Shown here: in pieces, positions 1 through 54,786 of the stretch | How positions within the stretch are numbered: the stretch's first letter is position 1 | How the letters are laid out: each line of letters begins with the position of its first letter | From: a virus | Virus record (IMG/VR): IMGVR_UViG_3300028534_000013 | Span: 121,868 to 176,653 of that record | DNA length: 54,786 nucleotides | Direction: 5' to 3' (one strand) | Notes under the pieces: generated by a model | The model's input: the letters and a program-made list of their open reading frames with translations, nothing else | The model's database searches: none | Told to the model about the DNA's origin: nothing | Made by a program: the position numbers and the translations under genes

Positions 1-48
1 CAACAATCAATTGTTATTTTGTAAAAATAAAAAGGGAGAAAACCCAAC

Positions 49-888
49 TTAGTTAGTTAGGTCTTTAGTGTAAGCTAAGTAAGATACTCTTGCAGTTTTA
101 CCGTCAAATTCTCCGGCAGTTCCTGAATCAATAGTAACTTCTTTGTCTCCAGTGACAGATGCTTCAACTACTTCGATACCTTCGTCAGTTACGATTTCAA
201 CTCTATTCATTACTATAGCCCCAATCGGATTAGCAGCTAATGTAAGTTTGTCAGAATTGATTGTTAAATCTTCAGTAACGATTGAAGTAGCAGCATCAGA
301 GATAGCGTTTGGAATAATTGTTCCTGCTAACTGTTTACCCATTTCAGCTGATAAAGGTTTATCGGTTCCGCCACTTGTAAGGTCATTTACAATGTCGCTA
401 TATTTAACAAACACAGTTGTGTCAAGTTCTCCAGCAACAGGTGAAATCGCTTTCCATTCTCCGTTAGCATATATATATGTGTAAGGTTGTCCTTCAAACT
501 CACCGAGAGAGCTATCCCCAGTAGTATCAAGCACAAAAGCAATTAAACTGTCGTATGCTTGAAGTGCATCTCTATCCTGAATAGTGTTTACAACTACAGT
601 GTCGTCAACGCTTGCAACGAATTGTTTAATTTTATCGATTGACCAAGTCTTATCTCCTCCGTCAGTTGCTGTGTCATCAATAATGTTAACTACATTATCA
701 GACACTTCTTGAATCGCATTTTCAAGTTGTGCTTTTAAAGAAACGATAGAAGCCGTACTAGGCACTGTGTCAGTGTTGTTTAAAGACTCTACATCACTCC
801 AAGCTGCGGCGATGTTGTTTTTATCGAACTTTGATGCTAATGCGCTTTCTAGGCCAAATATGGCTTTTCTGGAATATAATCTTTTCAT
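49..888 (-). CDS. Virion fibre/decoration-like protein with phage tail-fibre repeat motifs (279 aa)
   Basis: Motifs IDDTATDGGDKTWSIDKI, VVVNTIQDRDAL and IVNDLTSGGTDKPLSAEMGKQL resemble tail-fibre repeats; AAAGGA RBS; own promoter. Confidence 0.6.
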   Translation of the reverse strand: MKRLYSRKAIFGLESALASKFDKNNIAAAWSDVESLNNTDTVPSTASIVSLKAQLENAIQEVSDNVVNIIDDTATDGGDKTWSIDKIKQFVASVDDTVVVNTIQDRDALQAYDSLIAFVLDTTGDSSLGEFEGQPYTYIYANGEWKAISPVAGELDTTVFVKYSDIVNDLTSGGTDKPLSAEMGKQLAGTIIPNAISDAATSIVTEDLTINSDKLTLAANPIGAIVMNRVEIVTDEGIEVVEASVTGDKEVTIDSGTAGEFDGKTARVSYLAYTKDLTN

Positions 889-916
889 GTGAATCCTTTC
901 GTTTAAATTTCTTTAA

Positions 917-945
917 ATTATATTTTACTTTTACTCACAAGTCAA
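917..945 (-). promoter_or_regulatory. sigma70-type promoter TTGACT-17-TATAAT
   Basis: Near-consensus hexamers, 17-nt spacer, upstream of 49..888. Confidence 0.75.
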
Positions 946-954
946 TAAGACTTA

Positions 955-1302
955 TTAAGATTGCGTATATGTTGGTACAGCTAATACTTTATATCCAAGA
1001 TAATATGTTTTACCTGATATATACTGTTTACCATTTGCTTCTATTTCGTAAACCTCATTTGAGCTTGATGCTTCAGTAGGAAGGGCGTTATCACCTTGTG
1101 TGTTGATAACGTGTCCGCTATATTGGTCATACATTTTAAAGTTCTGGAACCCTCTTACATCCACATTGTTGACTTCAAAAATAGGTTCTGTATTAAAAAC
1201 CCCTTGAACTGTCTGGTCTATTATAGCCCCGTCAACATTTCCTTTGGTTTTATCCATTCCAATAGTTGGTTCGTTGATAAAATTTTCTGCTGTTAATGCC
1301 AT
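955..1302 (-). CDS. Hypothetical protein, probably virion-associated (115 aa)
   Basis: AAGGGG RBS; lies in head module. Confidence 0.7.
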   Translation of the reverse strand: MALTAENFINEPTIGMDKTKGNVDGAIIDQTVQGVFNTEPIFEVNNVDVRGFQNFKMYDQYSGHVINTQGDNALPTEASSSNEVYEIEANGKQYISGKTYYLGYKVLAVPTYTQS

Positions 1303-1313
1303 ATCATACCCCT

Positions 1314-1574
1314 TTAACTAGTAAACGCTAAAAGTTGCGCTTGTGTTTGAAAAAATGTAGTTCCAGCAATTCCTGAACTAGCAGAGGATTGCACAACATA
1401 AGTATCTCCTGAATCATCAACCGTCTCTAGATTGTCTTTCAGTAATAATGCAGTTGCGTATTGCGTACCCTGTTTTCTATGAAGCCACTCTATAGGAACA
1501 CAGCTTCCTGCTGCAAAGAAAGGCTGTAAATCATATCTATCGCTACTTGTATAATTCATCATTTGCGTAGCCAT
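1314..1574 (-). CDS. Hypothetical protein (86 aa)
   Basis: AAGGAG RBS; colinear with neighbours. Confidence 0.7.
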   Translation of the reverse strand: MATQMMNYTSSDRYDLQPFFAAGSCVPIEWLHRKQGTQYATALLLKDNLETVDDSGDTYVVQSSASSGIAGTTFFQTQAQLLAFTS

Positions 1575-1583
1575 TTTTACTCC

Positions 1584-2570
1584 TTAAATGTATTTTTGTA
1601 TAAAACCGTAAATTATATCTTGCTCATGAGGAGTCATATTGCCTACAAGCTCTTCAAAAGCTTTCTTATCAAAAGAGCCGTCGTTAAAATGAGCTATTTC
1701 CTCGTAAGGCAACACCTCTCTCCATTCGTCTTCAGGTATAGATGCGATTTTATCTACAGGTATATTGTAGCCATCCAGCGAAACATAGTCAAGTTTGTTT
1801 TCCGCTGCTATTTTATATAGCAAAGAAGCGGTTTTGCTCATTCCCGTTTTTTCGTTTACATGTTTTATTAATTCTACTGCCGCATATGCTGAATCCTCTG
1901 GTGTTATGTTCACAGTTTCGCTGCTTGCCGTTTTAATAAGAGTCTCAATTTCTTCCGGAACCTCTTCTCCAGAGAAAACCAGTGACACATCTTGAGCTAA
2001 TTCAGCCAATTTATATAAATCCACCCCGTTCACTAATCCTAGTTTATTAAGAGTTTTATCATAATTTAGATTAAACTCCTCTGCTTTTTTTATCAATCTC
2101 CTAGCCCCCAATATAACATCTTCAGGGGACAATTCTTCAGCAACTTTCAAGAACACGCTCTCTGACAAGTTAAAAGTTTCCTCATCTACAACTGGTAGTT
2201 TTTTTGTTTCAGGAAATATAAAATCAGATGAATCCAGCTCATCCTGAACGGATGCTGCTTTTTCAAACCCTACAAGGTCATAATCAAGACCAAAAATATT
2301 ACATGCCTCCTGCGCCGCCTCTTTAACATAATAAGGAACTTCATCTGCTTGCGCCATAATATACATTGCTGTAATGTTGGCAATGTTTTTGTCATATATA
2401 GGAAACATCCTATTTACTGAATCAGCAAAAGCTTCTTTGGTCAACTCTTCTTTAGGTATAAACTCTCCGCCTTCAGAAGCGGTTTTTTCTAAATTGCCTA
2501 CTAATTCAGAATTGTTTCTTAAAAAACTTTTTAAAAGGCTTTGATTTGTGTCTGTATAAAAATCAACCAT
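1584..2570 (-). CDS. Acidic K-x-A-rich head-associated protein with two DUF6582-like repeats (328 aa)
   Basis: 12 K-x-A motifs; repeats AFADSVNRMFPIYD and DFIFPETKKLPVVD; downstream of the capsid gene. Confidence 0.55.
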   Translation of the reverse strand: MVDFYTDTNQSLLKSFLRNNSELVGNLEKTASEGGEFIPKEELTKEAFADSVNRMFPIYDKNIANITAMYIMAQADEVPYYVKEAAQEACNIFGLDYDLVGFEKAASVQDELDSSDFIFPETKKLPVVDEETFNLSESVFLKVAEELSPEDVILGARRLIKKAEEFNLNYDKTLNKLGLVNGVDLYKLAELAQDVSLVFSGEEVPEEIETLIKTASSETVNITPEDSAYAAVELIKHVNEKTGMSKTASLLYKIAAENKLDYVSLDGYNIPVDKIASIPEDEWREVLPYEEIAHFNDGSFDKKAFEELVGNMTPHEQDIIYGFIQKYI

Positions 2571-2745
2571 TTTGTTCCCCTATATTTCTAATAGACATTA
2601 TTCTTCTTATTCTTAATATGCCAGGTCTTGCGCTTTGACCAACCATGCACTCTTGCTGCATTAAGTCTTTTATGTAAGAGCGTAAAAGAGCTTTAAGAAG
2701 CTCCTTTTTAATGTCCATTTTTATTTCCTGATATAATGCATCCAT
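2563..2745 (-). CDS. Small hypothetical protein (60 aa)
   Basis: AGGA RBS; fills the gap and overlaps the next start. Confidence 0.6.
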   Translation of the reverse strand: MDALYQEIKMDIKKELLKALLRSYIKDLMQQECMVGQSARPGILRIRRIMSIRNIGEQNG

Positions 2746-2756
2746 TTGTTTTCCTA

Positions 2757-3395
2757 TTATTTTTTAGAAGGTCTCGCCGATGTTTTTCCATTAGCTTTAG
2801 ATGTGTTTTTCCTGCTTGTTCCGTTCTTTTTATTGGCGGCTGTTTTTTTTACTTCTGTGTCTTTAGCTTCTTCTGTTTTCTCAGAAGTTTTGTCTTCATT
2901 TTTCTCTTCAATTTTTTCTTCTATCTCTTCAGAGTTCTCTTCTTTAGCTTCTTCTGTTTCCTCTTGATTGTCAACAGTTTCAGATTTATCTGTTACCACT
3001 TCGTTATTAGGGTTTTTATCTCCTGTTTCATTTTCTTCATTAGCGTTTTGAGGTTCGTTTTCATTATCGATAACTCCATTTTTGTTTTCGTTATCATTTT
3101 CTGTACTATTTGTTTCACCATTCCCTGAACCGTTACCGCTAATATTTTCATCTTTAATAACATTTGCTTTAGATTCATCTTCGCTTCCTTTTTTATTGTT
3201 TTTCTTAATCCATTCTTTGTAAACAGGGGCACCTACAAGCATTACTTTAATCGCAAAAGGGTCTTTTTTATATTTTGTATAATTTTTTACAAAATGAACT
3301 TTTTTAACCCTTACTACGCCGTGAGGCTCAATTTCAACATTCAAAGATTTTAAAACGATTTTTTTATCGCTTTTATTTCTTAGATAATAAAACAT
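2757..3395 (-). CDS. Hypothetical protein: small N-terminal domain plus disordered N/E/K-rich tail (212 aa)
   Basis: AAGGAG RBS; acidic linker and basic C-terminus; follows the capsid gene. Confidence 0.75.
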   Translation of the reverse strand: MFYYLRNKSDKKIVLKSLNVEIEPHGVVRVKKVHFVKNYTKYKKDPFAIKVMLVGAPVYKEWIKKNNKKGSEDESKANVIKDENISGNGSGNGETNSTENDNENKNGVIDNENEPQNANEENETGDKNPNNEVVTDKSETVDNQEETEEAKEENSEEIEEKIEEKNEDKTSEKTEEAKDTEVKKTAANKKNGTSRKNTSKANGKTSARPSKK

Positions 3396-3422
3396 CTAAT
3401 CTCCTTTTTTGAGTTTTAATAA

Positions 3423-3433
3423 ATTATACCACA
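3423..3433 (-). promoter_or_regulatory. Extended -10 promoter TGTGGTATAAT
   Basis: TGn-TATAAT about 27 nt upstream of the 3395 start. Confidence 0.55.
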
Positions 3434-3443
3434 ATAACTTATT

Positions 3444-3463
3444 AAACCCCAAAAGGGGAAACA
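3444..3463 (-). terminator. Hairpin after the major capsid gene
   Basis: CCCC-TTTT-GGGG followed by TTT right after the stop codon. Confidence 0.5.
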
Positions 3464-3464
3464 A

Positions 3465-4442
3465 TTAGATGTTGAATTCTGCGCAGTAAACACCTCTAGT
3501 GTTACCTACTGCATGAGCAAGATATGCGTCACTGTCGATTGTTAACATATCTCTGTCAACTTCCATGTATACAGTATGGTCTCTTAAAATGAATAGCCAT
3601 CCGTATAGTTCTCCACCGGCAAAACCGTAAAGTTTGTTATCAGGCACAATATCGTTTTTAATAGTCGTGATAATTTCTTTACCCCAGAAAGATTTAACGT
3701 TATCAACACCTTTGTCCCAGAATTCGCTAACTTTAGCATCACCAACTTCAAGCATACTCATTCTGATTATCTCTTGTAAAAGACTTTCAGTTAATAGCAC
3801 TTTGTTGATTTTAGTTCTGTTTTGAATAGGCATTTTGAACCATGTTACGAGACTATCTTTATCAAGCGTTACACCGTCATTGAATTTCACTGTTTGTCCA
3901 GACGCTGTATAATTGTCTCCTGTTTTAAGAGAGCCGGCAGCATCAGCTTCAGCATATTCGTCAGTAAGAATTTTGTTGGCACCTGCCATGATAGTCATAT
4001 CTTCAACTTTGAACATTTGCTCTGCAATTCTCTGTTTGAATAGAGATTTGTAGTCAACTCTTGTACTCATCATCTCCATTTCAGATTTTCTGATTTTTTC
4101 AGATACAAGTTTATCGAAAAATACATAGAATTTGTTGATTTCATAGTATCTGAAAGTTCCTCTACCTCTTAGTGGAACAGTCATCGCTCTTGTGTCCACA
4201 TCTCTGTAAACGATTAGTGCAGGCTGGTCAGTGTAATCAACCTCAACCAGGTCACTTCTCGATACGTTTCTAGTTTCAACTGTCTTTCTCGCAAAACCGT
4301 TTTCTCTTAAATAATCAAGCGAGAATAACGTAGCTGCTTGAGCCGCTTCTTTAACAAAATCTTTTCCGTCTTGACCGAACACTTTACTAGCGAACTGTTT
4401 AGTGCTCATTTCAAATTTATATGCAGGTTTAAAATCAGGCAT
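3465..4442 (-). CDS. Major capsid protein, HK97-type fold (325 aa)
   Basis: Pattern LRENGFARK...TDQP...RAMTVPLRG...SEKIRK...ED and C-terminal AVGNTRGVYCAEF match capsid proteins of large phages as I recall them; size, AAGGAG RBS, proximity to terminase, downstream hairpin. Confidence 0.75.
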   Translation of the reverse strand: MPDFKPAYKFEMSTKQFASKVFGQDGKDFVKEAAQAATLFSLDYLRENGFARKTVETRNVSRSDLVEVDYTDQPALIVYRDVDTRAMTVPLRGRGTFRYYEINKFYVFFDKLVSEKIRKSEMEMMSTRVDYKSLFKQRIAEQMFKVEDMTIMAGANKILTDEYAEADAAGSLKTGDNYTASGQTVKFNDGVTLDKDSLVTWFKMPIQNRTKINKVLLTESLLQEIIRMSMLEVGDAKVSEFWDKGVDNVKSFWGKEIITTIKNDIVPDNKLYGFAGGELYGWLFILRDHTVYMEVDRDMLTIDSDAYLAHAVGNTRGVYCAEFNI

Positions 4443-4456
4443 TCGTCACTCCTTTA

Positions 4457-4888
4457 TTATAATGTCACTAGTTCTAGGTAATCAGTTCCTCTGCTAAGAA
4501 CTTGAAATACCGGAACAGTATGGTCTGAATCTGTTTTTGTAGGTAATCCGTCAACAATTGTCAATAAATCCCCTCTTTTGATAGGAGTGGTTTCGTCATC
4601 TTTGAACATTTTTGTGATAATGCTCATACCGCTATAATACGCTTCAACATTTCCGCTTGGTTTAAGAACTTTTCCTGTAGACACGTTGTAGAAGTTAGCT
4701 TCTGTAACAAGCCCCCACCATTTGTGAGTAGTACCGATTGTACACAGTTTTCCTTCCACGTCCACAAAATTACCACTATCTATAAATTCAGTAGTATCAA
4801 TGTGAGCTTTCGGAAGTTGTAAGAAGTCTGGTGTAGTAATTATACACTTTTCACCTCTATTAAACTCGAAAGGTGTTTGTAAGCTCAT
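4457..4888 (-). CDS. Putative capsid decoration/cement protein (143 aa)
   Basis: Directly upstream of the capsid gene; IKRGDLLTIVDG beta-motif typical of such proteins. Confidence 0.5.
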   Translation of the reverse strand: MSLQTPFEFNRGEKCIITTPDFLQLPKAHIDTTEFIDSGNFVDVEGKLCTIGTTHKWWGLVTEANFYNVSTGKVLKPSGNVEAYYSGMSIITKMFKDDETTPIKRGDLLTIVDGLPTKTDSDHTVPVFQVLSRGTDYLELVTL

Positions 4889-4912
4889 TGTTGCTCCTTT
4901 GTTTTTTGTTAA

Positions 4913-4941
4913 ATTTTACACAATAAAAATAAGTCTGTCAA
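4913..4941 (-). promoter_or_regulatory. sigma70-type promoter TTGACA-17-TAAAAT for the decoration and capsid genes
   Basis: Consensus -35, 17-nt spacer. Confidence 0.75.
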
Positions 4942-4968
4942 ACTTTGAAATTCTTTTTTGCCCGTATT

Positions 4969-5196
4969 TTAGTCTCTTCCGAAAAACATTTCAAAGTATT
5001 CTTCTGAATTTTTCGGTGTTTTAGAGTAATCAGTGTCTTCTACGGGAATTCCGAAAAAATTTTCATCGTTTTCAAAAGACGCTTCTTTTTTAATTGAATT
5101 TTCTTCCAATTTAGCTTTCAATTCCTGATTTTCAGCTCTTAATCTTTCAATTTCAGCTTTTGCTTCACTAATAACTGCTGCTATTTTCTGCATCAT
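4969..5196 (-). CDS. Small coiled-coil scaffold-like protein (about 75 aa; start MMQKIAA)
   Basis: AAGGAG RBS before ATG at 5196, not 5280; coiled coil; KIA and KEA motifs. Confidence 0.65.
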   Translation of the reverse strand: MMQKIAAVISEAKAEIERLRAENQELKAKLEENSIKKEASFENDENFFGIPVEDTDYSKTPKNSEEYFEMFFGRD

Positions 5197-5215
5197 AAAC
5201 TCCTTTTTTTTGTAA

Positions 5216-5244
5216 ATTATACCCAATACGAAGATATTAGTAAA
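5216..5244 (-). promoter_or_regulatory. sigma70-type promoter TTTACT-17-TATAAT
   Basis: Overlaps the terminase stop; 17-nt spacer. Confidence 0.6.
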
Positions 5245-6868
5245 ATGCAACCTGACCATTAAGTCTAAATACATAACCAAAAAAACCGAACACTAAAGAA
5301 TGCAAAGAGTCATCCGGGGCGCTAGGAGAATGCGTCCATATTTTATTACCGGCTTTTGTTTGTTGTGAAAATTCAGCCAATATATCTTGAAAGAAAGGTA
5401 AACTGTCTTCGAATCTTGGCCAAAATATTTTTAATGTTTTTGTGTTTTTGACAGCATTGGGATTATATGTTTTTTTAAGCAAAGGGTAAACAATGTCTTG
5501 TTTTAGAATACCCATTACTGTATCTATTGCCTGAGTTCTGTGTATATTCAATATGTTTGCCTCAGGGTCATATTTAAAAGGTTTTCCGGATGTTCCAACA
5601 TATCTTATAGGCAAAACTCTGTTAGGCCCAAACTCTCTTGTAAGAATAGCATTTTGATATGCGCCCATACCGGCATCAGCAAATATATAATCAACTCTAT
5701 ATAGATAACAGGCCTGTTTTACTCTTTCTAATGTTCCGTTAGGGTCTCCAGGAGGAAGAATGTCTCCCCCTATAACCTCAAGGTCACCGTCCTTCCTTTG
5801 TCCTATAACAAGATATGAGGTTCTTGATTTATCTTCAACCACACCCTCACCAGACCAGTCAATACCTATAAATATATTTCTATATAACAATTTAGTTTCA
5901 TTGTCCACCTGTTTTAAAAGACGTTTTCCAGGAAGACACAACTTTTTAAGTTCCTCCATGGTCAAAAATCTTTTTCCGGAACCGGTTGGTATACCAAGAA
6001 CCTCCTGGTTAAATTTATCAGGAGAATATTCTTCAAATTTTTGATAAACGTCAACCCATTTTTGTTTGGTTTGATGTATAGGCATAATTACCTGCGGAAG
6101 CCTAACAGAAATATATCTGCTTTTTGAATTAACTTCTGTTATGGCAAACTTAGAATCTTCCTGATATATAGGTTTACCGCAAAAAGCACATATCAATCCA
6201 TTTTTGCCTATATTTTTTCTTGTAATAATATTAGACTTATTGCACGCTCTACATTTATATACTCTCTCTATTTTTGTTGAATCGTTCCATAATATGCCGG
6301 TTAAATTCTCTGCGCTTTTAGCCGTTCCGGCGTATGTTACTGTCGGCCGTAAAGAAGATGTGATTGTCTCTTTAATTACAGGTAACGCATCTGGAACTAT
6401 ATCCTGAGTTTCATCTATAAACAAATCATCCGCCGATTTACCCCTTACCCTTGCCGGGTCATCAGACGCTAAAGAGGCATATGTTAACTCTATGTATGAG
6501 CCTAAAGAATTTTCTTTATAAAAAACATTGTTACCGCTTTTAGCAAAAAACCTATCTAAAAATGGAGAATCTTTTATAATGGGACCAAGTTTTGTTTTAG
6601 ACCATGTTTTGGCTTGAGCTTCCAGCGGAGAAACATACAATATTCTATTATGAGGTATTATGACTGATTTAGTCCCCGCTTTAGACGCCAAATAAACAGA
6701 TTTACCTATCTGTCTACCGGCAATAATAACAAGTTCTGGAGGGTTTAAATCATAAACAAACTTCATTGGCTCATATAGGCCAAAATCTATCCTTTTCCCT
6801 TCCACATATATATTGTCGGAAATAAACTTACTAATGCGTGGGTCGCATGGTAATGTAATAGCTGACAT
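5237..6868 (-). CDS. terL: Terminase large subunit (543 aa)
   Basis: Walker A AGRQIGKS, Walker B LFIDETQD, motif III AGT, CxxC..CxxC Zn ribbon, RNase H-like nuclease motifs IGIDWS and DDSLHS. Confidence 0.93.
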   Translation of the reverse strand: MSAITLPCDPRISKFISDNIYVEGKRIDFGLYEPMKFVYDLNPPELVIIAGRQIGKSVYLASKAGTKSVIIPHNRILYVSPLEAQAKTWSKTKLGPIIKDSPFLDRFFAKSGNNVFYKENSLGSYIELTYASLASDDPARVRGKSADDLFIDETQDIVPDALPVIKETITSSLRPTVTYAGTAKSAENLTGILWNDSTKIERVYKCRACNKSNIITRKNIGKNGLICAFCGKPIYQEDSKFAITEVNSKSRYISVRLPQVIMPIHQTKQKWVDVYQKFEEYSPDKFNQEVLGIPTGSGKRFLTMEELKKLCLPGKRLLKQVDNETKLLYRNIFIGIDWSGEGVVEDKSRTSYLVIGQRKDGDLEVIGGDILPPGDPNGTLERVKQACYLYRVDYIFADAGMGAYQNAILTREFGPNRVLPIRYVGTSGKPFKYDPEANILNIHRTQAIDTVMGILKQDIVYPLLKKTYNPNAVKNTKTLKIFWPRFEDSLPFFQDILAEFSQQTKAGNKIWTHSPSAPDDSLHSLVFGFFGYVFRLNGQVAFY

Positions 6869-6869
6869 T

Positions 6870-7580
6870 TTAAGCCTTAGCTATTTCTTTAATTTGTCCT
6901 TGGAGAGTATTGCTTTTTTCTTTAACATATTCAACAATAGGTAAATGCATTTTATAGTAATTCTCAAGAGCGTTTTGAGGGTGTTTAATTTCAGAAGATA
7001 GTTTCCATAACCTATCTAAGCTTGTGTTGGCCTCTTTCACAAACGATGAATCAAAATATGGAAACAAATGATTGAATTTATCATTATTTGCAAAAAATAA
7101 AGGAGGCTGAGTCCACCCGAAATTTTGAAAAGACTCAGCTATATACTCTAACGCATCTCCGAAAACAGGCAAATTTTCAACGTTATATAAAGCCATAAGC
7201 AGCACTATCGCCCACACTATTTTATGAGGAGCGTGATATTCGGTACTATCGACATCCACTAAATCATCGTTTAAAATTTGAACTGCATTTTCAAAATGGT
7301 CTCTGTTCGTTAGAACGTAATCTTCATTTTTCATTACGTACACCATATATACTATATCCATTATATCTTGATAGGAATACCCTTTTCTGCCTAAAACTAT
7401 TTCAAACGTTTCGAGCTCCCACTCCATTATACCAGGTCCAAATTCTTTTATGGCACAAAAATATTTAACCACCCTCATTTTGTCTACATTATTAAATAAA
7501 AAAGCTTTTTCATAATCAGATATTTTATACAGCTCTTTACTTATAGTATGAGACAAATCTTGGATAATAGGGAAAAGCAT
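6870..7580 (-). CDS. Hypothetical helical protein coupled to terL (236 aa)
   Basis: Long ORF; 1-nt gaps to both neighbours. Confidence 0.8.
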   Translation of the reverse strand: MLFPIIQDLSHTISKELYKISDYEKAFLFNNVDKMRVVKYFCAIKEFGPGIMEWELETFEIVLGRKGYSYQDIMDIVYMVYVMKNEDYVLTNRDHFENAVQILNDDLVDVDSTEYHAPHKIVWAIVLLMALYNVENLPVFGDALEYIAESFQNFGWTQPPLFFANNDKFNHLFPYFDSSFVKEANTSLDRLWKLSSEIKHPQNALENYYKMHLPIVEYVKEKSNTLQGQIKEIAKA

Positions 7581-7581
7581 T

Positions 7582-8751
7582 TTACACCTTGTTGTTGAAT
7601 TTTATCTTATAAACATTACTATCATCAAGGACAACATTAAAATCATCGTCTACTTTTTTCTTAATTGTAACATAAATATCATCTTTTTTAGCTTCAAAAA
7701 ACGGAAATTTCCCATTATTTAAAGATAAGTTAATTTTATTTTTGCCGATATTATACACATTTTCTTCTAATACAGCTTCATTAAACCCATAAGATTTTGT
7801 TGTGTTTTTTATTTTTACAATAGTGTTTTGATACACGGGATATATATCCATATCTATTTTTAAAGCGCCGTTCACATAAATCTGTACATTGTTAATTCTA
7901 AGCATAGACAACAAAGCGTTTTCAATTTCAGCATTTAACTCATCTGGGTCTTTTGAAAGCTCTATTGTTACTTCTTTTTCCTTTTCACTATTTATGTTAT
8001 CGGGTAACATAGCAACACTTGAAGAAGGAAGAACATCAAACTCTTTAACTATAAAGGCAAAATCTTCAAAAGTTTTTATAGACTCCGCTTTGTCTTTTAT
8101 AATCTTTTTTATTTTTAAGAATTTAACTAAATTTTTTACATTTAATTCAAGCAAACATCTATTTATGAAAGTATAATCAAAAAAAGAAAGTATTTTTTCG
8201 TTCTTATCACATACGAATTCTCTGAATTGAGAAGATGTTAGACTTAATGACGTTAATACTTCTTCTAGTGCAGCTTCCATATTTACCGTATACGTATCGT
8301 TTAATGTTAATTCCATTTTTTTTGCAATAGTTTTTAATTTTAAAAGCAAATACACAGATTCGTCTTCCTGCTTTAAACCATCCAATAATTCGTCAATATC
8401 GGTTTCGTCTCCCCCTGATATAAATCTATCATCAAAAAACGAAAATTCTATAGATGCGTTTATAACTTTCGGAAGTCCTTCTACCGAATTGTTAGATAAA
8501 ACAATCTGTTTAATGCCGTCTTCAGTGAATATTACATTTTCAAAACTGCTCGAATCATCTAAAGTTTTGTAATCATACAAATCGTTAACCTCTCTGCTTG
8601 CTATAAATTTTTTAGTTCCGTCCGGATAATATACAAAATATCCCTGTAAAAACAATGTAGGTTTCTCATCCGTAACAAAAAAAACTTTATAAACCCTATG
8701 TTTTCCGTCAAAAGTGCCGTAATTTATCAAACATATCTGTTTAAATAACAT
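7582..8751 (-). CDS. Hypothetical protein (about 389 aa; start MLFKQI)
   Basis: AAGGA RBS precedes ATG at 8751. Confidence 0.8.
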   Translation of the reverse strand: MLFKQICLINYGTFDGKHRVYKVFFVTDEKPTLFLQGYFVYYPDGTKKFIASREVNDLYDYKTLDDSSSFENVIFTEDGIKQIVLSNNSVEGLPKVINASIEFSFFDDRFISGGDETDIDELLDGLKQEDESVYLLLKLKTIAKKMELTLNDTYTVNMEAALEEVLTSLSLTSSQFREFVCDKNEKILSFFDYTFINRCLLELNVKNLVKFLKIKKIIKDKAESIKTFEDFAFIVKEFDVLPSSSVAMLPDNINSEKEKEVTIELSKDPDELNAEIENALLSMLRINNVQIYVNGALKIDMDIYPVYQNTIVKIKNTTKSYGFNEAVLEENVYNIGKNKINLSLNNGKFPFFEAKKDDIYVTIKKKVDDDFNVVLDDSNVYKIKFNNKV

Positions 8752-8920
8752 TGTCTTCCTTTGTATCTTCTGTATAACAGTATAAATCTTTCTCATCTAA
8801 ATGGATAAGATATGATTTTTTATCATTCGGTTTTTTTTCTGAAACAATTATTTTTTTATTTTTAAACTCATCTTGGGCTTCCTGAGGCAATATCCTAAAA
8901 TTTTGTTCGTCTATTATCAT
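8741..8920 (-). CDS. Small hypothetical protein missed by the ORF track (59 aa, MIIDEQNF...EDNVI)
   Basis: AAGGA RBS; exactly fills the gap; translated by hand. Confidence 0.7.
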   Translation of the reverse strand: MIIDEQNFRILPQEAQDEFKNKKIIVSEKKPNDKKSYLIHLDEKDLYCYTEDTKEDNVI

Positions 8921-8930
8921 GACAATCCTT

Positions 8931-10100
8931 TTAAAATCTTAAATTTTCAAGATACTCTATATCCATTATGGTTTCATCGGTATATGCCAATCCTGAGCTT
9001 AAATCAATATCTGCTTTTTCGTTGTCTGTAGATATTAGTAAACCTTTTTCAGTTTCTGTATCACCGCAATTTGTAACAACTAAACCGTTATTAACGCTTA
9101 TGGCTCCGTACCAGTTAGTCACAAAATCAGAATATTCTTTCAATGTCATAATTTTATCTACAAAATCAATTTCTAAAATGTACCTATCGGAACCGTCTTT
9201 TAAAAGATAATACAGTATATCATTTGTGTTTCCAGGCAATACAATTTCTAAATATTCAAGTAAATTGATTTTATTAAGCAAAACCTCTTTTACATCTAAT
9301 TTTATTCCAAAAACCTTCATAGCAGTAACAACATCTTCTTCATTTGTGATAACCACTTGCTCGTCAGTAAACACTTTCTGAAAAAACGTATTGTCGGATA
9401 ATTCATTTACAAAACTAAAGTAACCGCTGTACATAAGTTTTGGAATATATGCAGTCATATGTCTCGACGAGTTTAAGTTGGCAAACAAAACAGGTTTGCC
9501 GTCAACATATTTTCCTTTTACTTTGTTTCTATCTATTCTTAAAAGAACATTTATGTCGCTATTTTTATAATATTCATCAAAAACATCAGTTTGGTATATT
9601 CTATCAAGCCTGATTAAAAAATTAGCTATTACCCCTTCTACAAAATCTGTTTCTGGTTCAAAAGTAAAAACAAATGGGCTGAAATTTACTTTTAATGTTG
9701 ATTTTAGCTTAAGTGCAACATCCCTTACGGAAACAGCAAATTTGAATGTAAGGGGAGTGTATAAAAAATCTCCAAATTGGAATTGATATATATTCAACTC
9801 TTTATTAAACGAAATTCCTTTCATTATATAAAACAGTCCGTCGACTTTCCCAAACAAATGTTTACATATTGCTTCTTGGTATGTACTATAAGGGCCATAA
9901 TAATCGTTTACTTCAAAGTCATACACATAATATGTGCCGTCCCACATATTTATTCCAAAAGCAAATTTGTCCACCAAAAAGACAAGTGATACGTCTTTAT
10001 CGTAAAACAAATCTTGTTTGTTAAAATTTTTATTAGTAAGATTAAATATTAAAACCCTATTTATAAATCCCGCATTTGACGGACCTATTGTCACAAACAT
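8931..10100 (-). CDS. Hypothetical protein (389 aa)
   Basis: Long ORF; TAATG coupling. Confidence 0.85.
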   Translation of the reverse strand: MFVTIGPSNAGFINRVLIFNLTNKNFNKQDLFYDKDVSLVFLVDKFAFGINMWDGTYYVYDFEVNDYYGPYSTYQEAICKHLFGKVDGLFYIMKGISFNKELNIYQFQFGDFLYTPLTFKFAVSVRDVALKLKSTLKVNFSPFVFTFEPETDFVEGVIANFLIRLDRIYQTDVFDEYYKNSDINVLLRIDRNKVKGKYVDGKPVLFANLNSSRHMTAYIPKLMYSGYFSFVNELSDNTFFQKVFTDEQVVITNEEDVVTAMKVFGIKLDVKEVLLNKINLLEYLEIVLPGNTNDILYYLLKDGSDRYILEIDFVDKIMTLKEYSDFVTNWYGAISVNNGLVVTNCGDTETEKGLLISTDNEKADIDLSSGLAYTDETIMDIEYLENLRF

Positions 10101-11983
10101 TAAACATCCTTTGTATGATAAATATTTATATACTCTGCATAGGCGTCATTAATGTCATTAATTGACACATTTCTGTCTATAACTTTTCCGTTGTATATAA
10201 TTTTATCATTTAAAATTAAATCTTCCAAACTCCTATCAGTTTTGATTAAAATCCTGTCATCAAAAGTGTGAATTTCTTCTATTTGATAGTATTGCCCATC
10301 AATAAATAAAACGCTACCCTCTTCTATGTTATTATCTACAGACAAAGGAATGTATTTGTCATATTTTTTAAACTCCAAATATGAAAGCTCTTTAAACGCA
10401 TCCGTTGAAAACAACTGCTCTTTATCAACCGGTTCAGTTATTGCGTTTTGGCCACTTAAATCATCAGAAGTTTCTGCAAACACAACAGTATTGTCTCTCT
10501 TGTCAAATCCTACAACAGTATATTCATTGCCGTTTACAGTTATTTTTTGCCCTATATAAATATTAGGCAGTGTATCCCCGATAACAAAAGATACGGAATC
10601 TATAAATTTATATTCAGGAACAGTAACCTGCGTCCCTTTAGATATTGCATCATTTGATATATCATTAACTATCAACAAATGTTTTTCATCATCCAAATAA
10701 TTAACCACACTTTCAAAAGAACCTATTGTTATTTTTCTCATATATAAAGAAAAATCAGGTATGTCTTGTATGTAAAATCTTCTGCTGTAAGGTTTCGTGT
10801 CAACAGCTGTAACAGTTTGAAACTTTTCTCTTTCTTGAGGCAAATCACAAAACACATAACCGTTCACGTAAGTTTCCTCTTCATCAGATAAAGGTTTTTC
10901 AAAAAACACTTTGTTATCTATTACAGCTATTATATCTCTCCATGCAAAAGCCGCTTTTTTAGTGGCGAATTTTATTCTGTGACCAGCCAACAAATAACCT
11001 GTGTTTTTGACAGTAATATAATTATCTCCTGCTTGAGATGCTTCAGTAATTACAGTTTCAACAGCAAAAGGGCTTCTTTTGTCTGTAAGATACATTTTAT
11101 CGTTAAAATTAAAATCTGGGTTTTTAATAAAATTATTATCACCAAAGATGCAATACTCATCGCACTTTTGCCCTTCAATATAATTATTATTATGTGCTAC
11201 TATATGTAAATCTATTTTATTAGCTGTTTTAATTGAAATATAATTATCTTTATTTGCCGCCACGAAAGTAAAAGGATAATAAATATTGCCGAACATATCC
11301 ACATATACTCTATTGTAAATTTCAACATTGTTATTAAAATTTAAAAAGGCTCTTTTTTTTGTATTGTTAAAAACAAATTTATTAAAACCTCCCAACGCCA
11401 TATCTGGACCAACAGTTCCAACATTTCCATTTGTACCATTTTTCCTTTTGGACAATTCACAGAAAAACAATCCGCAGTATTGTTTAGCTGCCTCGATAAG
11501 CTCTAACGGAGGTTCAAATGCAACAGGGTTTATAGCTACAAAACTATAATCACCGTCAAAAAAAACTATATCATTAAGCTGTTCACTGTCTATATCAATA
11601 AGGTTACCTTTTGAGTCTTTAAAAACAATTTTATTACCGTTTAAATATACATTTATTTTTCCATCACTTCCGCTTATAATAATATTTGAATACTTTTTTG
11701 GAGTTGTATTTACACTGAATTGGCGTCCGTTTATAGAGATAGGGATAATTGCCGTTTGAGTGTTCGTTACGTTGAGTCCAATTGAAAAAATAGAGCCAAC
11801 CGAATAATTTATTGAAGATAAGCCAACGTTTCTCCCGTCTACAATAAGATTCTTTCCCAGGCTATTTACCTCACAATTTTTAAATTGTATATTTTTTATT
11901 CTAAAAGAGTTTAATTTAAAAAAATTTACATGTTCAGGTATAGAATTGTCAGAATCTTTAAAAAAATTTCTATATGCTCCCAT
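10100..11983 (-). CDS. Probable virion structural protein with a LamG-like segment and repeated small beta-domains (627 aa)
   Basis: GKINVYLNG; repeats AGHRIKF, IGQKITVNGNEYTV, EGSVLFIDGQYYQI. Confidence 0.55.
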   Translation of the reverse strand: MGAYRNFFKDSDNSIPEHVNFFKLNSFRIKNIQFKNCEVNSLGKNLIVDGRNVGLSSINYSVGSIFSIGLNVTNTQTAIIPISINGRQFSVNTTPKKYSNIIISGSDGKINVYLNGNKIVFKDSKGNLIDIDSEQLNDIVFFDGDYSFVAINPVAFEPPLELIEAAKQYCGLFFCELSKRKNGTNGNVGTVGPDMALGGFNKFVFNNTKKRAFLNFNNNVEIYNRVYVDMFGNIYYPFTFVAANKDNYISIKTANKIDLHIVAHNNNYIEGQKCDEYCIFGDNNFIKNPDFNFNDKMYLTDKRSPFAVETVITEASQAGDNYITVKNTGYLLAGHRIKFATKKAAFAWRDIIAVIDNKVFFEKPLSDEEETYVNGYVFCDLPQEREKFQTVTAVDTKPYSRRFYIQDIPDFSLYMRKITIGSFESVVNYLDDEKHLLIVNDISNDAISKGTQVTVPEYKFIDSVSFVIGDTLPNIYIGQKITVNGNEYTVVGFDKRDNTVVFAETSDDLSGQNAITEPVDKEQLFSTDAFKELSYLEFKKYDKYIPLSVDNNIEEGSVLFIDGQYYQIEEIHTFDDRILIKTDRSLEDLILNDKIIYNGKVIDRNVSINDINDAYAEYINIYHTKDV

Positions 11984-11994
11984 TCCAGCTCCTA

Positions 11995-13902
11995 TTAATA
12001 TTTAATTTCATATGACAAGGCTTCAAAAAAACCTACATCGCTTACGTTTTTATAGTATACCCTGTAAAAAAGCCCCATAGAACCGTTTAATGGTTCAGAA
12101 ACAAATAGTGTACTTACAGGGAATTCAAGCGTTATATCTTTTCCGTCCAAGTTTTTATATTTTATCTGAGTATAATCACAACTTGTATCAGCTTTAAAAT
12201 AAGAACTCACACTGTTGAAAAACGACACAAACTCATCCGAATTCATAATGGAATCTTTATGTTTTGCGTATATTGCCCCTGTTGTAGGCTGGTACAATAC
12301 AGTAACTACAGTTAACTCTCCGTCTTCCATTAAGCCTATTCGTCCGAACGTGTCAACGCTAACTTTTTCTTTAGGCAGAGTTATTTGGAAATTATTAGGA
12401 TTTACATTTAACACACTGTTTTTCTCTATTATAGAATAGCTGTTCACATCTATTTTACTATACAAAACAGTCGCTTCTGCCGAATCTGCAACATAGTCAT
12501 AATTTTTTTTCTTAAACATATTGACTTTGCTTTTAGTGTTTGTCATCTCTACTTCAGGGTATGTTCTGTATCTGTAATAATATTTAGTTTCTGTTGACTG
12601 GTTTCCGTTTACTTTTCTATTATCTTGAATTTTATATCTCGTTACATCATCATATATATCCATCTCATAATAATTACTAGAATTCGTATAGTTATATGTA
12701 ACTGTTATTTGGGTGGTATCATCTTTATATTTTTTAACATTAAACAATGGATTTGAAAAAACGCCAACCCCTTTTCTTACGGCAGCGTGTAATTGAGTAG
12801 CAAAATCAGCATCATCATGTTTTAACACCACGTTATCCAAATTGTTAGTTTTAATAGTAATACTTTTACCTTTTTTTATGTAAAATTTAACTCCAGTCTC
12901 AATAGACGTGTCATCAGAATATACACAGCTGTCAGTATGAGCTTTTGCTTTGCTGTAAGTTAAATAAGCATAAGATGACCCTATATACGCATAAGATACA
13001 AAAAGAATATCACTGGCTTTAAAAAATCCATAATCATACATTCCTATGCCGTTCTCTTCATTTACTATTGAAGATATTAATCTAGATAAAATAAATTGAC
13101 TTATTTTCCCATCTCCCGTATGAAACATATTTTTTTCATTGGTGTCTAAATATTCCTCTCTATCAAAATCATATATAGATTCCATATTCACACCTACAGA
13201 AGTACCTTTCACAATATTTAAAACGGACCCATATTTATCTATTTGCACCCCATCAAAAACGATTTGTTTTTTTACAAGAATTTTATTTTCAACATCATAT
13301 TCATAATAATAGTCGTCCATAGGTTCATCGTCTAAAACGGAAACAGTTCTGTCTTTAGCCAACAGGTTATATACGTTAGCGCAAGTGCTTATATTTCTTA
13401 TAGTCACAGAACCTTTTGTAAAAGTAAAGCCGTCACTTTGAGACTCTCCGTCAATTGTGAGATTTCCGCTTGAATCAACTTCAACGGTAAACTGTTCCGG
13501 GGAAGTGAATGAGATAGTAAACTTATTGTCGCTAAACGACACTTCTAGTTCAACATAGTTATCATTACTTTCTTCTATGTTTAAAGCAAACAAATCCCCA
13601 AGTATTGAACTTTGAGAAAAAGTATTATCATGTATCACAAAATTTAAAGGAACATCCAGCTGTTTAGCGTATGTAAAATATAAAGATGAACCGTTTATCT
13701 CTCTAAGCTCAGAAGCATATATTGTGCCATCAACTTGTATAATAGCTTTATAACTTCCGCTATTTAACGCAATCTGTTGGTTTAAATCGTTTTTCAAAGT
13801 AACAGCATCACTGTTTGTAACTATTTTAAATTTAGATTTAATGCTGTCAGGTGAAAAAATAGTAGAAGGAATGTTGAAATTGTTTATATTGTAAATAACC
13901 AT
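11995..13902 (-). CDS. Probable virion structural protein, beta-rich (635 aa)
   Basis: FHTGDGKISQFIL resembles the GDG..F.L motif of tail/baseplate proteins; S/T/Y/N-rich. Confidence 0.5.
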   Translation of the reverse strand: MVIYNINNFNIPSTIFSPDSIKSKFKIVTNSDAVTLKNDLNQQIALNSGSYKAIIQVDGTIYASELREINGSSLYFTYAKQLDVPLNFVIHDNTFSQSSILGDLFALNIEESNDNYVELEVSFSDNKFTISFTSPEQFTVEVDSSGNLTIDGESQSDGFTFTKGSVTIRNISTCANVYNLLAKDRTVSVLDDEPMDDYYYEYDVENKILVKKQIVFDGVQIDKYGSVLNIVKGTSVGVNMESIYDFDREEYLDTNEKNMFHTGDGKISQFILSRLISSIVNEENGIGMYDYGFFKASDILFVSYAYIGSSYAYLTYSKAKAHTDSCVYSDDTSIETGVKFYIKKGKSITIKTNNLDNVVLKHDDADFATQLHAAVRKGVGVFSNPLFNVKKYKDDTTQITVTYNYTNSSNYYEMDIYDDVTRYKIQDNRKVNGNQSTETKYYYRYRTYPEVEMTNTKSKVNMFKKKNYDYVADSAEATVLYSKIDVNSYSIIEKNSVLNVNPNNFQITLPKEKVSVDTFGRIGLMEDGELTVVTVLYQPTTGAIYAKHKDSIMNSDEFVSFFNSVSSYFKADTSCDYTQIKYKNLDGKDITLEFPVSTLFVSEPLNGSMGLFYRVYYKNVSDVGFFEALSYEIKY

Positions 13903-13911
13903 TGTTCACCT

Positions 13912-16482
13912 TTAATAAACTGTTATAATTCTTGCCGCTTCAAAAGGGAGTTTGTATATTTTGCTATCGTTGCTTACTTTAGCCAAATCAAAACATCCGT
14001 CATATGAAATCTTATTGAAGCACTCTTCTATTGAGATTATGCCATAAATTTCATTTCCATACCAGCTCTCAATACAAATTACTGAATTGTTCGTAAATTC
14101 CGTATTCACATCACTATCGCTGAAACTGTTTGAATTGTTGTCTCTAATAATATAAACGTTGTTGCCGTCATTAAATAATATTTCTCCGTTTAAAGCCACT
14201 GTATCATTTTCTATAAAATAATCAATAACGTTTAAATCAAAAGCGATATATTTGCCGCTTATTTCATCTTTTTTATAAAACACGTTTCCGTAGGAATCGT
14301 CCAAGCCTAAACTTTTGCCGTCCGCAGTTTTTCTTTCGCCCAACACATCATAGTAAACATATTCTCCGTCTTGAATTGAAAGCTCAATATTTCTATTTTG
14401 TCCATCTACTAAATATGATATATTTACTTTTCCATCAACAACGGATACGTTTTTAACGTCTACTCCGTAAGAGCCAAAAATACCTCTGAATTTTTCAACC
14501 AATATTTTCTCACTATATTTATAGGCCCCTGCTATTTGATTTGTTTTGGTATTAAATCCCACTCCTTTAGGTGTTTGAAAGAAACCATCTTTACCTGAAA
14601 ATACAGGAGACTGTAAGGAATTATATACTATATAAGGAAACAAGTTTAAATCTTTGTCAACATCAATTCCAAAACCTTCGTCTTTAACCATATATTGTTT
14701 AACACAATTTTCTCTTATCATTTTTTTTAGTTTTTCTTCGTTTACGCTATCTACATATAAAGACATACTTTCAACACCGTCTAAAGTTCTTGAAGAATCT
14801 TGATTTTTTAAATCCAAATAATACAGATAGTCTTTTTTGTCATTTAAAACAAAAGCGAATTCCCTGTCCATATATGTTAATTTAACAACGGCGGACAAAT
14901 AATAACAGTCACGTTCAATGTCTTCCATTAAATAATCATACGGTTCGGTATGTTTTATTAAAAGCATGTATGTATAATATACATCCGGTGTCACAGGATT
15001 AAACTCAACTTTTAAAGGCGGTGTTTTTAATGATATACCAAAAAGATTGTTAACACCGTCGGCTGAAAATATTTGCTCAGTTCCGTCTGCAAGTATTTCC
15101 TCTGAATTTGAAATATCAGAAAAAGCCATTTCATCAAGTTCATACACATTTTGTAAAGTGATAGTTTTTTTAGAATAATCTATATTTTTTAAAGCGTAAT
15201 TAGGCAATAGCCCCACAGAATCATCAATCATTCTTAAAACAGGGATAAGCATAGAAAACTGTTCTTTCACAATATATCTCAGATAATCAACACTTAGTGA
15301 AACAAATTTTTTAATATTAGAACCTGTAACATATCCTGGATGCTCAACATCCACAAGTTCTTGCGCCAAAGGAAGAAATTCTCCATCAAACAAAACATAC
15401 CCGTAATCGTTTAATTTATATGGTGTTTTTGCTTCTATTGTTTTCAATATGTTAACAATAGGTATTCTTGCTTCAATGCTATGATTATATCTGTTCCCAA
15501 ATTGGTCTTTTGTGTTCTTTAACCATATTTTTAATTCAGGGACGCCCTTTCTGTTTAAAATTATTTTTGCATTTGTTTTTCCAACAATTCTTTGGTCGGT
15601 TTCCAAATCATACACCATTAAACTGTGATGTTTCACAACATTGAAAGCGTTTGCAATCTCTGTATACAAATTGTTGTCCCTGATTATGTTAAAAATATAT
15701 TGAATATACTCCATGTTATATACATTTTTAAAAAAATGCTGCAAAGAATGCTTAATTCCGTTTTCACTAATAAGTCCGTTTATGTATTGATACTTATCCC
15801 CTAATGCCGTCGTTAAAACATTATCTTGAATAAACATTTTATGTGTTTCAAAAGTTTGCCTAAAAAGATAATGGTTTTTAAATCCTTTAGGATGTAATAT
15901 GGCTATTTGATAATCTTTATCGTCAAATCTTACATCAAATACATAATAATTTCCATATATAAAAGAAGGTGTTATTTTTATTCTGTTCATATACAATGTC
16001 GGCATATTTTCATATTGATGATAATCAAACCTATTACCGTTAACAATGAAACTTATTATCTCCATTTCATCATTAAATTCAAACTGAGTCATTTTGATAA
16101 GCGAGTCTTTGTTTTGTGAAAACAGCTTTGATTTTATTTCCCATTTTTCCACATCTGTTGCTTTAAGCGTATTGTTTACAAGCTTTATTATGTCATCAAA
16201 TGTTAAAATAGCTACCACATAATTTCCATCAAGAGTATATTCGTTTTTGCTTCTTGTGACTTCTTCATATTCGGTAGTTTTATTTGTTTTCAAATATACA
16301 TATTTAGGCTGGTCAAACTCATTTAAAACCACCCTTATTTGGAAATAATCGTTTAAGTTATATTGAAATTCCACTTCCAGAGTTCTTGTTGTGTAATTAT
16401 AAATAGGTTTCATATCTGTAATGGTTATTGTAGATTCTTCTAAAAGAGAATCTGGGGTATTAATAAAAATTAATGGTATCAT
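13912..16482 (-). CDS. Large hypothetical protein (856 aa)
   Basis: Long ORF; ATGA coupling; GGAGG RBS. Confidence 0.85.
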   Translation of the reverse strand: MIPLIFINTPDSLLEESTITITDMKPIYNYTTRTLEVEFQYNLNDYFQIRVVLNEFDQPKYVYLKTNKTTEYEEVTRSKNEYTLDGNYVVAILTFDDIIKLVNNTLKATDVEKWEIKSKLFSQNKDSLIKMTQFEFNDEMEIISFIVNGNRFDYHQYENMPTLYMNRIKITPSFIYGNYYVFDVRFDDKDYQIAILHPKGFKNHYLFRQTFETHKMFIQDNVLTTALGDKYQYINGLISENGIKHSLQHFFKNVYNMEYIQYIFNIIRDNNLYTEIANAFNVVKHHSLMVYDLETDQRIVGKTNAKIILNRKGVPELKIWLKNTKDQFGNRYNHSIEARIPIVNILKTIEAKTPYKLNDYGYVLFDGEFLPLAQELVDVEHPGYVTGSNIKKFVSLSVDYLRYIVKEQFSMLIPVLRMIDDSVGLLPNYALKNIDYSKKTITLQNVYELDEMAFSDISNSEEILADGTEQIFSADGVNNLFGISLKTPPLKVEFNPVTPDVYYTYMLLIKHTEPYDYLMEDIERDCYYLSAVVKLTYMDREFAFVLNDKKDYLYYLDLKNQDSSRTLDGVESMSLYVDSVNEEKLKKMIRENCVKQYMVKDEGFGIDVDKDLNLFPYIVYNSLQSPVFSGKDGFFQTPKGVGFNTKTNQIAGAYKYSEKILVEKFRGIFGSYGVDVKNVSVVDGKVNISYLVDGQNRNIELSIQDGEYVYYDVLGERKTADGKSLGLDDSYGNVFYKKDEISGKYIAFDLNVIDYFIENDTVALNGEILFNDGNNVYIIRDNNSNSFSDSDVNTEFTNNSVICIESWYGNEIYGIISIEECFNKISYDGCFDLAKVSNDSKIYKLPFEAARIITVY

Positions 16483-19400
16483 AGGGTTCCTCCGTTAAAT
16501 TCAAGAATATTTACAGATACTTCTTTTAAAGAAGCTTCTCTGGTTCCATTAAATAAATCGTCTATACTTATAATTGTTTCTATATTTGAAACATGATTTC
16601 CTATTTTTTTATAAATTTGCAAACCGTCCCCGTTTAGGCTTATATATACGGTTTCATTATTGTATTCAAAAAACTTGGTTTCAGCAAACTCTAAAAACAA
16701 ATATTCTACTTTATCGAAGAAATTTACTTTAAGGCCAACACTTCTTAAAAATTTATCGTTATGCTTTAAAGGAATAAATTTTTTTATTTTAAAAGGAATA
16801 ATATTAAAAGCATTATACGAAGTGCTTTCTACAGGCATATTTATTAAAGACAACAGCGGAATAGAAATTGTTTGGCCATTCTTCTTGAGATATAAATTAT
16901 TTTCGTCATAATCCACATCTATTGAAATTTTAACTTCTTTTGATTTTTCGTTTCCTTCTTGATACGTTCCAAGATTTACAACTTCTGATACTTTTTCGTT
17001 TTTAACCATATCAACAAAAAAACTGTTGTTTAAGTAATTTACAGCCACCCCTATTAATTTGAAATCTGTTTCTACCGGGTTAAACTGAGGAGAATATAAA
17101 TATTTGCTTTGAATATCATCTAAAAACTCATTTGATTCGCTGACAACTTTATACTCGCCTAACGTTTTGTATTTGAACCCTTCAAGATAATTCACATTAT
17201 AATGAATGAGAGCATCTAACATTGATACTACAAACGAATAGTCAGTAATCACCGTATCGTCGTCAATATCAATATATATTTTTTTTGTTAGATAATTGTA
17301 ATATATTCCAAAAACTTTTTGACCGTTTAAAACAATCTCATATCCATTGGTGTAATTATAACCTCCGACAGTTACGTTTTCCACATAATCATACTCAAAT
17401 TCAACAACATCATTAAACCCGTATTTTTTACATTCTATTCCCAATATTCTATATCCTGATTTAGTAAACAATGAGCTAAAATCTTTCAAAACAGAGGTGT
17501 TAATCACCATATAGGTGCTATGATTTATTTTTATTTTAACTATACTATTTAATACATCTAAAGCATTATTCAACAACACTTTACTCATTTCTTCTTTTGC
17601 AGCGCTGGACATTATTCCAGACACCCCGAAATTACCGTATAAGTTTTTCTTAAATATATTAGGAAACACAAACCTGTTTTTAACATCTTCTTTTATAGGC
17701 TGAAATAAAAATTCCACAGGATATTTTATGTAATCTGAGTATTTTGGGAACGTTACTGATGCGCTATCCAACAAATGAGACATTATATAATTAAGTGCAG
17801 GATTTTGAATAAGCAAATCAGAGTCTATAGATTTTCCTGTGGCGATAGCCAATAAAAGCTGTTTTGCTATTTCAGATTCTTGTTGCACATCGTTAGAGTA
17901 TCCGAAAAATACTTTTTTTGAATATATAAACCTATTTTCACCATCTGTATCTAAAAGATATTTTTTAACTTCTCCGTCTATATAGGTTGTTATTTTAGGA
18001 TTGTCTATTTCTTCCGCCCTATAAAAATCAGAGCCGCAAAAATACCATTTACCGTCAAGAGTCATTCCCACGTTTGTGGTTGCAATAACTTCTTTTTCTG
18101 GAGTGTAAGCATATACTACTTTTTTCAGCCTTTTAAGAGCCTCGTTTAACGCTATTTCATACCCTAAATCATCAAGATGATATTTAACGGAATATGTAAA
18201 ATCATTGTTTTCAGAGTTTCCTATTTCAGTAACATTCCAAACATCTCCGCTCGGGGACAATTGGGCTATATCTGCAGTGGATACGTTTATATCATAATCA
18301 AGAAACTTATAAGAGCTGACAGCTTTTTTTTGCTCTCTTAAATAATACTCTATAATAGAATCGAGCTCTCTGTTAAAAGACTTAAAAATATATCCGGCAA
18401 AAGATTTTCTGTTTTTATTCTCACATATATCAAAAGCATCGACTAAGAATATCTCATCTGTAAACTTTTCATTTTTAAGTAAATACGGAAGTGCTGCAAA
18501 TTTTGGTTTGTCTTTTATTAGCGGCTCTATTTTTATTTTTCTGTTTTTATTTTCAAATTCTGAATAATCTGCTATGGTGGCGATACTGACAACAACCGAT
18601 TCCATGTATTCAGACACTACATCGTTAAATATCTTTTGTCTTGAAACTTGAGTAATTATATTTTCTGTACCTTCAAACGAATAATCTAGAGTGTATTGAT
18701 TCTCGTTCAAAGCAAGCAATGTAGAGATTTTGTTACTTTTTACAAACAAATCAAACAATCCGCCAGATGTTATATTGTACAGTTTTTTAGTGGAAACAAT
18801 ATTCATTTCCCCAAATTCGCTGCTTATATTGATTTGAATATCTTTTTCTTTGTTAAAAATAAATTTTTTAACTTTCTCTATATTAGAAACTTCAGTAAAA
18901 GGCGTAATTACAAAAAATTTAGACAAGTCATCGCCTAAAATATCAAGACCGGCTGATTTTAAATAAAATTCATATGGTTTATACTGAATATAGTCTCTCT
19001 GTTTAATGTATTCTTCCGGATTGGAAGTGGAGATAGTGTCATTTGTATAATGAATAGGGTTTGAATACAATGTGTAAGTTAATTCTTTCTGAGATATAGC
19101 GTTAGGAATAGAAATAGTTTGTCCCGGTCTTAAAATTAAAGGGTCCAACTCTGTTATTTTTCTGGTATATTCTTTTATTCCATAAGGAAGCGTTTTTACA
19201 TCATAATCACTACTTCTAACCCCTATTTTTACAACTAGGTCATTTTTGTTTGTTATTATTGTTTCTTCCGATTTTTGAATTACAATTATATTATTAAGAA
19301 TATTAGAAGCTCCAACCTCAGAAATTCTTTCAACATATTCGTTATATTTAAGAGGCCTTATGGTGCCGGCATAAAAACCTACTTTAGCTTTACCTGAACT

Positions 19401-19856
19401 TTGGTCTGTAAACACGAACACATAACCGTCAGAAGTGGCAGACATGTTTTCAACAGGCATATCTTGAACATAAATTATTTTATCAAACACTAAGCCGCCT
19501 ATGCCGTTAATACCACTTAAATCAACACCAAAAAGATTTTTGTACATTTCAACACTATTGTTATCCTTAACTGTTGATGGCAGTGTTAACAATTTTGCTT
19601 TAAGTTGTCTCTTATCGAAAGAAATATCATTCTTATAATAAAAAAATGAAGCGTCTCCATCCAAAGAAAACTTATTCAATTGGGGTGAATAAGCTTGCAC
19701 TTTGTTTCCTATAAGAAGAACCGTAACCTCTATAGGCAACAACGATGTTTTTGTAAGTCTCGTAAAATAATATGTAATCGCCGGTATTCCGTTTACGTTA
19801 AATTCTTTTTTTGATACAAACTTAATAGAGCCGTCAAATATTTTTATCTCATTCAT
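16479..19856 (-). CDS. Large hypothetical protein (1125 aa)
   Basis: Long ORF; overlaps both neighbours. Confidence 0.85.
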   Translation of the reverse strand: MNEIKIFDGSIKFVSKKEFNVNGIPAITYYFTRLTKTSLLPIEVTVLLIGNKVQAYSPQLNKFSLDGDASFFYYKNDISFDKRQLKAKLLTLPSTVKDNNSVEMYKNLFGVDLSGINGIGGLVFDKIIYVQDMPVENMSATSDGYVFVFTDQSSGKAKVGFYAGTIRPLKYNEYVERISEVGASNILNNIIVIQKSEETIITNKNDLVVKIGVRSSDYDVKTLPYGIKEYTRKITELDPLILRPGQTISIPNAISQKELTYTLYSNPIHYTNDTISTSNPEEYIKQRDYIQYKPYEFYLKSAGLDILGDDLSKFFVITPFTEVSNIEKVKKFIFNKEKDIQINISSEFGEMNIVSTKKLYNITSGGLFDLFVKSNKISTLLALNENQYTLDYSFEGTENIITQVSRQKIFNDVVSEYMESVVVSIATIADYSEFENKNRKIKIEPLIKDKPKFAALPYLLKNEKFTDEIFLVDAFDICENKNRKSFAGYIFKSFNRELDSIIEYYLREQKKAVSSYKFLDYDINVSTADIAQLSPSGDVWNVTEIGNSENNDFTYSVKYHLDDLGYEIALNEALKRLKKVVYAYTPEKEVIATTNVGMTLDGKWYFCGSDFYRAEEIDNPKITTYIDGEVKKYLLDTDGENRFIYSKKVFFGYSNDVQQESEIAKQLLLAIATGKSIDSDLLIQNPALNYIMSHLLDSASVTFPKYSDYIKYPVEFLFQPIKEDVKNRFVFPNIFKKNLYGNFGVSGIMSSAAKEEMSKVLLNNALDVLNSIVKIKINHSTYMVINTSVLKDFSSLFTKSGYRILGIECKKYGFNDVVEFEYDYVENVTVGGYNYTNGYEIVLNGQKVFGIYYNYLTKKIYIDIDDDTVITDYSFVVSMLDALIHYNVNYLEGFKYKTLGEYKVVSESNEFLDDIQSKYLYSPQFNPVETDFKLIGVAVNYLNNSFFVDMVKNEKVSEVVNLGTYQEGNEKSKEVKISIDVDYDENNLYLKKNGQTISIPLLSLINMPVESTSYNAFNIIPFKIKKFIPLKHNDKFLRSVGLKVNFFDKVEYLFLEFAETKFFEYNNETVYISLNGDGLQIYKKIGNHVSNIETIISIDDLFNGTREASLKEVSVNILEFNGGTL

Positions 19857-20475
19857 CTATATTCCTTATAAAATAATTAGGTCTTTGCGTATATGTAAAT
19901 AAATTTGAAGATAGATGGGCGGAAGCGTCTTCTATCTTAGAAAAATTAAAATCTATTATACCGTAAAATGCTGAAACTAAAGTATGCTTGCTTTTAATAT
20001 ACATGCAAGTATTGAAATCTTTTACAGGCAAATGTAATTCTGACATAGGAACTATAATCCCTTCATACAAAGCGGCAATTTTTTTGGCTGAATTTAAAAT
20101 CCCAACTGTATTTATATTTAAAGAATAATATTTCAAGGGAATCTTACTGTATTCTCTATTACCTTCAATGTTTTCTACATAAACAACCTCTTCATTTAGG
20201 TTGTCGAACAAAATATAATTCCTCCTGTCAATTTCTCCGTTCACATATTCGCACACTCCTATTTCAGCCGGGTTTCCACCTTCACATGAAACAGTAAAAG
20301 CTTTTGCTTTTCCATCTTCATAGTTGAATGTCAACAATTCCATGTTTTGAATTTCTTTTGGTTTAAAAAGAACAATCATTTCTTTGTCTTCATCTGGAAC
20401 TATGCCTTTGCCAGAAACAAAAGAGCCGTTTATTACTTCAATGTCAAAATTATTAAATAAATCATTCATTTTCAC
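19849..20475 (-). CDS. Hypothetical protein (about 208 aa)
   Basis: ORF overlapping both neighbours; AAGGA RBS. Confidence 0.8.
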   Translation of the reverse strand: MKMNDLFNNFDIEVINGSFVSGKGIVPDEDKEMIVLFKPKEIQNMELLTFNYEDGKAKAFTVSCEGGNPAEIGVCEYVNGEIDRRNYILFDNLNEEVVYVENIEGNREYSKIPLKYYSLNINTVGILNSAKKIAALYEGIIVPMSELHLPVKDFNTCMYIKSKHTLVSAFYGIIDFNFSKIEDASAHLSSNLFTYTQRPNYFIRNIDE

Positions 20476-23400
20476 TTCCTTTAAAATTGAAAAACATTTT
20501 AACCCCTGCGTTTAAGGCTTCTGTTTTTGTTTCAAATATGTACTTTTCAGAATCTAACTTCATAAGGCAAGGAAGATGGTGTTTCACTGTAAAGCAATTT
20601 TCATTATTTAATATCTCTTCTGCATTTGAAATATTGTTTTTAGTACTAACCGGGTAAATTGTTTCATATTCTATATATCCATCAAAAAACACAACCCTTT
20701 TATCTCCGTCAATTTCATCGTAATCTTTATCAATTTCAACAGTGGCGTTCACAAGCTCTCCAGGTTGATATAATATCCCTTTATACACGCACGGAACATC
20801 AGCAAAACTGAAAAGAACATTCATGTGCTTAAAATCTTTATTTATGTCAATGCGTTTAATTGAAACTTGATTCAAATCCACCAAATCGTCATCTATTGTT
20901 TTCCCGTAATACAAATGATTAGCTAAATCACTCAGCACCATATTCTGTAAAGATGTTTCAAAGGCGTCCACATTAACAACATACATTGAAGTATTTAACC
21001 TTAATCCATTATCTGTAAAATAAGGTTCGAACCATTCGCTTCCATCAACAGACACTAATATTTTACCTCTCGTAAAAGCAATATATCCATTCACTCCGAA
21101 AGGTATAAAGTTATCTTCCGCAGATACTTTTAAAGAAGGTTCGACATTTACATTTTTAAGAATGTTGTTTTGTATTTTTGCCTCTAATTCCTTTTGCTCT
21201 TCTTTGATGGCTTTATATTTACTTTTAGCGTCTGAAATATCCATATTAGCTGCCTGGAAATACTTATCTATTTCTTCTTCTAGTTTTTCTGTCTTAATTT
21301 GATACTTAGAACCGTGTCTAACTGAAAAAATATCCATAAATGAACCATTTATTTTTCTTTTTCCGTAATAAGTGAAAATTGCCTGATATTTTGATTCCAT
21401 TATTCCGTCAGGGGTATCTTGATTTATATCGCCGTGCGCTATTTTTAGCCCCACATCAGGATATAATACGCTTTTTATTTTTGATGAATTATCAGATATA
21501 ACTGAAATTGAAAACTTTTCTTCTTCTTCGTTTATTTTAAAAAGCTGAATATATGGACAATAAAAATTAAATTCTGTACCTATTAGCTGTTTAGTTTTAG
21601 CTCTTACAAAAGCGTCTTCAAACAGAATGGCATGGTTACATATTTCTGTTGTAGGAACACTATTAACGTACATATTATCAGATTTTTTTACAAATTCAAA
21701 CCTATCCGATTCAGACACCACCCTTACTTTTCTTGAGTTTTCAGAAAGAATGCTGCCTATCTTAAAACTTCTTATTTTTTCTTTATATGAAACAAACTCT
21801 GCATACAGTTCCTGAGCTGCTTCCGGAATATTGACGTCCTGTCCACTGTCGTAAAGTTCCTTAATGTTTTTTGCTTTTTTTTCAGCCTCTCCTAGAAAAT
21901 TACCAAAAATAAAATCATACACTATATCACGTTCAGTATGTAACGTTACAAATCTATCTCCGTCTTTTAAAGTTGTCCAACCGTTAGAATATTTTCTTAG
22001 AACATTAAAAAAAGTAAATCCGTCAACCGGAAAATCTTGTTTTTCACCTGTCACATATTCCCTTAAATACGTTTCGAAATTAGATTCAGGGATATCAAAA
22101 CCTTCAGATTTTAAATACCCGTAATTATTCATTGTTAATACATTTATATGAGCCGTTTTAGTAGGAACATCTACTATTGATTTAAAATCAAAATCGGTTT
22201 CCATTTCAAGTCTATATTCTGTTTTATTTTGAGTTTTAATTTCATCATAATGTATTAATCCTGTTGTAAACGCATATTTATTGTTTCCAAACGTTTTAAA
22301 CATTTCTTTTTCTTCGTTAAACAATGTGTTGAAAGATTCTGTGTACTGTTTATAAAAATCGTCAAAAGCATTTACATCAATAGCGAATTTACTGTTAGTA
22401 GATGTGAAAAACTCAGTAGAGTCGTCAAAATAAAAATCAAGCACTGAGTTTTCTTTTAAATTTGAAAAACCGGTAAACAATATAAAATTATCTGGATTTA
22501 CTTTTGAAACCCTTGATAATGTAGGATTGTTATAGACTTTAACCTTAACATTTGAGTCCTCATTTGAATAAACATCCCCTTTATAGGTTAAAAATCTAAT
22601 TTCTTTATCTTTTTCCGAATAATTCATCCAAATATATTCATCTTGATAAATAAACAAAACAGCTTCCCCAACTATCTCTTTTACTGATGCGGTAGTGTAA
22701 TCAAAAGCAGGTAAATACATTTCCTTAATTGAATCCACCTTTTCATATGTAATTCCTAAAATACCTTTTTCTTGCAAATTGTACAAAACGTCGTCTGTAC
22801 ATATTTTAGTTCCGCTCATTTTGTTTGAATCCAAATTATGCTGTTTCGCTTTTTTTAAAAGAAAATTTAACAATTTTTCACTGTTAACTATTAAAGACGC
22901 ATAACCTGCGGATTTGTTTTCCATTATTTTTTTTATTTTTTCGGCATCCGATAAAGTGTCTTCAACTATAGCAACCTGAGTCCCATCTATATTTAAGTTG
23001 TTCAAATTCAAAACATCATACTTAACTAAAGTACCAAAACTAATCCATACCCCTATAAAATCCCCGTCTCTATAAAAAGCCGTATCTTTAGCAAACAACT
23101 GAGCCGGAGAGTCTATCAATAATGCGCTCTCTTCAAGATTGTCTAATTGATATGGTTTTTTTGGGGTCTGTTTTTTCATATATTCATTTACTTTGCTTAT
23201 GTCTATAAAACCGAAAGCGGTAGAAAACTTATTCTGAACTATAAATACTTTTCCAACTCCCTCAAAAGTAATATAGTTGATTCCGTCAATTAAAGCAATC
23301 GCCATTTTTGTATCAGAAAGACCCTTTTCTGTAAACTCAAGGCCCTCTTGTCTATCGGTGCCTATTTCCAAAAAAAGTACCCAATTGTCTCCATATTTAA

Positions 23401-23650
23401 CATATTCTTTTGAAAGCATAGTTTTGTACTGCTGAAGATAAATTCCATCTATAGCCGTTTTAAAACCGCTTGTTCTTGCTTTATTTAAAAATAACGTAGC
23501 TTGTCTTACTATTTCAGGAGATTCATTTGCGAATACAATGCTTAATGTGTCAATATCATCAGTTTTTATTTTGTTAAAAAACTCTATTTTAGATTTCTCA
23601 ACCTCTCCTGAATATTCAGGATTGGTTACATATCCCTCTTTTAGCAACAT
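20462..23650 (-). CDS. Large hypothetical protein (1062 aa)
   Basis: Long ORF; TAATG coupling. Confidence 0.85.
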   Translation of the reverse strand: MLLKEGYVTNPEYSGEVEKSKIEFFNKIKTDDIDTLSIVFANESPEIVRQATLFLNKARTSGFKTAIDGIYLQQYKTMLSKEYVKYGDNWVLFLEIGTDRQEGLEFTEKGLSDTKMAIALIDGINYITFEGVGKVFIVQNKFSTAFGFIDISKVNEYMKKQTPKKPYQLDNLEESALLIDSPAQLFAKDTAFYRDGDFIGVWISFGTLVKYDVLNLNNLNIDGTQVAIVEDTLSDAEKIKKIMENKSAGYASLIVNSEKLLNFLLKKAKQHNLDSNKMSGTKICTDDVLYNLQEKGILGITYEKVDSIKEMYLPAFDYTTASVKEIVGEAVLFIYQDEYIWMNYSEKDKEIRFLTYKGDVYSNEDSNVKVKVYNNPTLSRVSKVNPDNFILFTGFSNLKENSVLDFYFDDSTEFFTSTNSKFAIDVNAFDDFYKQYTESFNTLFNEEKEMFKTFGNNKYAFTTGLIHYDEIKTQNKTEYRLEMETDFDFKSIVDVPTKTAHINVLTMNNYGYLKSEGFDIPESNFETYLREYVTGEKQDFPVDGFTFFNVLRKYSNGWTTLKDGDRFVTLHTERDIVYDFIFGNFLGEAEKKAKNIKELYDSGQDVNIPEAAQELYAEFVSYKEKIRSFKIGSILSENSRKVRVVSESDRFEFVKKSDNMYVNSVPTTEICNHAILFEDAFVRAKTKQLIGTEFNFYCPYIQLFKINEEEEKFSISVISDNSSKIKSVLYPDVGLKIAHGDINQDTPDGIMESKYQAIFTYYGKRKINGSFMDIFSVRHGSKYQIKTEKLEEEIDKYFQAANMDISDAKSKYKAIKEEQKELEAKIQNNILKNVNVEPSLKVSAEDNFIPFGVNGYIAFTRGKILVSVDGSEWFEPYFTDNGLRLNTSMYVVNVDAFETSLQNMVLSDLANHLYYGKTIDDDLVDLNQVSIKRIDINKDFKHMNVLFSFADVPCVYKGILYQPGELVNATVEIDKDYDEIDGDKRVVFFDGYIEYETIYPVSTKNNISNAEEILNNENCFTVKHHLPCLMKLDSEKYIFETKTEALNAGVKMFFNFKGSENE

Positions 23651-25353
23651 TATACTTCCACATACCCGAATTTATTACCAAGCACATATTCGCTATTACT
23701 AACACCTTTATATCTCATCATATTTCTCCTTAGGTCTTCTGTTTTAACCACATATACAGTAGCGCTTTTATTAGCATTATTATACCAGCTTTTTAAATCC
23801 TGTGTAAATGAAGAGCTCTGTTTATTTGAAATAGTCGGTACATCAATACATAAGTCTTTATATATTATCTCTCCAAAATACCCATATATTAAATTATCAG
23901 GCCTATATTCTTTTGGAATGTTTTTCCAAATAAATTCATTTTTTTCTTCATCAATTCCAAAAGAGTGACCGTTTATTGCCGATATTATTTTTCCATTTAT
24001 TTCCCCGTTAACATCTACATGATAATAAAACATTTTTTTAAACGCCGGATGGGAGATGAACACCGTAGTTCCTTCTGAAGCGCTTATAGGTTGAACCGCA
24101 CTCAAATAAGGCACAGAAAACATGACGTTTATATTTTTTCTTATTTTATCTTCAAATATTTTATCTATTCTCAATTTCATAAATTTATTTACTACAATCT
24201 CCACAGCTGCTTCATTATCCGATACTCTATTATTGTAAAATTCCATTAACGATGCTTTTTTAATGGAATCTATTATTTTTGAGGCATCATCTTCATCGAT
24301 AAACAGCTCCGTAATTAATATACTTTTAATGAATTCATCAGATATGACAACATCAAAAACAGGAAGTTCAAATTTAGACTTGATTAAATCCATATATTTG
24401 TTTCGTGTATCTACATAGAAATTATCGCTCCATATAAAATTTGAAGATTCGTATCCCAAATTTGTAAAAGCTTTATCTTTTTCCAAATCCCAATAACCAT
24501 GTCTTGCCTCTTTTACCCCAAAGTTAACCTTGTTATCTAACCCTTCTATACCAGGACTTCTGACCGTTCCGTTAATTACAAACACATCATCGTTTAAATC
24601 TGAAACAGAATAATTTACCATTTGAGCTAAATTAGAATTTGGGGCAATAGGCATCGTTTTAAACTGTTGAGAACCGTATTGTTTAATAATGTCATTCATT
24701 TTATTAAAATACTCAGTGTAATCAGTGTTTATTGTTATAGGTTCAAAAACTTTAGTTCTGTTATATGTGGCCAGTTTTTCCGTTGAAATATTTTGTTTTA
24801 TAAACCAAACCGAATATCTGAATTCGTCATTAAGTCTTTCTTTAGAGACAATGTTTTTGTTTATTACCCAATAGTCTTCTTCTTCTGTAAGAATCAATCC
24901 CGCATTAAGAAACCCTTGTTCAATATTTAATTTTGAATAATAATGTAAAATAGCACCGTACGAACTCCTGTCTTTAAACAAAGATTTAATAACGTCTGGC
25001 CACTCTTCATTTTTTAAATATAAATCAACCAGCAAAGCACCAACATCTATCTTAAGTTCCAAATTTTGTAAATTAACCTTATAGCATTTTTCGTCATCAA
25101 ATTCATAATCATCCGTTCCGTATGTGCTGTCCTCAAGAAGCGCATCAGGATTTTGAATGTTTATAAAAGTATGTAGGTTAAAATTTGTAACAATATCAAG
25201 TACGTCTTTTTTAACTCCTACAAAGATGTTTTTGTCACCATATTTTATTAAATAACCGGAAGAACCAAGACCGGTCGGATTTAAAGAATTGTCATACATT
25301 ATGCTTAAATGTGCTTTTACAGCATCTATCGATTCTCCATTTATTTTGAACAT
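23650..25353 (-). CDS. Hypothetical protein (567 aa)
   Basis: Long ORF; AAGGA RBS. Confidence 0.85.
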   Translation of the reverse strand: MFKINGESIDAVKAHLSIMYDNSLNPTGLGSSGYLIKYGDKNIFVGVKKDVLDIVTNFNLHTFINIQNPDALLEDSTYGTDDYEFDDEKCYKVNLQNLELKIDVGALLVDLYLKNEEWPDVIKSLFKDRSSYGAILHYYSKLNIEQGFLNAGLILTEEEDYWVINKNIVSKERLNDEFRYSVWFIKQNISTEKLATYNRTKVFEPITINTDYTEYFNKMNDIIKQYGSQQFKTMPIAPNSNLAQMVNYSVSDLNDDVFVINGTVRSPGIEGLDNKVNFGVKEARHGYWDLEKDKAFTNLGYESSNFIWSDNFYVDTRNKYMDLIKSKFELPVFDVVISDEFIKSILITELFIDEDDASKIIDSIKKASLMEFYNNRVSDNEAAVEIVVNKFMKLRIDKIFEDKIRKNINVMFSVPYLSAVQPISASEGTTVFISHPAFKKMFYYHVDVNGEINGKIISAINGHSFGIDEEKNEFIWKNIPKEYRPDNLIYGYFGEIIYKDLCIDVPTISNKQSSSFTQDLKSWYNNANKSATVYVVKTEDLRRNMMRYKGVSNSEYVLGNKFGYVEV

Positions 25354-25354
25354 A

Positions 25355-28300
25355 TTATTCCTTTATAAGATATGAATTTTCATCTCTAACAATTTTAGTG
25401 GCTATAAAATCGTTATACAGTAAAACACCGTTATTATATTTGTCTTTCATTGTATTAAAATCATAACATAATCCGTCCTGATTGAAAAAGTAAGTATTGT
25501 CAATTTTGATATTTACGACTAAATCAGTATCCGTTGGATTGTTTATCCACACAAACATTTTACCGTTTTGCAAACAAAGGTCATCACTGTTTATAACGCC
25601 GTCAGAGAAAGGCATGAAATCAACATTAAAGTTTTTAACTTTATTTAAAACAGTTTCATCATCGCTTCCGTCACACAGAAAAGATGTAGGAATATTCCAC
25701 ACCATGTCAGACAAAGTGTGTATGCTTTTGTATATTTTTTGCAAATCATAATCCACTTTTACATAAGAGCCGTCCAATCTTTTTTGAACAGTGTCTTCTC
25801 TTAAATCTTGTATCAGTTGAGCTTTGGTGTTATTAAAATATGAACTAAATATAGCTGTTTGCTCATGAACATCGACGCTTATTTTTCTGTTTAAAATAGT
25901 GTTACCTATTGCAAAATAATATTCTATATTTTCAGACGATTCAGTACTGTAATTGCTTGTACACATTCCTTTTACAGTGGAATATACATTGTCTCTTAAT
26001 ATTGCATTAGGAATAAAGGCCCTGTTTCCTTTTCCAAGCTCCAACAGCCATTCAACTTTCTGTCTTCTAGGTATTTGAGTTTCTATACCGCCGTCAAACA
26101 GGGAAACTATTTTGCTGTCTATATTAAATTTAAACGGTGTAAAGTCGCCTTGGGTTGCACTTACATATGAGAGAGCTTCGACTCTATATTTTCCTTCATC
26201 ATCAACAGCCATATTCACAAAATCATGCAAAAACTCACTTTCATCAGAATAGTTTGATTTTTTCAACGCTTTTAATAAAAACTCTTTCTTAACTTTTACA
26301 AACATATCACCGTAATGCAAGTACGGTCTGCCATAAAAAACAGAATTTATAGCGGCCGGAATTGATAACACATCACTTGTATTGCCATTATAATTTATTT
26401 TTATAAATCTACCTTCGGGAGCATCTTGGAATTCTACATTTACTTCATTGTCGTCAACTATTGATTCTGTCTCGTCTATTTGAGAAACAATAAATTGTTT
26501 AACGCCCTTAGAGTATAAATAGTTTAAAAATCTCTCAGGAATAAATACAATGTTGTCGCCTTTTGAAATCTTTCCGTCTTCAGTGTGAACATCACACTCC
26601 AAAGGTCTGTCAGAAACAAATTTTCCTCCTTTAAAAAATAAAGAAGAATAAGGGATATTGTATTCTAAAATCAGATTGTCGCCCTGATATACTTCAACGG
26701 TTAATTGCACATCTGTGTCTTTTTGCAGAAAGATATTTATTTTTACATTTCCTGTTGTATGCTCAATTCCTCTTTTATTATTTTCTACAATAAGCTTTTC
26801 ACTAAAATTGTCACCTGTGTACATTGTTTCTGTTAAAAATATCAGAAGCCCTAAATTGTCAATTTTATAATAAGGTTTTTCAGCTATTTTTGAAAATCCT
26901 TGATAATTAAACAAATATTCTTCCATATATGACGGGAAAGCTTCCATAAACATATTCATACAAACATCAGATAAAACCGGAGAAGTAGGAACGATACTGT
27001 CAACATTGGGAGTATTAAAACCTGCCGCAACAACAGTTTTAGGGATTACTTTAGCCACATTCCATGTATTGTTCCAAAATACAGAGTTTTTTCTGTAAAA
27101 CACATTGAAATACATTGTATTTCCGTCAGGACGTGCATTGCTATAATAATTTTCTTCTTTCTTACAATAACAACCGCTAACAGGTTCTCTGTATAAATCG
27201 TTTCTTTTGTTTGATTCAAATATGGCCAAATCGTAATCTTTTCCATTTTTGTTTATGTGCCATATTAACGACATTGTGTACAAGTCTTCATAATCTGAAG
27301 TTTTGTATAAGCTTTGTATTTTATTTACAGGATAGCCTGATATATAATGAATATTTCCGTTTGTATATGATAAACCTCTCAGCCATACTCCGGTTTTACT
27401 GTAAACGCCTAAACCGTTTTCAGTTTTTCTGCTTATCGTTTCTTCTTTTGCGGTAACATCTGAATAAGTTTTAAACTCATATCCTTTGTCATAATATACT
27501 TTTGTAAGCTCATATAATTTATATTCATACCCGGGACCGAAGTTTGTTTTTGTTTCACACCATATAGGGTTTGTGTCTCCTGACGCAGTAGAGGTTCCTT
27601 TGTACGCTTTGTACCCATAAATATCTATAGCTTTAACATATCCAATTTCCACTTTTCCATTATGTTTTACATAATCAAGCTGATATATAAAACTAGGGTG
27701 TCTTTCTATATCGTTTATATAATTTTTTAAAGGGCGCTCACCTATAATGTTTCCATCTTCGTCAGTGAAAAAGTATGCTTCGTTATTTTCAACAATGCCC
27801 GCTTTTTTATAGTCTGTTTCATTTGTTTTTTTATAATATAAAGTTGCGTTGTTAAACTTAATATTATATCCATTATATATCATAGAATTGTCATCGGCTT
27901 TGGTAATCTCTATTGATTTCGTGTCTGAATTGTTGAATATTTTTAAAGGACCTAACTGAAAAACAGATTTAGGAGAAACTGTTATTTTACTTTCGGCTTT
28001 GCTAATATCCCATATATAATTGGAAGCAAACAAATGTGTGCCCCCCAGATTTGAAAATCCGGTTTCCCCAAAAACAGCTCCTTCTTTATCCACAGAGGAG
28101 ATTTCAACTATTACGTCATTTATTTTTTGCACAATAGATGGAGCGTCAGATATTTTTTTGATTCCATACGGATAAACAACCACGGCTTTCCCGTTAACTC
28201 TTAAGAACATAAAACTGTTGGTTTTATTTACAAAAAGATATTCTCCCGCCTTAAATTCTTCCGACGTTGTTTTTAATGTTTCTGTAATTTCTTTAATTTC

Positions 28301-29086
28301 ATATTCGTTTTCTGTGGCGTCACTTTTGCCTATACTGTCAACAGGCACTCTGTCTATTACACCGGCATCAAACAGACTATTTGATTTTTGATAAATTGAT
28401 TTATATTTAAACTCATATTTACCCTCTTTAAATTCTTTGACTATAAACATACACTGTTCAAATTTATCTGTATCTGTTTTTATTTCAAAATACTTATAAT
28501 CATCTGTCAAAAATATTGCAAATTTTTCATATTTTTTTCTCAAAAAAGGATAATATGAATAATCTGTTTTTTTAACTTCCTCCACTTTGTATTTCATGTT
28601 TTTTTTATGTTTATCTATATAATCGGCTGCTATTTTTGCTTTCTCTTCAATGGAACCGGCTTTGTCTATCATTTCATTCATTTCTTTTATTTCATCTGCA
28701 GTAAGCCCTACATGCCCTACAGGAGTTTCATCTGCAGACAAACTGCATCCGCCAAAGGTTGAAAACAAAGGATTGTGTATTCCCTCATCATTAAACACCA
28801 GTTCCTTTCTTAAAAATAAATACAAATTTGAAAACAGCTGGGCCTCAGCGTTTCTTACAAATGAGAAAAAATTAACACCAACAACACTCCTTCCGTAAAA
28901 ACAGGTGTTAATTCCTGTAAAAATCCTCTTTGAGCCGCCCATGAGCGATGTTAAAAATTTATTGTCTCCATATTCGAAAACAAATTCATTGGTGTAAATA
29001 TTTGCTATATCGGCTTTGTTCTTAAATTTAACAATATCATTATTAATGTCTTTTTCCATTCCTAGATTAGCTTCATTAAAAACCAT
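25355..29086 (-). CDS. Large hypothetical protein (1243 aa)
   Basis: Longest ORF in the window; AAGGA RBS. Confidence 0.85.
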   Translation of the reverse strand: MVFNEANLGMEKDINNDIVKFKNKADIANIYTNEFVFEYGDNKFLTSLMGGSKRIFTGINTCFYGRSVVGVNFFSFVRNAEAQLFSNLYLFLRKELVFNDEGIHNPLFSTFGGCSLSADETPVGHVGLTADEIKEMNEMIDKAGSIEEKAKIAADYIDKHKKNMKYKVEEVKKTDYSYYPFLRKKYEKFAIFLTDDYKYFEIKTDTDKFEQCMFIVKEFKEGKYEFKYKSIYQKSNSLFDAGVIDRVPVDSIGKSDATENEYEIKEITETLKTTSEEFKAGEYLFVNKTNSFMFLRVNGKAVVVYPYGIKKISDAPSIVQKINDVIVEISSVDKEGAVFGETGFSNLGGTHLFASNYIWDISKAESKITVSPKSVFQLGPLKIFNNSDTKSIEITKADDNSMIYNGYNIKFNNATLYYKKTNETDYKKAGIVENNEAYFFTDEDGNIIGERPLKNYINDIERHPSFIYQLDYVKHNGKVEIGYVKAIDIYGYKAYKGTSTASGDTNPIWCETKTNFGPGYEYKLYELTKVYYDKGYEFKTYSDVTAKEETISRKTENGLGVYSKTGVWLRGLSYTNGNIHYISGYPVNKIQSLYKTSDYEDLYTMSLIWHINKNGKDYDLAIFESNKRNDLYREPVSGCYCKKEENYYSNARPDGNTMYFNVFYRKNSVFWNNTWNVAKVIPKTVVAAGFNTPNVDSIVPTSPVLSDVCMNMFMEAFPSYMEEYLFNYQGFSKIAEKPYYKIDNLGLLIFLTETMYTGDNFSEKLIVENNKRGIEHTTGNVKINIFLQKDTDVQLTVEVYQGDNLILEYNIPYSSLFFKGGKFVSDRPLECDVHTEDGKISKGDNIVFIPERFLNYLYSKGVKQFIVSQIDETESIVDDNEVNVEFQDAPEGRFIKINYNGNTSDVLSIPAAINSVFYGRPYLHYGDMFVKVKKEFLLKALKKSNYSDESEFLHDFVNMAVDDEGKYRVEALSYVSATQGDFTPFKFNIDSKIVSLFDGGIETQIPRRQKVEWLLELGKGNRAFIPNAILRDNVYSTVKGMCTSNYSTESSENIEYYFAIGNTILNRKISVDVHEQTAIFSSYFNNTKAQLIQDLREDTVQKRLDGSYVKVDYDLQKIYKSIHTLSDMVWNIPTSFLCDGSDDETVLNKVKNFNVDFMPFSDGVINSDDLCLQNGKMFVWINNPTDTDLVVNIKIDNTYFFNQDGLCYDFNTMKDKYNNGVLLYNDFIATKIVRDENSYLIKE

Positions 29087-29096
29087 GTATCATCCT

Positions 29097-30272
29097 TTAT
29101 TTTTTAAAATCGTTATAAGGTAATTCCTCTTTGGTTGTCTCATACACGTCAAGATGCTCTTCATAATCATAACCAAAAAAATAATTAAAATCTTTATCAA
29201 GAGGTTCATCCGGATTTATAGTTGAGCTTATTCCGTCTTTTGTAAAAAAACCATACTTGTTTCTTTCTGGAGAATCAGTGACCACATTGAATTTTTTTTC
29301 TGTTTCCATTTTTGATTCTATATACACAGGAAACGGAATATCTCCATAATAATAAACGTCTTTTGCTTTGCTTGTAGTGTTATAAAGATGGTTATTGTAT
29401 TCTATCTTACTTTTTCCATCAGGGTTTAAGTCCCTTATTGTAAACACTCCAACAGTTCCATACAGTTTGCCTATAGCCACTTCTATTGGTATCTCAACTT
29501 CTTTACCTGTTAGAAAAGACATCAATTTTGCATACGATTTTAACAAACTCTGAGAACTTAAAGTTCCGTCAACGTTTAAATTTTTTAAAATCACGTTAAA
29601 TGTATTCATGTATTTAAACTCTTCATTTTCTTTTTCAGATATTTTATACACCGGAACCGCTGATGGAACAGAGCAAACATCCCTATCGGTAGTGGTTGTT
29701 TCTGTTTCTGCTTCAGAATTAGTCATATCAACTAAAAAAGCATAATAAAACACATCGTCTATTTTTCCTTCTTTTTTGGCGTAATCAAACAAATCTCTTG
29801 GGACAAGGACTATATTCATATCTTCTATTGAAATGGGAAATATCACCAGTATATATTCCATTGACAAAAACGTTCCGTTTAATTCAAAAGTTAAATCCTG
29901 TCCCATTAATTGACTGTACTCTTTAGCGTAATCTATTTCTTTTGATGCTATTTCTTTTGTTATTTGTTTCTCTATATTAGCAAAAGGATTTCCTATTTTA
30001 CACATATTTATAAGTGCTTTTTTAGTGTTTATTCCTCCGAAAAAGTTAAACCCAGCATCACATGCTTTTATTAAATTTAAAAACTCTTTATTTTTAAGAG
30101 TCATAATCACTTTATTTGCTTTTAATGTATTTTTCTCCTCTGTTTTATCCATTTTTAAATTTTTAAAAACAGTATCACTTCCCGGTTTTTTATCTCCTGA
30201 AGTGGCATAATAAATAGGAATATCTGAAATATGTCCCGTCATCGCATTTTTAGAACTGTCATAAGCTAACAT
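29097..30272 (-). CDS. Hypothetical protein (391 aa)
   Basis: Long ORF; AAGGA RBS. Confidence 0.85.
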   Translation of the reverse strand: MLAYDSSKNAMTGHISDIPIYYATSGDKKPGSDTVFKNLKMDKTEEKNTLKANKVIMTLKNKEFLNLIKACDAGFNFFGGINTKKALINMCKIGNPFANIEKQITKEIASKEIDYAKEYSQLMGQDLTFELNGTFLSMEYILVIFPISIEDMNIVLVPRDLFDYAKKEGKIDDVFYYAFLVDMTNSEAETETTTTDRDVCSVPSAVPVYKISEKENEEFKYMNTFNVILKNLNVDGTLSSQSLLKSYAKLMSFLTGKEVEIPIEVAIGKLYGTVGVFTIRDLNPDGKSKIEYNNHLYNTTSKAKDVYYYGDIPFPVYIESKMETEKKFNVVTDSPERNKYGFFTKDGISSTINPDEPLDKDFNYFFGYDYEEHLDVYETTKEELPYNDFKK

Positions 30273-30274
30273 TT

Positions 30275-33061
30275 TTATCCTTTCACCTGATATATTACAA
30301 CATTGTTGCTTAACTTGACTTTGTTTGCGTCATATGTTTTTTTACTGTTTGTAGCGTACACGTTTTTAGCTGGATATAAAGAAACAAAATTGTTTACTTT
30401 CATATGTTTTTCAGGTTCATAATAATAATAATATGGAACCATCGACATTACACCCTCCATAATAGACTGTTTTCTTGCTGCACATTTATCTTCAATCATC
30501 CATCCCTGCAAAAGACTTACGTCGTCAGCTGCTTTTATTTTAGGAGTGGTGTTAATATGGTTCAACAAAACATCTATAATAAAAGGCAATAACATATTTT
30601 TAGAATCAGAAGGAATGCTGTTTTTAAATTCTGTCAACTTGTTTACAAATCCACTTAAACTTTTAACATCTGAAATATCAACCCTTCCGTCAAAAATTTT
30701 ATTATTTTCATCTGCCATTAGAATATTTTGTAACAAGTTTTTATTCTCCATATCTGTAACTTTATGGGACATATGAATAGGCGCTCTCGCTCCAATATCA
30801 GGAAGTGTAGCCACATAAGAAGGTAAACCTGTTTTAAAGTTGATATGTGAAAATCTACATACCTGCTCAACCGCCCACCATCTTAGCTCGTCAGTTAAAA
30901 ATATATCGCTGTTTGGATTGCATATATCAGAAATAGTATAGTTTGATATATACGATGAAGAAGAAGGAGAAAACCTTCCCACACTTGCCGTACGTGTATA
31001 TAGGCTAGGGAAAATAAAAGCTATATACGCAGTGCTTCTTTCACTGTTTGGGCTAATTAACGCAAACTCGTTACCCATATCTTCCCTTATGGCTTCTATA
31101 GTTTCACGCTCTTCTGTTTTCTGAAGAAGGTTAAGCATTGTGTATGCCTCAAATAGCGACATATACATATCCGATTTAGAAGCCATATGAATTGCATTTC
31201 TCACACTCTGAGCCGCCATATCATTAATTAAAGCGAAAGTATAGGCAAACGCTATTCTATTTAAAAGCCCTATAAGACCAAATGAAGCGCCTCCTCCCAT
31301 AAATGATAGAGCAAAAAATATAGGACCCTCTATTAGAGCTATCTGAGTTGTTAAATCACATGCGGCTGCTACTTGAAAATTCATAATAAATTCAAGGGTT
31401 TGATTTGACTGCACTATTCCGTAAGAATTTTCAGTCTCATACATTTTAGGGTATATTTTTGAAATATATTTAACATTATTCGAAACCTCAGTAAGACCTT
31501 TAACAATGTTTTTCTTGTACAGCCAAACATAATCATCCATATTTGTTTTAATCTTAAATGCGTTATTGCTGCCTTCGTGCATCATTGCATCAACATACAA
31601 AACCAGCGCATTGTCCGTTTTAACCAACACACTAGGTTTTATTTGTTCACTAACTACGTCTTTTGTTTTTTCATCATAATAATAATCAGTAACACTGTCG
31701 GTATCAATTCCCATATTAAACATTCCAAAATTATACAACGCAGAATCGTACAATATTCCATCTTTTGTTCTTGATAAGTAAGGATAAGAATCAATATCCA
31801 TAGCCACAAAAGAGGCTCCTTCATTAATAAGCAATCCTTGCATTGCAATTATATAATCTATATTTTTGTGTGTGAAATCTACTTTAGGTATATTTCTTAA
31901 AACACTGAATTCTTCTGAACAATATACAGCCTTCATAAACAATTTTTTATTTAAACTCTGTATTACTGTTTCGGACTTATCAAACATTGTGTACACAATA
32001 GGTCTGTCAAGTTTAGCTTTAAGAGTTTTAGTTAATTTTTGTCCGCTTTCTCCTGTAAATGAAAGTTTAAGTGTTGCTCCTTTGATTACAGTCAAAATGT
32101 TGTATTCATTAAAGGAGGTGGCGCTTTCGTTTATCTTCACAACCACATGCAAATATAGAGGTTCCCCTTTCCCTTTCCAATCAACATAATAGCCGTCATT
32201 TTTTTTCTCAAGATTAGGTATATCATATCCTGAAACATTGCACGTAGCACTGGGCTGCTCAATTATTGCTCTGGATATTCCGTTACAAGTTAAAACAGAA
32301 TTATTTACCTCAATTATTGCCGATGTTTTACAGGCTTCTATTATTTTCTCCTTCTCAACACCGTTAGCGTCTCCATCTATTGGCTCCAAGTATTTATTAA
32401 CAGCTTCTATTGATAATTCATCTATTGTAAAAATACCTTTATCATCAAGATTATCTATTCTAACAAACAAACTAAAATAACCTTCCTTTGCTTGAGCGCT
32501 AATATCAAAAGTGAGACTTATATCAGCAGCCTGTTTTATTGGAACACTTATTTTTCCGTCTTCCGGTGGAGTAGCTGGTTTAGGTTCAGGTTTTTTCTCT
32601 TTTGTACAATCAGTTTCTTCAGGAGGTCTGTCTTTATATTTTTCAGAACACGGCGAATTAGTTGTATGTGTGTCATCATCATCTATCACAGGTTTTGAAT
32701 CATCATTGGAACTACCTGATGAACTTCCAGATGAGCTACCTGATGAACTTCCAGATGAGCTACCTGATGAACTTCCAGATGAGCTTCCGGACCCGTGTAC
32801 ATACTTTTTTAAAGCTTCCCTTATAAGTCTGTCAATTTCATCAAGATGCCCTTCTTTTTTTAACTGCTCATACTTTTCAGGCGGCATTAGTTTTTTTAAT
32901 GGCAGTTTTGCGTTTAAATTAATTCTTCTTACATCATATGCGTCATGCATACATTTTAAATCAATCTCTACCCCGTATTTACCTATTTTAACAACAACAC
33001 AAGGAACTAAGTCAAAATGAGGTCCTGACGGTTTTATTTTAGGATTTAATGAATCAAACAT
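30275..33061 (-). CDS. Large protein with a (GSSS)n linker and an internal Gly-rich hydrophobic segment (928 aa)
   Basis: GSGSSS repeat, Pro/Cys hinge, hydrophobic IFFALSFMGGGASFGLIGLL..IAFAYTFALI. Confidence 0.8.
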   Translation of the reverse strand: MFDSLNPKIKPSGPHFDLVPCVVVKIGKYGVEIDLKCMHDAYDVRRINLNAKLPLKKLMPPEKYEQLKKEGHLDEIDRLIREALKKYVHGSGSSSGSSSGSSSGSSSGSSSGSSSGSSNDDSKPVIDDDDTHTTNSPCSEKYKDRPPEETDCTKEKKPEPKPATPPEDGKISVPIKQAADISLTFDISAQAKEGYFSLFVRIDNLDDKGIFTIDELSIEAVNKYLEPIDGDANGVEKEKIIEACKTSAIIEVNNSVLTCNGISRAIIEQPSATCNVSGYDIPNLEKKNDGYYVDWKGKGEPLYLHVVVKINESATSFNEYNILTVIKGATLKLSFTGESGQKLTKTLKAKLDRPIVYTMFDKSETVIQSLNKKLFMKAVYCSEEFSVLRNIPKVDFTHKNIDYIIAMQGLLINEGASFVAMDIDSYPYLSRTKDGILYDSALYNFGMFNMGIDTDSVTDYYYDEKTKDVVSEQIKPSVLVKTDNALVLYVDAMMHEGSNNAFKIKTNMDDYVWLYKKNIVKGLTEVSNNVKYISKIYPKMYETENSYGIVQSNQTLEFIMNFQVAAACDLTTQIALIEGPIFFALSFMGGGASFGLIGLLNRIAFAYTFALINDMAAQSVRNAIHMASKSDMYMSLFEAYTMLNLLQKTEERETIEAIREDMGNEFALISPNSERSTAYIAFIFPSLYTRTASVGRFSPSSSSYISNYTISDICNPNSDIFLTDELRWWAVEQVCRFSHINFKTGLPSYVATLPDIGARAPIHMSHKVTDMENKNLLQNILMADENNKIFDGRVDISDVKSLSGFVNKLTEFKNSIPSDSKNMLLPFIIDVLLNHINTTPKIKAADDVSLLQGWMIEDKCAARKQSIMEGVMSMVPYYYYYEPEKHMKVNNFVSLYPAKNVYATNSKKTYDANKVKLSNNVVIYQVKG
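32708..32794 (-). repeat. Coding tandem repeat (GSSS)x6 with a 12/24-bp unit
   Basis: gatgaacttccagatgagctacct repeated. Confidence 0.95.
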
Positions 33062-33072
33062 ATTTTATTCCT

Positions 33073-34194
33073 TTATTTAAAAATATCCGGCAATGAATGT
33101 TTTTTATATTCCTCGTTCAGTCCTGAACATAAATCATAAGCTTTTTCGTAGATTGTTTTTTTCAATTCATCCAGCATTAAGTTTTCATCTTTTCTATAGG
33201 TTGTAAAAAATTTATATTGAACATATCCTCTGGTTTCATCAGGAGTATAATCAAGATTTGAATCACAGGGAATATCTCCGGGCAAATCTATAATAAGCCA
33301 ATTTTTATCATATACCGTAGTATACCAAAACGATTTATATCCTTGTTTACAGTGTTGAACGGCACTCAAATAAGGCTCATTGCTTACAATAGGATAAAAA
33401 TCTTTATCTCCATTGTTGTTTTTTATGTGTATTTGACTTACATCCATAGCATAATTTGCAGCATCAGCGGATACACTTATTAAAAACACGCTATTTTGCT
33501 GTTCAGTTCTGTCAAAAGCCGTATACATTGGCTTTGCCTCTGAAGTAAACATATTGAATTTTTCCACAAATTCATTTGACTCTGGAGTTAGCACAAACGT
33601 ATATTTTAAAAAATCATTAGTCATCTCAGTGGTGACAAGTTCTTGCCTAGGTAAATAAAACAGCGGTTTGTCAGCTCTATATGCACCAAGATAAGGAACC
33701 AGTTTAAAAGTGTTATCAGTAATTGTGATACTTATTCTTTGTTCAAACAATAATACGTCAATGTAATCACATGTAATTTCTACAGGATAATTTAACCCCA
33801 TATATTCTTTATCTATTTTTAATTGCACTTCAAATTCGGCAATATGGTCTTTGATTTCCACGTAATCCAAATAGTTTGAATTGTTAATTACCGAATAAGA
33901 TAATTTAATATCGTCCAATGGGTCAGAATCAACGTTGTATTTAATTTTATCAACATACAATACGCCGCTTTTTATTTCTGGAAAAAACATTTTTACTTTA
34001 TGAGTAAACGGAATTTGCCATCTTTTTTTGATTTCATCTATAATAAAATTATAATAAAGCGCCTCAGTTCCGTAATATGCTCCGATATATCTTAAACCGT
34101 AATACGGATGAAACATTTTAGCGTGAGGAATGAAAGAAAAAAAGCCGTGTTTATTAACCATAAACGACTTGTATTCATATCTAAACTGTCTCAT
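33073..34194 (-). CDS. Hypothetical protein (373 aa)
   Basis: Long ORF; GAGG RBS within the upstream gene end. Confidence 0.85.
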   Translation of the reverse strand: MRQFRYEYKSFMVNKHGFFSFIPHAKMFHPYYGLRYIGAYYGTEALYYNFIIDEIKKRWQIPFTHKVKMFFPEIKSGVLYVDKIKYNVDSDPLDDIKLSYSVINNSNYLDYVEIKDHIAEFEVQLKIDKEYMGLNYPVEITCDYIDVLLFEQRISITITDNTFKLVPYLGAYRADKPLFYLPRQELVTTEMTNDFLKYTFVLTPESNEFVEKFNMFTSEAKPMYTAFDRTEQQNSVFLISVSADAANYAMDVSQIHIKNNNGDKDFYPIVSNEPYLSAVQHCKQGYKSFWYTTVYDKNWLIIDLPGDIPCDSNLDYTPDETRGYVQYKFFTTYRKDENLMLDELKKTIYEKAYDLCSGLNEEYKKHSLPDIFK

Positions 34195-34195
34195 A

Positions 34196-35173
34196 TTACA
34201 CCTCTATTGCGTCTATTTCACTCTTAAGCGCATCCATATTGTTTTTTATTGACTCCATCTGAGTATTGTACCCGGCTAAGGATAAATTGTAAGCTTTTAC
34301 TTCATTTACAAACATCAAACTGTCATTAACCCACGACATTACATCTTTTGTGTAACCGTCTATTTTAGCCGCCAAATTATCAGCTGCATTAGAAAGCTCT
34401 GCAAAAGTTCCACCCATAAAACCTACAATAGATTCTATAGTTTTTTGTAGCGCATCATCTCTGTCAACAATATATTGTATTTTTCTTTGAAGCTCATCAA
34501 ACACCGATATAAAATCTCTTGCGGTAATATAAATTTTATTGAACTCTTCTGCAAAAAACGCATAATTTTCTATTTGTTTTTCAACTTCAACAATAAGATT
34601 GTTAACATAATCAATCTGTTGGTCCTGTGTAGTGTTTGTGTCTTTCATTTGTTGAAGGAGTAAATCCTGCTCATCAAGTTTTGAGATAATTTCTTGAATT
34701 TTGTCTTTTTGAGCAAGTATCTGCTGTGACAAATCCTTAGCAAACGCTATCTGAGAATTAAGTTCATTTATCTTATCATCGAATTTCAAATTACTTATAT
34801 ACGTAATCAAATCCCTGAAAGACTTATAAGAAGAAGATTTAAAAAGTTTCACATCAGCGATGTTTAAGGCTAATTTAGTAGCATCATCACTGTATAAAGA
34901 CATAATTTTGTTAGCTTCAGTATTAGCTATACTAAGTGGAACGTTTACAGCTTCCTGAACATCTTTTATTTTTTCATTCAACTCGTCTATCGTGTTAAGC
35001 ATAGACGTTACCGTATCTGTATCCATTAACGATTTAACTATAGAAAATTTTTCAATAAAATCTTTAATAGATAGAGCGTCTACACTTGTTTCACCTCTAT
35101 TGCTTATCATGTCAATCAAAGCGTCTATTTTACCCTGTAATGCAAGCAGTTGCTCCTGTGTAACGTATGACAT
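34196..35173 (-). CDS. Long coiled-coil protein, first gene of the large operon (325 aa)
   Basis: Heptad-like all-helical sequence; AAGGA RBS. Confidence 0.8.
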   Translation of the reverse strand: MSYVTQEQLLALQGKIDALIDMISNRGETSVDALSIKDFIEKFSIVKSLMDTDTVTSMLNTIDELNEKIKDVQEAVNVPLSIANTEANKIMSLYSDDATKLALNIADVKLFKSSSYKSFRDLITYISNLKFDDKINELNSQIAFAKDLSQQILAQKDKIQEIISKLDEQDLLLQQMKDTNTTQDQQIDYVNNLIVEVEKQIENYAFFAEEFNKIYITARDFISVFDELQRKIQYIVDRDDALQKTIESIVGFMGGTFAELSNAADNLAAKIDGYTKDVMSWVNDSLMFVNEVKAYNLSLAGYNTQMESIKNNMDALKSEIDAIEV

Positions 35174-35199
35174 ACTTTATCCTTATGGCTTTTTTGATA

Positions 35200-35228
35200 A
35201 TTATAACATAAAAGAAATTTGTTGGCTA
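35200..35228 (-). promoter_or_regulatory. Extended -10 promoter TGTTATAAT heading the roughly 30-kb operon
   Basis: TGn-TATAAT in the only sizeable intergenic gap; weak -35. Confidence 0.55.
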
Positions 35229-35969
35229 TTATAATTCGAAAGAGGACTTAAAGTTGAACCTTTTCTTAACGTAATCCCATATGCCTGATTGCATTCCCGC
35301 TTCATCAAAATTTAAAAATATTTTACCTTCTGCTTCTTTTTCGTTAAAAGGAGTAGAATCATATCTTGCCACCTTGTATTGTTTTATAGGTTTAGCAACC
35401 GTATGAGCTCTTATGTAATTGTAATAATAGCTTTCAAAACTCACAAAACTATCATTAAATAAGTCAAATTCGTTAATAACCTTTTTAACTATCTCAGATT
35501 TTAAAAATCTTGGTGCATGAGTAGTATAGTTATATGTTGGGTATCCTTTTTTAAGCATTATATGATACATTTTCTTTAACATTTGCTGAAAGTGCCTATT
35601 ACCCCACTTTTTTGTTTTAGACAGGTCTTCAAGATAGTAAATTTCTTCAAAATCACTATATTCAAAATCTGTCAATAAATAAAAATCGTCCATAAATAAG
35701 ACAAATTCATCAAAAATGTTTGCAGCAATATCTCTGGCATGCAAAATATTTCTTTCTTTTTCGTCACATTGGCCGTAATATATATATCTTACTTTTGAAG
35801 CGTTAAGCCATTTAGGTTTATAACCTATTAAAGTAACGTCATATTTACATTTGACATGTTTTTCTATGGAACGTAGAGAGTACTTAAATTCTTCACAATC
35901 ACCAACTGATGATTTTTTAAGAGGGTAAACAATGTGGAGAACTTTGTCTCCACTGTTATTATTCGTCAC
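35229..35969 (-). CDS. Stealth-family-like sugar-1-phosphate transferase (about 246 aa; GTG start)
   Basis: HIVYP (CR1-like), EEFKYSLRSIEKH..PKWLN and EFVLFMDDFYL (CR2-like), THAP (CR3-like), FLNFD (CR4-like); GGAG RBS before GTG at 35969. Confidence 0.7.
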   Translation of the reverse strand: MTNNNSGDKVLHIVYPLKKSSVGDCEEFKYSLRSIEKHVKCKYDVTLIGYKPKWLNASKVRYIYYGQCDEKERNILHARDIAANIFDEFVLFMDDFYLLTDFEYSDFEEIYYLEDLSKTKKWGNRHFQQMLKKMYHIMLKKGYPTYNYTTHAPRFLKSEIVKKVINEFDLFNDSFVSFESYYYNYIRAHTVAKPIKQYKVARYDSTPFNEKEAEGKIFLNFDEAGMQSGIWDYVKKRFNFKSSFEL

Positions 35970-37389
35970 CTTCAGTTTCTCCGCTTGAACTACCAGTTGA
36001 ACTTCCGTCACTTGAACCGCTTGAACTACCAGTCGAACTTCCGTCACTTGAACCAGTTGAGCTGCCAGTTGAACTTCCGTCACTTGAACCGCTTCCTGAG
36101 CCGCTATCTACTGGAGCAGGTGCAGTATAACCTGATACAATTGTTACTTTAGCAGTAACAGCTAAATGCATATTTAATCCATGAGGAACCGTTACTTCAA
36201 CTTGATACTCAACCTCAGAAGAATCATTAACAAATGATGTTAGAGCTATATCTATTCCATTTGTACTGTCAGCAGATTCAACCACGTTAGCAGTTCCTGC
36301 AACAATTTCAGTATTTGTTCCGTCAAGTTTTACAGTAAACGTTTTAACAGCTGTATAAGGCGCTCCGTTAGGGCCGTCAATACCTACTACTTTAACTTCA
36401 ACAAGATTGTATGTGCCGCTACTAATCCAAGGCAGTTTAGCCGTAAATTTCATATCTGCTTCAGAACTTGTTGCATCTACGTTGCCTGAACCTATAATAC
36501 CCTCAACCATACCTGAAATTTGATTAAATACTGCTACTACATCTGTAATTTTAGCTGGGATTAAAGCTGAATTACTGTTTACTACCATAGAGTTTTTTAC
36601 AATTTGGCGTTTTTCTATATTTGCTCCGGTAGCGATATATAAACTATTATCAACGATAGATTCTTTAGAGTTCTCATCGTAAGTAACCGGTTGCTGATTA
36701 AACACCATAACACCATTTAGCCCTATTTCTCCGCTTGAAATACCTTGGTTATCATTTGTAACATACGCTAAATATCCAATGTTATATTCATCACACACCC
36801 CAGCAATACCTTTTGCGGTATATGTATTCCCTGCTTCGCCTGTTATTGTTTCAATATTATATGCCATAACCCCTGATGAGTTGATGTTGAAACGTCTATT
36901 CCATTCCGGGCTTTGGTAGCTGCACATAAAAGCGCCCTTACGATAATCCATTCCGAACATATTTATATCTGAAATAGGCGCACCTTCTGAAGGCGGAAGC
37001 TCTCCTTCTCCTTCTTCATAATGTATTACACTATCAGGACCTTCGTCGCTGTCTGATGCAGGAGCGGTTCCTGATAAATAAGCCGCAACATCAGAAGCTT
37101 TAACATCTACAGGCATTAAAGGAAAAGTAATAACCCCTCCATTTTCTAATGGGCTTCCAGATGATATTTCAAATTTTGATATACCGCCGCTTGACTCAGA
37201 TAAAGCTCCCATTAGGTAATCTACCATAAACCCTAAATACATGTTGTTTGCATCAAACTCATTTGCGCTTAAAGGTCTTTTTAACTGCCCTCTTGTTATT
37301 ATAGATTTTTCACGTGTTTCTATCTCAACAATATCTTCGGGCATAAAACCGTTTGTTTTTTCACTAGTAAGTGGAACTGTCGCCGCCAT
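35959..37389 (-). CDS. Fibre-like virion protein with a C-terminal (GSSx)9 tail (476 aa)
   Basis: N-terminal ITRGQLKRPLSANEFDAN resembles the TR..K..PL...E.D.N fibre-attachment motif; beta-rich body. Confidence 0.6.
   Translation of the reverse strand: MAATVPLTSEKTNGFMPEDIVEIETREKSIITRGQLKRPLSANEFDANNMYLGFMVDYLMGALSESSGGISKFEISSGSPLENGGVITFPLMPVDVKASDVAAYLSGTAPASDSDEGPDSVIHYEEGEGELPPSEGAPISDINMFGMDYRKGAFMCSYQSPEWNRRFNINSSGVMAYNIETITGEAGNTYTAKGIAGVCDEYNIGYLAYVTNDNQGISSGEIGLNGVMVFNQQPVTYDENSKESIVDNSLYIATGANIEKRQIVKNSMVVNSNSALIPAKITDVVAVFNQISGMVEGIIGSGNVDATSSEADMKFTAKLPWISSGTYNLVEVKVVGIDGPNGAPYTAVKTFTVKLDGTNTEIVAGTANVVESADSTNGIDIALTSFVNDSSEVEYQVEVTVPHGLNMHLAVTAKVTIVSGYTAPAPVDSGSGSGSSDGSSTGSSTGSSDGSSTGSSSGSSDGSSTGSSSGETEGDE
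35980..36105 (-). repeat. Coding tandem repeat GSS[D/T/S] x9
   Basis: GSGSGSSDGSSTGSSTGSSDGSSTGSSSGSSDGSSTGSSSG. Confidence 0.95.
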
Positions 37390-37416
37390 AGTATCTCCTT
37401 CATATAGTTTTTGATA

Positions 37417-37445
37417 ATTGTATCATTTATTGTTTCTTTTGTAAA
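37417..37445 (-). promoter_or_regulatory. sigma70-type promoter TTTACA-17-TACAAT with TG extension
   Basis: Upstream of the fibre and Stealth genes, just after a terminator. Confidence 0.65.
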
Positions 37446-37451
37446 ATAAGC

Positions 37452-37490
37452 AAAAAAAAATAAAAAAGAAAATCAGGACTGGCTGTCCTG
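37452..37490 (-). terminator. Intrinsic terminator
   Basis: CAGGAC-AGCCA-GTCCTG stem followed by a long T tract. Confidence 0.75.
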
Positions 37491-37727
37491 TTTATAAGGG
37501 TTTTGCCCGTGCTTTGTGACTTTGTAACAATAATCCCAATGGGATTTGTCGCTTTCATCATAATATACACGGCTTCCCTGGAAATCCCAACCGTAATCGT
37601 ATTTTAAAACATATATAATAGCAGACAGTCTGCTTATATAATTTTTGAGACACCAGTTTCTGCAAACTTTACCGTTTTTAATTAACTCTTCTACAACCAT
37701 TTTCATTTGTGAATTATTTACAGCCAT
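37473..37727 (-). CDS. Winged helix-turn-helix protein (84 aa)
   Basis: ISRLSAIIYVLK..YG motif of small phage HTH proteins. Confidence 0.65.
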   Translation of the reverse strand: MAVNNSQMKMVVEELIKNGKVCRNWCLKNYISRLSAIIYVLKYDYGWDFQGSRVYYDESDKSHWDYCYKVTKHGQNPYKQDSQS

Positions 37728-37737
37728 TTTTAATCCT

Positions 37738-37980
37738 TTAAAATTCTTTTATTAAAGCAACTATCACAAAAACAATACCGGCCAACACGGGAAACGACAA
37801 GTTTCCTAAACTGTCTATATGGTGCCCTGTGAATAAATAGGTTAAGAAATCTATTCCAAGCCCCGCAACATATCCGAACATAAACATTCCGGCCAGCACT
37901 ATCACAACCAAAAACACCATTCCTATTATAAGCCACATAAAAAAGAACAGTGTTTCAAGTAATCTGAAAAACGTTTCCAT
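37738..37980 (-). CDS. Small membrane protein with 2 TM segments (80 aa)
   Basis: AAGGA RBS; two hydrophobic stretches. Confidence 0.75.
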   Translation of the reverse strand: METFFRLLETLFFFMWLIIGMVFLVVIVLAGMFMFGYVAGLGIDFLTYLFTGHHIDSLGNLSFPVLAGIVFVIVALIKEF

Positions 37981-37994
37981 TTTCGTCCTTTTAA

Positions 37995-38204
37995 CTATAA
38001 TATAATCCCTTCATCCGGCTCATTGGTAGCACTTATGTCTGTTTTGCATTTAGTGTACTCGTATTTACACACTTGAACATATAACAGTCCAAGCATCAAA
38101 GACAATATACAAAACGGTTTTACAAACTCAAACAACACTCCGTCAGAAAAAGTGATAATAATAATACATACTGACAGAATGACGTCTATTGTGTTGTATT
38201 TCAT
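37995..38204 (-). CDS. Small membrane protein with 2 TM segments (69 aa)
   Basis: Hydrophobic; ATGA coupling. Confidence 0.7.
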   Translation of the reverse strand: MKYNTIDVILSVCIIIITFSDGVLFEFVKPFCILSLMLGLLYVQVCKYEYTKCKTDISATNEPDEGIIL

Positions 38205-38371
38205 ATGTCTTCCATCAGCACTTTAGGAAGTCTTAAGGCCAGATAAGGGATGCATCCGAATAAAAACCAAATATCTACACCGGCAATCATGTCACGTGGA
38301 AACCATCCCCCTACCATTCCGAATAGAGTCAGAATTGTAGCGGGCGCCATAACCAAATCAAACTTACTCAC
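38201..38371 (-). CDS. Small membrane protein missed by the track (56 aa, MSKFDLVMAP...MEDI)
   Basis: AAGGA RBS, GTG start, fills the gap; translated by hand. Confidence 0.65.
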   Translation of the reverse strand: MSKFDLVMAPATILTLFGMVGGWFPRDMIAGVDIWFLFGCIPYLALRLPKVLMEDI

Positions 38372-38374
38372 TTT

Positions 38375-38611
38375 CTATTCCTTTCTGAAGAAATCTCCTT
38401 CTTCAATATATTTATCATATCCACTCTTCACATATATATAATGAAAAGCGGATGTTAAATCCATGGCGGTAAACGCCAGTTTTCCTTTTATATATACCCT
38501 GAAAGTTGATACTTTTGACGGTTTTCTGTTTGCAGGCTTTTGGACTCCGAGCTCCATTTCGCTTACAATTTCTTTTATAGCAAAATCTTTATTATGCTTA
38601 AACACCAACAT
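38375..38611 (-). CDS. Hypothetical protein (78 aa)
   Basis: TAATG coupling. Confidence 0.7.
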   Translation of the reverse strand: MLVFKHNKDFAIKEIVSEMELGVQKPANRKPSKVSTFRVYIKGKLAFTAMDLTSAFHYIYVKSGYDKYIEEGDFFRKE

Positions 38612-38877
38612 TACTTACCTTTCGCTTCTCTTATTAATTCTTTATTGAAAATAATTGCTTTCTCTATATCTGAAATTCTTTGTGTAATTTTTACATACTT
38701 ATCCGAAGTTCTGTCTTCCTCGAATATTTTGGCCTGCTTTTCAGCAAGCTCTCTTTTTAGCTCTTCTGCTTTTTTAAGTTTATAATGCAACGCATCCAAA
38801 TAATTCATATCCCTGAACTCTACAGCCGAACATCCGTAATAATAAAATGAATCTTTAATTGTTTTATTTACTTCCAT
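38611..38877 (-). CDS. Hypothetical coiled-coil protein (88 aa; start MEVNK)
   Basis: AGGAG RBS before ATG at 38877. Confidence 0.7.
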   Translation of the reverse strand: MEVNKTIKDSFYYYGCSAVEFRDMNYLDALHYKLKKAEELKRELAEKQAKIFEEDRTSDKYVKITQRISDIEKAIIFNKELIREAKGK

Positions 38878-39031
38878 TAGTTTCTCCTGTCCACCATTTT
38901 GCATATTTTTTAGCTTCTTTGCCTCTGATATTTAATTCATCTATCAACATCATTTTTACCTTTGCCACATCTTTAACATCGGAAGCTTTTTCTCTTAAAA
39001 AGAGAGTCACTTCCATGGGAATATCATTCAC
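38864..39031 (-). CDS. Small hypothetical protein missed by the track (55 aa, MNDIPMEV...NGSK)
   Basis: GTG start after AGGGA; fills the gap; translated by hand. Confidence 0.6.
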   Translation of the reverse strand: MNDIPMEVTLFLREKASDVKDVAKVKMMLIDELNIRGKEAKKYAKWWTGETNGSK

Positions 39032-39033
39032 TC

Positions 39034-39495
39034 TTATTCCCTGTCTTCACAAGAATCGCATTCAAGCACACATCTTCCGTATACCGGTTCGTATGTTTCA
39101 GCGTTCGGGTCTTTTTGGAATTTTCCGTCAACTATTTTACCGGTTCTGCTGTTTATATGTTTGCCCATTTCAAGCAGCACGCATTTTGGGCAAAATCCCA
39201 TTTTAAGCATTCCCCCCACACTAAACTCGCACATATCAGCGAAAGCATCAAGAGCCATTTCATGAGTCACCGTTTCTTTTTTGAGCTCATGTTTTTCGGA
39301 GAAAGTTTCCATGAATTCGATAAATTCTTTTTTTAAGTCGTATCTTTTCTCTTTTGGAACGCTGTAACCGTTTAATTCAAACACTTCTTCAACAATATTA
39401 ACTGTTTCATTATGTAAATCAAATTTTTGCTTGTCCAGCAATCTGTCTTTCTGGAATTTAATCATTAATTTTAGAGGGCTGTTTTCACAACTCAT
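39034..39495 (-). CDS. MazG-like / PRA-PH-like nucleotide pyrophosphohydrolase (153 aa)
   Basis: EExxE (VEEVFEL), DxxxD (LDAFAD), NSR..DGKFQKD. Confidence 0.7.
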   Translation of the reverse strand: MSCENSPLKLMIKFQKDRLLDKQKFDLHNETVNIVEEVFELNGYSVPKEKRYDLKKEFIEFMETFSEKHELKKETVTHEMALDAFADMCEFSVGGMLKMGFCPKCVLLEMGKHINSRTGKIVDGKFQKDPNAETYEPVYGRCVLECDSCEDRE

Positions 39496-39596
39496 TTTTT
39501 ATCCTTTATTTTAGATTTTAGCATTATATACAATATAGCTCCCACAGGAAGCATAATTGCTAAATGCGCAGTAATATCGAACAACAATTCTTTCAT
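39492..39596 (-). CDS. Single-TM peptide missed by the track (34 aa, MKELLFDITAHLAIMLPVGAILYIMLKSKIKDKK)
   Basis: AAAGG RBS, promoter upstream, ATGA overlap with the MazG-like gene. Confidence 0.6.
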   Translation of the reverse strand: MKELLFDITAHLAIMLPVGAILYIMLKSKIKDKK

Positions 39597-39620
39597 TTTG
39601 AAACCTTTGTTTTGATAAGT

Positions 39621-39650
39621 ATTTTATCGAAAAAATCGGAGATTTGTCAA
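39621..39650 (-). promoter_or_regulatory. sigma70-type promoter TTGACA-18-TAAAAT
   Basis: Consensus -35; downstream of the tRNA array. Confidence 0.6.
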
Positions 39651-39671
39651 TGGATGGTAAGGAAAAAGGAC

Positions 39672-39746
39672 AGGTCTCACGGGTAGGACTCGAACCTACG
39701 AAATGCGAAAAGAACGCACCCACTTAACCAACTCTGGCACCGTGAG
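39672..39746 (-). ncRNA. Aberrant tRNA-like RNA (anticodon position CTT, U37, ends A-CCT)
   Basis: 7-bp acceptor CTCACGG/CCGTGAG, perfect T-arm GTAGG-TTCGAGT-CCTAC, anticodon loop TTCTTTT. Confidence 0.7.
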
Positions 39747-39800
39747 AAAAAGGACCGGGGGCCAGCGTTCCGCAACCCCCGTACAACCACATTATCAGGC

Positions 39801-39873
39801 CCGCCGAGACGGGAATTGAACCAGTAACCTACCGATTAAAAATCGGGTGCTCTACCGTTTGAGCTACTCGGCG
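39801..39873 (-). tRNA. trnK: tRNA-Lys(TTT), atypical
   Basis: Cloverleaf with loop TTTTTAA; mismatches in anticodon and T stems; no encoded CCA. Confidence 0.75.
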
Positions 39874-39877
39874 GATA

Positions 39878-39932
39878 TGGTCCACATTTAACTATGTGGG
39901 AGTACCTCTTCCTACTCATTGGTAGGTGAGCA
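39878..39932 (-). ncRNA. Putative 55-nt spacer RNA ending in microhelix-ACCA
   Basis: CCACAT-AGTTAA-ATGTGG-A-CCA, preceded by a CCTAC/GTAGG hairpin. Confidence 0.4.
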
Positions 39933-40009
39933 TGGTGGGCAAGGTAGGACTTGAACCTACGACTTACCGGTTATGAGCCGGTGACTCTAACCAACTGAGT
40001 TACTTGCCC
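39933..40009 (-). tRNA. tRNA with CAT anticodon, probably Ile2 (lysidine type), otherwise elongator Met
   Basis: GGGCAAG acceptor, ACCGG-CTCATAA-CCGGT, ACCA end; paired 1-72, so not an initiator. Confidence 0.9.
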
Positions 40010-40192
40010 TGGTACCTCCGTAACGTGGAGGTGCACGGGAGCCGGGACACCTGTGGCCGTCAGGCATCCTTTTACTCCTCTTTAATAGGAGTGACTCCAC
40101 ACTTCCTCGCCAGTCTGCAGCCTGACTTTTATCGGATTAATAACCGGAAGTGCTTTATGAGACCTACTTTAATAGACCCTAAAAACACTTAC
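40010..40192 (-). ncRNA. Putative 183-nt structured ncRNA ending in microhelix-ACCA
   Basis: Multiple stems; exactly fills the Tyr-to-CAT spacer. Confidence 0.55.
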
Positions 40193-40279
40193 TGGTGGAG
40201 CGAGGTAGACTCGAACTACCATTCCCGTTAGGGACACGGATTTACAGTCCGCTGCCTTACCAATTCGGCGCATCGCTCC
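40193..40279 (-). tRNA. trnY: tRNA-Tyr(GTA)
   Basis: Loop CTGTAAA, long variable arm, ACCA. Confidence 0.95.
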
Positions 40280-40280
40280 A

Positions 40281-40356
40281 TGGCTGGGATAGCAGGGCTC
40301 GAACCTGCGACCTACCGGTTAACAGCCGGTTGTTCTGCCAACTGAACTATATCCCA
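40281..40356 (-). tRNA. trnN: tRNA-Asn(GTT)
   Basis: Loop CTGTTAA, GCCA end. Confidence 0.95.
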
Positions 40357-40460
40357 ACATCCCCCTCAAGGGGGGGGAAATGAGGTTATACAGACCAAAA
40401 CTATTTGTGAGTTAGTTGAAATTAGTAAAACAACTGTGTTACGTTACCAATAACTTCACA

Positions 40461-40536
40461 TGGCTGGGCGGGCAGGACTCGAACCTACGAATGCCAGAGT
40501 CAAAGTCTGGTGCCTTACCAACTTGGCGACCGCCCA
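40461..40536 (-). tRNA. trnQ: tRNA-Gln(TTG)
   Basis: Loop CTTTGAC, U1-A72, GCCA end. Confidence 0.95.
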
Positions 40537-40541
40537 ATAAA

Positions 40542-40633
40542 TGGCAGAGGGTGTGGGATTCGAACCCACGGAAGCTTTTACACTCCAACGGTTTTCAAGA
40601 CCGCCGCCTTAAGCCAGACTCGGCCAACCCTCT
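40542..40633 (-). tRNA. trnS: tRNA-Ser(TGA)
   Basis: Loop CTTGAAA, long variable arm, G73, CCA. Confidence 0.95.
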
Positions 40634-40637
40634 ATTT

Positions 40638-40752
40638 CGGTGACGGCGGGAAGAATTGAACTCCCCTCTTCTTGATAAGCCCGAAAGCGCTTTTACCTAG
40701 GATATTGCACACTTTCAAACTTACCAATACTACATTACCAACCAAGGCCGTC
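40638..40752 (-). ncRNA. 115-nt tRNA-like RNA with a 6/6 acceptor/T domain and an 18-bp helix replacing the anticodon arm
   Basis: GACGGC/GCCGTC, GGGGAG-TTCAATT-CTTCCC, helix 40710-40727 paired with 40672-40689. Confidence 0.7.
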
Positions 40753-40756
40753 ATAA

Positions 40757-40844
40757 TGGCGGTAGAGGCAGGATTTGAACCTACGGAGGTGTTACCCTCG
40801 ACCGGTTAGCAACCGGCTGCCTTAAGCCACTCGGCCACTCTACC
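40757..40844 (-). tRNA. trnS: tRNA-Ser(GCT)
   Basis: Loop TTGCTAA, long variable arm, G73, CCA. Confidence 0.95.
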
Positions 40845-40935
40845 ACACCCTTCCGAAGAAGGGATAAATTAAAATATAACTTGAAACACAAGGTAATAAT
40901 GACCAAACAACAAAAAATAGTTTTGTTGCATCTGA

Positions 40936-40965
40936 ATTATATCAAAAAGAATTTGGATAAATCAA
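40936..40965 (-). promoter_or_regulatory. Promoter of the tRNA array, TTGATT-18-TATAAT with TG extension
   Basis: TGA-TATAAT about 90 nt upstream of the first tRNA. Confidence 0.65.
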
Positions 40966-40984
40966 TAGTTTAACGATGTTTTTT

Positions 40985-41134
40985 TTATTTTTCTTTGAAG
41001 TAAGTTCTTTCATCGTGCTCGGCTTTTTTCCCTATGTTGAAACTCTCCACCGGTCTGTGGTAACCCATTACTCTCGTAAACACCATGCAACGGGTTCTTT
41101 TGTCTTCATTTTTAGCTAAAATTTTATCTTTCAT
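40985..41134 (-). CDS. nrdD: Stand-alone glycyl-radical domain of class III ribonucleotide reductase (49 aa; missed by the track)
   Basis: MKDKILAKNEDKRTRCMVFTRVMGYHRPVESFNIGKKAEHDERTYFKEK: RVxGY and N.GK..E...R motifs; AAGGA RBS. Confidence 0.88.
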   Translation of the reverse strand: MKDKILAKNEDKRTRCMVFTRVMGYHRPVESFNIGKKAEHDERTYFKEK

Positions 41135-41204
41135 AACACATCCTTTGTTTTTATTTTAACATTATTATAATACCTAATATCATTTCAAACAAGCGCTTGA
41201 CTTT

Positions 41205-41540
41205 TTAAAACATTTTTCTTTGGTATGTTTGCATATCTGAGCGTTTGTCTTCTTTCCATTCTATGCTTATTTTAATCTCAGGCACACCTTTGTTGTTAAC
41301 CATTTCAACACTTATTCTTCTTATAAAATCATACAACCCAAGTTCTTTAGTTAGCGAAACAAACACTTCTTTTGCATCATCAACAATTCTACCGTGATTT
41401 TCAGTAAAACTAACATGGTACGGTATTTTAATTATTTTAAACTTCCTAAGCTCTGTTACTTTCTCATAATTTTCCCTTACCATAGATAATATATTAGGGA
41501 TTCTGTTTGTGAAATCTATATTTACTATCAATTCATTCAT
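41205..41540 (-). CDS. Hypothetical protein (111 aa)
   Basis: AGGAG RBS. Confidence 0.75.
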   Translation of the reverse strand: MNELIVNIDFTNRIPNILSMVRENYEKVTELRKFKIIKIPYHVSFTENHGRIVDDAKEVFVSLTKELGLYDFIRRISVEMVNNKGVPEIKISIEWKEDKRSDMQTYQRKMF

Positions 41541-41549
41541 TACATCTCC

Positions 41550-41744
41550 TTAGTGAAAAACAACATATACAATAACCAGCACCACCCATACAACCATTGT
41601 AAAAAACATTGTCGCAAACGGCATAGGAGGCAAATATCCGCCATCATCTTTACAGTCTCCGAACAAAAAACAAAACACCGGAATAGCTACTATTCCTAAA
41701 ACAATCAAAATTCCGCCCAATGTCAAATGTATATGTAAGTCCAT
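41550..41744 (-). CDS. Small membrane protein with 2 TM segments (64 aa; start MDLHIH)
   Basis: AAGGA RBS before ATG at 41744. Confidence 0.7.
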   Translation of the reverse strand: MDLHIHLTLGGILIVLGIVAIPVFCFLFGDCKDDGGYLPPMPFATMFFTMVVWVVLVIVYVVFH

Positions 41745-41778
41745 TTTAATTCCTTTATAGCTAAGAAAAAAATAAAAT

Positions 41779-41807
41779 TTGATTTTTTCCCTCAATTAAT
41801 GTATAAT
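41779..41807 (+). promoter_or_regulatory. Antisense sigma70-type promoter TTGATT-17-TATAAT
   Basis: The only clear plus-strand promoter noticed; intergenic. Confidence 0.5.
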
Positions 41808-41868
41808 TTAACTGCAGCCGATAATTTTTATTTTCATCCTTTCTCCGGGGCCTCACCCCGGCACCTCC

Positions 41869-42357
41869 TTACCCATTTATCTGTTTATATATTACTTCAC
41901 CCATTTTGTATGAGTTTAACGCTAATGGGCTTAAGTTTTTGAAAGGCTCATTACCTTCTACTTTACCGACTTCTGTAATCAGACTAATCATTTTTTCAAC
42001 ACGCCCCTTATGAACGTTAAATTTCTTTTTTTGATTTTTGGCGTAATCGTAATACACTGCTATGCCGGCAGGAAGAGCCGCCCATCCTTCTTTTGCCATT
42101 TTACTGCTTGTAAGCGATTCGACAAGTTTTTTATATTTATCCCTTATCACTTTAAAAGAGTGCTCATTTAACTCTTTGTGCAATAAATTTATAATATCTA
42201 TAGTATCTTTCAATACCATTTTATCAAGCTTTGTTAAAGAGCTGTACGGAACCTTTAAAATAATATTTCCGTCTATCAGTTTTACAACATCGCTTTCCAT
42301 CATATGCCAAAGAAACAAATCGGTTATCGCATATAACGTAAGATATTCATTCTTCAC
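41869..42357 (-). CDS. Hypothetical protein (162 aa)
   Basis: AAGGAG RBS, GTG start. Confidence 0.75.
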   Translation of the reverse strand: MKNEYLTLYAITDLFLWHMMESDVVKLIDGNIILKVPYSSLTKLDKMVLKDTIDIINLLHKELNEHSFKVIRDKYKKLVESLTSSKMAKEGWAALPAGIAVYYDYAKNQKKKFNVHKGRVEKMISLITEVGKVEGNEPFKNLSPLALNSYKMGEVIYKQING

Positions 42358-42369
42358 TTTTTTCTCCTT

Positions 42370-42630
42370 TTATTTTGAAATACTGTAAAACTTAATTATC
42401 GATTCTATTAAAACGTCACGAACCATATTTTTTGTATAAGCAGCACAGTTAGATATTTTTTTGTCTTTAAACTTATCATGAATAATCCAGCACAGTTTCT
42501 TTTTCTGACCTATCGTTAATTCTTTTAAATTAAACTCAGGGAAATTGTAATTAATCCAAGTTTCATTAGCCATCAATATTACAAGTCTTCCTTTTTTGCT
42601 TATTTTCACATATATGTCTCCAGATTTCAC
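42370..42630 (-). CDS. Hypothetical protein (86 aa)
   Basis: AAGGAG RBS, GTG start. Confidence 0.7.
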   Translation of the reverse strand: MKSGDIYVKISKKGRLVILMANETWINYNFPEFNLKELTIGQKKKLCWIIHDKFKDKKISNCAAYTKNMVRDVLIESIIKFYSISK

Positions 42631-42695
42631 AACGGCTCCTTTCTATAACGGTGCATATAGGTCTATTCCCTATATTTCCGAAATATATAAGAGCC

Positions 42696-42725
42696 ATTGT
42701 ATCTAAAAAACTATATTAATTTCAA
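42696..42725 (-). promoter_or_regulatory. sigma70-type promoter TTGAAA-18-TACAAT abutting a structured leader
   Basis: Hexamers in an intergenic gap. Confidence 0.5.
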
Positions 42726-42949
42726 GACTTAGATAATTTTTTAAGATATTTGTCCAGAGCTTTCTCACTCTCAAACTCTGCAACCACAAGCGAGAAATCA
42801 CGCTCTTTTAAAAACCTGTATGCGTCTTCTCTGTTTTTAAATACCCTGAAATTGTTACCACGGTAATTGTATACACACATACCGTTAGTCAGAAACTCAA
42901 TAGTTTCATCCGGTTTTAAATAATCAACATCAAACGCTTCTATCCTCAT
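42722..42949 (-). CDS. Hypothetical protein (75 aa)
   Basis: AAGGAGG RBS. Confidence 0.75.
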   Translation of the reverse strand: MRIEAFDVDYLKPDETIEFLTNGMCVYNYRGNNFRVFKNREDAYRFLKERDFSLVVAEFESEKALDKYLKKLSKS

Positions 42950-42983
42950 TTTACCTCCTTAGTTATTATATACAAAAGTGTTT

Positions 42984-43526
42984 TTATATACATTCCTGTA
43001 TCAGTTCGATTTCTTTTTCTGTAAGGTCGCCACTCATCTTATCCATCTCAACAAGCACCACGTTTTTAAAGCATTCGATTGCGTCCCTCCATGTAAAAGC
43101 GTCATACGGATAATACATTTGGGATATGCTTGGAAGTCTTATCATTTTATCTATCGTTCTGTCGACAATGTCTTCCATATCTGCACATAGTTTTCTGGTA
43201 TGAGGTCTTGTATAAGACGGAAGTCCGAGCAGCACCTTTTCATATCTGTTAAACAGAACACTTTTAAGTGTCTGCTTTAAATTATAAGCGTTTTCCTCAA
43301 GGATAACTCCAGCTTCACCGAGTTTTGAGAAAATGTAGCTGTCCGGGTCAAGCTGTTCTTCGTCGTATTCTTTGTTTGCCGTACCGATTATTCTGTCTAT
43401 ATCGGTTATCTTTCTTTCATACTGACGCCTTATGTCAAACGTATCATTTTCAAGATACTGATGATACAGCTGTTTTGCGTCTTCAAGCTCCCTTTTTATC
43501 ACTTCTATATATTCTCTCTTTTCCAT
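42984..43526 (-). CDS. Hypothetical protein (180 aa)
   Basis: GGAGG RBS; abuts the upstream stop. Confidence 0.8.
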   Translation of the reverse strand: MEKREYIEVIKRELEDAKQLYHQYLENDTFDIRRQYERKITDIDRIIGTANKEYDEEQLDPDSYIFSKLGEAGVILEENAYNLKQTLKSVLFNRYEKVLLGLPSYTRPHTRKLCADMEDIVDRTIDKMIRLPSISQMYYPYDAFTWRDAIECFKNVVLVEMDKMSGDLTEKEIELIQECI

Positions 43527-44198
43527 TTACCCCTCCGTTCTTTCAAATAAAGGTTCTATAATATTTTTAATCCATACATCTGCAAATTCATGAGTGAATC
43601 CGTCTACGGTTAAGTCAAACAGTCTTACATCGCTTTCAAAAGGTTTTTTCACAGTTTCCTCACCCTCTTTTTCAACAGTAAGTTCGCCTTTAACGTCTAC
43701 GTGGTAATTGTTAAACAAAGAGGCGTTTTTTATTTCGATTTTTGCATATACCGGTTTACTGTGAACGTGAGCCATATAATCCATATATGCATTGGCCATA
43801 TTTTTTACAAGAGTTTCAGCCACCCTGATTTTATCCTCGTTCTCCAGCAAATCAACAAGCTCTGCATAAGTGTAATCGTCAAGACCGTGAATTACCGGAT
43901 TAAGGGTAATTAAATTTCTCCCCGGCAGATAAACCAACCTGTCCAGACTATTTAACCTGTCCTCCAGGGCTTTTGTATATTTGCTTAAATCTGTATGAGC
44001 CAAATGGAAGCCTTTAACGATTATCTTTCCATTTTCAAGTCTAACCTTTTGCCCCTCGATAATAACTTTTGCAGAGGCAGATATATCATAATCAACAATA
44101 TATCCTCCGTCATATACCTTTTCTTCAAGCAACACATCCGTCGGCTCTTCGCTTCCGTTTATATAAGCCTTTATATTTTTAACATACCAGTGTTTCAT
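43527..44198 (-). CDS. Hypothetical protein (223 aa)
   Basis: AGGAG RBS. Confidence 0.8.
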   Translation of the reverse strand: MKHWYVKNIKAYINGSEEPTDVLLEEKVYDGGYIVDYDISASAKVIIEGQKVRLENGKIIVKGFHLAHTDLSKYTKALEDRLNSLDRLVYLPGRNLITLNPVIHGLDDYTYAELVDLLENEDKIRVAETLVKNMANAYMDYMAHVHSKPVYAKIEIKNASLFNNYHVDVKGELTVEKEGEETVKKPFESDVRLFDLTVDGFTHEFADVWIKNIIEPLFERTEG

Positions 44199-44207
44199 AC
44201 GCTCTCC

Positions 44208-44339
44208 TTATTTCATTTTCTTTTTCACATCTCTCCAACGTTTTTTCTTCTTTTTTGCTTCAAAAACTTTTTCGTTCTGCTCATTTTCGTATTCTTTCAT
44301 AGCCTGCTCTCTAAGCCATTCTCTGTGCGGGTCGTTCAT
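44208..44339 (-). CDS. Small basic protein missed by the track (43 aa, MNDPHREW...KKMK)
   Basis: AAGGAG RBS; fills the gap. Confidence 0.7.
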   Translation of the reverse strand: MNDPHREWLREQAMKEYENEQNEKVFEAKKKKKRWRDVKKKMK

Positions 44340-44350
44340 TGTAACTCCTT

Positions 44351-44926
44351 TTAGAAAGCAATAGCTTCTTCATCATCATCTTCTTCTTCAGGCTCTCTCT
44401 CAATTAACTCATATTGATTTTTATCTGTTAACTCTGAAGGCTCGATACATATATCTTTTGCAGATAATATTAACCCATTCTCACGCAGAAAATCATTTAA
44501 GCTTTCTATAAATTCTATACTCCATTCAAAAGTAAAAGAATGCAGACCCATAAATCTGACAAATGAGCCATACATAATCCCTATATACGGCACTTCAGGA
44601 TTAAATCCGTGTTGTAATGCCTTGCCAAGCATCCCAATAATCAGTTCATTATCACATGAGAGAATAGATACAGAGTAACCGGCAATGCTTTCATGTTTTA
44701 AAAGCATCCTCAAATAATTTATATCTCTGACCTCTATCTCCAGCTCTGATTCTGTTTCATCTGTTTTACAGTAATAGTCTTTTGTAATTTTATACATCTT
44801 TTCTTCTTTATCGCAAATATGATAATAAGCCGCTTCTTCATACTCTTTCAACATCATTTTTTTATCGGAACAGCAGCTAATTTCTTCTCCACATTTTTTA
44901 CATCTTAAACAATATTCTTTTTTCAT
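44351..44926 (-). CDS. Hypothetical protein with an N-terminal Cys/His cluster (start MKKEYC)
   Basis: AAGGAG RBS before ATG at 44926; CxxC. Confidence 0.75.
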   Translation of the reverse strand: MKKEYCLRCKKCGEEISCCSDKKMMLKEYEEAAYYHICDKEEKMYKITKDYYCKTDETESELEIEVRDINYLRMLLKHESIAGYSVSILSCDNELIIGMLGKALQHGFNPEVPYIGIMYGSFVRFMGLHSFTFEWSIEFIESLNDFLRENGLILSAKDICIEPSELTDKNQYELIEREPEEEDDDEEAIAF

Positions 44927-44952
44927 AGTGTCTCCTTTTATGTTTTTTTTAG

Positions 44953-45354
44953 CTAAATCCAAACATCGTATTGTTTGCCGTTTATTTCTACGGCTTTAAA
45001 ATGTTTTTTAATCCAGTTGATTTTCTTGAGCAGCTCATCTCTTTTAACCATTACGATAACCGCATCGTCGTCAAATTCAGGCTTGTCAAACTCAAGCAAC
45101 ACTTTTGTTCTCATGTCACAAAGACTTCTCATATTATCACGTCTTGCATGGCGAATATCAAAAACAACCTCGATTATCTCTTCTTCTCCAAAAGACTTAA
45201 TTGTGTTAATCAGTCTATTTTGCATATCCTCAGACCTTAATCCGGCCCACATATTAAACAGAGTCTGTTCATACACCCAATCAGGCCATCCCTGGTCCTT
45301 AGACCTGGTGCAAACCGGAACACCATATTCTATATCAATTATTCCTGTCATCAC
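44953..45354 (-). CDS. Hypothetical protein (133 aa)
   Basis: Coupled ORF. Confidence 0.75.
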   Translation of the reverse strand: MMTGIIDIEYGVPVCTRSKDQGWPDWVYEQTLFNMWAGLRSEDMQNRLINTIKSFGEEEIIEVVFDIRHARRDNMRSLCDMRTKVLLEFDKPEFDDDAVIVMVKRDELLKKINWIKKHFKAVEINGKQYDVWI

Positions 45355-45815
45355 TAAATCTCTTTATTCAATTTAATAAGTTCCGGATGTTCGTATGCGT
45401 TACCAAGCAGATAACACTTTACATCATCGTGCAAAGGCTGTGAATCATACACCATATCTTCTTCAAATTCTTTAAAATTTCTGTAAGACTTAACCCTGTA
45501 TGACGCAACCTCTTCATCGTATTCAATTACGCCTCTCACCACTCTTTGCTCTCCGAACGGAACTTGAGGTAATACGACATCTACAATATCAAACTCGAAC
45601 AGCGGTTTTCCGTTTTGAGCGTCAAATCCTATTTTTTGACATACAGACATTGAATTTACCCTTAATCTCTTCTCAAGTCCTGGAAACCCGTTTTCCTGCA
45701 ACCAAATCACATCTGTATTAACAATAAACCAACCGTCTTCATTTATTACCAGAAAACCATACACCCATCCGTGTTCTTGATTGTATCCTCTATATGTTCT
45801 TATTTCACCCTTCAT
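45354..45815 (-). CDS. yopX: YopX-family protein (start MKGEIR)
   Basis: YRG..WVYG, Q.IG.D.NGK.LFEFDIV, LGNAYEHPEL; AGGAGG RBS. Confidence 0.85.
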   Translation of the reverse strand: MKGEIRTYRGYNQEHGWVYGFLVINEDGWFIVNTDVIWLQENGFPGLEKRLRVNSMSVCQKIGFDAQNGKPLFEFDIVDVVLPQVPFGEQRVVRGVIEYDEEVASYRVKSYRNFKEFEEDMVYDSQPLHDDVKCYLLGNAYEHPELIKLNKEI

Positions 45816-45823
45816 ATTTCCTC

Positions 45824-46612
45824 CTAAAATTTTAATGATTTGTAGCCTTCTATAATCCAATCATCACTTAAATCTGGATAAGTTTTATACTTATCGTATT
45901 TGCTTAATTTTTCACATCCTCTACACCCATCTATTGAGAATAGAGTTTTCATTTCCGCATCATAATATCTCACCTCAAAATATGACGGTCCGATAAACTT
46001 ACTGACAAGCAACGGCTGACCGTCCCATAGATTTAGTTTATCATCGTAAGCGACATCTTCCCATTCATACTTTTTGGACGCATTGTGAAAGCTAACTTCA
46101 TCACCAACTTTATATGTTTCTCCAAGAGTAAACTCTTTTTGAAACTCACTTTTTGCTTTTTCCTTATCAAAAACAAACAACACCTCAAATCTGTCTTTGG
46201 ATAAAAACTTAACAACCATAAAATCATTTCTTTTGACATTAATTTTATACTCTGGAGCTACTCTGAACTGTTTAGGCTTCCATTCATACTCCAAAAGACC
46301 TACAAAGAAATCGCTGTTCGGGTCACTAGGCACTTTACTGAATACCATTTCAATAGGCTGCCACTCTCCCGCATCGTATACCTCTATTTTTTTACCGTCG
46401 GCGATTCCCTTGCGTATTTCAGAAAACTCGTCGTTGATTACATATTTTGCGTCTGTATGCCACAACGGGTCACTTTGTAAATGCCACTCCTGCATATAGT
46501 AAGGATAGTGCCCCTCTGGCATTTTACACCATATTTTTGCACCTTCCGGCTGACTTTTCCACCACTCCATAGCTTTCCAGTGCTTGTTTAAGGACTCTTT
46601 TGAAACCATCAA
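45824..46612 (-). CDS. Hypothetical Trp-rich protein (262 aa)
   Basis: AAGGAG RBS. Confidence 0.8.
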   Translation of the reverse strand: MMVSKESLNKHWKAMEWWKSQPEGAKIWCKMPEGHYPYYMQEWHLQSDPLWHTDAKYVINDEFSEIRKGIADGKKIEVYDAGEWQPIEMVFSKVPSDPNSDFFVGLLEYEWKPKQFRVAPEYKINVKRNDFMVVKFLSKDRFEVLFVFDKEKAKSEFQKEFTLGETYKVGDEVSFHNASKKYEWEDVAYDDKLNLWDGQPLLVSKFIGPSYFEVRYYDAEMKTLFSIDGCRGCEKLSKYDKYKTYPDLSDDWIIEGYKSLKF

Positions 46613-46625
46613 CTCTCCTTTTAGT

Positions 46626-46973
46626 TTAATTCTTAGTTATAACCTCATACATCATCGCAGCTTCTTTGGCAAATCTTTCCTCATCAAAGAAAATATCACC
46701 TTCATCTACATCCACATCTACATCAAAACAGTGCTTTATGTTAAGAGACACTGAAGTAATTATTTTATTGTCTTTAAATATGTTAGCCTTCACCAATAGA
46801 TTCTCAAACACTACACTGTGGCCATAATCCCTGCATTTTAAATACCTGTTATTCACTATCAGCTTAGCCGTATATTCTTCTCCATTATGTTTAAAATTAA
46901 CTTCAGCGCTCAATCTGTCTATTGGAAACCACACATACTTTTCCGGTACTCCTACTTTAAGTTTGTGAGACAT
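46626..46973 (-). CDS. Hypothetical protein (115 aa)
   Basis: GGAGG RBS. Confidence 0.75.
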   Translation of the reverse strand: MSHKLKVGVPEKYVWFPIDRLSAEVNFKHNGEEYTAKLIVNNRYLKCRDYGHSVVFENLLVKANIFKDNKIITSVSLNIKHCFDVDVDVDEGDIFFDEERFAKEAAMMYEVITKN

Positions 46974-47175
46974 ATATCACCTCCCCGTTTATAATTAAAT
47001 TTCTTTTGTGTTTTCTGCACATTTTAATCAACCGCTGTAAAGCGAAAGTTTTGTCTCCTTCCGCATTTCCCACTACAACCCTGGCGAAGTATTCGGCTCC
47101 GCCTTCTGCCAATATTTTGTCCGGTATGCTTAAATACGCACCTGCTTCGTTGCCGCTAATTCTTAGGGCTTTCAT
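46957..47175 (-). CDS. Hypothetical protein (72 aa; start MKALR)
   Basis: AAGGA RBS before ATG at 47175. Confidence 0.7.
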   Translation of the reverse strand: MKALRISGNEAGAYLSIPDKILAEGGAEYFARVVVGNAEGDKTFALQRLIKMCRKHKRNLIINGEVIYVSQT

Positions 47176-47644
47176 CGTCTTCCTTTTTTTTAAAGTATAA
47201 AGAAACATATTCCATCAAAACATCTTCATTGTTTTTCAGAGACCATAACTCATATGCGTTTGTGGTTCCGTATTTTTCTTCAAACTCACTAAGAACCATT
47301 GTATTCACACCAACTCTTTTATACCCTTTAGCTGTAAGAGCGTCAAAGATGGCTTTAAACCATCTATTTTTAAAAGCTGTTATTTTGCCTTTTAAAATTT
47401 CTTCATCGGTTTTGAGTCTTTCCTCTTCCCATACAAAAAACATCCTGTCATCATCAGCCGTAAGTACCGCTTCATTAGGAATGCCATACTCTTGGAAATA
47501 ATTATTCAACTCCTGCATCGTAAAATTCTCTATTCCAACTTCATGAGACACTACTTCAACCGTGTATGGATTAATATTAATATTGTCGTAAACCTCCTGC
47601 AAGGTTTTTAGTACAAGTTTTTTATCTTCAATTATTTTGCTCAT
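47156..47644 (-). CDS. Hypothetical protein, paralog of 49808..50281 (162 aa)
   Basis: Shared GIP..W..TDEE..L..GYKR..KYGT..YEL motifs. Confidence 0.8.
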   Translation of the reverse strand: MSKIIEDKKLVLKTLQEVYDNININPYTVEVVSHEVGIENFTMQELNNYFQEYGIPNEAVLTADDDRMFFVWEEERLKTDEEILKGKITAFKNRWFKAIFDALTAKGYKRVGVNTMVLSEFEEKYGTTNAYELWSLKNNEDVLMEYVSLYFKKKEDDESPKN

Positions 47645-47653
47645 TAATTCTCC

Positions 47654-48154
47654 TTAATCAACACAATACGAAAGGACTGTTACAACCACTCCGTTACGTT
47701 CATATTGCCTTTTAATTTTTACCATATCGTATTTACTGAACCCGTTAGGTCTGTTAACATATTTACCCAACCAACCAATCTCATACTTCGGATGTTTGTC
47801 GAACAGCTCTTTTCTCATATAGAGCGTATATTCTACCCACCCGCTTACATCACTTTTCATAACAACATAAACACCATCTTTTTCTGATTTAACTTTTTCA
47901 CATATTTCATCGATGGTAAGGTGTTTCTTTTTAGGCAGCGTTTCAGCTATTTTGCTGGCCAGTTTCTCCAAAGGAGACGGCTCAAAATCATCAGGATAGA
48001 ATATATCTCCGCACTCCGGGCACATCATCCTCTCGTCACTGCATTTAGAGCACGGGGCACAGATGTGGCAGCTACAGGACATTTCGTCATCGACATACGG
48101 CTGCAGTTCAATTCCGCACTCCGGGCAAATTGGTTCTTTTAACAGTTTTTTCAT
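47654..48154 (-). CDS. Cys-rich Zn-binding protein (166 aa)
   Basis: CPECG..CSCHICAPCSKC..CPECG. Confidence 0.75.
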   Translation of the reverse strand: MKKLLKEPICPECGIELQPYVDDEMSCSCHICAPCSKCSDERMMCPECGDIFYPDDFEPSPLEKLASKIAETLPKKKHLTIDEICEKVKSEKDGVYVVMKSDVSGWVEYTLYMRKELFDKHPKYEIGWLGKYVNRPNGFSKYDMVKIKRQYERNGVVVTVLSYCVD

Positions 48155-48163
48155 TGCATTCCT

Positions 48164-48385
48164 TTAAATCTCAATATAATCTACGCCTTCTTTTTTAAGC
48201 TTCTCTAGCACTTCTAAATCTTTTTCGTTTCCGTTTCCTTCTTCGATTGCTTCCTCAACCAAATCAATATCATACTGCCCGTCCTGTCCTTCAAGGTCAA
48301 CCATTGACGGTTCATAGTTTACTTTTAGAGTGTTTATTAGTTCTGCACTGAAAGGCGGATTATATGCTACTTTAAATATTTTCAT
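48164..48385 (-). CDS. Small acidic protein (73 aa)
   Basis: AGGAG RBS. Confidence 0.75.
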   Translation of the reverse strand: MKIFKVAYNPPFSAELINTLKVNYEPSMVDLEGQDGQYDIDLVEEAIEEGNGNEKDLEVLEKLKKEGVDYIEI

Positions 48386-48719
48386 GTTTTCTCCTTTTCA
48401 AATGTTTTAAAACCCATTCTCCGGCTTTAAAAATAGCATCTACTTCACTTACATCGCTCACTATGTGAGCCCTATGTGCTCTCTTAGGGTTTGGTATGTC
48501 TTTTGTAAGCGTGGCCCTATATATACCATTATATGTTTGAGATGCAATTATATATCCAAATTTATTTACCCATTCTTTAACTTTGAAAGCCAATTCATAT
48601 ACATTTATGCTGTATGTGGTAAGTGGACCGACATCGTAATTAATTCTATCCCCTATAGTATACACATCTTTCGCTTCAACATTCAAAACCTCTCTTACTA
48701 ATTCTTTAGATACATTCAT
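48372..48719 (-). CDS. Hypothetical protein (115 aa)
   Basis: ATGA coupling. Confidence 0.75.
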   Translation of the reverse strand: MNVSKELVREVLNVEAKDVYTIGDRINYDVGPLTTYSINVYELAFKVKEWVNKFGYIIASQTYNGIYRATLTKDIPNPKRAHRAHIVSDVSEVDAIFKAGEWVLKHLKRRKHENI

Positions 48720-49012
48720 TTGTTTACCTTTTCAAAACTGTTACACCCAAAGTCTTCATACACACATCCGTATTCCTCATCTATTTCCGTATCTGGTCTC
48801 TTGCAAGAGATACCCAGCAAACAAACATCTTCGTACATTTTTCTAAAATGTTTACAGTTTTTGCAAACTCTTTCCTCTCCGAGCTCATCATATATTTGAT
48901 GTATTATAGCTTTTATACTTTTTAATTCAACAACTTCATCGGTAGAACGTAATTCGAAGCATTTAACAGAACAATCTTTAAAAAACCTAATTGCTTTTTC
49001 TCTTGTCATCAT
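48716..49012 (-). CDS. Small protein with a CxxCxHF..DFxC motif, paralog of 50283..50558
   Basis: CKNCKHF..C..DFGCNSF; AGGAG RBS. Confidence 0.75.
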   Translation of the reverse strand: MMTREKAIRFFKDCSVKCFELRSTDEVVELKSIKAIIHQIYDELGEERVCKNCKHFRKMYEDVCLLGISCKRPDTEIDEEYGCVYEDFGCNSFEKVNK

Positions 49013-49044
49013 TTTTTCTCCTTGCACTTATTTATTTTAATTTT

Positions 49045-49368
49045 TCACACCTCTCCCACAACCTCATACAAAAACTTAACCACAAACTGAGTAAGCGACA
49101 TATCGTTTCTCTTGCAGTATTCTTTCATGAATTCCTTATACTGCTTGCTTATCGCAACCTGAAACAATTCATCACGTTTTTCAAAGTTCACAGGTACCGG
49201 TTTTATCTTCCTATTGTTAATCAGTAAAGATATAAACCACGCAACAAATGTATCGCTTAACGCAACATTATTTTCGGTTCTCCACTTTTTTGTTTTGTCA
49301 GCCAGCTCTTTAGGGATTCTTACACCTATACGGGTGTAATCTCCTTTTTTAGTTACAATATCCATCAT
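49045..49368 (-). CDS. Tandem ribbon-helix-helix DNA-binding protein (107 aa)
   Basis: TRIGVRIPKEL..LSDTF and FQVAISK..YCKRNDMSLTQFV. Confidence 0.65.
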   Translation of the reverse strand: MMDIVTKKGDYTRIGVRIPKELADKTKKWRTENNVALSDTFVAWFISLLINNRKIKPVPVNFEKRDELFQVAISKQYKEFMKEYCKRNDMSLTQFVVKFLYEVVGEV

Positions 49369-49568
49369 ATCTCCTCAAACGTAAGTCTTGCGCTGAATGA
49401 AATAAACATCAGCTTTCCCGGTCTAAAATTCTTGTCTTTTGACCTTGTGATTTCAAATAGCACACCGTTATCATCAATATCTCTGATTAGCCCGAATTTA
49501 TAATCCGTATCTCCCGGATATATTTAAACTTCCTGTCCGATTAAATGTTCTTTATATACTTTATCCAT
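49365..49568 (-). pseudogene. 67-codon gene interrupted by an in-frame TAA at codon 15
   Basis: AGGAG RBS; MDKVYKEHLIGQEV*IYPGDTDY...FEEI; coupled at both ends. Confidence 0.7.
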
Positions 49569-49806
49569 TTTGTTCTCCTTTTTTCAAAATATCAAAAAAG
49601 TCAACATTATGCAGTGTTTGGCCTCCGTCTTCCTCTATTTCAACACAAACGCAATCATCATACTCAATCACTCTTTTAACAGTAAATGTGCCTATATCCG
49701 AATAAGTGTAATTTTTTTTGAACGGCGCATCACACTCTTTCTTGTTTAAATTGAATCTTTTAAAGTTAAATTTAATTTTATCTCCGGCTTTTACTGATTT
49801 GTCCAT
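49561..49806 (-). CDS. Hypothetical SH3-like small protein (81 aa)
   Basis: VKAGDKIK start motif; AGGAG RBS. Confidence 0.7.
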   Translation of the reverse strand: MDKSVKAGDKIKFNFKRFNLNKKECDAPFKKNYTYSDIGTFTVKRVIEYDDCVCVEIEEDGGQTLHNVDFFDILKKGEQNG

Positions 49807-49807
49807 T

Positions 49808-50281
49808 TTATTCTCCTTTTTTAAAACTCAAAAGATACAACTTTGCAATTCCGCCCCACTCTTCTCTCTGAAATAACTCATACACGTCGTCCGTTCCGTA
49901 TTTGTCTTTCAATCTGTTAACATCATGTATTCCGTTTTCAAGAGGCTTTCTTTTGTATCCGTTTTCAGTTAGTGATTTATATACTACTCTCCACGCATTA
50001 GTATTAAACACTTTTTTGCGCTGCTTCTCTTTTTCTTCATCGGTCATTTTCTCTTCCGCTTCCCAACAAAATTCCAACCCCTCATCTCCAGCGCATATTT
50101 CTGATGAATCGGGAATCCCGTTTTCTTCCATGTATGATGTTATTTCATTTACAGTTGCGCTCCACGAACCAAGCTTATGTGTTTTTACAACCTTTTTATA
50201 TTCTCTTGGTTTTATTCTGTTGTTTAATGCGGTTAGAGCTTCTTTGATAAGCTCTTTTGCTTCCATGAATTCATTAGTCAT
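49808..50281 (-). CDS. Hypothetical protein, paralog of 47156..47644 (start MTNEF)
   Basis: AGGAG RBS before ATG at 50281. Confidence 0.8.
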   Translation of the reverse strand: MTNEFMEAKELIKEALTALNNRIKPREYKKVVKTHKLGSWSATVNEITSYMEENGIPDSSEICAGDEGLEFCWEAEEKMTDEEKEKQRKKVFNTNAWRVVYKSLTENGYKRKPLENGIHDVNRLKDKYGTDDVYELFQREEWGGIAKLYLLSFKKGE

Positions 50282-50282
50282 A

Positions 50283-50558
50283 TTATCTCCTTTTAAAATA
50301 CTTGCACCAGAAATCTTTAGGCGGCATAAAATATCCTCCGTCAAATTCAGAAAATTCAACTTTTTCACATACCGTCTTCCCGTTTCTGTTTATGTAGTGC
50401 TTACAATTTTCACACTTCATACTATTTAATACTTCATCTATCTCATCAACCCATGCTTTTACCGTACCGATGGAAACAAATCTTTCAAACTCTTTTTCAC
50501 GTTCTTCTATCATTTCTTTTACAACATTCACTGTTTCGATTATTCCAGAACTATTCAT
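50283..50558 (-). CDS. Small protein with a CxxCxHY..DFxC motif (91 aa)
   Basis: CENCKHY..C..DFWCKYF. Confidence 0.75.
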   Translation of the reverse strand: MNSSGIIETVNVVKEMIEEREKEFERFVSIGTVKAWVDEIDEVLNSMKCENCKHYINRNGKTVCEKVEFSEFDGGYFMPPKDFWCKYFKRR

Positions 50559-50841
50559 CTTCCGGTCCTTTTATCTCTTTCTTGTTATCGCAATGATTTA
50601 ATAGAGCTGAAATTGTTTCCCCGGCCTGTTTCAACGCCTCTTGATAGTCACGGTTAATATCTTCCTGAACGGCGTCGTTAATTCGCCTCACCTCTTTTCT
50701 TATACCATTAATCGCTTCCCTTATGTTGCGTGCAGGACCAGGAGCACCCAGCATCTCTAAATCCACTGCCGTTCTTGTTAAGAAATTCAGAATTCTCTCT
50801 ATTTTCTGGTTGGCCTTACTTATGTCGCTTATAGCACTCAT
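50551..50841 (-). CDS. Hypothetical helical protein (96 aa)
   Basis: AGGAG RBS. Confidence 0.75.
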   Translation of the reverse strand: MSAISDISKANQKIERILNFLTRTAVDLEMLGAPGPARNIREAINGIRKEVRRINDAVQEDINRDYQEALKQAGETISALLNHCDNKKEIKGPEDE

Positions 50842-50851
50842 TTGCTCTCCT

Positions 50852-51070
50852 TTATACCGTTTCCCACGGTTCGTATTTAGGCTGTAAAGGTCTGTAATTC
50901 TCGGCCGCTGTTTTACCGCACTTCGGACACTTCATATTCGGAATTACTTCCTGGTGAAAATAAGCGTCGTCATACCCGCTCTCTTCTTCGCTTACATATC
51001 CGCAGTGCTCGCATTCATAGATTGCCCAGAAATCTCTTCTGTGCTGTTTTGTTATCTCTTTTATCTTCAT
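50852..51070 (-). CDS. Zn-ribbon protein (72 aa; start MKIKE)
   Basis: CEHCG..CPKCG; AGGAG RBS before ATG at 51070. Confidence 0.75.
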   Translation of the reverse strand: MKIKEITKQHRRDFWAIYECEHCGYVSEEESGYDDAYFHQEVIPNMKCPKCGKTAAENYRPLQPKYEPWETV

Positions 51071-51144
51071 ATAATCTCCTTTTAAATATGTTATAATTAC
51101 AGTCCACAATGACCACATTTTTAGGAAGGACTTTGCCTTCCGTT

Positions 51145-51684
51145 TTACTTCCACTCTTCTATCAGCATATATTTAAGGTCTACATTCAATGCAACCTCAA
51201 ACATGTCCTCATGGCTGAGTTCATCAAGTTTCACCGTGTCTTTCTCATTTTTCTCATACAGTTCAACAACATATGAATCCAGCTCATCAGAAAAATAACA
51301 ATCACCGTCTTCCTCTTCAACATACAAACTCTTATACTCAACATCCGCTACAGATATTTCCGTCTCCACAGTAAGCTCTTTGCCTTTCGCTTTCAGTTCT
51401 TCGTTTATTCTATACAGGAGTTTCATTCTAATTTCAACCATTTCCCTTATAAGAACATCCAAATCTACAGCTTTACCTTTTACCTCAAACCTGTTAATCA
51501 ACACCTGCATCATCTCTTCAACCAGGTCTTCATACCCTTCCCTGTCTCCAAGAATCTCAAATGCAAGGTCGTAAAAACCTCCGGCGCCCTTAATATCCTT
51601 AAACGCTTCATCGTTACGTTTGTGGCACGCCCACCTTGCTTTTTCAGCTATATATATCATTACCGTTAAATCTTTTAGTCTCAT
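51145..51684 (-). CDS. Hypothetical acidic protein (179 aa)
   Basis: AGGAG RBS. Confidence 0.8.
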   Translation of the reverse strand: MRLKDLTVMIYIAEKARWACHKRNDEAFKDIKGAGGFYDLAFEILGDREGYEDLVEEMMQVLINRFEVKGKAVDLDVLIREMVEIRMKLLYRINEELKAKGKELTVETEISVADVEYKSLYVEEEDGDCYFSDELDSYVVELYEKNEKDTVKLDELSHEDMFEVALNVDLKYMLIEEWK

Positions 51685-51693
51685 ACCGTCTCC

Positions 51694-51948
51694 TTAATAA
51701 AATATAAACAAGTCTACATCATCGTATTTCTCAAGCACCTGCTGAATCATGGATAATGCGCTTTCATTAGGTTTATCATCGTCTTCATAGTATTCCGGGT
51801 TAGCGTATTTTTCAAGCTGCTCCCTTGTGAAAAAGATACCGGTTCCTTCATCCGTGTTAGCAAACTCATATCCTAACAAGAAATCGTAACCGTCGTTACC
51901 CAGAATTATCTTTGCGTATTTTCCACTTGGTTTCATTTCAAAACTCAT
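51694..51948 (-). CDS. Small acidic protein (84 aa)
   Basis: ATGA coupling. Confidence 0.75.
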   Translation of the reverse strand: MSFEMKPSGKYAKIILGNDGYDFLLGYEFANTDEGTGIFFTREQLEKYANPEYYEDDDKPNESALSMIQQVLEKYDDVDLFIFY

Positions 51949-52577
51949 TCAAAATCCTTTAATATTTTTTCAATTTTGTTTAATGCATCGGGAACTGTTT
52001 TAAGTGTGGCATTCTCTATAATTTCATTTATTGCGTCATACACTACTTTTGGGACTATTCTCCCAAAGATAACTCCTGTATCATTTCTCACAATCTTTTT
52101 AACTTTGTAGTCAAACTCTATCTCATCAACAAATATATCTTTAGCTGAAATAGGGTTTTCAGTATCCCACGTTTGCCTCAGCATATTTCTGCGTATTTCA
52201 GCCATGCCGTCTTTTTCGTCATGTGCTATAGCGGTGCTTTGATATTCACACTCTAGATAATATTCATCAAACTGGTCGCTCCCCAGCATTCCTATAAGTT
52301 TCACTTTTGATATGTTAAACCATGTTTTATCCAGTTTGTTTTTAAGTATTTCTTCAGAAACCACATAATATTCCTTGTTGATTACCTTATCTTTTGCGTA
52401 ATTTCTAATATATTCATCTATACTATGATATTTGTTTCCGATGTTTTCACCTATGATTGTATGAATTTTACTATGCTTTTCCCCGCATTTTGGGCAAAAC
52501 ACATAATAATCATCGGCCCCGAATTTTACAGTTGCTCCACATCTGCACTCTTTTGTTGTTGAAATATCGAACCTCAT
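51945..52577 (-). CDS. Protein with an N-terminal Zn ribbon (210 aa)
   Basis: CRCG..CPKCG. Confidence 0.75.
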   Translation of the reverse strand: MRFDISTTKECRCGATVKFGADDYYVFCPKCGEKHSKIHTIIGENIGNKYHSIDEYIRNYAKDKVINKEYYVVSEEILKNKLDKTWFNISKVKLIGMLGSDQFDEYYLECEYQSTAIAHDEKDGMAEIRRNMLRQTWDTENPISAKDIFVDEIEFDYKVKKIVRNDTGVIFGRIVPKVVYDAINEIIENATLKTVPDALNKIEKILKDFE

Positions 52578-53527
52578 TTTTTCTCCTTTTGTTTTCTTAT
52601 ATATTCGGCAGCTTCTATAAAATCAACATATGCGCTTTTACCTGTGCAGGTATTGGTAACCAAAACTTTAGACTGTTTGATGTCTAACTTTTTAACTTCG
52701 TCAAACGATTTAACAGCTCCATTCATTTTATCTACAAACAGTTTCTCAACCTCTTCCAGTGAAGCGTCTTTATATTTTTCTTTATGCCTAGGTGCAATAT
52801 AAGAAACGATAGCGTCTTTGTTGCCCTCTCTAATCCACTCAATCAGATAGTACGCCCCTGATGTGCTTATTCTGAAAGTGTTAGCTATCTCTAACATTTT
52901 TTTGTAGTCTTCATCAGGTTTGAATTTAGACTCATAACATTTAATATCACTTCCGTCTACCACACCTTTGTCCACCAGCTGGTTATACATATAGTCTCTA
53001 ACGAGAGACAGATTGCTGGGAGCTTTAACGTTGCAATGGTCTTCCTTAACCATAAACCCATACAGCTCCTGGTGCTGTATTCTCATTATTTCAAAACTAT
53101 CATAAAAAAACTGGCTTAACACTTTACTTTTAACTGAAAACTTATACGCTTCATTGTTTACGTCATTCTCGAATCTAGGCTCAATGTGTCTGTATACCGG
53201 AGGATGATTTGTGCAGAAATCAGCATATATTCCAAGCTGTTCCGCCATATCCATCAAATCAAACACCTCTTCAATATGTTTTATAAGGTTTTCGTCCTTT
53301 ACATCTGCTATGTCTTTTCTGTCGTGAACCTCAATATAATAACATTCGTGTTCATTTTTAACCCCGATTTCAAACCACATTGTTCCCATGCCGCAACAGA
53401 AATACGTGTTATCCATTTTATCAACTATCTGTCTGATTTTCTGTTCTATCTCTTCACTCAGCAGTTCTGCGTTTTCTTCAATCTTTTTGTCGAGGTTTTT
53501 CTTTAACGCTATTATTTTTTCAAGCAT
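52574..53527 (-). CDS. Hypothetical protein (317 aa)
   Basis: AAGGA RBS. Confidence 0.8.
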   Translation of the reverse strand: MLEKIIALKKNLDKKIEENAELLSEEIEQKIRQIVDKMDNTYFCCGMGTMWFEIGVKNEHECYYIEVHDRKDIADVKDENLIKHIEEVFDLMDMAEQLGIYADFCTNHPPVYRHIEPRFENDVNNEAYKFSVKSKVLSQFFYDSFEIMRIQHQELYGFMVKEDHCNVKAPSNLSLVRDYMYNQLVDKGVVDGSDIKCYESKFKPDEDYKKMLEIANTFRISTSGAYYLIEWIREGNKDAIVSYIAPRHKEKYKDASLEEVEKLFVDKMNGAVKSFDEVKKLDIKQSKVLVTNTCTGKSAYVDFIEAAEYIRKQKEKK

Positions 53528-53657
53528 CTTTTATCCTTTCTTCAAGCTCATCATATATTGATGTAATTTTTTTTATTGCGTCGTCGTATTTTTTATTGAC
53601 TTTATCAGGGCTGAACCATTCTTTTTCAAAACGGAAATAATCACAAGTGTTGAACAT
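53520..53657 (-). CDS. Small ORF (45 aa, MFNTCDYF...IKDA), possibly the frameshifted tail of the upstream gene
   Basis: Fills the gap, overlaps the next start, lacks a good RBS. Confidence 0.4.
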   Translation of the reverse strand: MFNTCDYFRFEKEWFSPDKVNKKYDDAIKKITSIYDELEERIKDA

Positions 53658-53673
53658 TCTTTTGTACAGGTCT

Positions 53674-53949
53674 TTAAAAATACGGCAGTCTCTTGTTTAT
53701 TTCAGCTTCCAATCTGTCTTCAATCTCATCACACAGCAACTCAAACCCTTCTTCATCATCCTCGTCAAGATACACTTTAAAATCAAAGTTTCTGTAGTCA
53801 CCTTCACCGGTTACATCACACACTACATCCACTTCAACATAGGTATCCTCAACAACATCCTGCTTCATGCCTCTTATTTCATCGGCCACATCTCTGGCGA
53901 AATCTTTCGCATTGTGTTCGCCATATGTAAACGTACAATCAAAATACAT
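53674..53949 (-). CDS. Small very acidic protein (start MYFDC)
   Basis: AAGGAG RBS before ATG at 53949. Confidence 0.7.
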   Translation of the reverse strand: MYFDCTFTYGEHNAKDFARDVADEIRGMKQDVVEDTYVEVDVVCDVTGEGDYRNFDFKVYLDEDDEEGFELLCDEIEDRLEAEINKRLPYF

Positions 53950-54026
53950 ACAATCTCCTTTTAATTGGTGTAAACAAAACAGTTCCATTTATATATAACC
54001 TGAATATTTTTAAATTCCTACGAAGC

Positions 54027-54060
54027 AAAAAAAATAAAAAAAGAGAGAGGTGAAACCCTT
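54027..54060 (-). terminator. Putative intrinsic terminator
   Basis: AGGG/CTCT-closed hairpin followed by a long T tract. Confidence 0.5.
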
Positions 54061-54786
54061 ACGTAATTACAGCCGAAAGATATATCTCAATGTTGTCGGT
54101 GTAAAGTTTCAAAATGCGGTCATCAATATAATATTTCCATTCATATCCGAACGCATCCGCAATCATATCGATATATTTGCTTCTGAATTCATTTCCGTCT
54201 ATTTTGCACAGCTCAAAATATGTATTATAATTATTAAGCGATATGCAGTCTCCTTTATTTTTATCTATAGACAGCTTTTTGTGCGTATCTATAGGTTTAT
54301 CTATAACCCTGGCAGGAATTAAACATCCGCTTTCACTTTTAACGGCATAAGCACCATTGCAAAGTAAAACATTCTCCCTGTTAAACTCAAGCGCCGCCGC
54401 CCCTACAAGAGAAAAATCTATTTCATCTGGAAGCTCTGTTTCTACGTTCACTCTAACAAGAACAGCTAAATCGCTTGCCTCGGCATAATCTTTAAATATC
54501 CTTACGCCTTTGAATTCGTCTCCGTAATTACTGTCGTATCTGTGTGCAAACGGCATTAACAATTCAACAAGCTCCATCTGCTCCTCTGTAGGAGTGACCG
54601 CTCCTTTTAAAATTGAGCTGTCGCACTCTACCACTCTGCTTCCGTATTTAATAAACCAATCTCTTGCGGTCATGTTTTTAACCTTAGCTTCGATGCTGCG
54701 CAACTCGTCTATGTTGTAATTCACCTCTTCAACCGTTTCATCCTCATAATCCGGGTCAAGTTCATTTAATATGTACTCTTTAACAT
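54059..54786 (-). CDS. Hypothetical protein, 5'-truncated by the window edge
   Basis: Frame stays open from 54724 to the window end (VKEYILNELDPDYEDETVEEVNY...). Confidence 0.75.
   Translation of the reverse strand, partial: VKEYILNELDPDYEDETVEEVNYNIDELRSIEAKVKNMTARDWFIKYGSRVVECDSSILKGAVTPTEEQMELVELLMPFAHRYDSNYGDEFKGVRIFKDYAEASDLAVLVRVNVETELPDEIDFSLVGAAALEFNRENVLLCNGAYAVKSESGCLIPARVIDKPIDTHKKLSIDKNKGDCISLNNYNTYFELCKIDGNEFRSKYIDMIADAFGYEWKYYIDDRILKLYTDNIEIYLSAVIT

Follow-up and report, generated by a model that had tools for sequence, protein, structure and literature searches.

A gap-free operon of giant proteins without recognisable families leads into the terminase gene of an uncultured phage and may encode a baseplate and adsorption complex

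The window analysed here is a stretch of 54,786 nt from IMG/VR record IMGVR_UViG_3300028534_000013, which belongs to an uncultured phage with a genome of about 177 kb (176.6 kb); genes are given in window coordinates (Table 1). Every open reading frame of at least 80 aa within 5237–35173 lies on the minus strand, and from the conserved extended −10 box at 35200 onwards 17 genes, the last of them the terminase gene, follow one another at distances of no more than 11 nt. Intergenic distances range from −14 to +11 nt with one apparent exception, a spacing of 134 nt between g13 and g14, which is occupied by a 59-aa ORF that has its own AAAGGA ribosome site and is kept in a close relative. With this sole apparent gap filled, the operon is gap-free as the first-pass annotation described it, and a recount of the 15 genes at 7582–35173 (17 with g15 and TerL) gives ~9,190 aa, in agreement with the earlier figure of about 9,200 aa. 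Since the alignments of relatives with g14 begin only at residue 16, translation of this gene probably starts at Met16, with AAGGAAG as its ribosome site. Next to the block, without interruption and in the same orientation, lie g15, TerL, a scaffold-like gene and the gene for the major capsid protein. The −10 box, TATGTTATAAT, ends at 35200, and its core, TATGnTATAATT, is conserved in the close relative L004 and in the distant relative G001 (50% identity), in which the DNA flanking the core is otherwise unalignable. As generic promoter and terminator scans within the operon gave results at chance level, a single transcript for the whole operon is plausible.

Table 1. Features of the operon in window coordinates, in the order of transcription.
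Feature	Position	Strand	Description
Promoter-like site	35200-35228	-	TAGCCA, 17 nt, TG-extended TATAAT; 27 nt upstream of g01
g01	34196-35173	-	325 aa; helix-rich, weak coiled-coil-type family matches
g02	33073-34194	-	373 aa; conserved, without family
g03	30275-33061	-	928 aa; hypervariable slot; Gly/Ser-rich linker near residues 60-140
g04	29097-30272	-	391 aa; fast-evolving slot
g05	25355-29086	-	1243 aa; conserved giant without family
g06	23650-25353	-	567 aa; conserved, without family
g07	20462-23650	-	1062 aa; conserved giant
g08	19849-20475	-	208 aa; GTG start, 14-nt overlap with g07; small partner, poorly conserved
g09	16479-19856	-	1125 aa; conserved giant
g10	13912-16482	-	856 aa; conserved, without family
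g11	11995-13902	-	635 aa; beta-rich
g12	10100-11983	-	627 aa
g13	8931-10100	-	389 aa; conserved, adjoins terminase block
59-aa ORF	8741-8920	-	in the g13/g14 gap
g14	7582-8796	-	404 aa as listed; probably 389 aa from 8751
g15	6870-7580	-	236 aa; directly upstream of TerL in all relatives
TerL, large terminase subunit	5237-6868	-	543 aa; phrog_675 1e-43, Pfam GpA_ATPase and Terminase_6N

Relatives whose identity is as low as 22–41% show the same gene order, gene sizes and close spacing, which bears out the earlier view of the block as a tightly coupled unit. The synteny search recovered this arrangement in distant relatives, among them a complete genome of 187.6 kb that has terminal repeats and matches the block slot by slot in size with gaps of 12 nt or less; a JGI metagenome scan gave no contigs beyond those already found. 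Values of dN/dS between 0.02 and 0.16 across the block show purifying selection on every gene. The best conserved member is g01 (95, 53 and 32% identity in three relatives, dN/dS 0.022), the orthologues of g05 span 1237–1335 aa, and g11 is conserved over its full length in distant relatives at 24–27% identity. The shared order, sizes and spacing support the 15 genes being one co-inherited unit. The description of the operon as running into the terminase holds here and in a 97-kb relative, in which the block continues into g15 and TerL, but fails in L014 and L015 (TerL 66% identity), where only the N-terminal part of g14 (the match is confined to 140 residues) and g15 stand ahead of TerL and the block does not adjoin it. 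Linkage of the block to the terminase is thus common, not obligatory. The g13/g14 position is taken elsewhere by a 222-aa gene (L017) or by genes of 282–297 aa (L029, L030 and L032).

The proteins had been called unrecognisable, and so they proved: no match of g01–g15 to Pfam passed its cut-off, PHROGs gave none at all, and nothing rose above cut-off in either library for 10 distant orthologues of the block or for 19 members of the g09 family. By tblastn against 50,697 phage records no match was obtained for g07 and g10 (E ≤ 1) or for g05 (E ≤ 0.001). Profiles of g07 and g09 and single sequences of g05 and g12 found no match in the PDB, and the PDB matches of g03 (single-sequence search) were artificial linkers only. 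An exhaustive HMMER search with the g09 profile returned only its own family (14 representatives), and the ESM Atlas held no usable match for g08 or g09, the Atlas model of g08 being unusable at a pLDDT of 0.36. Hidden paralogy among the operon proteins was seen neither by all-against-all BLAST nor by hhalign over all 105 family pairs (probability ≤2.3%).

The operon proteins are beta- and loop-rich and contain no membrane-spanning stretch, the highest 19-residue hydropathy being 1.76 (g03). The AlphaFold model of g07 combines a beta-rich fold with two long helical hairpins, the g09 model consists of beta-sandwich domains, and both are chains of such domains; structure searches with these two folded members yielded no fold match and placed neither in a tail, baseplate, fibre or neck family. 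For these two, therefore, the outcome that would have counted against the first-pass annotation, an assignment to ordinary baseplate or tail families, did not occur. With regard to a helical protein of the tape-measure type, both models are mostly beta, and the content of helix formers in the giants, a crude composition proxy for such helicity, is 0.29–0.36.

Three positions depart from this general conservation. The dN/dS values of g03, g04 and g12 (0.12–0.16) are the top three of the block, with g03 the highest at 0.16 and at 67% identity even in the closest relative; its slot holds an unrelated or undetectably diverged protein of 814 aa in G001 and of 745 aa in G002. Identities of g04 are 73 and 27% in two relatives, and in G002 it is undetectable, with a 388-aa gene in its slot. 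For g12, one close homologue was found among 5.8 billion proteins, and only its middle part (about residues 240–517) is kept in distant relatives. The neighbours of the variable slots stay at 25–50% identity. As in receptor-binding or tail-fibre cassettes, the gene slot persists although its sequence is exchanged or diverges much faster than those of its neighbours, a pattern expected for receptor-binding parts on a conserved frame, and g03 is a candidate host-recognition protein.

Elsewhere in the genome, portal, capsid protein, protease and terminase genes are present, whereas no sheath, gp25 or PAAR gene is recognisable. At the sequence level, the Pfam model GPW_gp25 found no match in the whole genome (E ≤ 1), in three relatives or among the operon proteins, and the Pfam sheath family was not found in the operon proteins or the genome. 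Likewise, PAAR (PF05488) gave no match in the genome at E ≤ 1, nor did Baseplate_J (gp6-like) in the operon proteins or the records of relatives. The tail would therefore have to be encoded by two dark clusters, of which the operon is one. The other encodes two LamG lectin domains and an RCC1 propeller and resembles the operon in protein composition; there, the profile of a 1169-aa protein gave one weak PDB match (9zdk_S, ‘gp76’, E 0.0044) and that of a 229-aa protein none. That the operon encodes a whole contractile tail, extending beyond the distal apparatus to a very divergent sheath (e.g. g07) and tube (g08), we consider quite improbable. Somewhat less doubtful, though still unlikely, is an attachment and genome/polymerase-delivery machine that is non-homologous to the contractile-injection baseplate with its gp6/gp25/gp27 core and that would consist of new folds, conserved throughout a clade of ~180-kb phages found at vents and in other environments.

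The nearest cultured relative is the Salmonella phage Arash (OQ632216), which is similar in genome size and shares TerL (29% identity), the major capsid protein (28%), the portal, the prohead protease and both polymerase chains. None of g01–g15 has a detectable counterpart in Arash, and conversely the Arash tail block gp228–gp239, which includes a PAAR protein (gp239) and a probable sheath (gp236, a sub-threshold match), has no counterpart here. Arash was accordingly rejected as a bridge to the block, as the genes common to both are confined to head, portal, terminase and polymerase functions and gp236 gave no match to the operon. Electron microscopy shows Arash to be a myovirus, mass spectrometry detected many giant ‘structural proteins’ without a known fold, and among the proteins detected in its particles the RNA polymerase is the most abundant (PMC10585845).

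A late virion operon encoding a baseplate and adsorption complex together with neck proteins is the reading we favour, with about an even chance of being correct. We infer both the virion location and the tail or baseplate role from position, composition, hypervariable slots and elimination rather than from homology. Contiguity with the TerL, scaffold-like and major capsid protein genes supports a virion role, and the gene order kept in distant relatives makes an outer tail or attachment machine the most likely one. In T4, baseplate-wedge, short-fibre, whisker and neck genes (6–15) lie directly upstream of terminase genes 16–17. Here, too, genes for large, beta-rich and non-paralogous structural proteins (~200–1,200 aa) form a long series in one direction ahead of the terminase, and TerL matches the T4-type Terminase_6N model; in contrast to T4, the terminase is not followed by sheath, tube and portal genes, and the operon proteins showed no similarity to any T4 protein in sequence or, for g07 and g09, in fold. 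This likeness in gene order and the beta-sandwich chains of the g07 and g09 models count in favour of a tail role. So does the result for Lys-x-Ala, a motif of unproven meaning that is a candidate mark of this phage's internal head proteins processed by the prohead protease: none of the operon proteins shows an enrichment of it over the compositional expectation (lowest p = 0.04, g07, 9 observed and 4.5 expected), as compared with p = 1.7e-6 in the scaffold-like 328-aa protein. Against the tail role stand the lack of any sequence, profile or fold (g07, g09) match to tail families, the fact that Arash shares nothing from the block, and the relatives with 66% identical TerL in which the block is not beside the terminase.

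The adjoining packaging genes would also suit internal virion cargo, held in the lumen of the head or tail and ejected as a trans-envelope conduit or as an escort of the RNA polymerase, for which N4-, crAss- and phiKZ-like phages are models. Ejected proteins are, moreover, often large, lineage-specific and unrecognisable, and relatives package RNA polymerase (Arash, PMC10585845). The cargo reading is nevertheless improbable, given the Lys-x-Ala result, the lack of membrane-spanning segments, a composition and two models that are rich in beta-sandwiches and neither helical nor disordered, and hypervariable slots that are better suited to surface recognition. These slots, together with the coupling to terminase and head genes, also speak against a non-virion intracellular structure or factory (e.g. 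a compartment, scaffold or cytoskeleton), as does the absence of membrane segments and of a repeated paralogous building block. Intracellular compartments can be built by large phages that have a polymerase of their own, and all folds here are unfamiliar, but we regard such a structure as very unlikely.

According to the favoured baseplate and adsorption reading, the operon would serve virion morphogenesis late in infection in a deep-branching clade of 175–190-kb phages with their own multisubunit RNA polymerase. Transcription would start from the extended −10 at 35200 and probably continue across 17 genes coupled in translation as far as the terminase, and the tight coupling would hold the subunits at fixed ratios. 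The products of g05–g11 would make up the conserved core structure of the distal tail (baseplate and adsorption complex), with g03, g04 and part of g12 as exchangeable host-recognition parts. The g13 and g14 products may be neck or completion proteins, g13 being a candidate neck or head-completion protein, and g15, by its position only and with no Pfam or PHROG match, is a candidate small terminase subunit.

If this is true, a widespread uncultured phage clade would devote one-sixth of its genome to a megadalton tail-end machine whose parts are all invisible to current sequence and fold libraries; if the proteins are instead ejected cargo, they would be the largest such set described. The block supplies at least 13 protein families that are new and deeply conserved, now accompanied by alignments and by a definition of the hypervariable slots, and offers a test of whether the baseplate core of contractile tails is universal.

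The phage record is 176,653 bp long and rated complete, and the window forms its final 54.8 kb. Every ORF of at least 80 aa between 35173, the start of the first operon gene (g01), and 5237, the end of the terminase gene TerL, lies on the minus strand, and consecutive genes are separated by −14 to +11 nt; the apparent 134-nt gap between g13 and g14 is occupied by a short ORF that has its own ribosome site and is kept in a close relative. The 15 genes (∼9,190 aa) that the first-pass annotation placed between 7582 and 35173 were counted again, 17 with g15 and TerL, and its five giants have the same sizes here (g10, 856 aa; g03, 928 aa; g07, 1062 aa; g09, 1125 aa; g05, 1243 aa). Operon G+C is 0.29–0.33 (window 8001–34000), whereas that of the flanks is 0.34–0.40, which probably reflects proteins rich in Asn, Ile, Lys and Tyr. 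The 55-nt space 5′ of g01 contains TAGCCA-17-TG-TATAAT, so that the extended −10 proposed ahead of the operon is present, and its core TATGnTATAATT is identical before g01 in the 49-kb contig of a related phage (G001), although the surrounding DNA is unalignable there and the genes upstream of g01 differ. g01, the portal gene, two genes of 830 and 256 aa and a scaffold-like gene of 212 aa each have a TGnTATAAT box 19–30 nt 5′ of the start codon, and this box is probably a real, distinct promoter class with short leaders. Inside the operon, generic promoter and terminator scans gave counts equal to chance.

Coordinates and gene sizes of the operon and of related loci
Feature	Sequence	Position	Detail
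Gene sizes, g01 to g14	this phage		325, 373, 928, 391, 1243, 567, 1062, 208, 1125, 856, 635, 627, 389, 59, 389–404 aa
Operon gene sizes	G002		328, 383, 745, 388, 1335, 590, 1105, 253, 1142, 914, 647, 507, 410, 297, 426 aa
ORF between g13 and g14	window	8741–8920	59 aa
g14 start	window	8751	most likely start
g12	window	10100–11983	
Tandem repeat in g03	window	32709–32788	24 nt × 3.1, perfect
Comparable repeat	window	35981–36094	36 nt, in upstream 476-aa gene
TGnTATAAT boxes	window	35200, 3423, 40936	
TGnTATAAT boxes	genome	37038, 37838, 40615, 52268	
Two giants 5′ of g01	G001 (L026)	1890–11170	1382 and 1096 aa
Short late operon	L014	1–9300	
gp236	Arash (OQ632216)	166397–168517	annotated ‘structural protein’
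Other dark cluster	genome (L005, L006)	83,300–108,500	minus strand, large genes

The description of these proteins as unrecognisable by sequence holds, as g01–g15 gave no PHROGs match and only sub-threshold noise in Pfam, and 10 orthologues from a 25%-identity relative were likewise empty in both. No match was found for g05, g07 and g10 by tblastn against 50,697 phage genomes (g07 and g10 at E ≤ 1), nor for profiles against PDB sequences. Among 5.8 billion clustered proteins, 16 belong to the g07 family, an exhaustive HMMER profile of g09 against 1.84 billion representatives found 14 proteins, all full-length kin, and g12 has one homologue only. Hidden paralogy, for which an all-against-all comparison had been suggested, is not seen: BLAST returned nothing, and 105/105 hhalign family pairs have ≤2.3% probability. 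The tandem repeat of g03 codes for a Gly/Ser-rich linker (approximately residues 60–140) whose PDB matches are artificial fusion linkers only. By eye, residues 20–160 of g12 resemble a LamG/concanavalin-type jelly roll (e.g. ‘KINVYLNGNKIVFKD’), with Pfam support absent.

Two of the 15 proteins, g07 and g09, were folded, each as a whole multi-domain chain, which weakens detection at the domain level. Both models are β-rich and multi-domain. That of g07 (16-sequence alignment) has a pLDDT of 64 and a pTM of 0.51, with residues 450–1050 reasonably confident; that of g09 (19 sequences, 24–88% identity) has a pLDDT of 75 and a pTM of 0.61, with residues 1–440 at 85–90. Foldseek gave TM ∼0.05 for both against the PDB and for g07 against BFVD, so these two families, with moderately confident predicted models, lack a known fold, and the assignment to ordinary baseplate or tail families that would have countered the first-pass reading did not emerge for them.

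Gene order, sizes and tight spacing recur in relatives, as the proposed synteny search reveals; many relatives occur in ENA assemblies, and the comparisons here rest on other contigs. In G001, g01 and g02 are followed by an unrelated 814-aa gene and then by g04–g10 in order, at 26–55% identity. Two more giants lie 5′ of its g01, the larger of which has an N-terminal region in common with a protein of 823 aa from the other dark cluster, a second run of large unrecognised genes in the present phage. Widening the g09 alignment gave four further distant loci, the first in G002, whose 187.6-kb genome is complete and has terminal repeats. Its genes there are spaced by −29 to +12 nt and are 22–41% identical to those of the present phage; the g03 and g04 slots are filled there with undetectable homology, and g12 retains its middle part only. 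In a 97-kb relative the gene run goes on into g15 and TerL. In two contigs with 66% identical TerL (L014, L015), nothing of the operon precedes TerL except g15 and the N-terminal 140 residues of g14, and the terminase link is thus usual, not obligatory. Their late operon begins only ∼4 kb before TerL (476-aa, 138-aa, g14-like and g15-like genes); the divergent small genes upstream imply that the 28-kb block was moved or lost. Against contig IMGVR_UViG_3300026484_000528 (67–96% identical), dS is near saturation (0.85–1.47) and dN/dS is 0.02–0.16 for every operon gene; g01 (0.022) is under constraint as strong as that on TerL and the capsid protein, and g03, g04 and g12 evolve fastest (0.12–0.16). 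The operon is a set of conserved frame proteins with hypervariable slots.

The operon lies among the late genes for head and packaging, and its proteins are β- and loop-rich, without membrane segments, similar in composition to the other dark cluster (83–108 kb). Head genes are present in the genome, whereas a sheath, gp25 or PAAR cannot be recognised, and by elimination the tail genes must lie in the two dark clusters. Some form of tail role is favoured with some confidence, and the specific reading of a virion structure at the tail end stands at about even chances on these indirect sequence features, among them the mix of frame proteins and hypervariable slots; that the operon encodes the whole tail is improbable. 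Ejected cargo is hardly more probable, and the putative head-processing signal Lys-x-Ala, enriched in no operon protein, argues mildly against a head-internal location. A non-virion structure appears very improbable, and the remaining probability falls to no particular reading. For the tail-end reading, sheath and tube would be placed in the other dark cluster, and baseplate, adsorption and neck parts in the operon. In T4, baseplate-wedge and neck genes are located ahead of the terminase, an arrangement that such parts before TerL would mirror.

The other dark cluster contains LamG lectin domains in two genes and an RCC1 propeller in one. Within the clade, a sheath is hinted at only by a PF04984 match (E 0.02) in the G002 protein orthologous to the 1169-aa protein of this cluster; a two-sequence profile of the 1169-aa protein also matched PDB 9zdk_S ‘gp76’ (E 0.0044). 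Because of the PF04984 hint and the well-conserved 229-aa gene that follows, the two proteins may, tentatively, be sheath and tube. What this phage has in common with the Salmonella myovirus Arash, its nearest cultured relative, is limited to TerL, major capsid protein, portal, prohead protease and both chains of the multisubunit RNA polymerase, besides a weak match to gp4. Arash gp236 matches Phage_sheath_1 below threshold (E 7.8e-6, 22.6 bits) and, judged by that match, is probably an unannotated tail sheath. A phage late structural operon is a known kind of object; its content here is new, comprising at least 13 deeply conserved families whose detectable relatives are confined to one clade, across which the operon layout is maintained.

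Follow-up and report, generated by a model that had tools for sequence, protein, structure and literature searches.

Recent work has shown that phage tRNA genes act as countermeasures to tRNA-cutting defences, the tRNA-Lys, tRNA-Asn and tRNA-Thr of T5 acting against PARIS AriB, T5 tRNA-Tyr against PtuAB of retron Eco7, and tRNA-Lys against PrrC (PMC12409363, PMC11464382, PMC11555353). The non-decoding RNAs that accompany phage tRNAs have had no known function since the T4 stable RNAs C and D (species 1 and 2; rnaC and rnaD), the role of which is unknown (PMC3014915). In this study, we analysed a 54,786-nt window of an uncultured phage genome of 176,653 bp (~177 kb), in which all tRNA genes detected by ARAGORN are confined to one array on the minus strand (40965-39672) comprising one promoter-like site, seven good tRNAs and two tRNA-shaped RNAs. 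The T4 RNAs (119 to 139 nt) are the nearest known case: in both phages, odd RNAs lie among tRNA genes on the same strand, and T4 rnaC carries a canonical T arm (GGGUUCGAAUCCC) beside a stem made of its two ends (z = -4.4), as does the 115-nt tRNA-shaped RNA lying within our tRNA cluster. The comparison with the T4 stable RNAs, already made in an earlier note on this DNA, is apt. However, the two loci resemble each other neither in sequence nor by covariance model, R1, the covariance model of the 115-nt RNA, reaching at best 13.5 bits in T4, at an unrelated site. Moreover, the T4 RNAs occupy the distal end of their cluster, whereas the 115-nt RNA lies between two tRNA-Ser genes and differs by its 6/6 acceptor/T stack, its single 19-bp helix and its A-CCG 3' end.

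The tRNA-like domain of tmRNA offers another parallel, with an acceptor stem made of the two ends, a stemless D-type loop, a T arm and a long helix replacing the anticodon arm; the 115-nt RNA differs from it by a C3:G70 pair instead of G3:U70, a loop-closed helix, and the lack of a tag frame and of pseudoknots. In Bacillota, tRNA genes without CCA are served by RNase Z and the CCA-adding enzyme, and CCA is unencoded in a third of the tRNA genes of B. subtilis (PMC1874595). The array resembles these genes in its tRNA-Lys(UUU), which lacks an encoded CCA, and the Bacillota-type tRNA-Gln of the phage adds to this link; in contrast, both tRNA-shaped RNAs encode C74-C75. If the two C residues are the part of CCA that inhibits RNase Z, those encoded here should hinder this enzyme. 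Finally, RNase P cleaves model hairpins with a 3' RCC motif, which pairs with RNase P RNA (PMC12710915), and the CCA contact is also used by Bacillus RNase P (PMC1874595). Like these model hairpin or external-guide substrates (helix followed by 3' RCCA; PMC12710915), two spacers of the array carry a 6-bp hairpin followed by ACCA, but here the hairpins are natural, embedded in an operon and known from sequence, and one ACCA possibly derives from a tRNA-Tyr 3' end.

Layout of the array and its decoding tRNAs

ARAGORN called eight genes, all on the minus strand from 40844 to 39673, and the Rfam tRNA model (RF00005) accepted seven of them at 54 to 72 bits. These calls, together with direct reading of the minus strand, confirm that a tRNA array is mixed with tRNA-like elements, as the earlier note described (Table 1). 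That note also counted six canonical tRNAs with an encoded CCA, which is borne out by the N-CCA read at the end of Ser-GCU, Ser-UGA, Gln, Asn, Tyr and the CAU tRNA; a seventh good tRNA, Lys-UUU, has none. For the CAU tRNA, lysidine modification of the wobble C retargets such an anticodon to AUA.

Table 1. Features of the array, in order of reading along the minus strand (positions are those of the window)
Feature	Positions	Strand	Remarks
Sigma-70-type promoter-like site	40936..40965	-	TTGATT, 18 nt, TG-TATAAT; heads operon
Leader hairpin CCCUUC-UUCG-GAAGGG	40848..40863	-	3 nt ahead of tRNA-Ser(GCU)
tRNA-Ser(GCU)	40757..40844	-	CCA encoded; ARAGORN, Rfam
115-nt tRNA-shaped RNA	40638..40752	-	Between two tRNA-Ser genes; 3' end A-CCG
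tRNA-Ser(UGA)	40542..40633	-	CCA encoded; ARAGORN, Rfam
tRNA-Gln(UUG)	40461..40536	-	CCA encoded; Bacillota type; 100% identical across three lineages
104-nt spacer	40357..40460	-	C-run/G-run hairpin (40378-40360) at end, 3 nt before tRNA-Asn
tRNA-Asn(GUU)	40281..40356	-	CCA encoded; ARAGORN, Rfam
tRNA-Tyr(GUA)	40193..40279	-	CCA encoded; 100% identical in G006
183-nt structured spacer	40010..40192	-	Last 23 nt: 6-bp hairpin (40032-40014) and ACCA (40013-40010)
tRNA, anticodon CAU	39933..40009	-	CCA encoded; Met, or Ile2 if wobble C becomes lysidine
58-nt spacer	39875..39932	-	6-bp hairpin 39899-39882, ACCA (39881-39878), UAU
tRNA-Lys(UUU)	39797..39874	-	No encoded CCA; 7-bp stem and possible C-1:G73 pair, then G-CC-U
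Trailer and GC hairpin	39747..39796	-	Conserved trailer (CCUGAUAAUGUGGUUGU), hairpin 39781-39756, U5 run
Lys-derived tRNA-shaped RNA	39672..39746	-	~75 nt; 3' end A-CCU

The element ending G-CCT at 39797 had been taken for a noncanonical mimic. It proved instead to be an ordinary CCA-less tRNA-Lys(UUU), the segment 39873-39801 reaching 62.7 bits with RF00005 (threshold, 29) and showing a normal anticodon loop, UUUUUAA. Its 3' continuation reads G-G-C-C-U up to 39797, the CCU being in register solely when C-1:G73 is counted as an eighth pair. The T stem contains a U51-C63 mismatch; the acceptor stem shows a compensatory C:G to U:A change compared with the relative G006, where GCCU and the trailer are also kept.

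Like the counter-defence tRNAs, the array includes the isoacceptors Lys-UUU, Asn-GUU and Tyr-GUA, but its Lys-UUU retains the sensitive U36-A-A-U-C motif and the set fits codon demand too. The codons AAA, AUA, AAU and UAU rank 1, 4, 6 and 7 in phage codon use; the tRNA set therefore matches top-used codons of the phage, and codon supply accounts for the true tRNAs about as well as defence against anticodon nucleases.

A promoter search found no internal promoter-like site within the array, and the relatives carry TTGACA-N17-TATAAT at the matching relative position. With one promoter-like site upstream and none inside, the array forms a single promoter-to-end unit, which makes it plausible that tRNAs and odd RNAs are cotranscribed and coprocessed.

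Two other phage lineages also have the array, which makes three lineages, two of them close, with a common Ser-115-nt RNA-Ser-Gln core. Exact and degenerate DNA pattern searches of viral, metagenome and genome collections matched it only in G006, G011 and L067. A single-protein scan with the downstream MazG-like gene yielded no relatives, and a profile scan gave 38 loci, none with an adjoining tRNA array and only one, in G006, with the array elsewhere in the genome. The 476-amino-acid neighbouring gene had no relatives, the terminase relatives were short fragments in which the array was absent, and 40 further records checked for the array held unrelated tRNAs only. Cultured phages showed no similarity beyond tRNA bodies; those with the nearest terminases (27 to 29% identity; Arash, Vibrio D181) have 22 to 25 unrelated tRNAs. 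In G006, the array has another position relative to a neighbouring gene, and the Gln and Tyr genes show 100% identity; conservation could therefore be overestimated as a result of recent transfer.

The 115-nt and Lys-derived tRNA-shaped RNAs

The 115-nt RNA is built of a 6-bp acceptor stem, a 19-nt unpaired D region without D stem, a 19-bp helix in the place of the anticodon arm, capped by a 20-nt invariant apical region with CCUAGG, a 5-nt linker and a 6-bp T stem with the loop UUCAAUU; its 3' terminus reads GCCGUC-A-CCG. The predicted fold (-42.2 kcal/mol, z = -4.1) was equalled by none of 200 shuffles. Present as a single copy in the genome, this RNA is found in the three lineages at 88 to 97% identity, with 35 pairs 100% paired across them and all five variable pairs keeping their pairing; no double-sided covariation occurs among these three lineages, two of which are close. 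It does not qualify as a tRNA (cloverleaf, D stem, 5-bp anticodon stem, 7-nt loop and at least 29 bits), and it matches no Rfam family, RF00005 giving no match even at E values up to 10. The R1 model found one copy each in G000, G006 and G011, and had no match in 33 further viral records and at the rnaC/rnaD locus of T4. Among 151 Clostridia genomes, it gave only weak matches of 20 to 25 bits, and the eight examined were all ordinary tRNAs.

A tmRNA was rejected, as neither ARAGORN nor Rfam detected one, the 3:70 pair is C:G and not G:U, and there is no tag frame. Y RNA/YrlA was also rejected for the array, the sole match being a 19-bit Y_RNA (threshold, 38 bits) outside the 115-nt RNA, in a spacer; compared with such RNAs, in which a permuted tRNA-like module sits on a Ro-binding stem, it is here the RNA ends that make the acceptor stem. 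A role as a decoy for anticodon nucleases suits the 115-nt RNA poorly because it has no anticodon loop. It could also be a regulatory small RNA that acts through its invariant apical loop, by pairing with an RNA or by protein binding, its tRNA-like ends serving solely for excision and stabilization. The invariance of the apical 20 nt above a helix that varies by pair-preserving substitutions speaks for such a role, as does the palindrome CCUAGG, which could form loop-loop contacts; however, complementary sites are not enriched in the phage genome, the only one searched (one 11-mer versus 1.2 expected, away from ribosome sites), and we consider this role unlikely.

The Lys-derived RNA has a 7-bp acceptor stem, a 3-bp D stem, a 4- to 5-bp "anticodon" stem with the all-pyrimidine loop UUCUUUU, and a canonical T arm, its 3' terminus reading CCGUGAG-A-CCU. 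ARAGORN names it Lys-CUU, and the Rfam tRNA model gives less than 18 bits; judged by a score of at least 29 bits, U33 and a purine at position 37, the copy of this phage is not a tRNA. The G006 copy is 90% identical, reaches 41 bits with the loop CCUUUUC, shows a compensatory change of U2:A71 to C2:G71, and has U, not a purine, as discriminator. The copy of this phage lacks 2 nt of the anticodon arm and scores lower, which could be early decay.

Could this RNA be a functional tRNA-Lys that resists a defence nuclease and takes the place of the host tRNA-Lys cut by it, as in T5 and PARIS? ARAGORN names Lys in both phages, Rfam accepts the G006 copy, whose cloverleaf is of regular dimensions, the loop lacks the UAAU motif beside the AriB cut site (PMC12409363), and counter-defence is a known role of phage tRNA-Lys, -Asn and -Tyr (PMC11464382, PMC11555353). 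Nevertheless, both copies have a pyrimidine at position 37, the G006 copy has C33, the "anticodon" is CUU in one and UUU in the other, and an indel makes their stems unequal in length; moreover, AAG, the codon of CUU, is rare (12 per thousand), and a regular Lys-UUU adjoins. Such a function thus appears very unlikely.

Between lineages, the two odd RNAs are 88 to 97% identical and the true tRNAs 88 to 100%, versus 45 to 58% for the leader and downstream flank. Their CC-not-A ends are kept too, ACCG in three of three lineages and NCCU in two of two, as is GCCU in two of two. The earlier note had held that fully paired stems argue against random decay and had named conservation and covariation in relatives as a check. 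Random decay is not supported, as the 115-nt and Lys-derived RNAs recur in other lineages, conserved and paired, with pair-preserving or compensatory substitutions and CC-not-A ends, and the double changes lie in Lys-type acceptor stems.

Spacers, hairpins and trailer

Two spacers had been described as ending in a 6-bp microhelix plus ACCA, and we found these at 40032-40010 and 39899-39878. At the sequence level, both show the minimal hairpin layout of an RNase P substrate (helix and 3' R-C-C(A)). The 183-nt spacer abuts tRNA-Met directly, has a fold z of -2.7 and is present in no relative, though one L067 spacer likewise begins GTAAGT; a 26-codon frame with a GAGGAG resembling a ribosome site was judged noncoding, as it enters tRNA-Met, is GC rich and has its GAGGAG within a hairpin. 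The ACCAUAU of the 58-nt spacer has its homologue in G006, where UAU follows the Tyr 3' end, so that the ACCA behind this hairpin can be explained by ancestry from a Tyr 3' end. The last 30 nt before tRNAs that follow long spacers are, in four of five cases, among the most stable 0.1 to 1.6% of 30-nt windows. The leader overall is just 45 to 54% identical between lineages, yet its hairpin has changed on both sides in three of six pairs across the three lineages, and 94% of the cells pair.

The GC hairpin of the trailer, a region 70% identical between lineages with indels, had been listed among the elements with a variant end (T-CCT). The sequence is indeed there (G-U-CCU-UUUU after 39781-39756), but U-CCU belongs to a terminator-like tail and this end is not conserved in G006, which keeps the hairpin and continues with CUUUC; the terminator-like pattern (GC stem and U run) is thus present in this phage only.

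The odd elements might also be functionless leftovers, namely decaying tRNA genes and scars of tRNA-cassette shuffling at CCA ends. Cassette borders do lie at repeated CCA ends: CCCAGCCA flanks the 104-nt spacer and Asn, a segment (40460-40281) absent from G006, and ACCA flanks the spacer-Met-spacer unit. The variable position of the array between phages, the deletion and low score of the Lys-derived copy compared with G006, and the T-stem mismatch of Lys-UUU point the same way. However, the 115-nt and Lys-derived RNAs are as conserved as real tRNAs while the leader of the same transcript has drifted, every stem substitution in the 115-nt RNA keeps pairing, acceptor stems show compensatory double changes, and the apical region is invariant in a strongly folded RNA. 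Altogether, we hold this explanation to be improbable.

A putative RNase P-punctuated operon

We propose that the locus is probably an RNase P-punctuated tRNA operon with two non-decoding mimics of the tRNA top half. This proposal builds on the anatomy, the conservation, the pair-preserving changes and the single promoter described above, and on the lack of a detectable class II CCA-adding enzyme (Pfam PF01743) in the phage; no RtcB or Rnl2 ligase was found there either. From these data, we infer RNase P processing, accumulation of the products as stable RNAs and a function of the mimics. A polycistronic tRNA transcript would start from the host-type promoter and be processed, for the most part, by RNase P and 3' trimming enzymes of the host. 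The operon would supply seven decoding tRNAs for A/U-rich codons, six of them ready-made with CCA, that of Lys-UUU having to be added by the host. The mimics retain the stacked acceptor and T arm, with the T loop and a D-type loop, which RNase P, the CCA-adding enzyme and further binders of the top half recognize; the anticodon arm is replaced in the 115-nt RNA and degenerate in the Lys-derived one. The "helix plus purine-C-C" ends, including the two hairpin-ACCA units, would act as RNase P and 3'-end determinants: RNase P RNA pairs with R73-C74-C75 and leaves out A76, and the encoded CC would halt trimming, A76 then being supplied by the host enzyme.

Within this operon, the function that we tentatively prefer for the mimics is the occupation of some host factor with affinity for the tops or 3' ends of tRNAs, e.g., a defence or processing enzyme; it is possible, not probable. 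It is quite unlikely, in the more specific form, that the two mimics, perhaps together with the hairpin-ACCA units, serve as bait for a host factor reading the acceptor end and not the anticodon. Candidates would be a nucleotidyltransferase or nuclease that defends the host by attacking tRNA 3' ends (AbiEii/MenT type) or a sensor of uncharged tRNA, e.g., a T-box leader in a Bacillota host. If so, with CC encoded but not A76, the mimics would rely on the host CCA-adding enzyme for their supply and would compete for it.

The example analysed here is compact and conserved, and its design rules are clear: retain the top half of a tRNA, substitute the anticodon arm, end in R-C-C short of the final A, and set a hairpin ahead of every putative RNase P site. 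The locus could, therefore, help define an uncatalogued class of phage RNAs and is amenable to simple RNA biochemistry.

Content of the array

The window is the final 54.8 kb of a 176,653-bp IMG/VR virus record (~32% G+C) whose only tRNA genes are the eight called by ARAGORN in the array, all on the minus strand (40844-39673). The Rfam tRNA model accepted seven of them at 54 to 72 bits (minus-strand Ser-GCU, Ser-UGA, Gln-UUG, Asn-GUU, Tyr-GUA, CAU, and Lys-UUU) and rejected the "Lys-CUU" call (39746-39673; best clan match, about 18 bits), hereafter the Lys-like element. Direct reading of the minus strand bore out the 3' ends described in an earlier note: six tRNAs encode N-CCA, the 115-nt tRNA-shaped RNA (the mimic) ends in A-CCG and the Lys-like element in A-CCU, Lys-UUU is followed by G-G-C-C-U and the GC hairpin by GUCCUUUUU, and ACCA follows a 6-bp hairpin at the end of two spacers.

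Coordinates of the array and of associated features (window positions unless a record is named)
Feature	Coordinates	Strand
111-aa gene	41205-41540	-
Homologue of the 111-aa gene in G006	L055 9151-9477
Sigma-70-type promoter-like site	40965-40936
115-nt mimic	40752-40638	-
tRNA-Gln	40461-40536	-
Spacer + Asn block	40357-40460 with 40281-40356
Spacer + CAU tRNA + spacer block	39875-40192
26-codon frame	40016-40066	-
Spacer-end hairpin with ACCA	40032-40010	-
CAU tRNA	39933-40009	-
Spacer-end hairpin with ACCA	39899-39878	-
Lys-UUU	39798-39874	-
Lys-UUU copy in G006	L054 1138-1215	-
GC hairpin	39781-39756	-
Lys-like element	39746-39672	-
Downstream promoter-like site	39650-39621
34-codon hydrophobic frame	39492-39596	-
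MazG-like gene	39034-39495
tmRNA gene on an unrelated contig	L039 2047-2367	+

The CAU tRNA may be a tRNA-Ile2 (wobble C converted to lysidine) rather than a tRNA-Met; bearing on its identity, AUA is the fourth most used codon (42 per thousand), and AUG stands at 24 per thousand. In both the window and the related virus G006, Lys-UUU has a possible eighth acceptor pair, C-1:G73, a mismatched anticodon-stem pair 27:43 (C-U in the window, U-C in G006), and behind it the conserved trailer CCUGAURAUGUGGUUGU.

Anatomy and conservation of the two odd RNAs

The stem and loop anatomy of the mimic and the Lys-like element indicates that both retain the top half of a tRNA, a credible decoding half being absent. 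From 5' to 3', the mimic (fold energy of -42.2 kcal/mol, z = -4.1) comprises a 6-bp acceptor stem, 19 unpaired nt with GG motifs (the length of a D arm, without its stem), a 19-bp helix so rich in G-U pairs that it would form on the minus strand only, a 20-nt apical region including CCUAGG, a 5-nt linker, and a T stem of 6 bp capped by the canonical loop UUCAAUU; its acceptor and T stems give 12 stacked pairs, equal to the 7 + 5 of a tRNA. The Lys-like element combines an acceptor stem of 7 bp and a class-II-like D stem of 3 bp with a canonical T arm and an "anticodon" arm of 4 to 5 bp, which carries the all-pyrimidine loop UUCUUUU. A tmRNA reading was ruled out by ARAGORN, Rfam, and the absent G3:U70 pair, and a Y RNA reading by ARAGORN and Rfam. 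A tmRNA gene (tag ANNTDYTGNTVLSA) was seen on an unrelated 100-kb viral contig found via the MazG-like gene.

No close relative was found in the cultured-phage collection beyond tRNA bodies. The array is present in three other records, namely, G006 (a complete virus of 161 kb), G011 (an 80-kb fragment nearly identical to G006 across the array region), and L067 (a 2.1-kb metagenome contig). G006 carries Ser-GCU, mimic, Ser-UGA, Gln, Tyr, Lys-UUU, hairpin, and Lys-like element, without Asn, the CAU tRNA, and the long spacers; L067 runs from promoter and leader hairpin through Ser-GCU, mimic, Ser-UGA, and Gln into a spacer. Identity to the window is 88 to 100% for the true tRNAs, 88% (G006) and 97% (L067) for the mimic, 90% for the Lys-like element, 70% for the trailer plus hairpin, 58% for the 60 nt downstream of the array, and 54% and 45% for the leader from promoter to first tRNA.

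The paired stems claimed earlier for the mimic held across these relatives, as 35 of 35 pairs are intact in all three sequences, from three lineages of which two are close; five pairs vary by one-sided changes, each still paired, and none of the three sequences shows a double-sided change. Two acceptor stems carry double compensatory changes, C:G to U:A in Lys-UUU and U:A to C:G in the Lys-like element, and the CC-not-A ends are retained (ACCG in 3/3 lineages, GCCU in 2/2, A/U-CCU in 2/2). The "anticodon" of the Lys-like element differs (CUU in UUCUUUU in the window versus UUU in CCUUUUC in G006) and its stem carries a 2-nt indel between the two, which argues against decoding. Searches with R1, a covariance model of the mimic, covered the three lineages (a single copy per genome), 33 other viral records (no match), 151 Clostridia genomes (weak matches only, the eight inspected all being ordinary tRNAs), and T4. 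The closest known case comes from the T4 tRNA cluster, with its stable RNAs C and D: rnaC, of unknown role (PMC3014915), shares a canonical T arm adjoining the end stem, but homology is not detectable, R1 having no match at the rnaC/rnaD locus and its best T4 match (13.5 bits) lying at an unrelated site.

The 111-aa gene lies upstream of the array in the window and its 42%-identical homologue downstream in G006, suggesting that the array, or this gene, has switched sides; this differing position, together with identical Gln and Tyr, makes a recent transfer of the array possible. Moreover, tRNA cassettes seem to have been shuffled at CCA ends. The 8-nt repeat CCCAGCCA stands on both sides of the spacer + Asn block and ACCA on both sides of the spacer + CAU tRNA + spacer block; both blocks are missing in G006. 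GTAAGT starts both the post-Tyr spacer of the window and the post-Gln spacer of L067.

Transcription, processing, and probable host

The sigma-70-type promoter-like site lies ~90 nt upstream of Ser-GCU, with TTGACA-N17-TATAAT at the equivalent place in relatives; within the array no promoter-like site was found, the next one lying past the last element. The "microhelix plus ACCA" of the earlier note was seen at two spacers, as part of a broader pattern in which every long spacer terminates in a stable hairpin, 3 to 9 nt ahead of the next tRNA. The last 30 nt of four of the five spacers rank among the most stable 0.1 to 1.6% of 30-nt windows on the minus strand, and the leader hairpin is present in three lineages despite differing sequence (three of six pairs changed on both sides). 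The second hairpin is followed by an ACCA whose homologue in G006 is the 3' end of Tyr plus UAU, so that in at least one hairpin-ACCA unit the ACCA may originate from cassette shuffling at CCA ends, not selection.

Two short frames were seen. The 34-codon frame starts MKELLFDITAHLAIMLPVGAILYIML, has its own promoter-like site downstream of the array, and overlaps with its stop codon the start of the MazG-like gene. The GC-rich 26-codon frame (GAGGAG, 7 nt, AUG) runs into the CAU tRNA and is probably noncoding because GAGGAG forms one arm of a hairpin.

In RNase P substrates, R73-C74-C75 pairs with the RNase P RNA, and very short hairpins with a 3' RCC motif are cleaved (PMC12710915); the Bacillus enzyme relies on the R73-C74-C75 contact as well (PMC1874595). 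Eleven helical units end in N-C-C (eight tRNA-shaped genes, the mimic, and two hairpins) and all fit the RCC rule, save for a U discriminator in the G006 Lys-like copy and a register question for Lys-UUU. Thus, we read the CC ends as RNase P-type processing determinants that all pieces of one transcript would share; the deviant 3' ends noted earlier are real but would be no special mark of mimics. With A76 absent, the host CCA-adding enzyme would have to complete the mimic, Lys-like, and Lys-UUU RNAs; no class II CCA enzyme was detectable among the phage genes. C74-C75 alone may be enough to shield the mimics from RNase Z.

The host is likely a member of the Bacillota, given the matches of the phage tRNA-Gln: a 26-nt stretch is shared with at least 120 species genomes, 79 of the 80 listed being Bacillota (the exception is Candidatus Deferrimicrobium), and the best full-length match (71/76) is in a Clostridia genome from ruminant gut. 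In Bacillota-type hosts CCA is missing from one third of the tRNA genes, and these are cut by RNase Z, an enzyme blocked by CCA (PMC1874595, PMC7479834). Hence Lys-UUU, previously classed as noncanonical, is instead an ordinary CCA-less tRNA gene, as its acceptance by the Rfam model also indicates.

Candidate functions

The mimic is unlikely to be a decoy for anticodon nucleases, as proposed earlier, because it is without an anticodon loop. It would fit better as a bait for a reader of the top or 3' end of tRNAs, or as a regulatory RNA acting via its invariant loop; sites complementary to this loop showed no enrichment in the phage genome. No RtcB or Rnl2-type repair ligase was found in the phage. 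The true tRNAs match its most used codons (AAA, rank 1; AUA, 4; AAU, 6; UAU, 7), and the isoacceptors of the array coincide with those that other phages use against PARIS, retron Eco7, and PrrC (PMC12409363, PMC11464382, PMC11555353). Codon supply and counter-defence may both be considered candidate roles of the true tRNAs.

Follow-up and report, generated by a model that had tools for sequence, protein, structure and literature searches.

The DNA analysed here, a window of 54,786 nt, is the final 54.8 kb of a 176,653-bp IMG/VR record (IMGVR_UViG_3300028534_000013) that is rated complete by CheckV and belongs to a phage of a hydrothermal-vent lineage with few PHROG matches. On the minus strand, the phage encodes an array of eight tRNA genes called by ARAGORN (39673-40844), seven of which are confirmed by Rfam; tRNA-Lys(CUU) (39673-39746, minus strand) is the sole one of the eight below the Rfam tRNA gathering score. 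Upstream of the array, on the same strand, lies a promoter-like site, TTGATT-18-TATAAT with a TG before the -10 hexamer (40936-40965), recognized by consensus match only. The gap between two serine tRNA genes of the array, tRNA-Ser(GCU) (40757-40844) and tRNA-Ser(UGA) (40542-40633), is filled by a tRNA-shaped RNA gene of 115 nt (40638-40752, minus strand), hereafter the mimic, whose RNA keeps the top half of a tRNA and carries a single long hairpin in the place of the anticodon arm. Annotations of phage tRNA arrays usually list tRNAs alone; the array described here contains, in addition, a cleanly built, strand-specific RNA that is not called by any finder.

Read as RNA (position i = 40753 - coordinate), the mimic opens with the 5' strand of the acceptor stem, GACGGC (i1-6, 40752-40747; 40747-40753 with an optional U), which is apparent both in the sequence and in the minimum-energy fold. 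The 3' strand, GCCGUC (i106-111, 40647-40642), is followed by a discriminator A (40641), CC (40640-40639), and G (40638), that is, by an encoded ACCG instead of ACCA (i112-115). Between the acceptor strands, the first element is a D region of 19 nt, CUUGGUUGGUAAUGUAGUA (i7-25, 40746-40728), unpaired in sequence and fold, which has the length of positions 8-26 of a class I tRNA, contains UUGGUAA, a D-loop-like GG motif, and has the 8-mer GUUGGUAA in common with the D loop of the neighbouring tRNA-Gln. It is followed by a long helix of 18 uninterrupted pairs (i26-43 with i64-81, 40727-40710 with 40689-40672), comprising 13 Watson-Crick and 5 G-U pairs and closed by a 20-nt loop (i44-63, 40709-40690), and by the connector GAAGA (i82-86, 40671-40667), which has the length of a class I tRNA variable loop. 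The T arm (i87-105, 40666-40648), seen in sequence and fold, consists of a 6-bp stem, GGGGAG/CUUCCC, and the loop UUCAAUU; this loop is canonical, as are the G53-C61 pair and the position-57 purine, and the arm shows the features expected of a tRNA, namely a loop of the T54-psi55-C56-R57-A58 type, G-C closure, and an acceptor/T stack of 12-13 bp. The inventory of the initial annotation, which listed 6-bp acceptor and T stems, the T loop TTCAATT, A73, a 19-nt stemless D region, an 18-bp helix of this composition, a 20-nt loop, and GAAGA, is therefore complete on the minus strand.

The mimic is tightly packed between its neighbours. Its 5' end lies 4 nt past the CCA of tRNA-Ser(GCU), and it ends 7 nt before tRNA-Ser(UGA), with 4 nt (AAAU) between its ACCG and the +1 position of that tRNA. 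The spacing of the A-CC end to the next tRNA equals that of the CCA ends encoded by the neighbouring genes.

The minimum-energy fold extends these elements slightly. Pairing of U40753 with A40641 lengthens the acceptor stem to 7 bp and the stack to 13 bp, and in the second sequenced copy (contig L023, see below) a G one base further upstream provides an eighth acceptor pair. The helix is lengthened to 19 pairs by a U-G, and in the 20-nt loop the triloop CUA is closed by a 4-bp stem, UAUC/GGUA. The whole hairpin (40672-40727, minus strand) is thus predicted as a helix of 18-19 bp with 5-6 G-U pairs, an internal loop of 4+3 nt, a 4-bp stem, and the CUA triloop. Since this G-U-rich hairpin of 18-23 bp replaces both the D stem and the anticodon arm, the mimic cannot read a codon. 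An earlier reading of the loop as a short A-I-S-stop frame with CTA at its centre gained no support, CUA being the predicted triloop of a 4-bp stem and not part of a 7-nt anticodon loop. For the same reason, a suppressor anticodon was considered and rejected; the long ORFs of the phage also read normally under table 11.

As a separate observation, UUGGUAA occurs twice on the minus strand, in the D region (40735-40741) and at the base of the long helix (40721-40727), and the 3' strand UUAUCAA is able to pair with either copy, forming a 7-bp alternative. The repeat could either have been left by a duplication or serve as a conformational switch.

The structure lies well outside chance expectation. 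The minus strand of the mimic folds with -42.6 kcal/mol (z -4.4, with none of 200 shuffles as good), compared with -21.5 kcal/mol (z -0.45) for the plus strand of the same region; for the hairpin alone the z values are -5.9 and -0.66, respectively. Moreover, each of the 5 G-U pairs in the 18-bp helix can form solely in RNA read from the minus strand, an outcome with a chance of about 1 in 32 when random transitions in a DNA palindrome, with even odds for each, are taken as the model. When the 176,653-bp genome was scanned with a descriptor of an acceptor stem beside a T arm with a TTCRANN loop, only the eight tRNAs, the mimic, and a few weak AT-rich chance matches were returned, which makes the mimic unique in this genome. 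The hairpin was not found elsewhere in the phage genome as a repeated element, and complementary targets for it in that genome occur at chance level only. The mimic is very probably a real RNA gene, and two earlier claims, that the helix exists on the minus strand only and that the locus is a strand-specific, tRNA-shaped RNA gene lacking an anticodon arm, hold in view of these folds.

The possibility that such an object is a known RNA family, or a tRNA with a spliced or inserted element, had been raised at the outset. The mimic matches no Rfam family; its best matches, to a plant microRNA precursor family (E 3.7) and to the T arm of tmRNA (3.9 bits), are meaningless. Families tried and rejected were tRNA-Sec, SRP RNA, Y RNA, and mitochondrial tmRNA, none with an Rfam match at E <= 10. 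A true tRNA containing a spliced-out intron or an inserted element would account for the tRNA-like acceptor stem and T arm and for the tRNA-like spacers on either side of the hairpin. This explanation is hardly credible, however, because ARAGORN calls no tRNA at default stringency when introns of up to 100 nt are allowed, RF00005 gives no match at E <= 10, and no D stem can be drawn in the 19-nt region. In addition, the helix is uninterrupted and hence offers no bulge-helix-bulge, and 56 nt is far below the size of a group I intron. Of the cloverleaf, neither a D stem nor a 5-bp anticodon stem with a 7-nt loop is present.

The mimic was found only as near-identical copies of one cassette, represented, in addition to the window, by the JGI metagenome contig L023 (mimic at 1790-1905) and by three sequencing runs. 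The Logan contigs of these runs (X2, X4, and X5), which come from other studies and were examined as contigs only, contain the mimic; run X5 differs by about 7% over the stretch that its contigs cover. Comparison with 50,697 phage records by blastn yielded chance matches only. IMG/VR was scanned with five patterns (the exact T arm plus acceptor; an exact 20-mer; the helix in purine/pyrimidine code; a frame of acceptor, D loop, and T loop with free interior; and a Ser-gap-Ser arrangement), and no true match was obtained: two matches to the 20-mer fall in coding sequence and are not homologues. Two patterns applied to GTDB genomes gave no match, one pattern applied to JGI metagenomes returned the single copy on L023, and a covariance model of the mimic (R1) recovered its two known copies only. 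Approaches through neighbouring genes were equally limited in what they returned. Relatives identified by TerL (61-96% identity) lie on short contigs that do not extend to the array, relatives identified by the MazG-like neighbour are without the cassette or without the array, and an antisense pseudo-ORF over the neighbouring tRNAs led to unrelated tRNA arrays only. Literature searches brought up no description of the architecture of the mimic. The sequencing runs listed as holding the stretch include no RNA run, and we therefore infer the transcription, processing, and stability of the mimic from DNA.

Among the copies (L023, X2, X4, and X5), seven distinct substitutions could be placed. Four of them (C7>U, U8>C, G11>A, and U21>G) lie in the unpaired D region and have no effect on pairing, and A96>G, at T loop position 57, keeps the purine and gives L023 the loop UUCGAUU. 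The remaining two fall in the long helix, where U42>C turns U-G into C-G and C66>U turns G-C into G-U. All 36 pairs of the fold are intact in both sequenced copies and under the variants listed for the three runs, and the chance that all seven substitutions would fit the fold is 0.8-4%, depending on the transition bias assumed. This pattern suggests selection at the RNA level and may be regarded as real but thin evidence for it; in the absence of a diverged homologue, no pair has changed on both sides, so the term covariation, strictly taken, does not apply. The mimic differs between the window and L023 at 4 of 115 nt, with 1 further change in its leader, and tRNA-Ser(GCU) at 4 of 88 nt; the mimic is thus about as conserved as this neighbour. 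A reservation applies to the reading that we prefer below, that of a real RNA gene matured with the array, since brief hitch-hiking after a recent transfer could give 97% identity without any selection on the mimic.

The same substitutions bear on a possible coding function. A frame of 40 codons (ATG at 40754, stop at 40632-40634, minus strand), which is open both in the window, with ATG, and on L023, with GTG, could represent a protein gene that overlaps the structure by chance. We regard this as extremely improbable: the frame is not preceded by a Shine-Dalgarno sequence, its start codon lies 2 nt past the CCA of a tRNA, no similar protein occurs in a collection of about 15 billion proteins, and the seven substitutions comprise 2 synonymous and 5 non-synonymous changes.

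The mimic does not stand alone in its distribution. The stretch alignable between the window and L023 corresponds exactly to a cassette of 384 bp, tRNA-Ser(GCU)-mimic-tRNA-Ser(UGA)-tRNA-Gln(UUG) (40461-40844, minus strand), which is 97.1% identical to L023:1699-2082, and both flanks are unalignable. L023 is an otherwise unrelated phage contig whose other ORFs, with the exception of an HNH endonuclease gene, have no counterpart in the genome of the window phage. The syntenic relatives L010 and L012 are without the cassette, and their array begins with the spacer that follows tRNA-Gln in the window. The restriction of the alignment to the cassette, together with its absence from L010 and L012, indicates that the mimic is an accessory gene that moves between phages with three tRNAs, and its absence from the closest syntenic relative indicates that it is dispensable.

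Two further observations were made at these loci. The HNH endonuclease gene of L023 (L023:1061-1396) lies directly upstream of the cassette and its promoter, and a homologue with 64% identity is present in the window phage outside the window (G000 63026-63307). The enzyme may be a homing endonuclease that mobilises the cassette; the movement of the mimic between phages together with tRNAs recalls T4, in which the homing endonuclease SegB is encoded inside the tRNA region. In L010 (6765-6839, identical in L012), a chimeric pseudo-tRNA not called by ARAGORN is found, the 5' two-thirds of which resemble tRNA-Asn(GUU) of the window. The 3' half of its T arm and its acceptor 3' strand are identical to those of tRNA-Gln, resulting in three acceptor mismatches. 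This chimera indicates that tRNA genes of the array recombine with one another.

Such recombination lends some weight to the view that the mimic is a relic, namely a tRNA ruined when its D stem was lost and its anticodon arm suffered an insertion or duplication, retained for no other reason than its place in the mobile cassette and still processed harmlessly. The D region and the connector have retained tRNA lengths, the 8-mer GUUGGUAA is shared with the D loop of tRNA-Gln, and the UUGGUAA repeat is of the kind that a duplication would leave. The cassette is dispensable, the mimic is known only in near-identical copies, and tRNA genes of the array do recombine into broken chimeras. However, decay does not build an uninterrupted helix of 18-19 bp in which G-U, on the transcribed strand, is the sole kind of non-Watson-Crick pair; the T loop is intact, 0 of 36 pairs are broken, and 7 of 7 substitutions fit the fold. 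On these grounds we consider a relic unlikely.

A more specific identity, the tRNA-like domain of tmRNA, had been proposed in the initial annotation. The order of parts does agree with that domain: acceptor stem, stemless D loop, long helix, connector of 4-5 nt, T arm, and A73. In bacterial tmRNA (RF00023) and tag-less mitochondrial tmRNA (RF02544), too, a tRNA top half with a stemless, deformed D arm is found, and a long helix leaves the junction and protrudes from the tRNA-like domain (PMC3985003). Membership of the family, in contrast, did not stand. The G-U wobble at the third acceptor pair of tmRNA, an AlaRS identity element described as "completely conserved" (PMC3985003), is absent from the mimic, as had already been pointed out, the third pair being C-G if the stem is read as 6 bp and A-U if it is read as 7 bp. 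RF00023 scores 3.9 bits on the mimic (E 8.7), over the T arm only, compared with a gathering score of 47 bits, and RF02544 (mitochondrial tmRNA) gives no match at E <= 10. The stems of the mimic are of 6/6 or 7/6 bp, in contrast to 7/5 in tmRNA, and the junction motifs of the tmRNA consensus, CGAC and GGAC, are absent. At the 3' end, where tmRNA has an encoded or added ACCA, the mimic has A73 and CC followed by G. An ARAGORN tmRNA search finds nothing on the mimic, in agreement with the earlier statement that the pseudoknot/tag region is missing; compared with RF00023 and RF02544, the mimic is thus without G3-U70, pseudoknots, resume codon, tag, and model match. The absence of a tag is by itself no bar to membership, since tag-less forms of tmRNA exist.

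One such form comes from a phage. The CDS-less tmRNA of mycobacteriophage DS6A lacks a tag and inhibits host tmRNA in E. coli, according to PMC11915505 (citing Mao et al. 2009). Used as a positive control, the 83-nt DS6A RNA scored 43.2 bits on RF00023, over both ends of the model. Like the mimic, it is encoded by a phage, has the same order of parts, and contains no tag reading frame; unlike the mimic, it possesses G3-U70, 7/5-bp stems, and the CGAC junction and is recognizable as tmRNA, and its helix is about half as long as that of the mimic. The decoy function proposed earlier therefore has a published phage precedent in DS6A, and the mimic is no relative of the DS6A RNA. That the mimic is a tag-less tRNA-like domain of the tmRNA type, which binds host SmpB, EF-Tu, or stalled ribosomes and blocks or replaces trans-translation as in DS6A, is decidedly improbable: this precedent and the shared order of parts speak for it, whereas the missing G-U pair, the model scores, the stem lengths, the junction motifs, and the absence of an SmpB gene from the phage genome speak against it. 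The analysis yielded no evidence for the SmpB or EF-Tu binding, or the ribosome rescue, that had been attributed to the mimic. A role as an SmpB decoy is conceivable but finds no support here. The description of the mimic as a new class of phage RNA was too strong, being preceded by the tRNA-like-domain-only RNA of DS6A and by rnaC of T4.

The T4 RNAs offer the closer comparison. rnaC (species 1) and rnaD (species 2), annotated in the T4 tRNA operon as small stable RNAs, resemble the mimic in being non-tRNA RNA genes placed head-to-tail with tRNAs in a phage operon. In the fold of rnaC, a canonical T arm, CCGGG-UUCGAAU-CCCGG, lies beside a terminal stem that encloses two long hairpins. The mimic has in common with it the location in a phage tRNA operon, the T arm with a terminal stem, and the non-decoding design; it differs in having one long helix, a clean acceptor of 6-7 bp, and an A-CC end, whereas the terminal stem of rnaC is weak and encloses a pair of hairpins. 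No sequence similarity to rnaC or rnaD was detected: a search of the T4 locus with model R1 returned no match. Neither rnaC nor rnaD has an Rfam family, and the blank result in Rfam is hence no proof that the kind is new. The mimic has no detectable homologue beyond its own cassette, and its kind is already known, as in T4. To our knowledge, the T4 RNAs of such a kind have been on record for about fifty years without a function.

Two structures noticed in T4-like phages belong here. In T4 (L024:2912-3066, minus strand), the final bases of rnaD, GAAACG, are complementary to CGUUUC at the 3' end of rnaC, immediately past the rnaC T arm, and pairing of the two would create an acceptor-like stem across two genes in the precursor. 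In the T4-like Kosakonia phage Kc304 (MZ348424.1; L032:4629-4754, minus strand), an unannotated element of 126 nt adjoins tRNA-Arg, at the place where T4 has rnaD and rnaC. It has a 7-bp acceptor, UGUUCAG/CUGAACA, and a T arm, GGAGG-UUCGAGU-CCUCC, and is called by neither ARAGORN nor Rfam.

Y RNAs of the YrlA type also present a tRNA look-alike on a long helix and often occur in phage tRNA arrays. They depend on Ro60, and their topology is permuted: the long stem bound by Ro is built from the two ends of YrlA RNA, and the part resembling an acceptor is closed off. In the mimic, by contrast, the ends make up an open acceptor stem. RF02553 (Y RNA) does not match the mimic, and no Ro60/TROVE gene was found in the phage.

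Taking these comparisons together, we lean, with moderate confidence, towards the mimic being a real, non-decoding, tRNA-derived RNA gene that is transcribed with the array and matured by tRNA-processing enzymes, and that acts as a scaffold or a decoy. By analogy, it is best grouped with T4 species 1 RNA (rnaC) and other anticodon-less look-alikes of phage tRNA operons. In the simplest origin, a tRNA would have lost its D stem while its anticodon arm grew into the long hairpin. Reasoning from established knowledge of tRNA maturation, we propose that the mimic is co-transcribed with the array from the promoter-like site at 40965-40936. RNase P would then cut 12 bp from the T loop, 5' of G40752, where the preceding base is U, and its cleavage of tRNA-Ser(UGA) would free the 3' side with a 7-nt trailer to be trimmed by exonucleases. 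That the gene encodes CCG instead of CCA at its end counts against this reading, and a gene for a CCA-adding enzyme was not found in the phage. The last A of an ACC end could be added by a CCA- or A-adding enzyme of the host. A precedent for such an addition is T4, where tRNA nucleotidyltransferase is, according to the title of a 1974 paper (cited in PMC11143913), essential in the biosynthesis of some tRNAs.

For tRNA-handling proteins, the mature RNA would retain the acceptor/T-arm stack of 12-13 bp, the intact T loop, and the A73-CC end, and its GG-bearing D loop could form the elbow. These are exactly the parts read by RNase P, CCA-adding enzymes, EF-Tu, and synthetases, and the anticodon has been dropped. 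Because stack and elbow would be presented without decoding, the mimic may be read as a tRNA-shaped scaffold or as a decoy. As a scaffold, it would present the long hairpin in a stable and correctly processed form; as a decoy, it would occupy a tRNA-binding factor of the host. No partner protein or antisense target of the mimic was found.

A specific version of the decoy reading is that the mimic serves as a sponge for a host anti-phage toxin acting on the acceptor end or the elbow of tRNAs, with nucleotidyltransferase or acetyltransferase toxins and acceptor-stem nucleases as candidates. In its favour, the acceptor stack, the elbow elements, and the A-CC end are kept and decoding is lost, and an accessory gene in a mobile cassette is a common pattern of counter-defence. 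Anticodon nucleases, however, are excluded as targets by the lack of an anticodon loop, and we hold the toxin version to be quite unlikely. In a broader form, the mimic would be non-homologous to tmRNA and would place the top half of a tRNA on an arm of 18-23 bp in order to occupy a tRNA-binding machine of the host. This we judge to be unlikely as well, if slightly less so; candidate machines are SmpB and the rescue pathway, a defence toxin that modifies acceptor ends, and an aminoacyl-tRNA synthetase that ignores the anticodon. If true, the broader form would mean that an RNA decoy has evolved independently and has spread between phages in a tRNA cassette linked to a homing endonuclease. DS6A provides one phage example of interference with ribosome rescue, to which the mimic adds an unrelated, cassette-borne, and tractable test object of 115 nt. 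The reach of these considerations is limited to one cassette in a handful of vent metagenomes.

Finally, the spacer between tRNA-Gln and tRNA-Asn (40357-40460, minus strand), about 100 nt long, shares at least 30 identical bases (UUUACUAAUUUCAACUAACUCACAAAUAGU) with L010, and the MazG-like proteins that adjoin it in the window and in L010 are merely 59% identical. This spacer may represent another conserved non-coding RNA or a leader.
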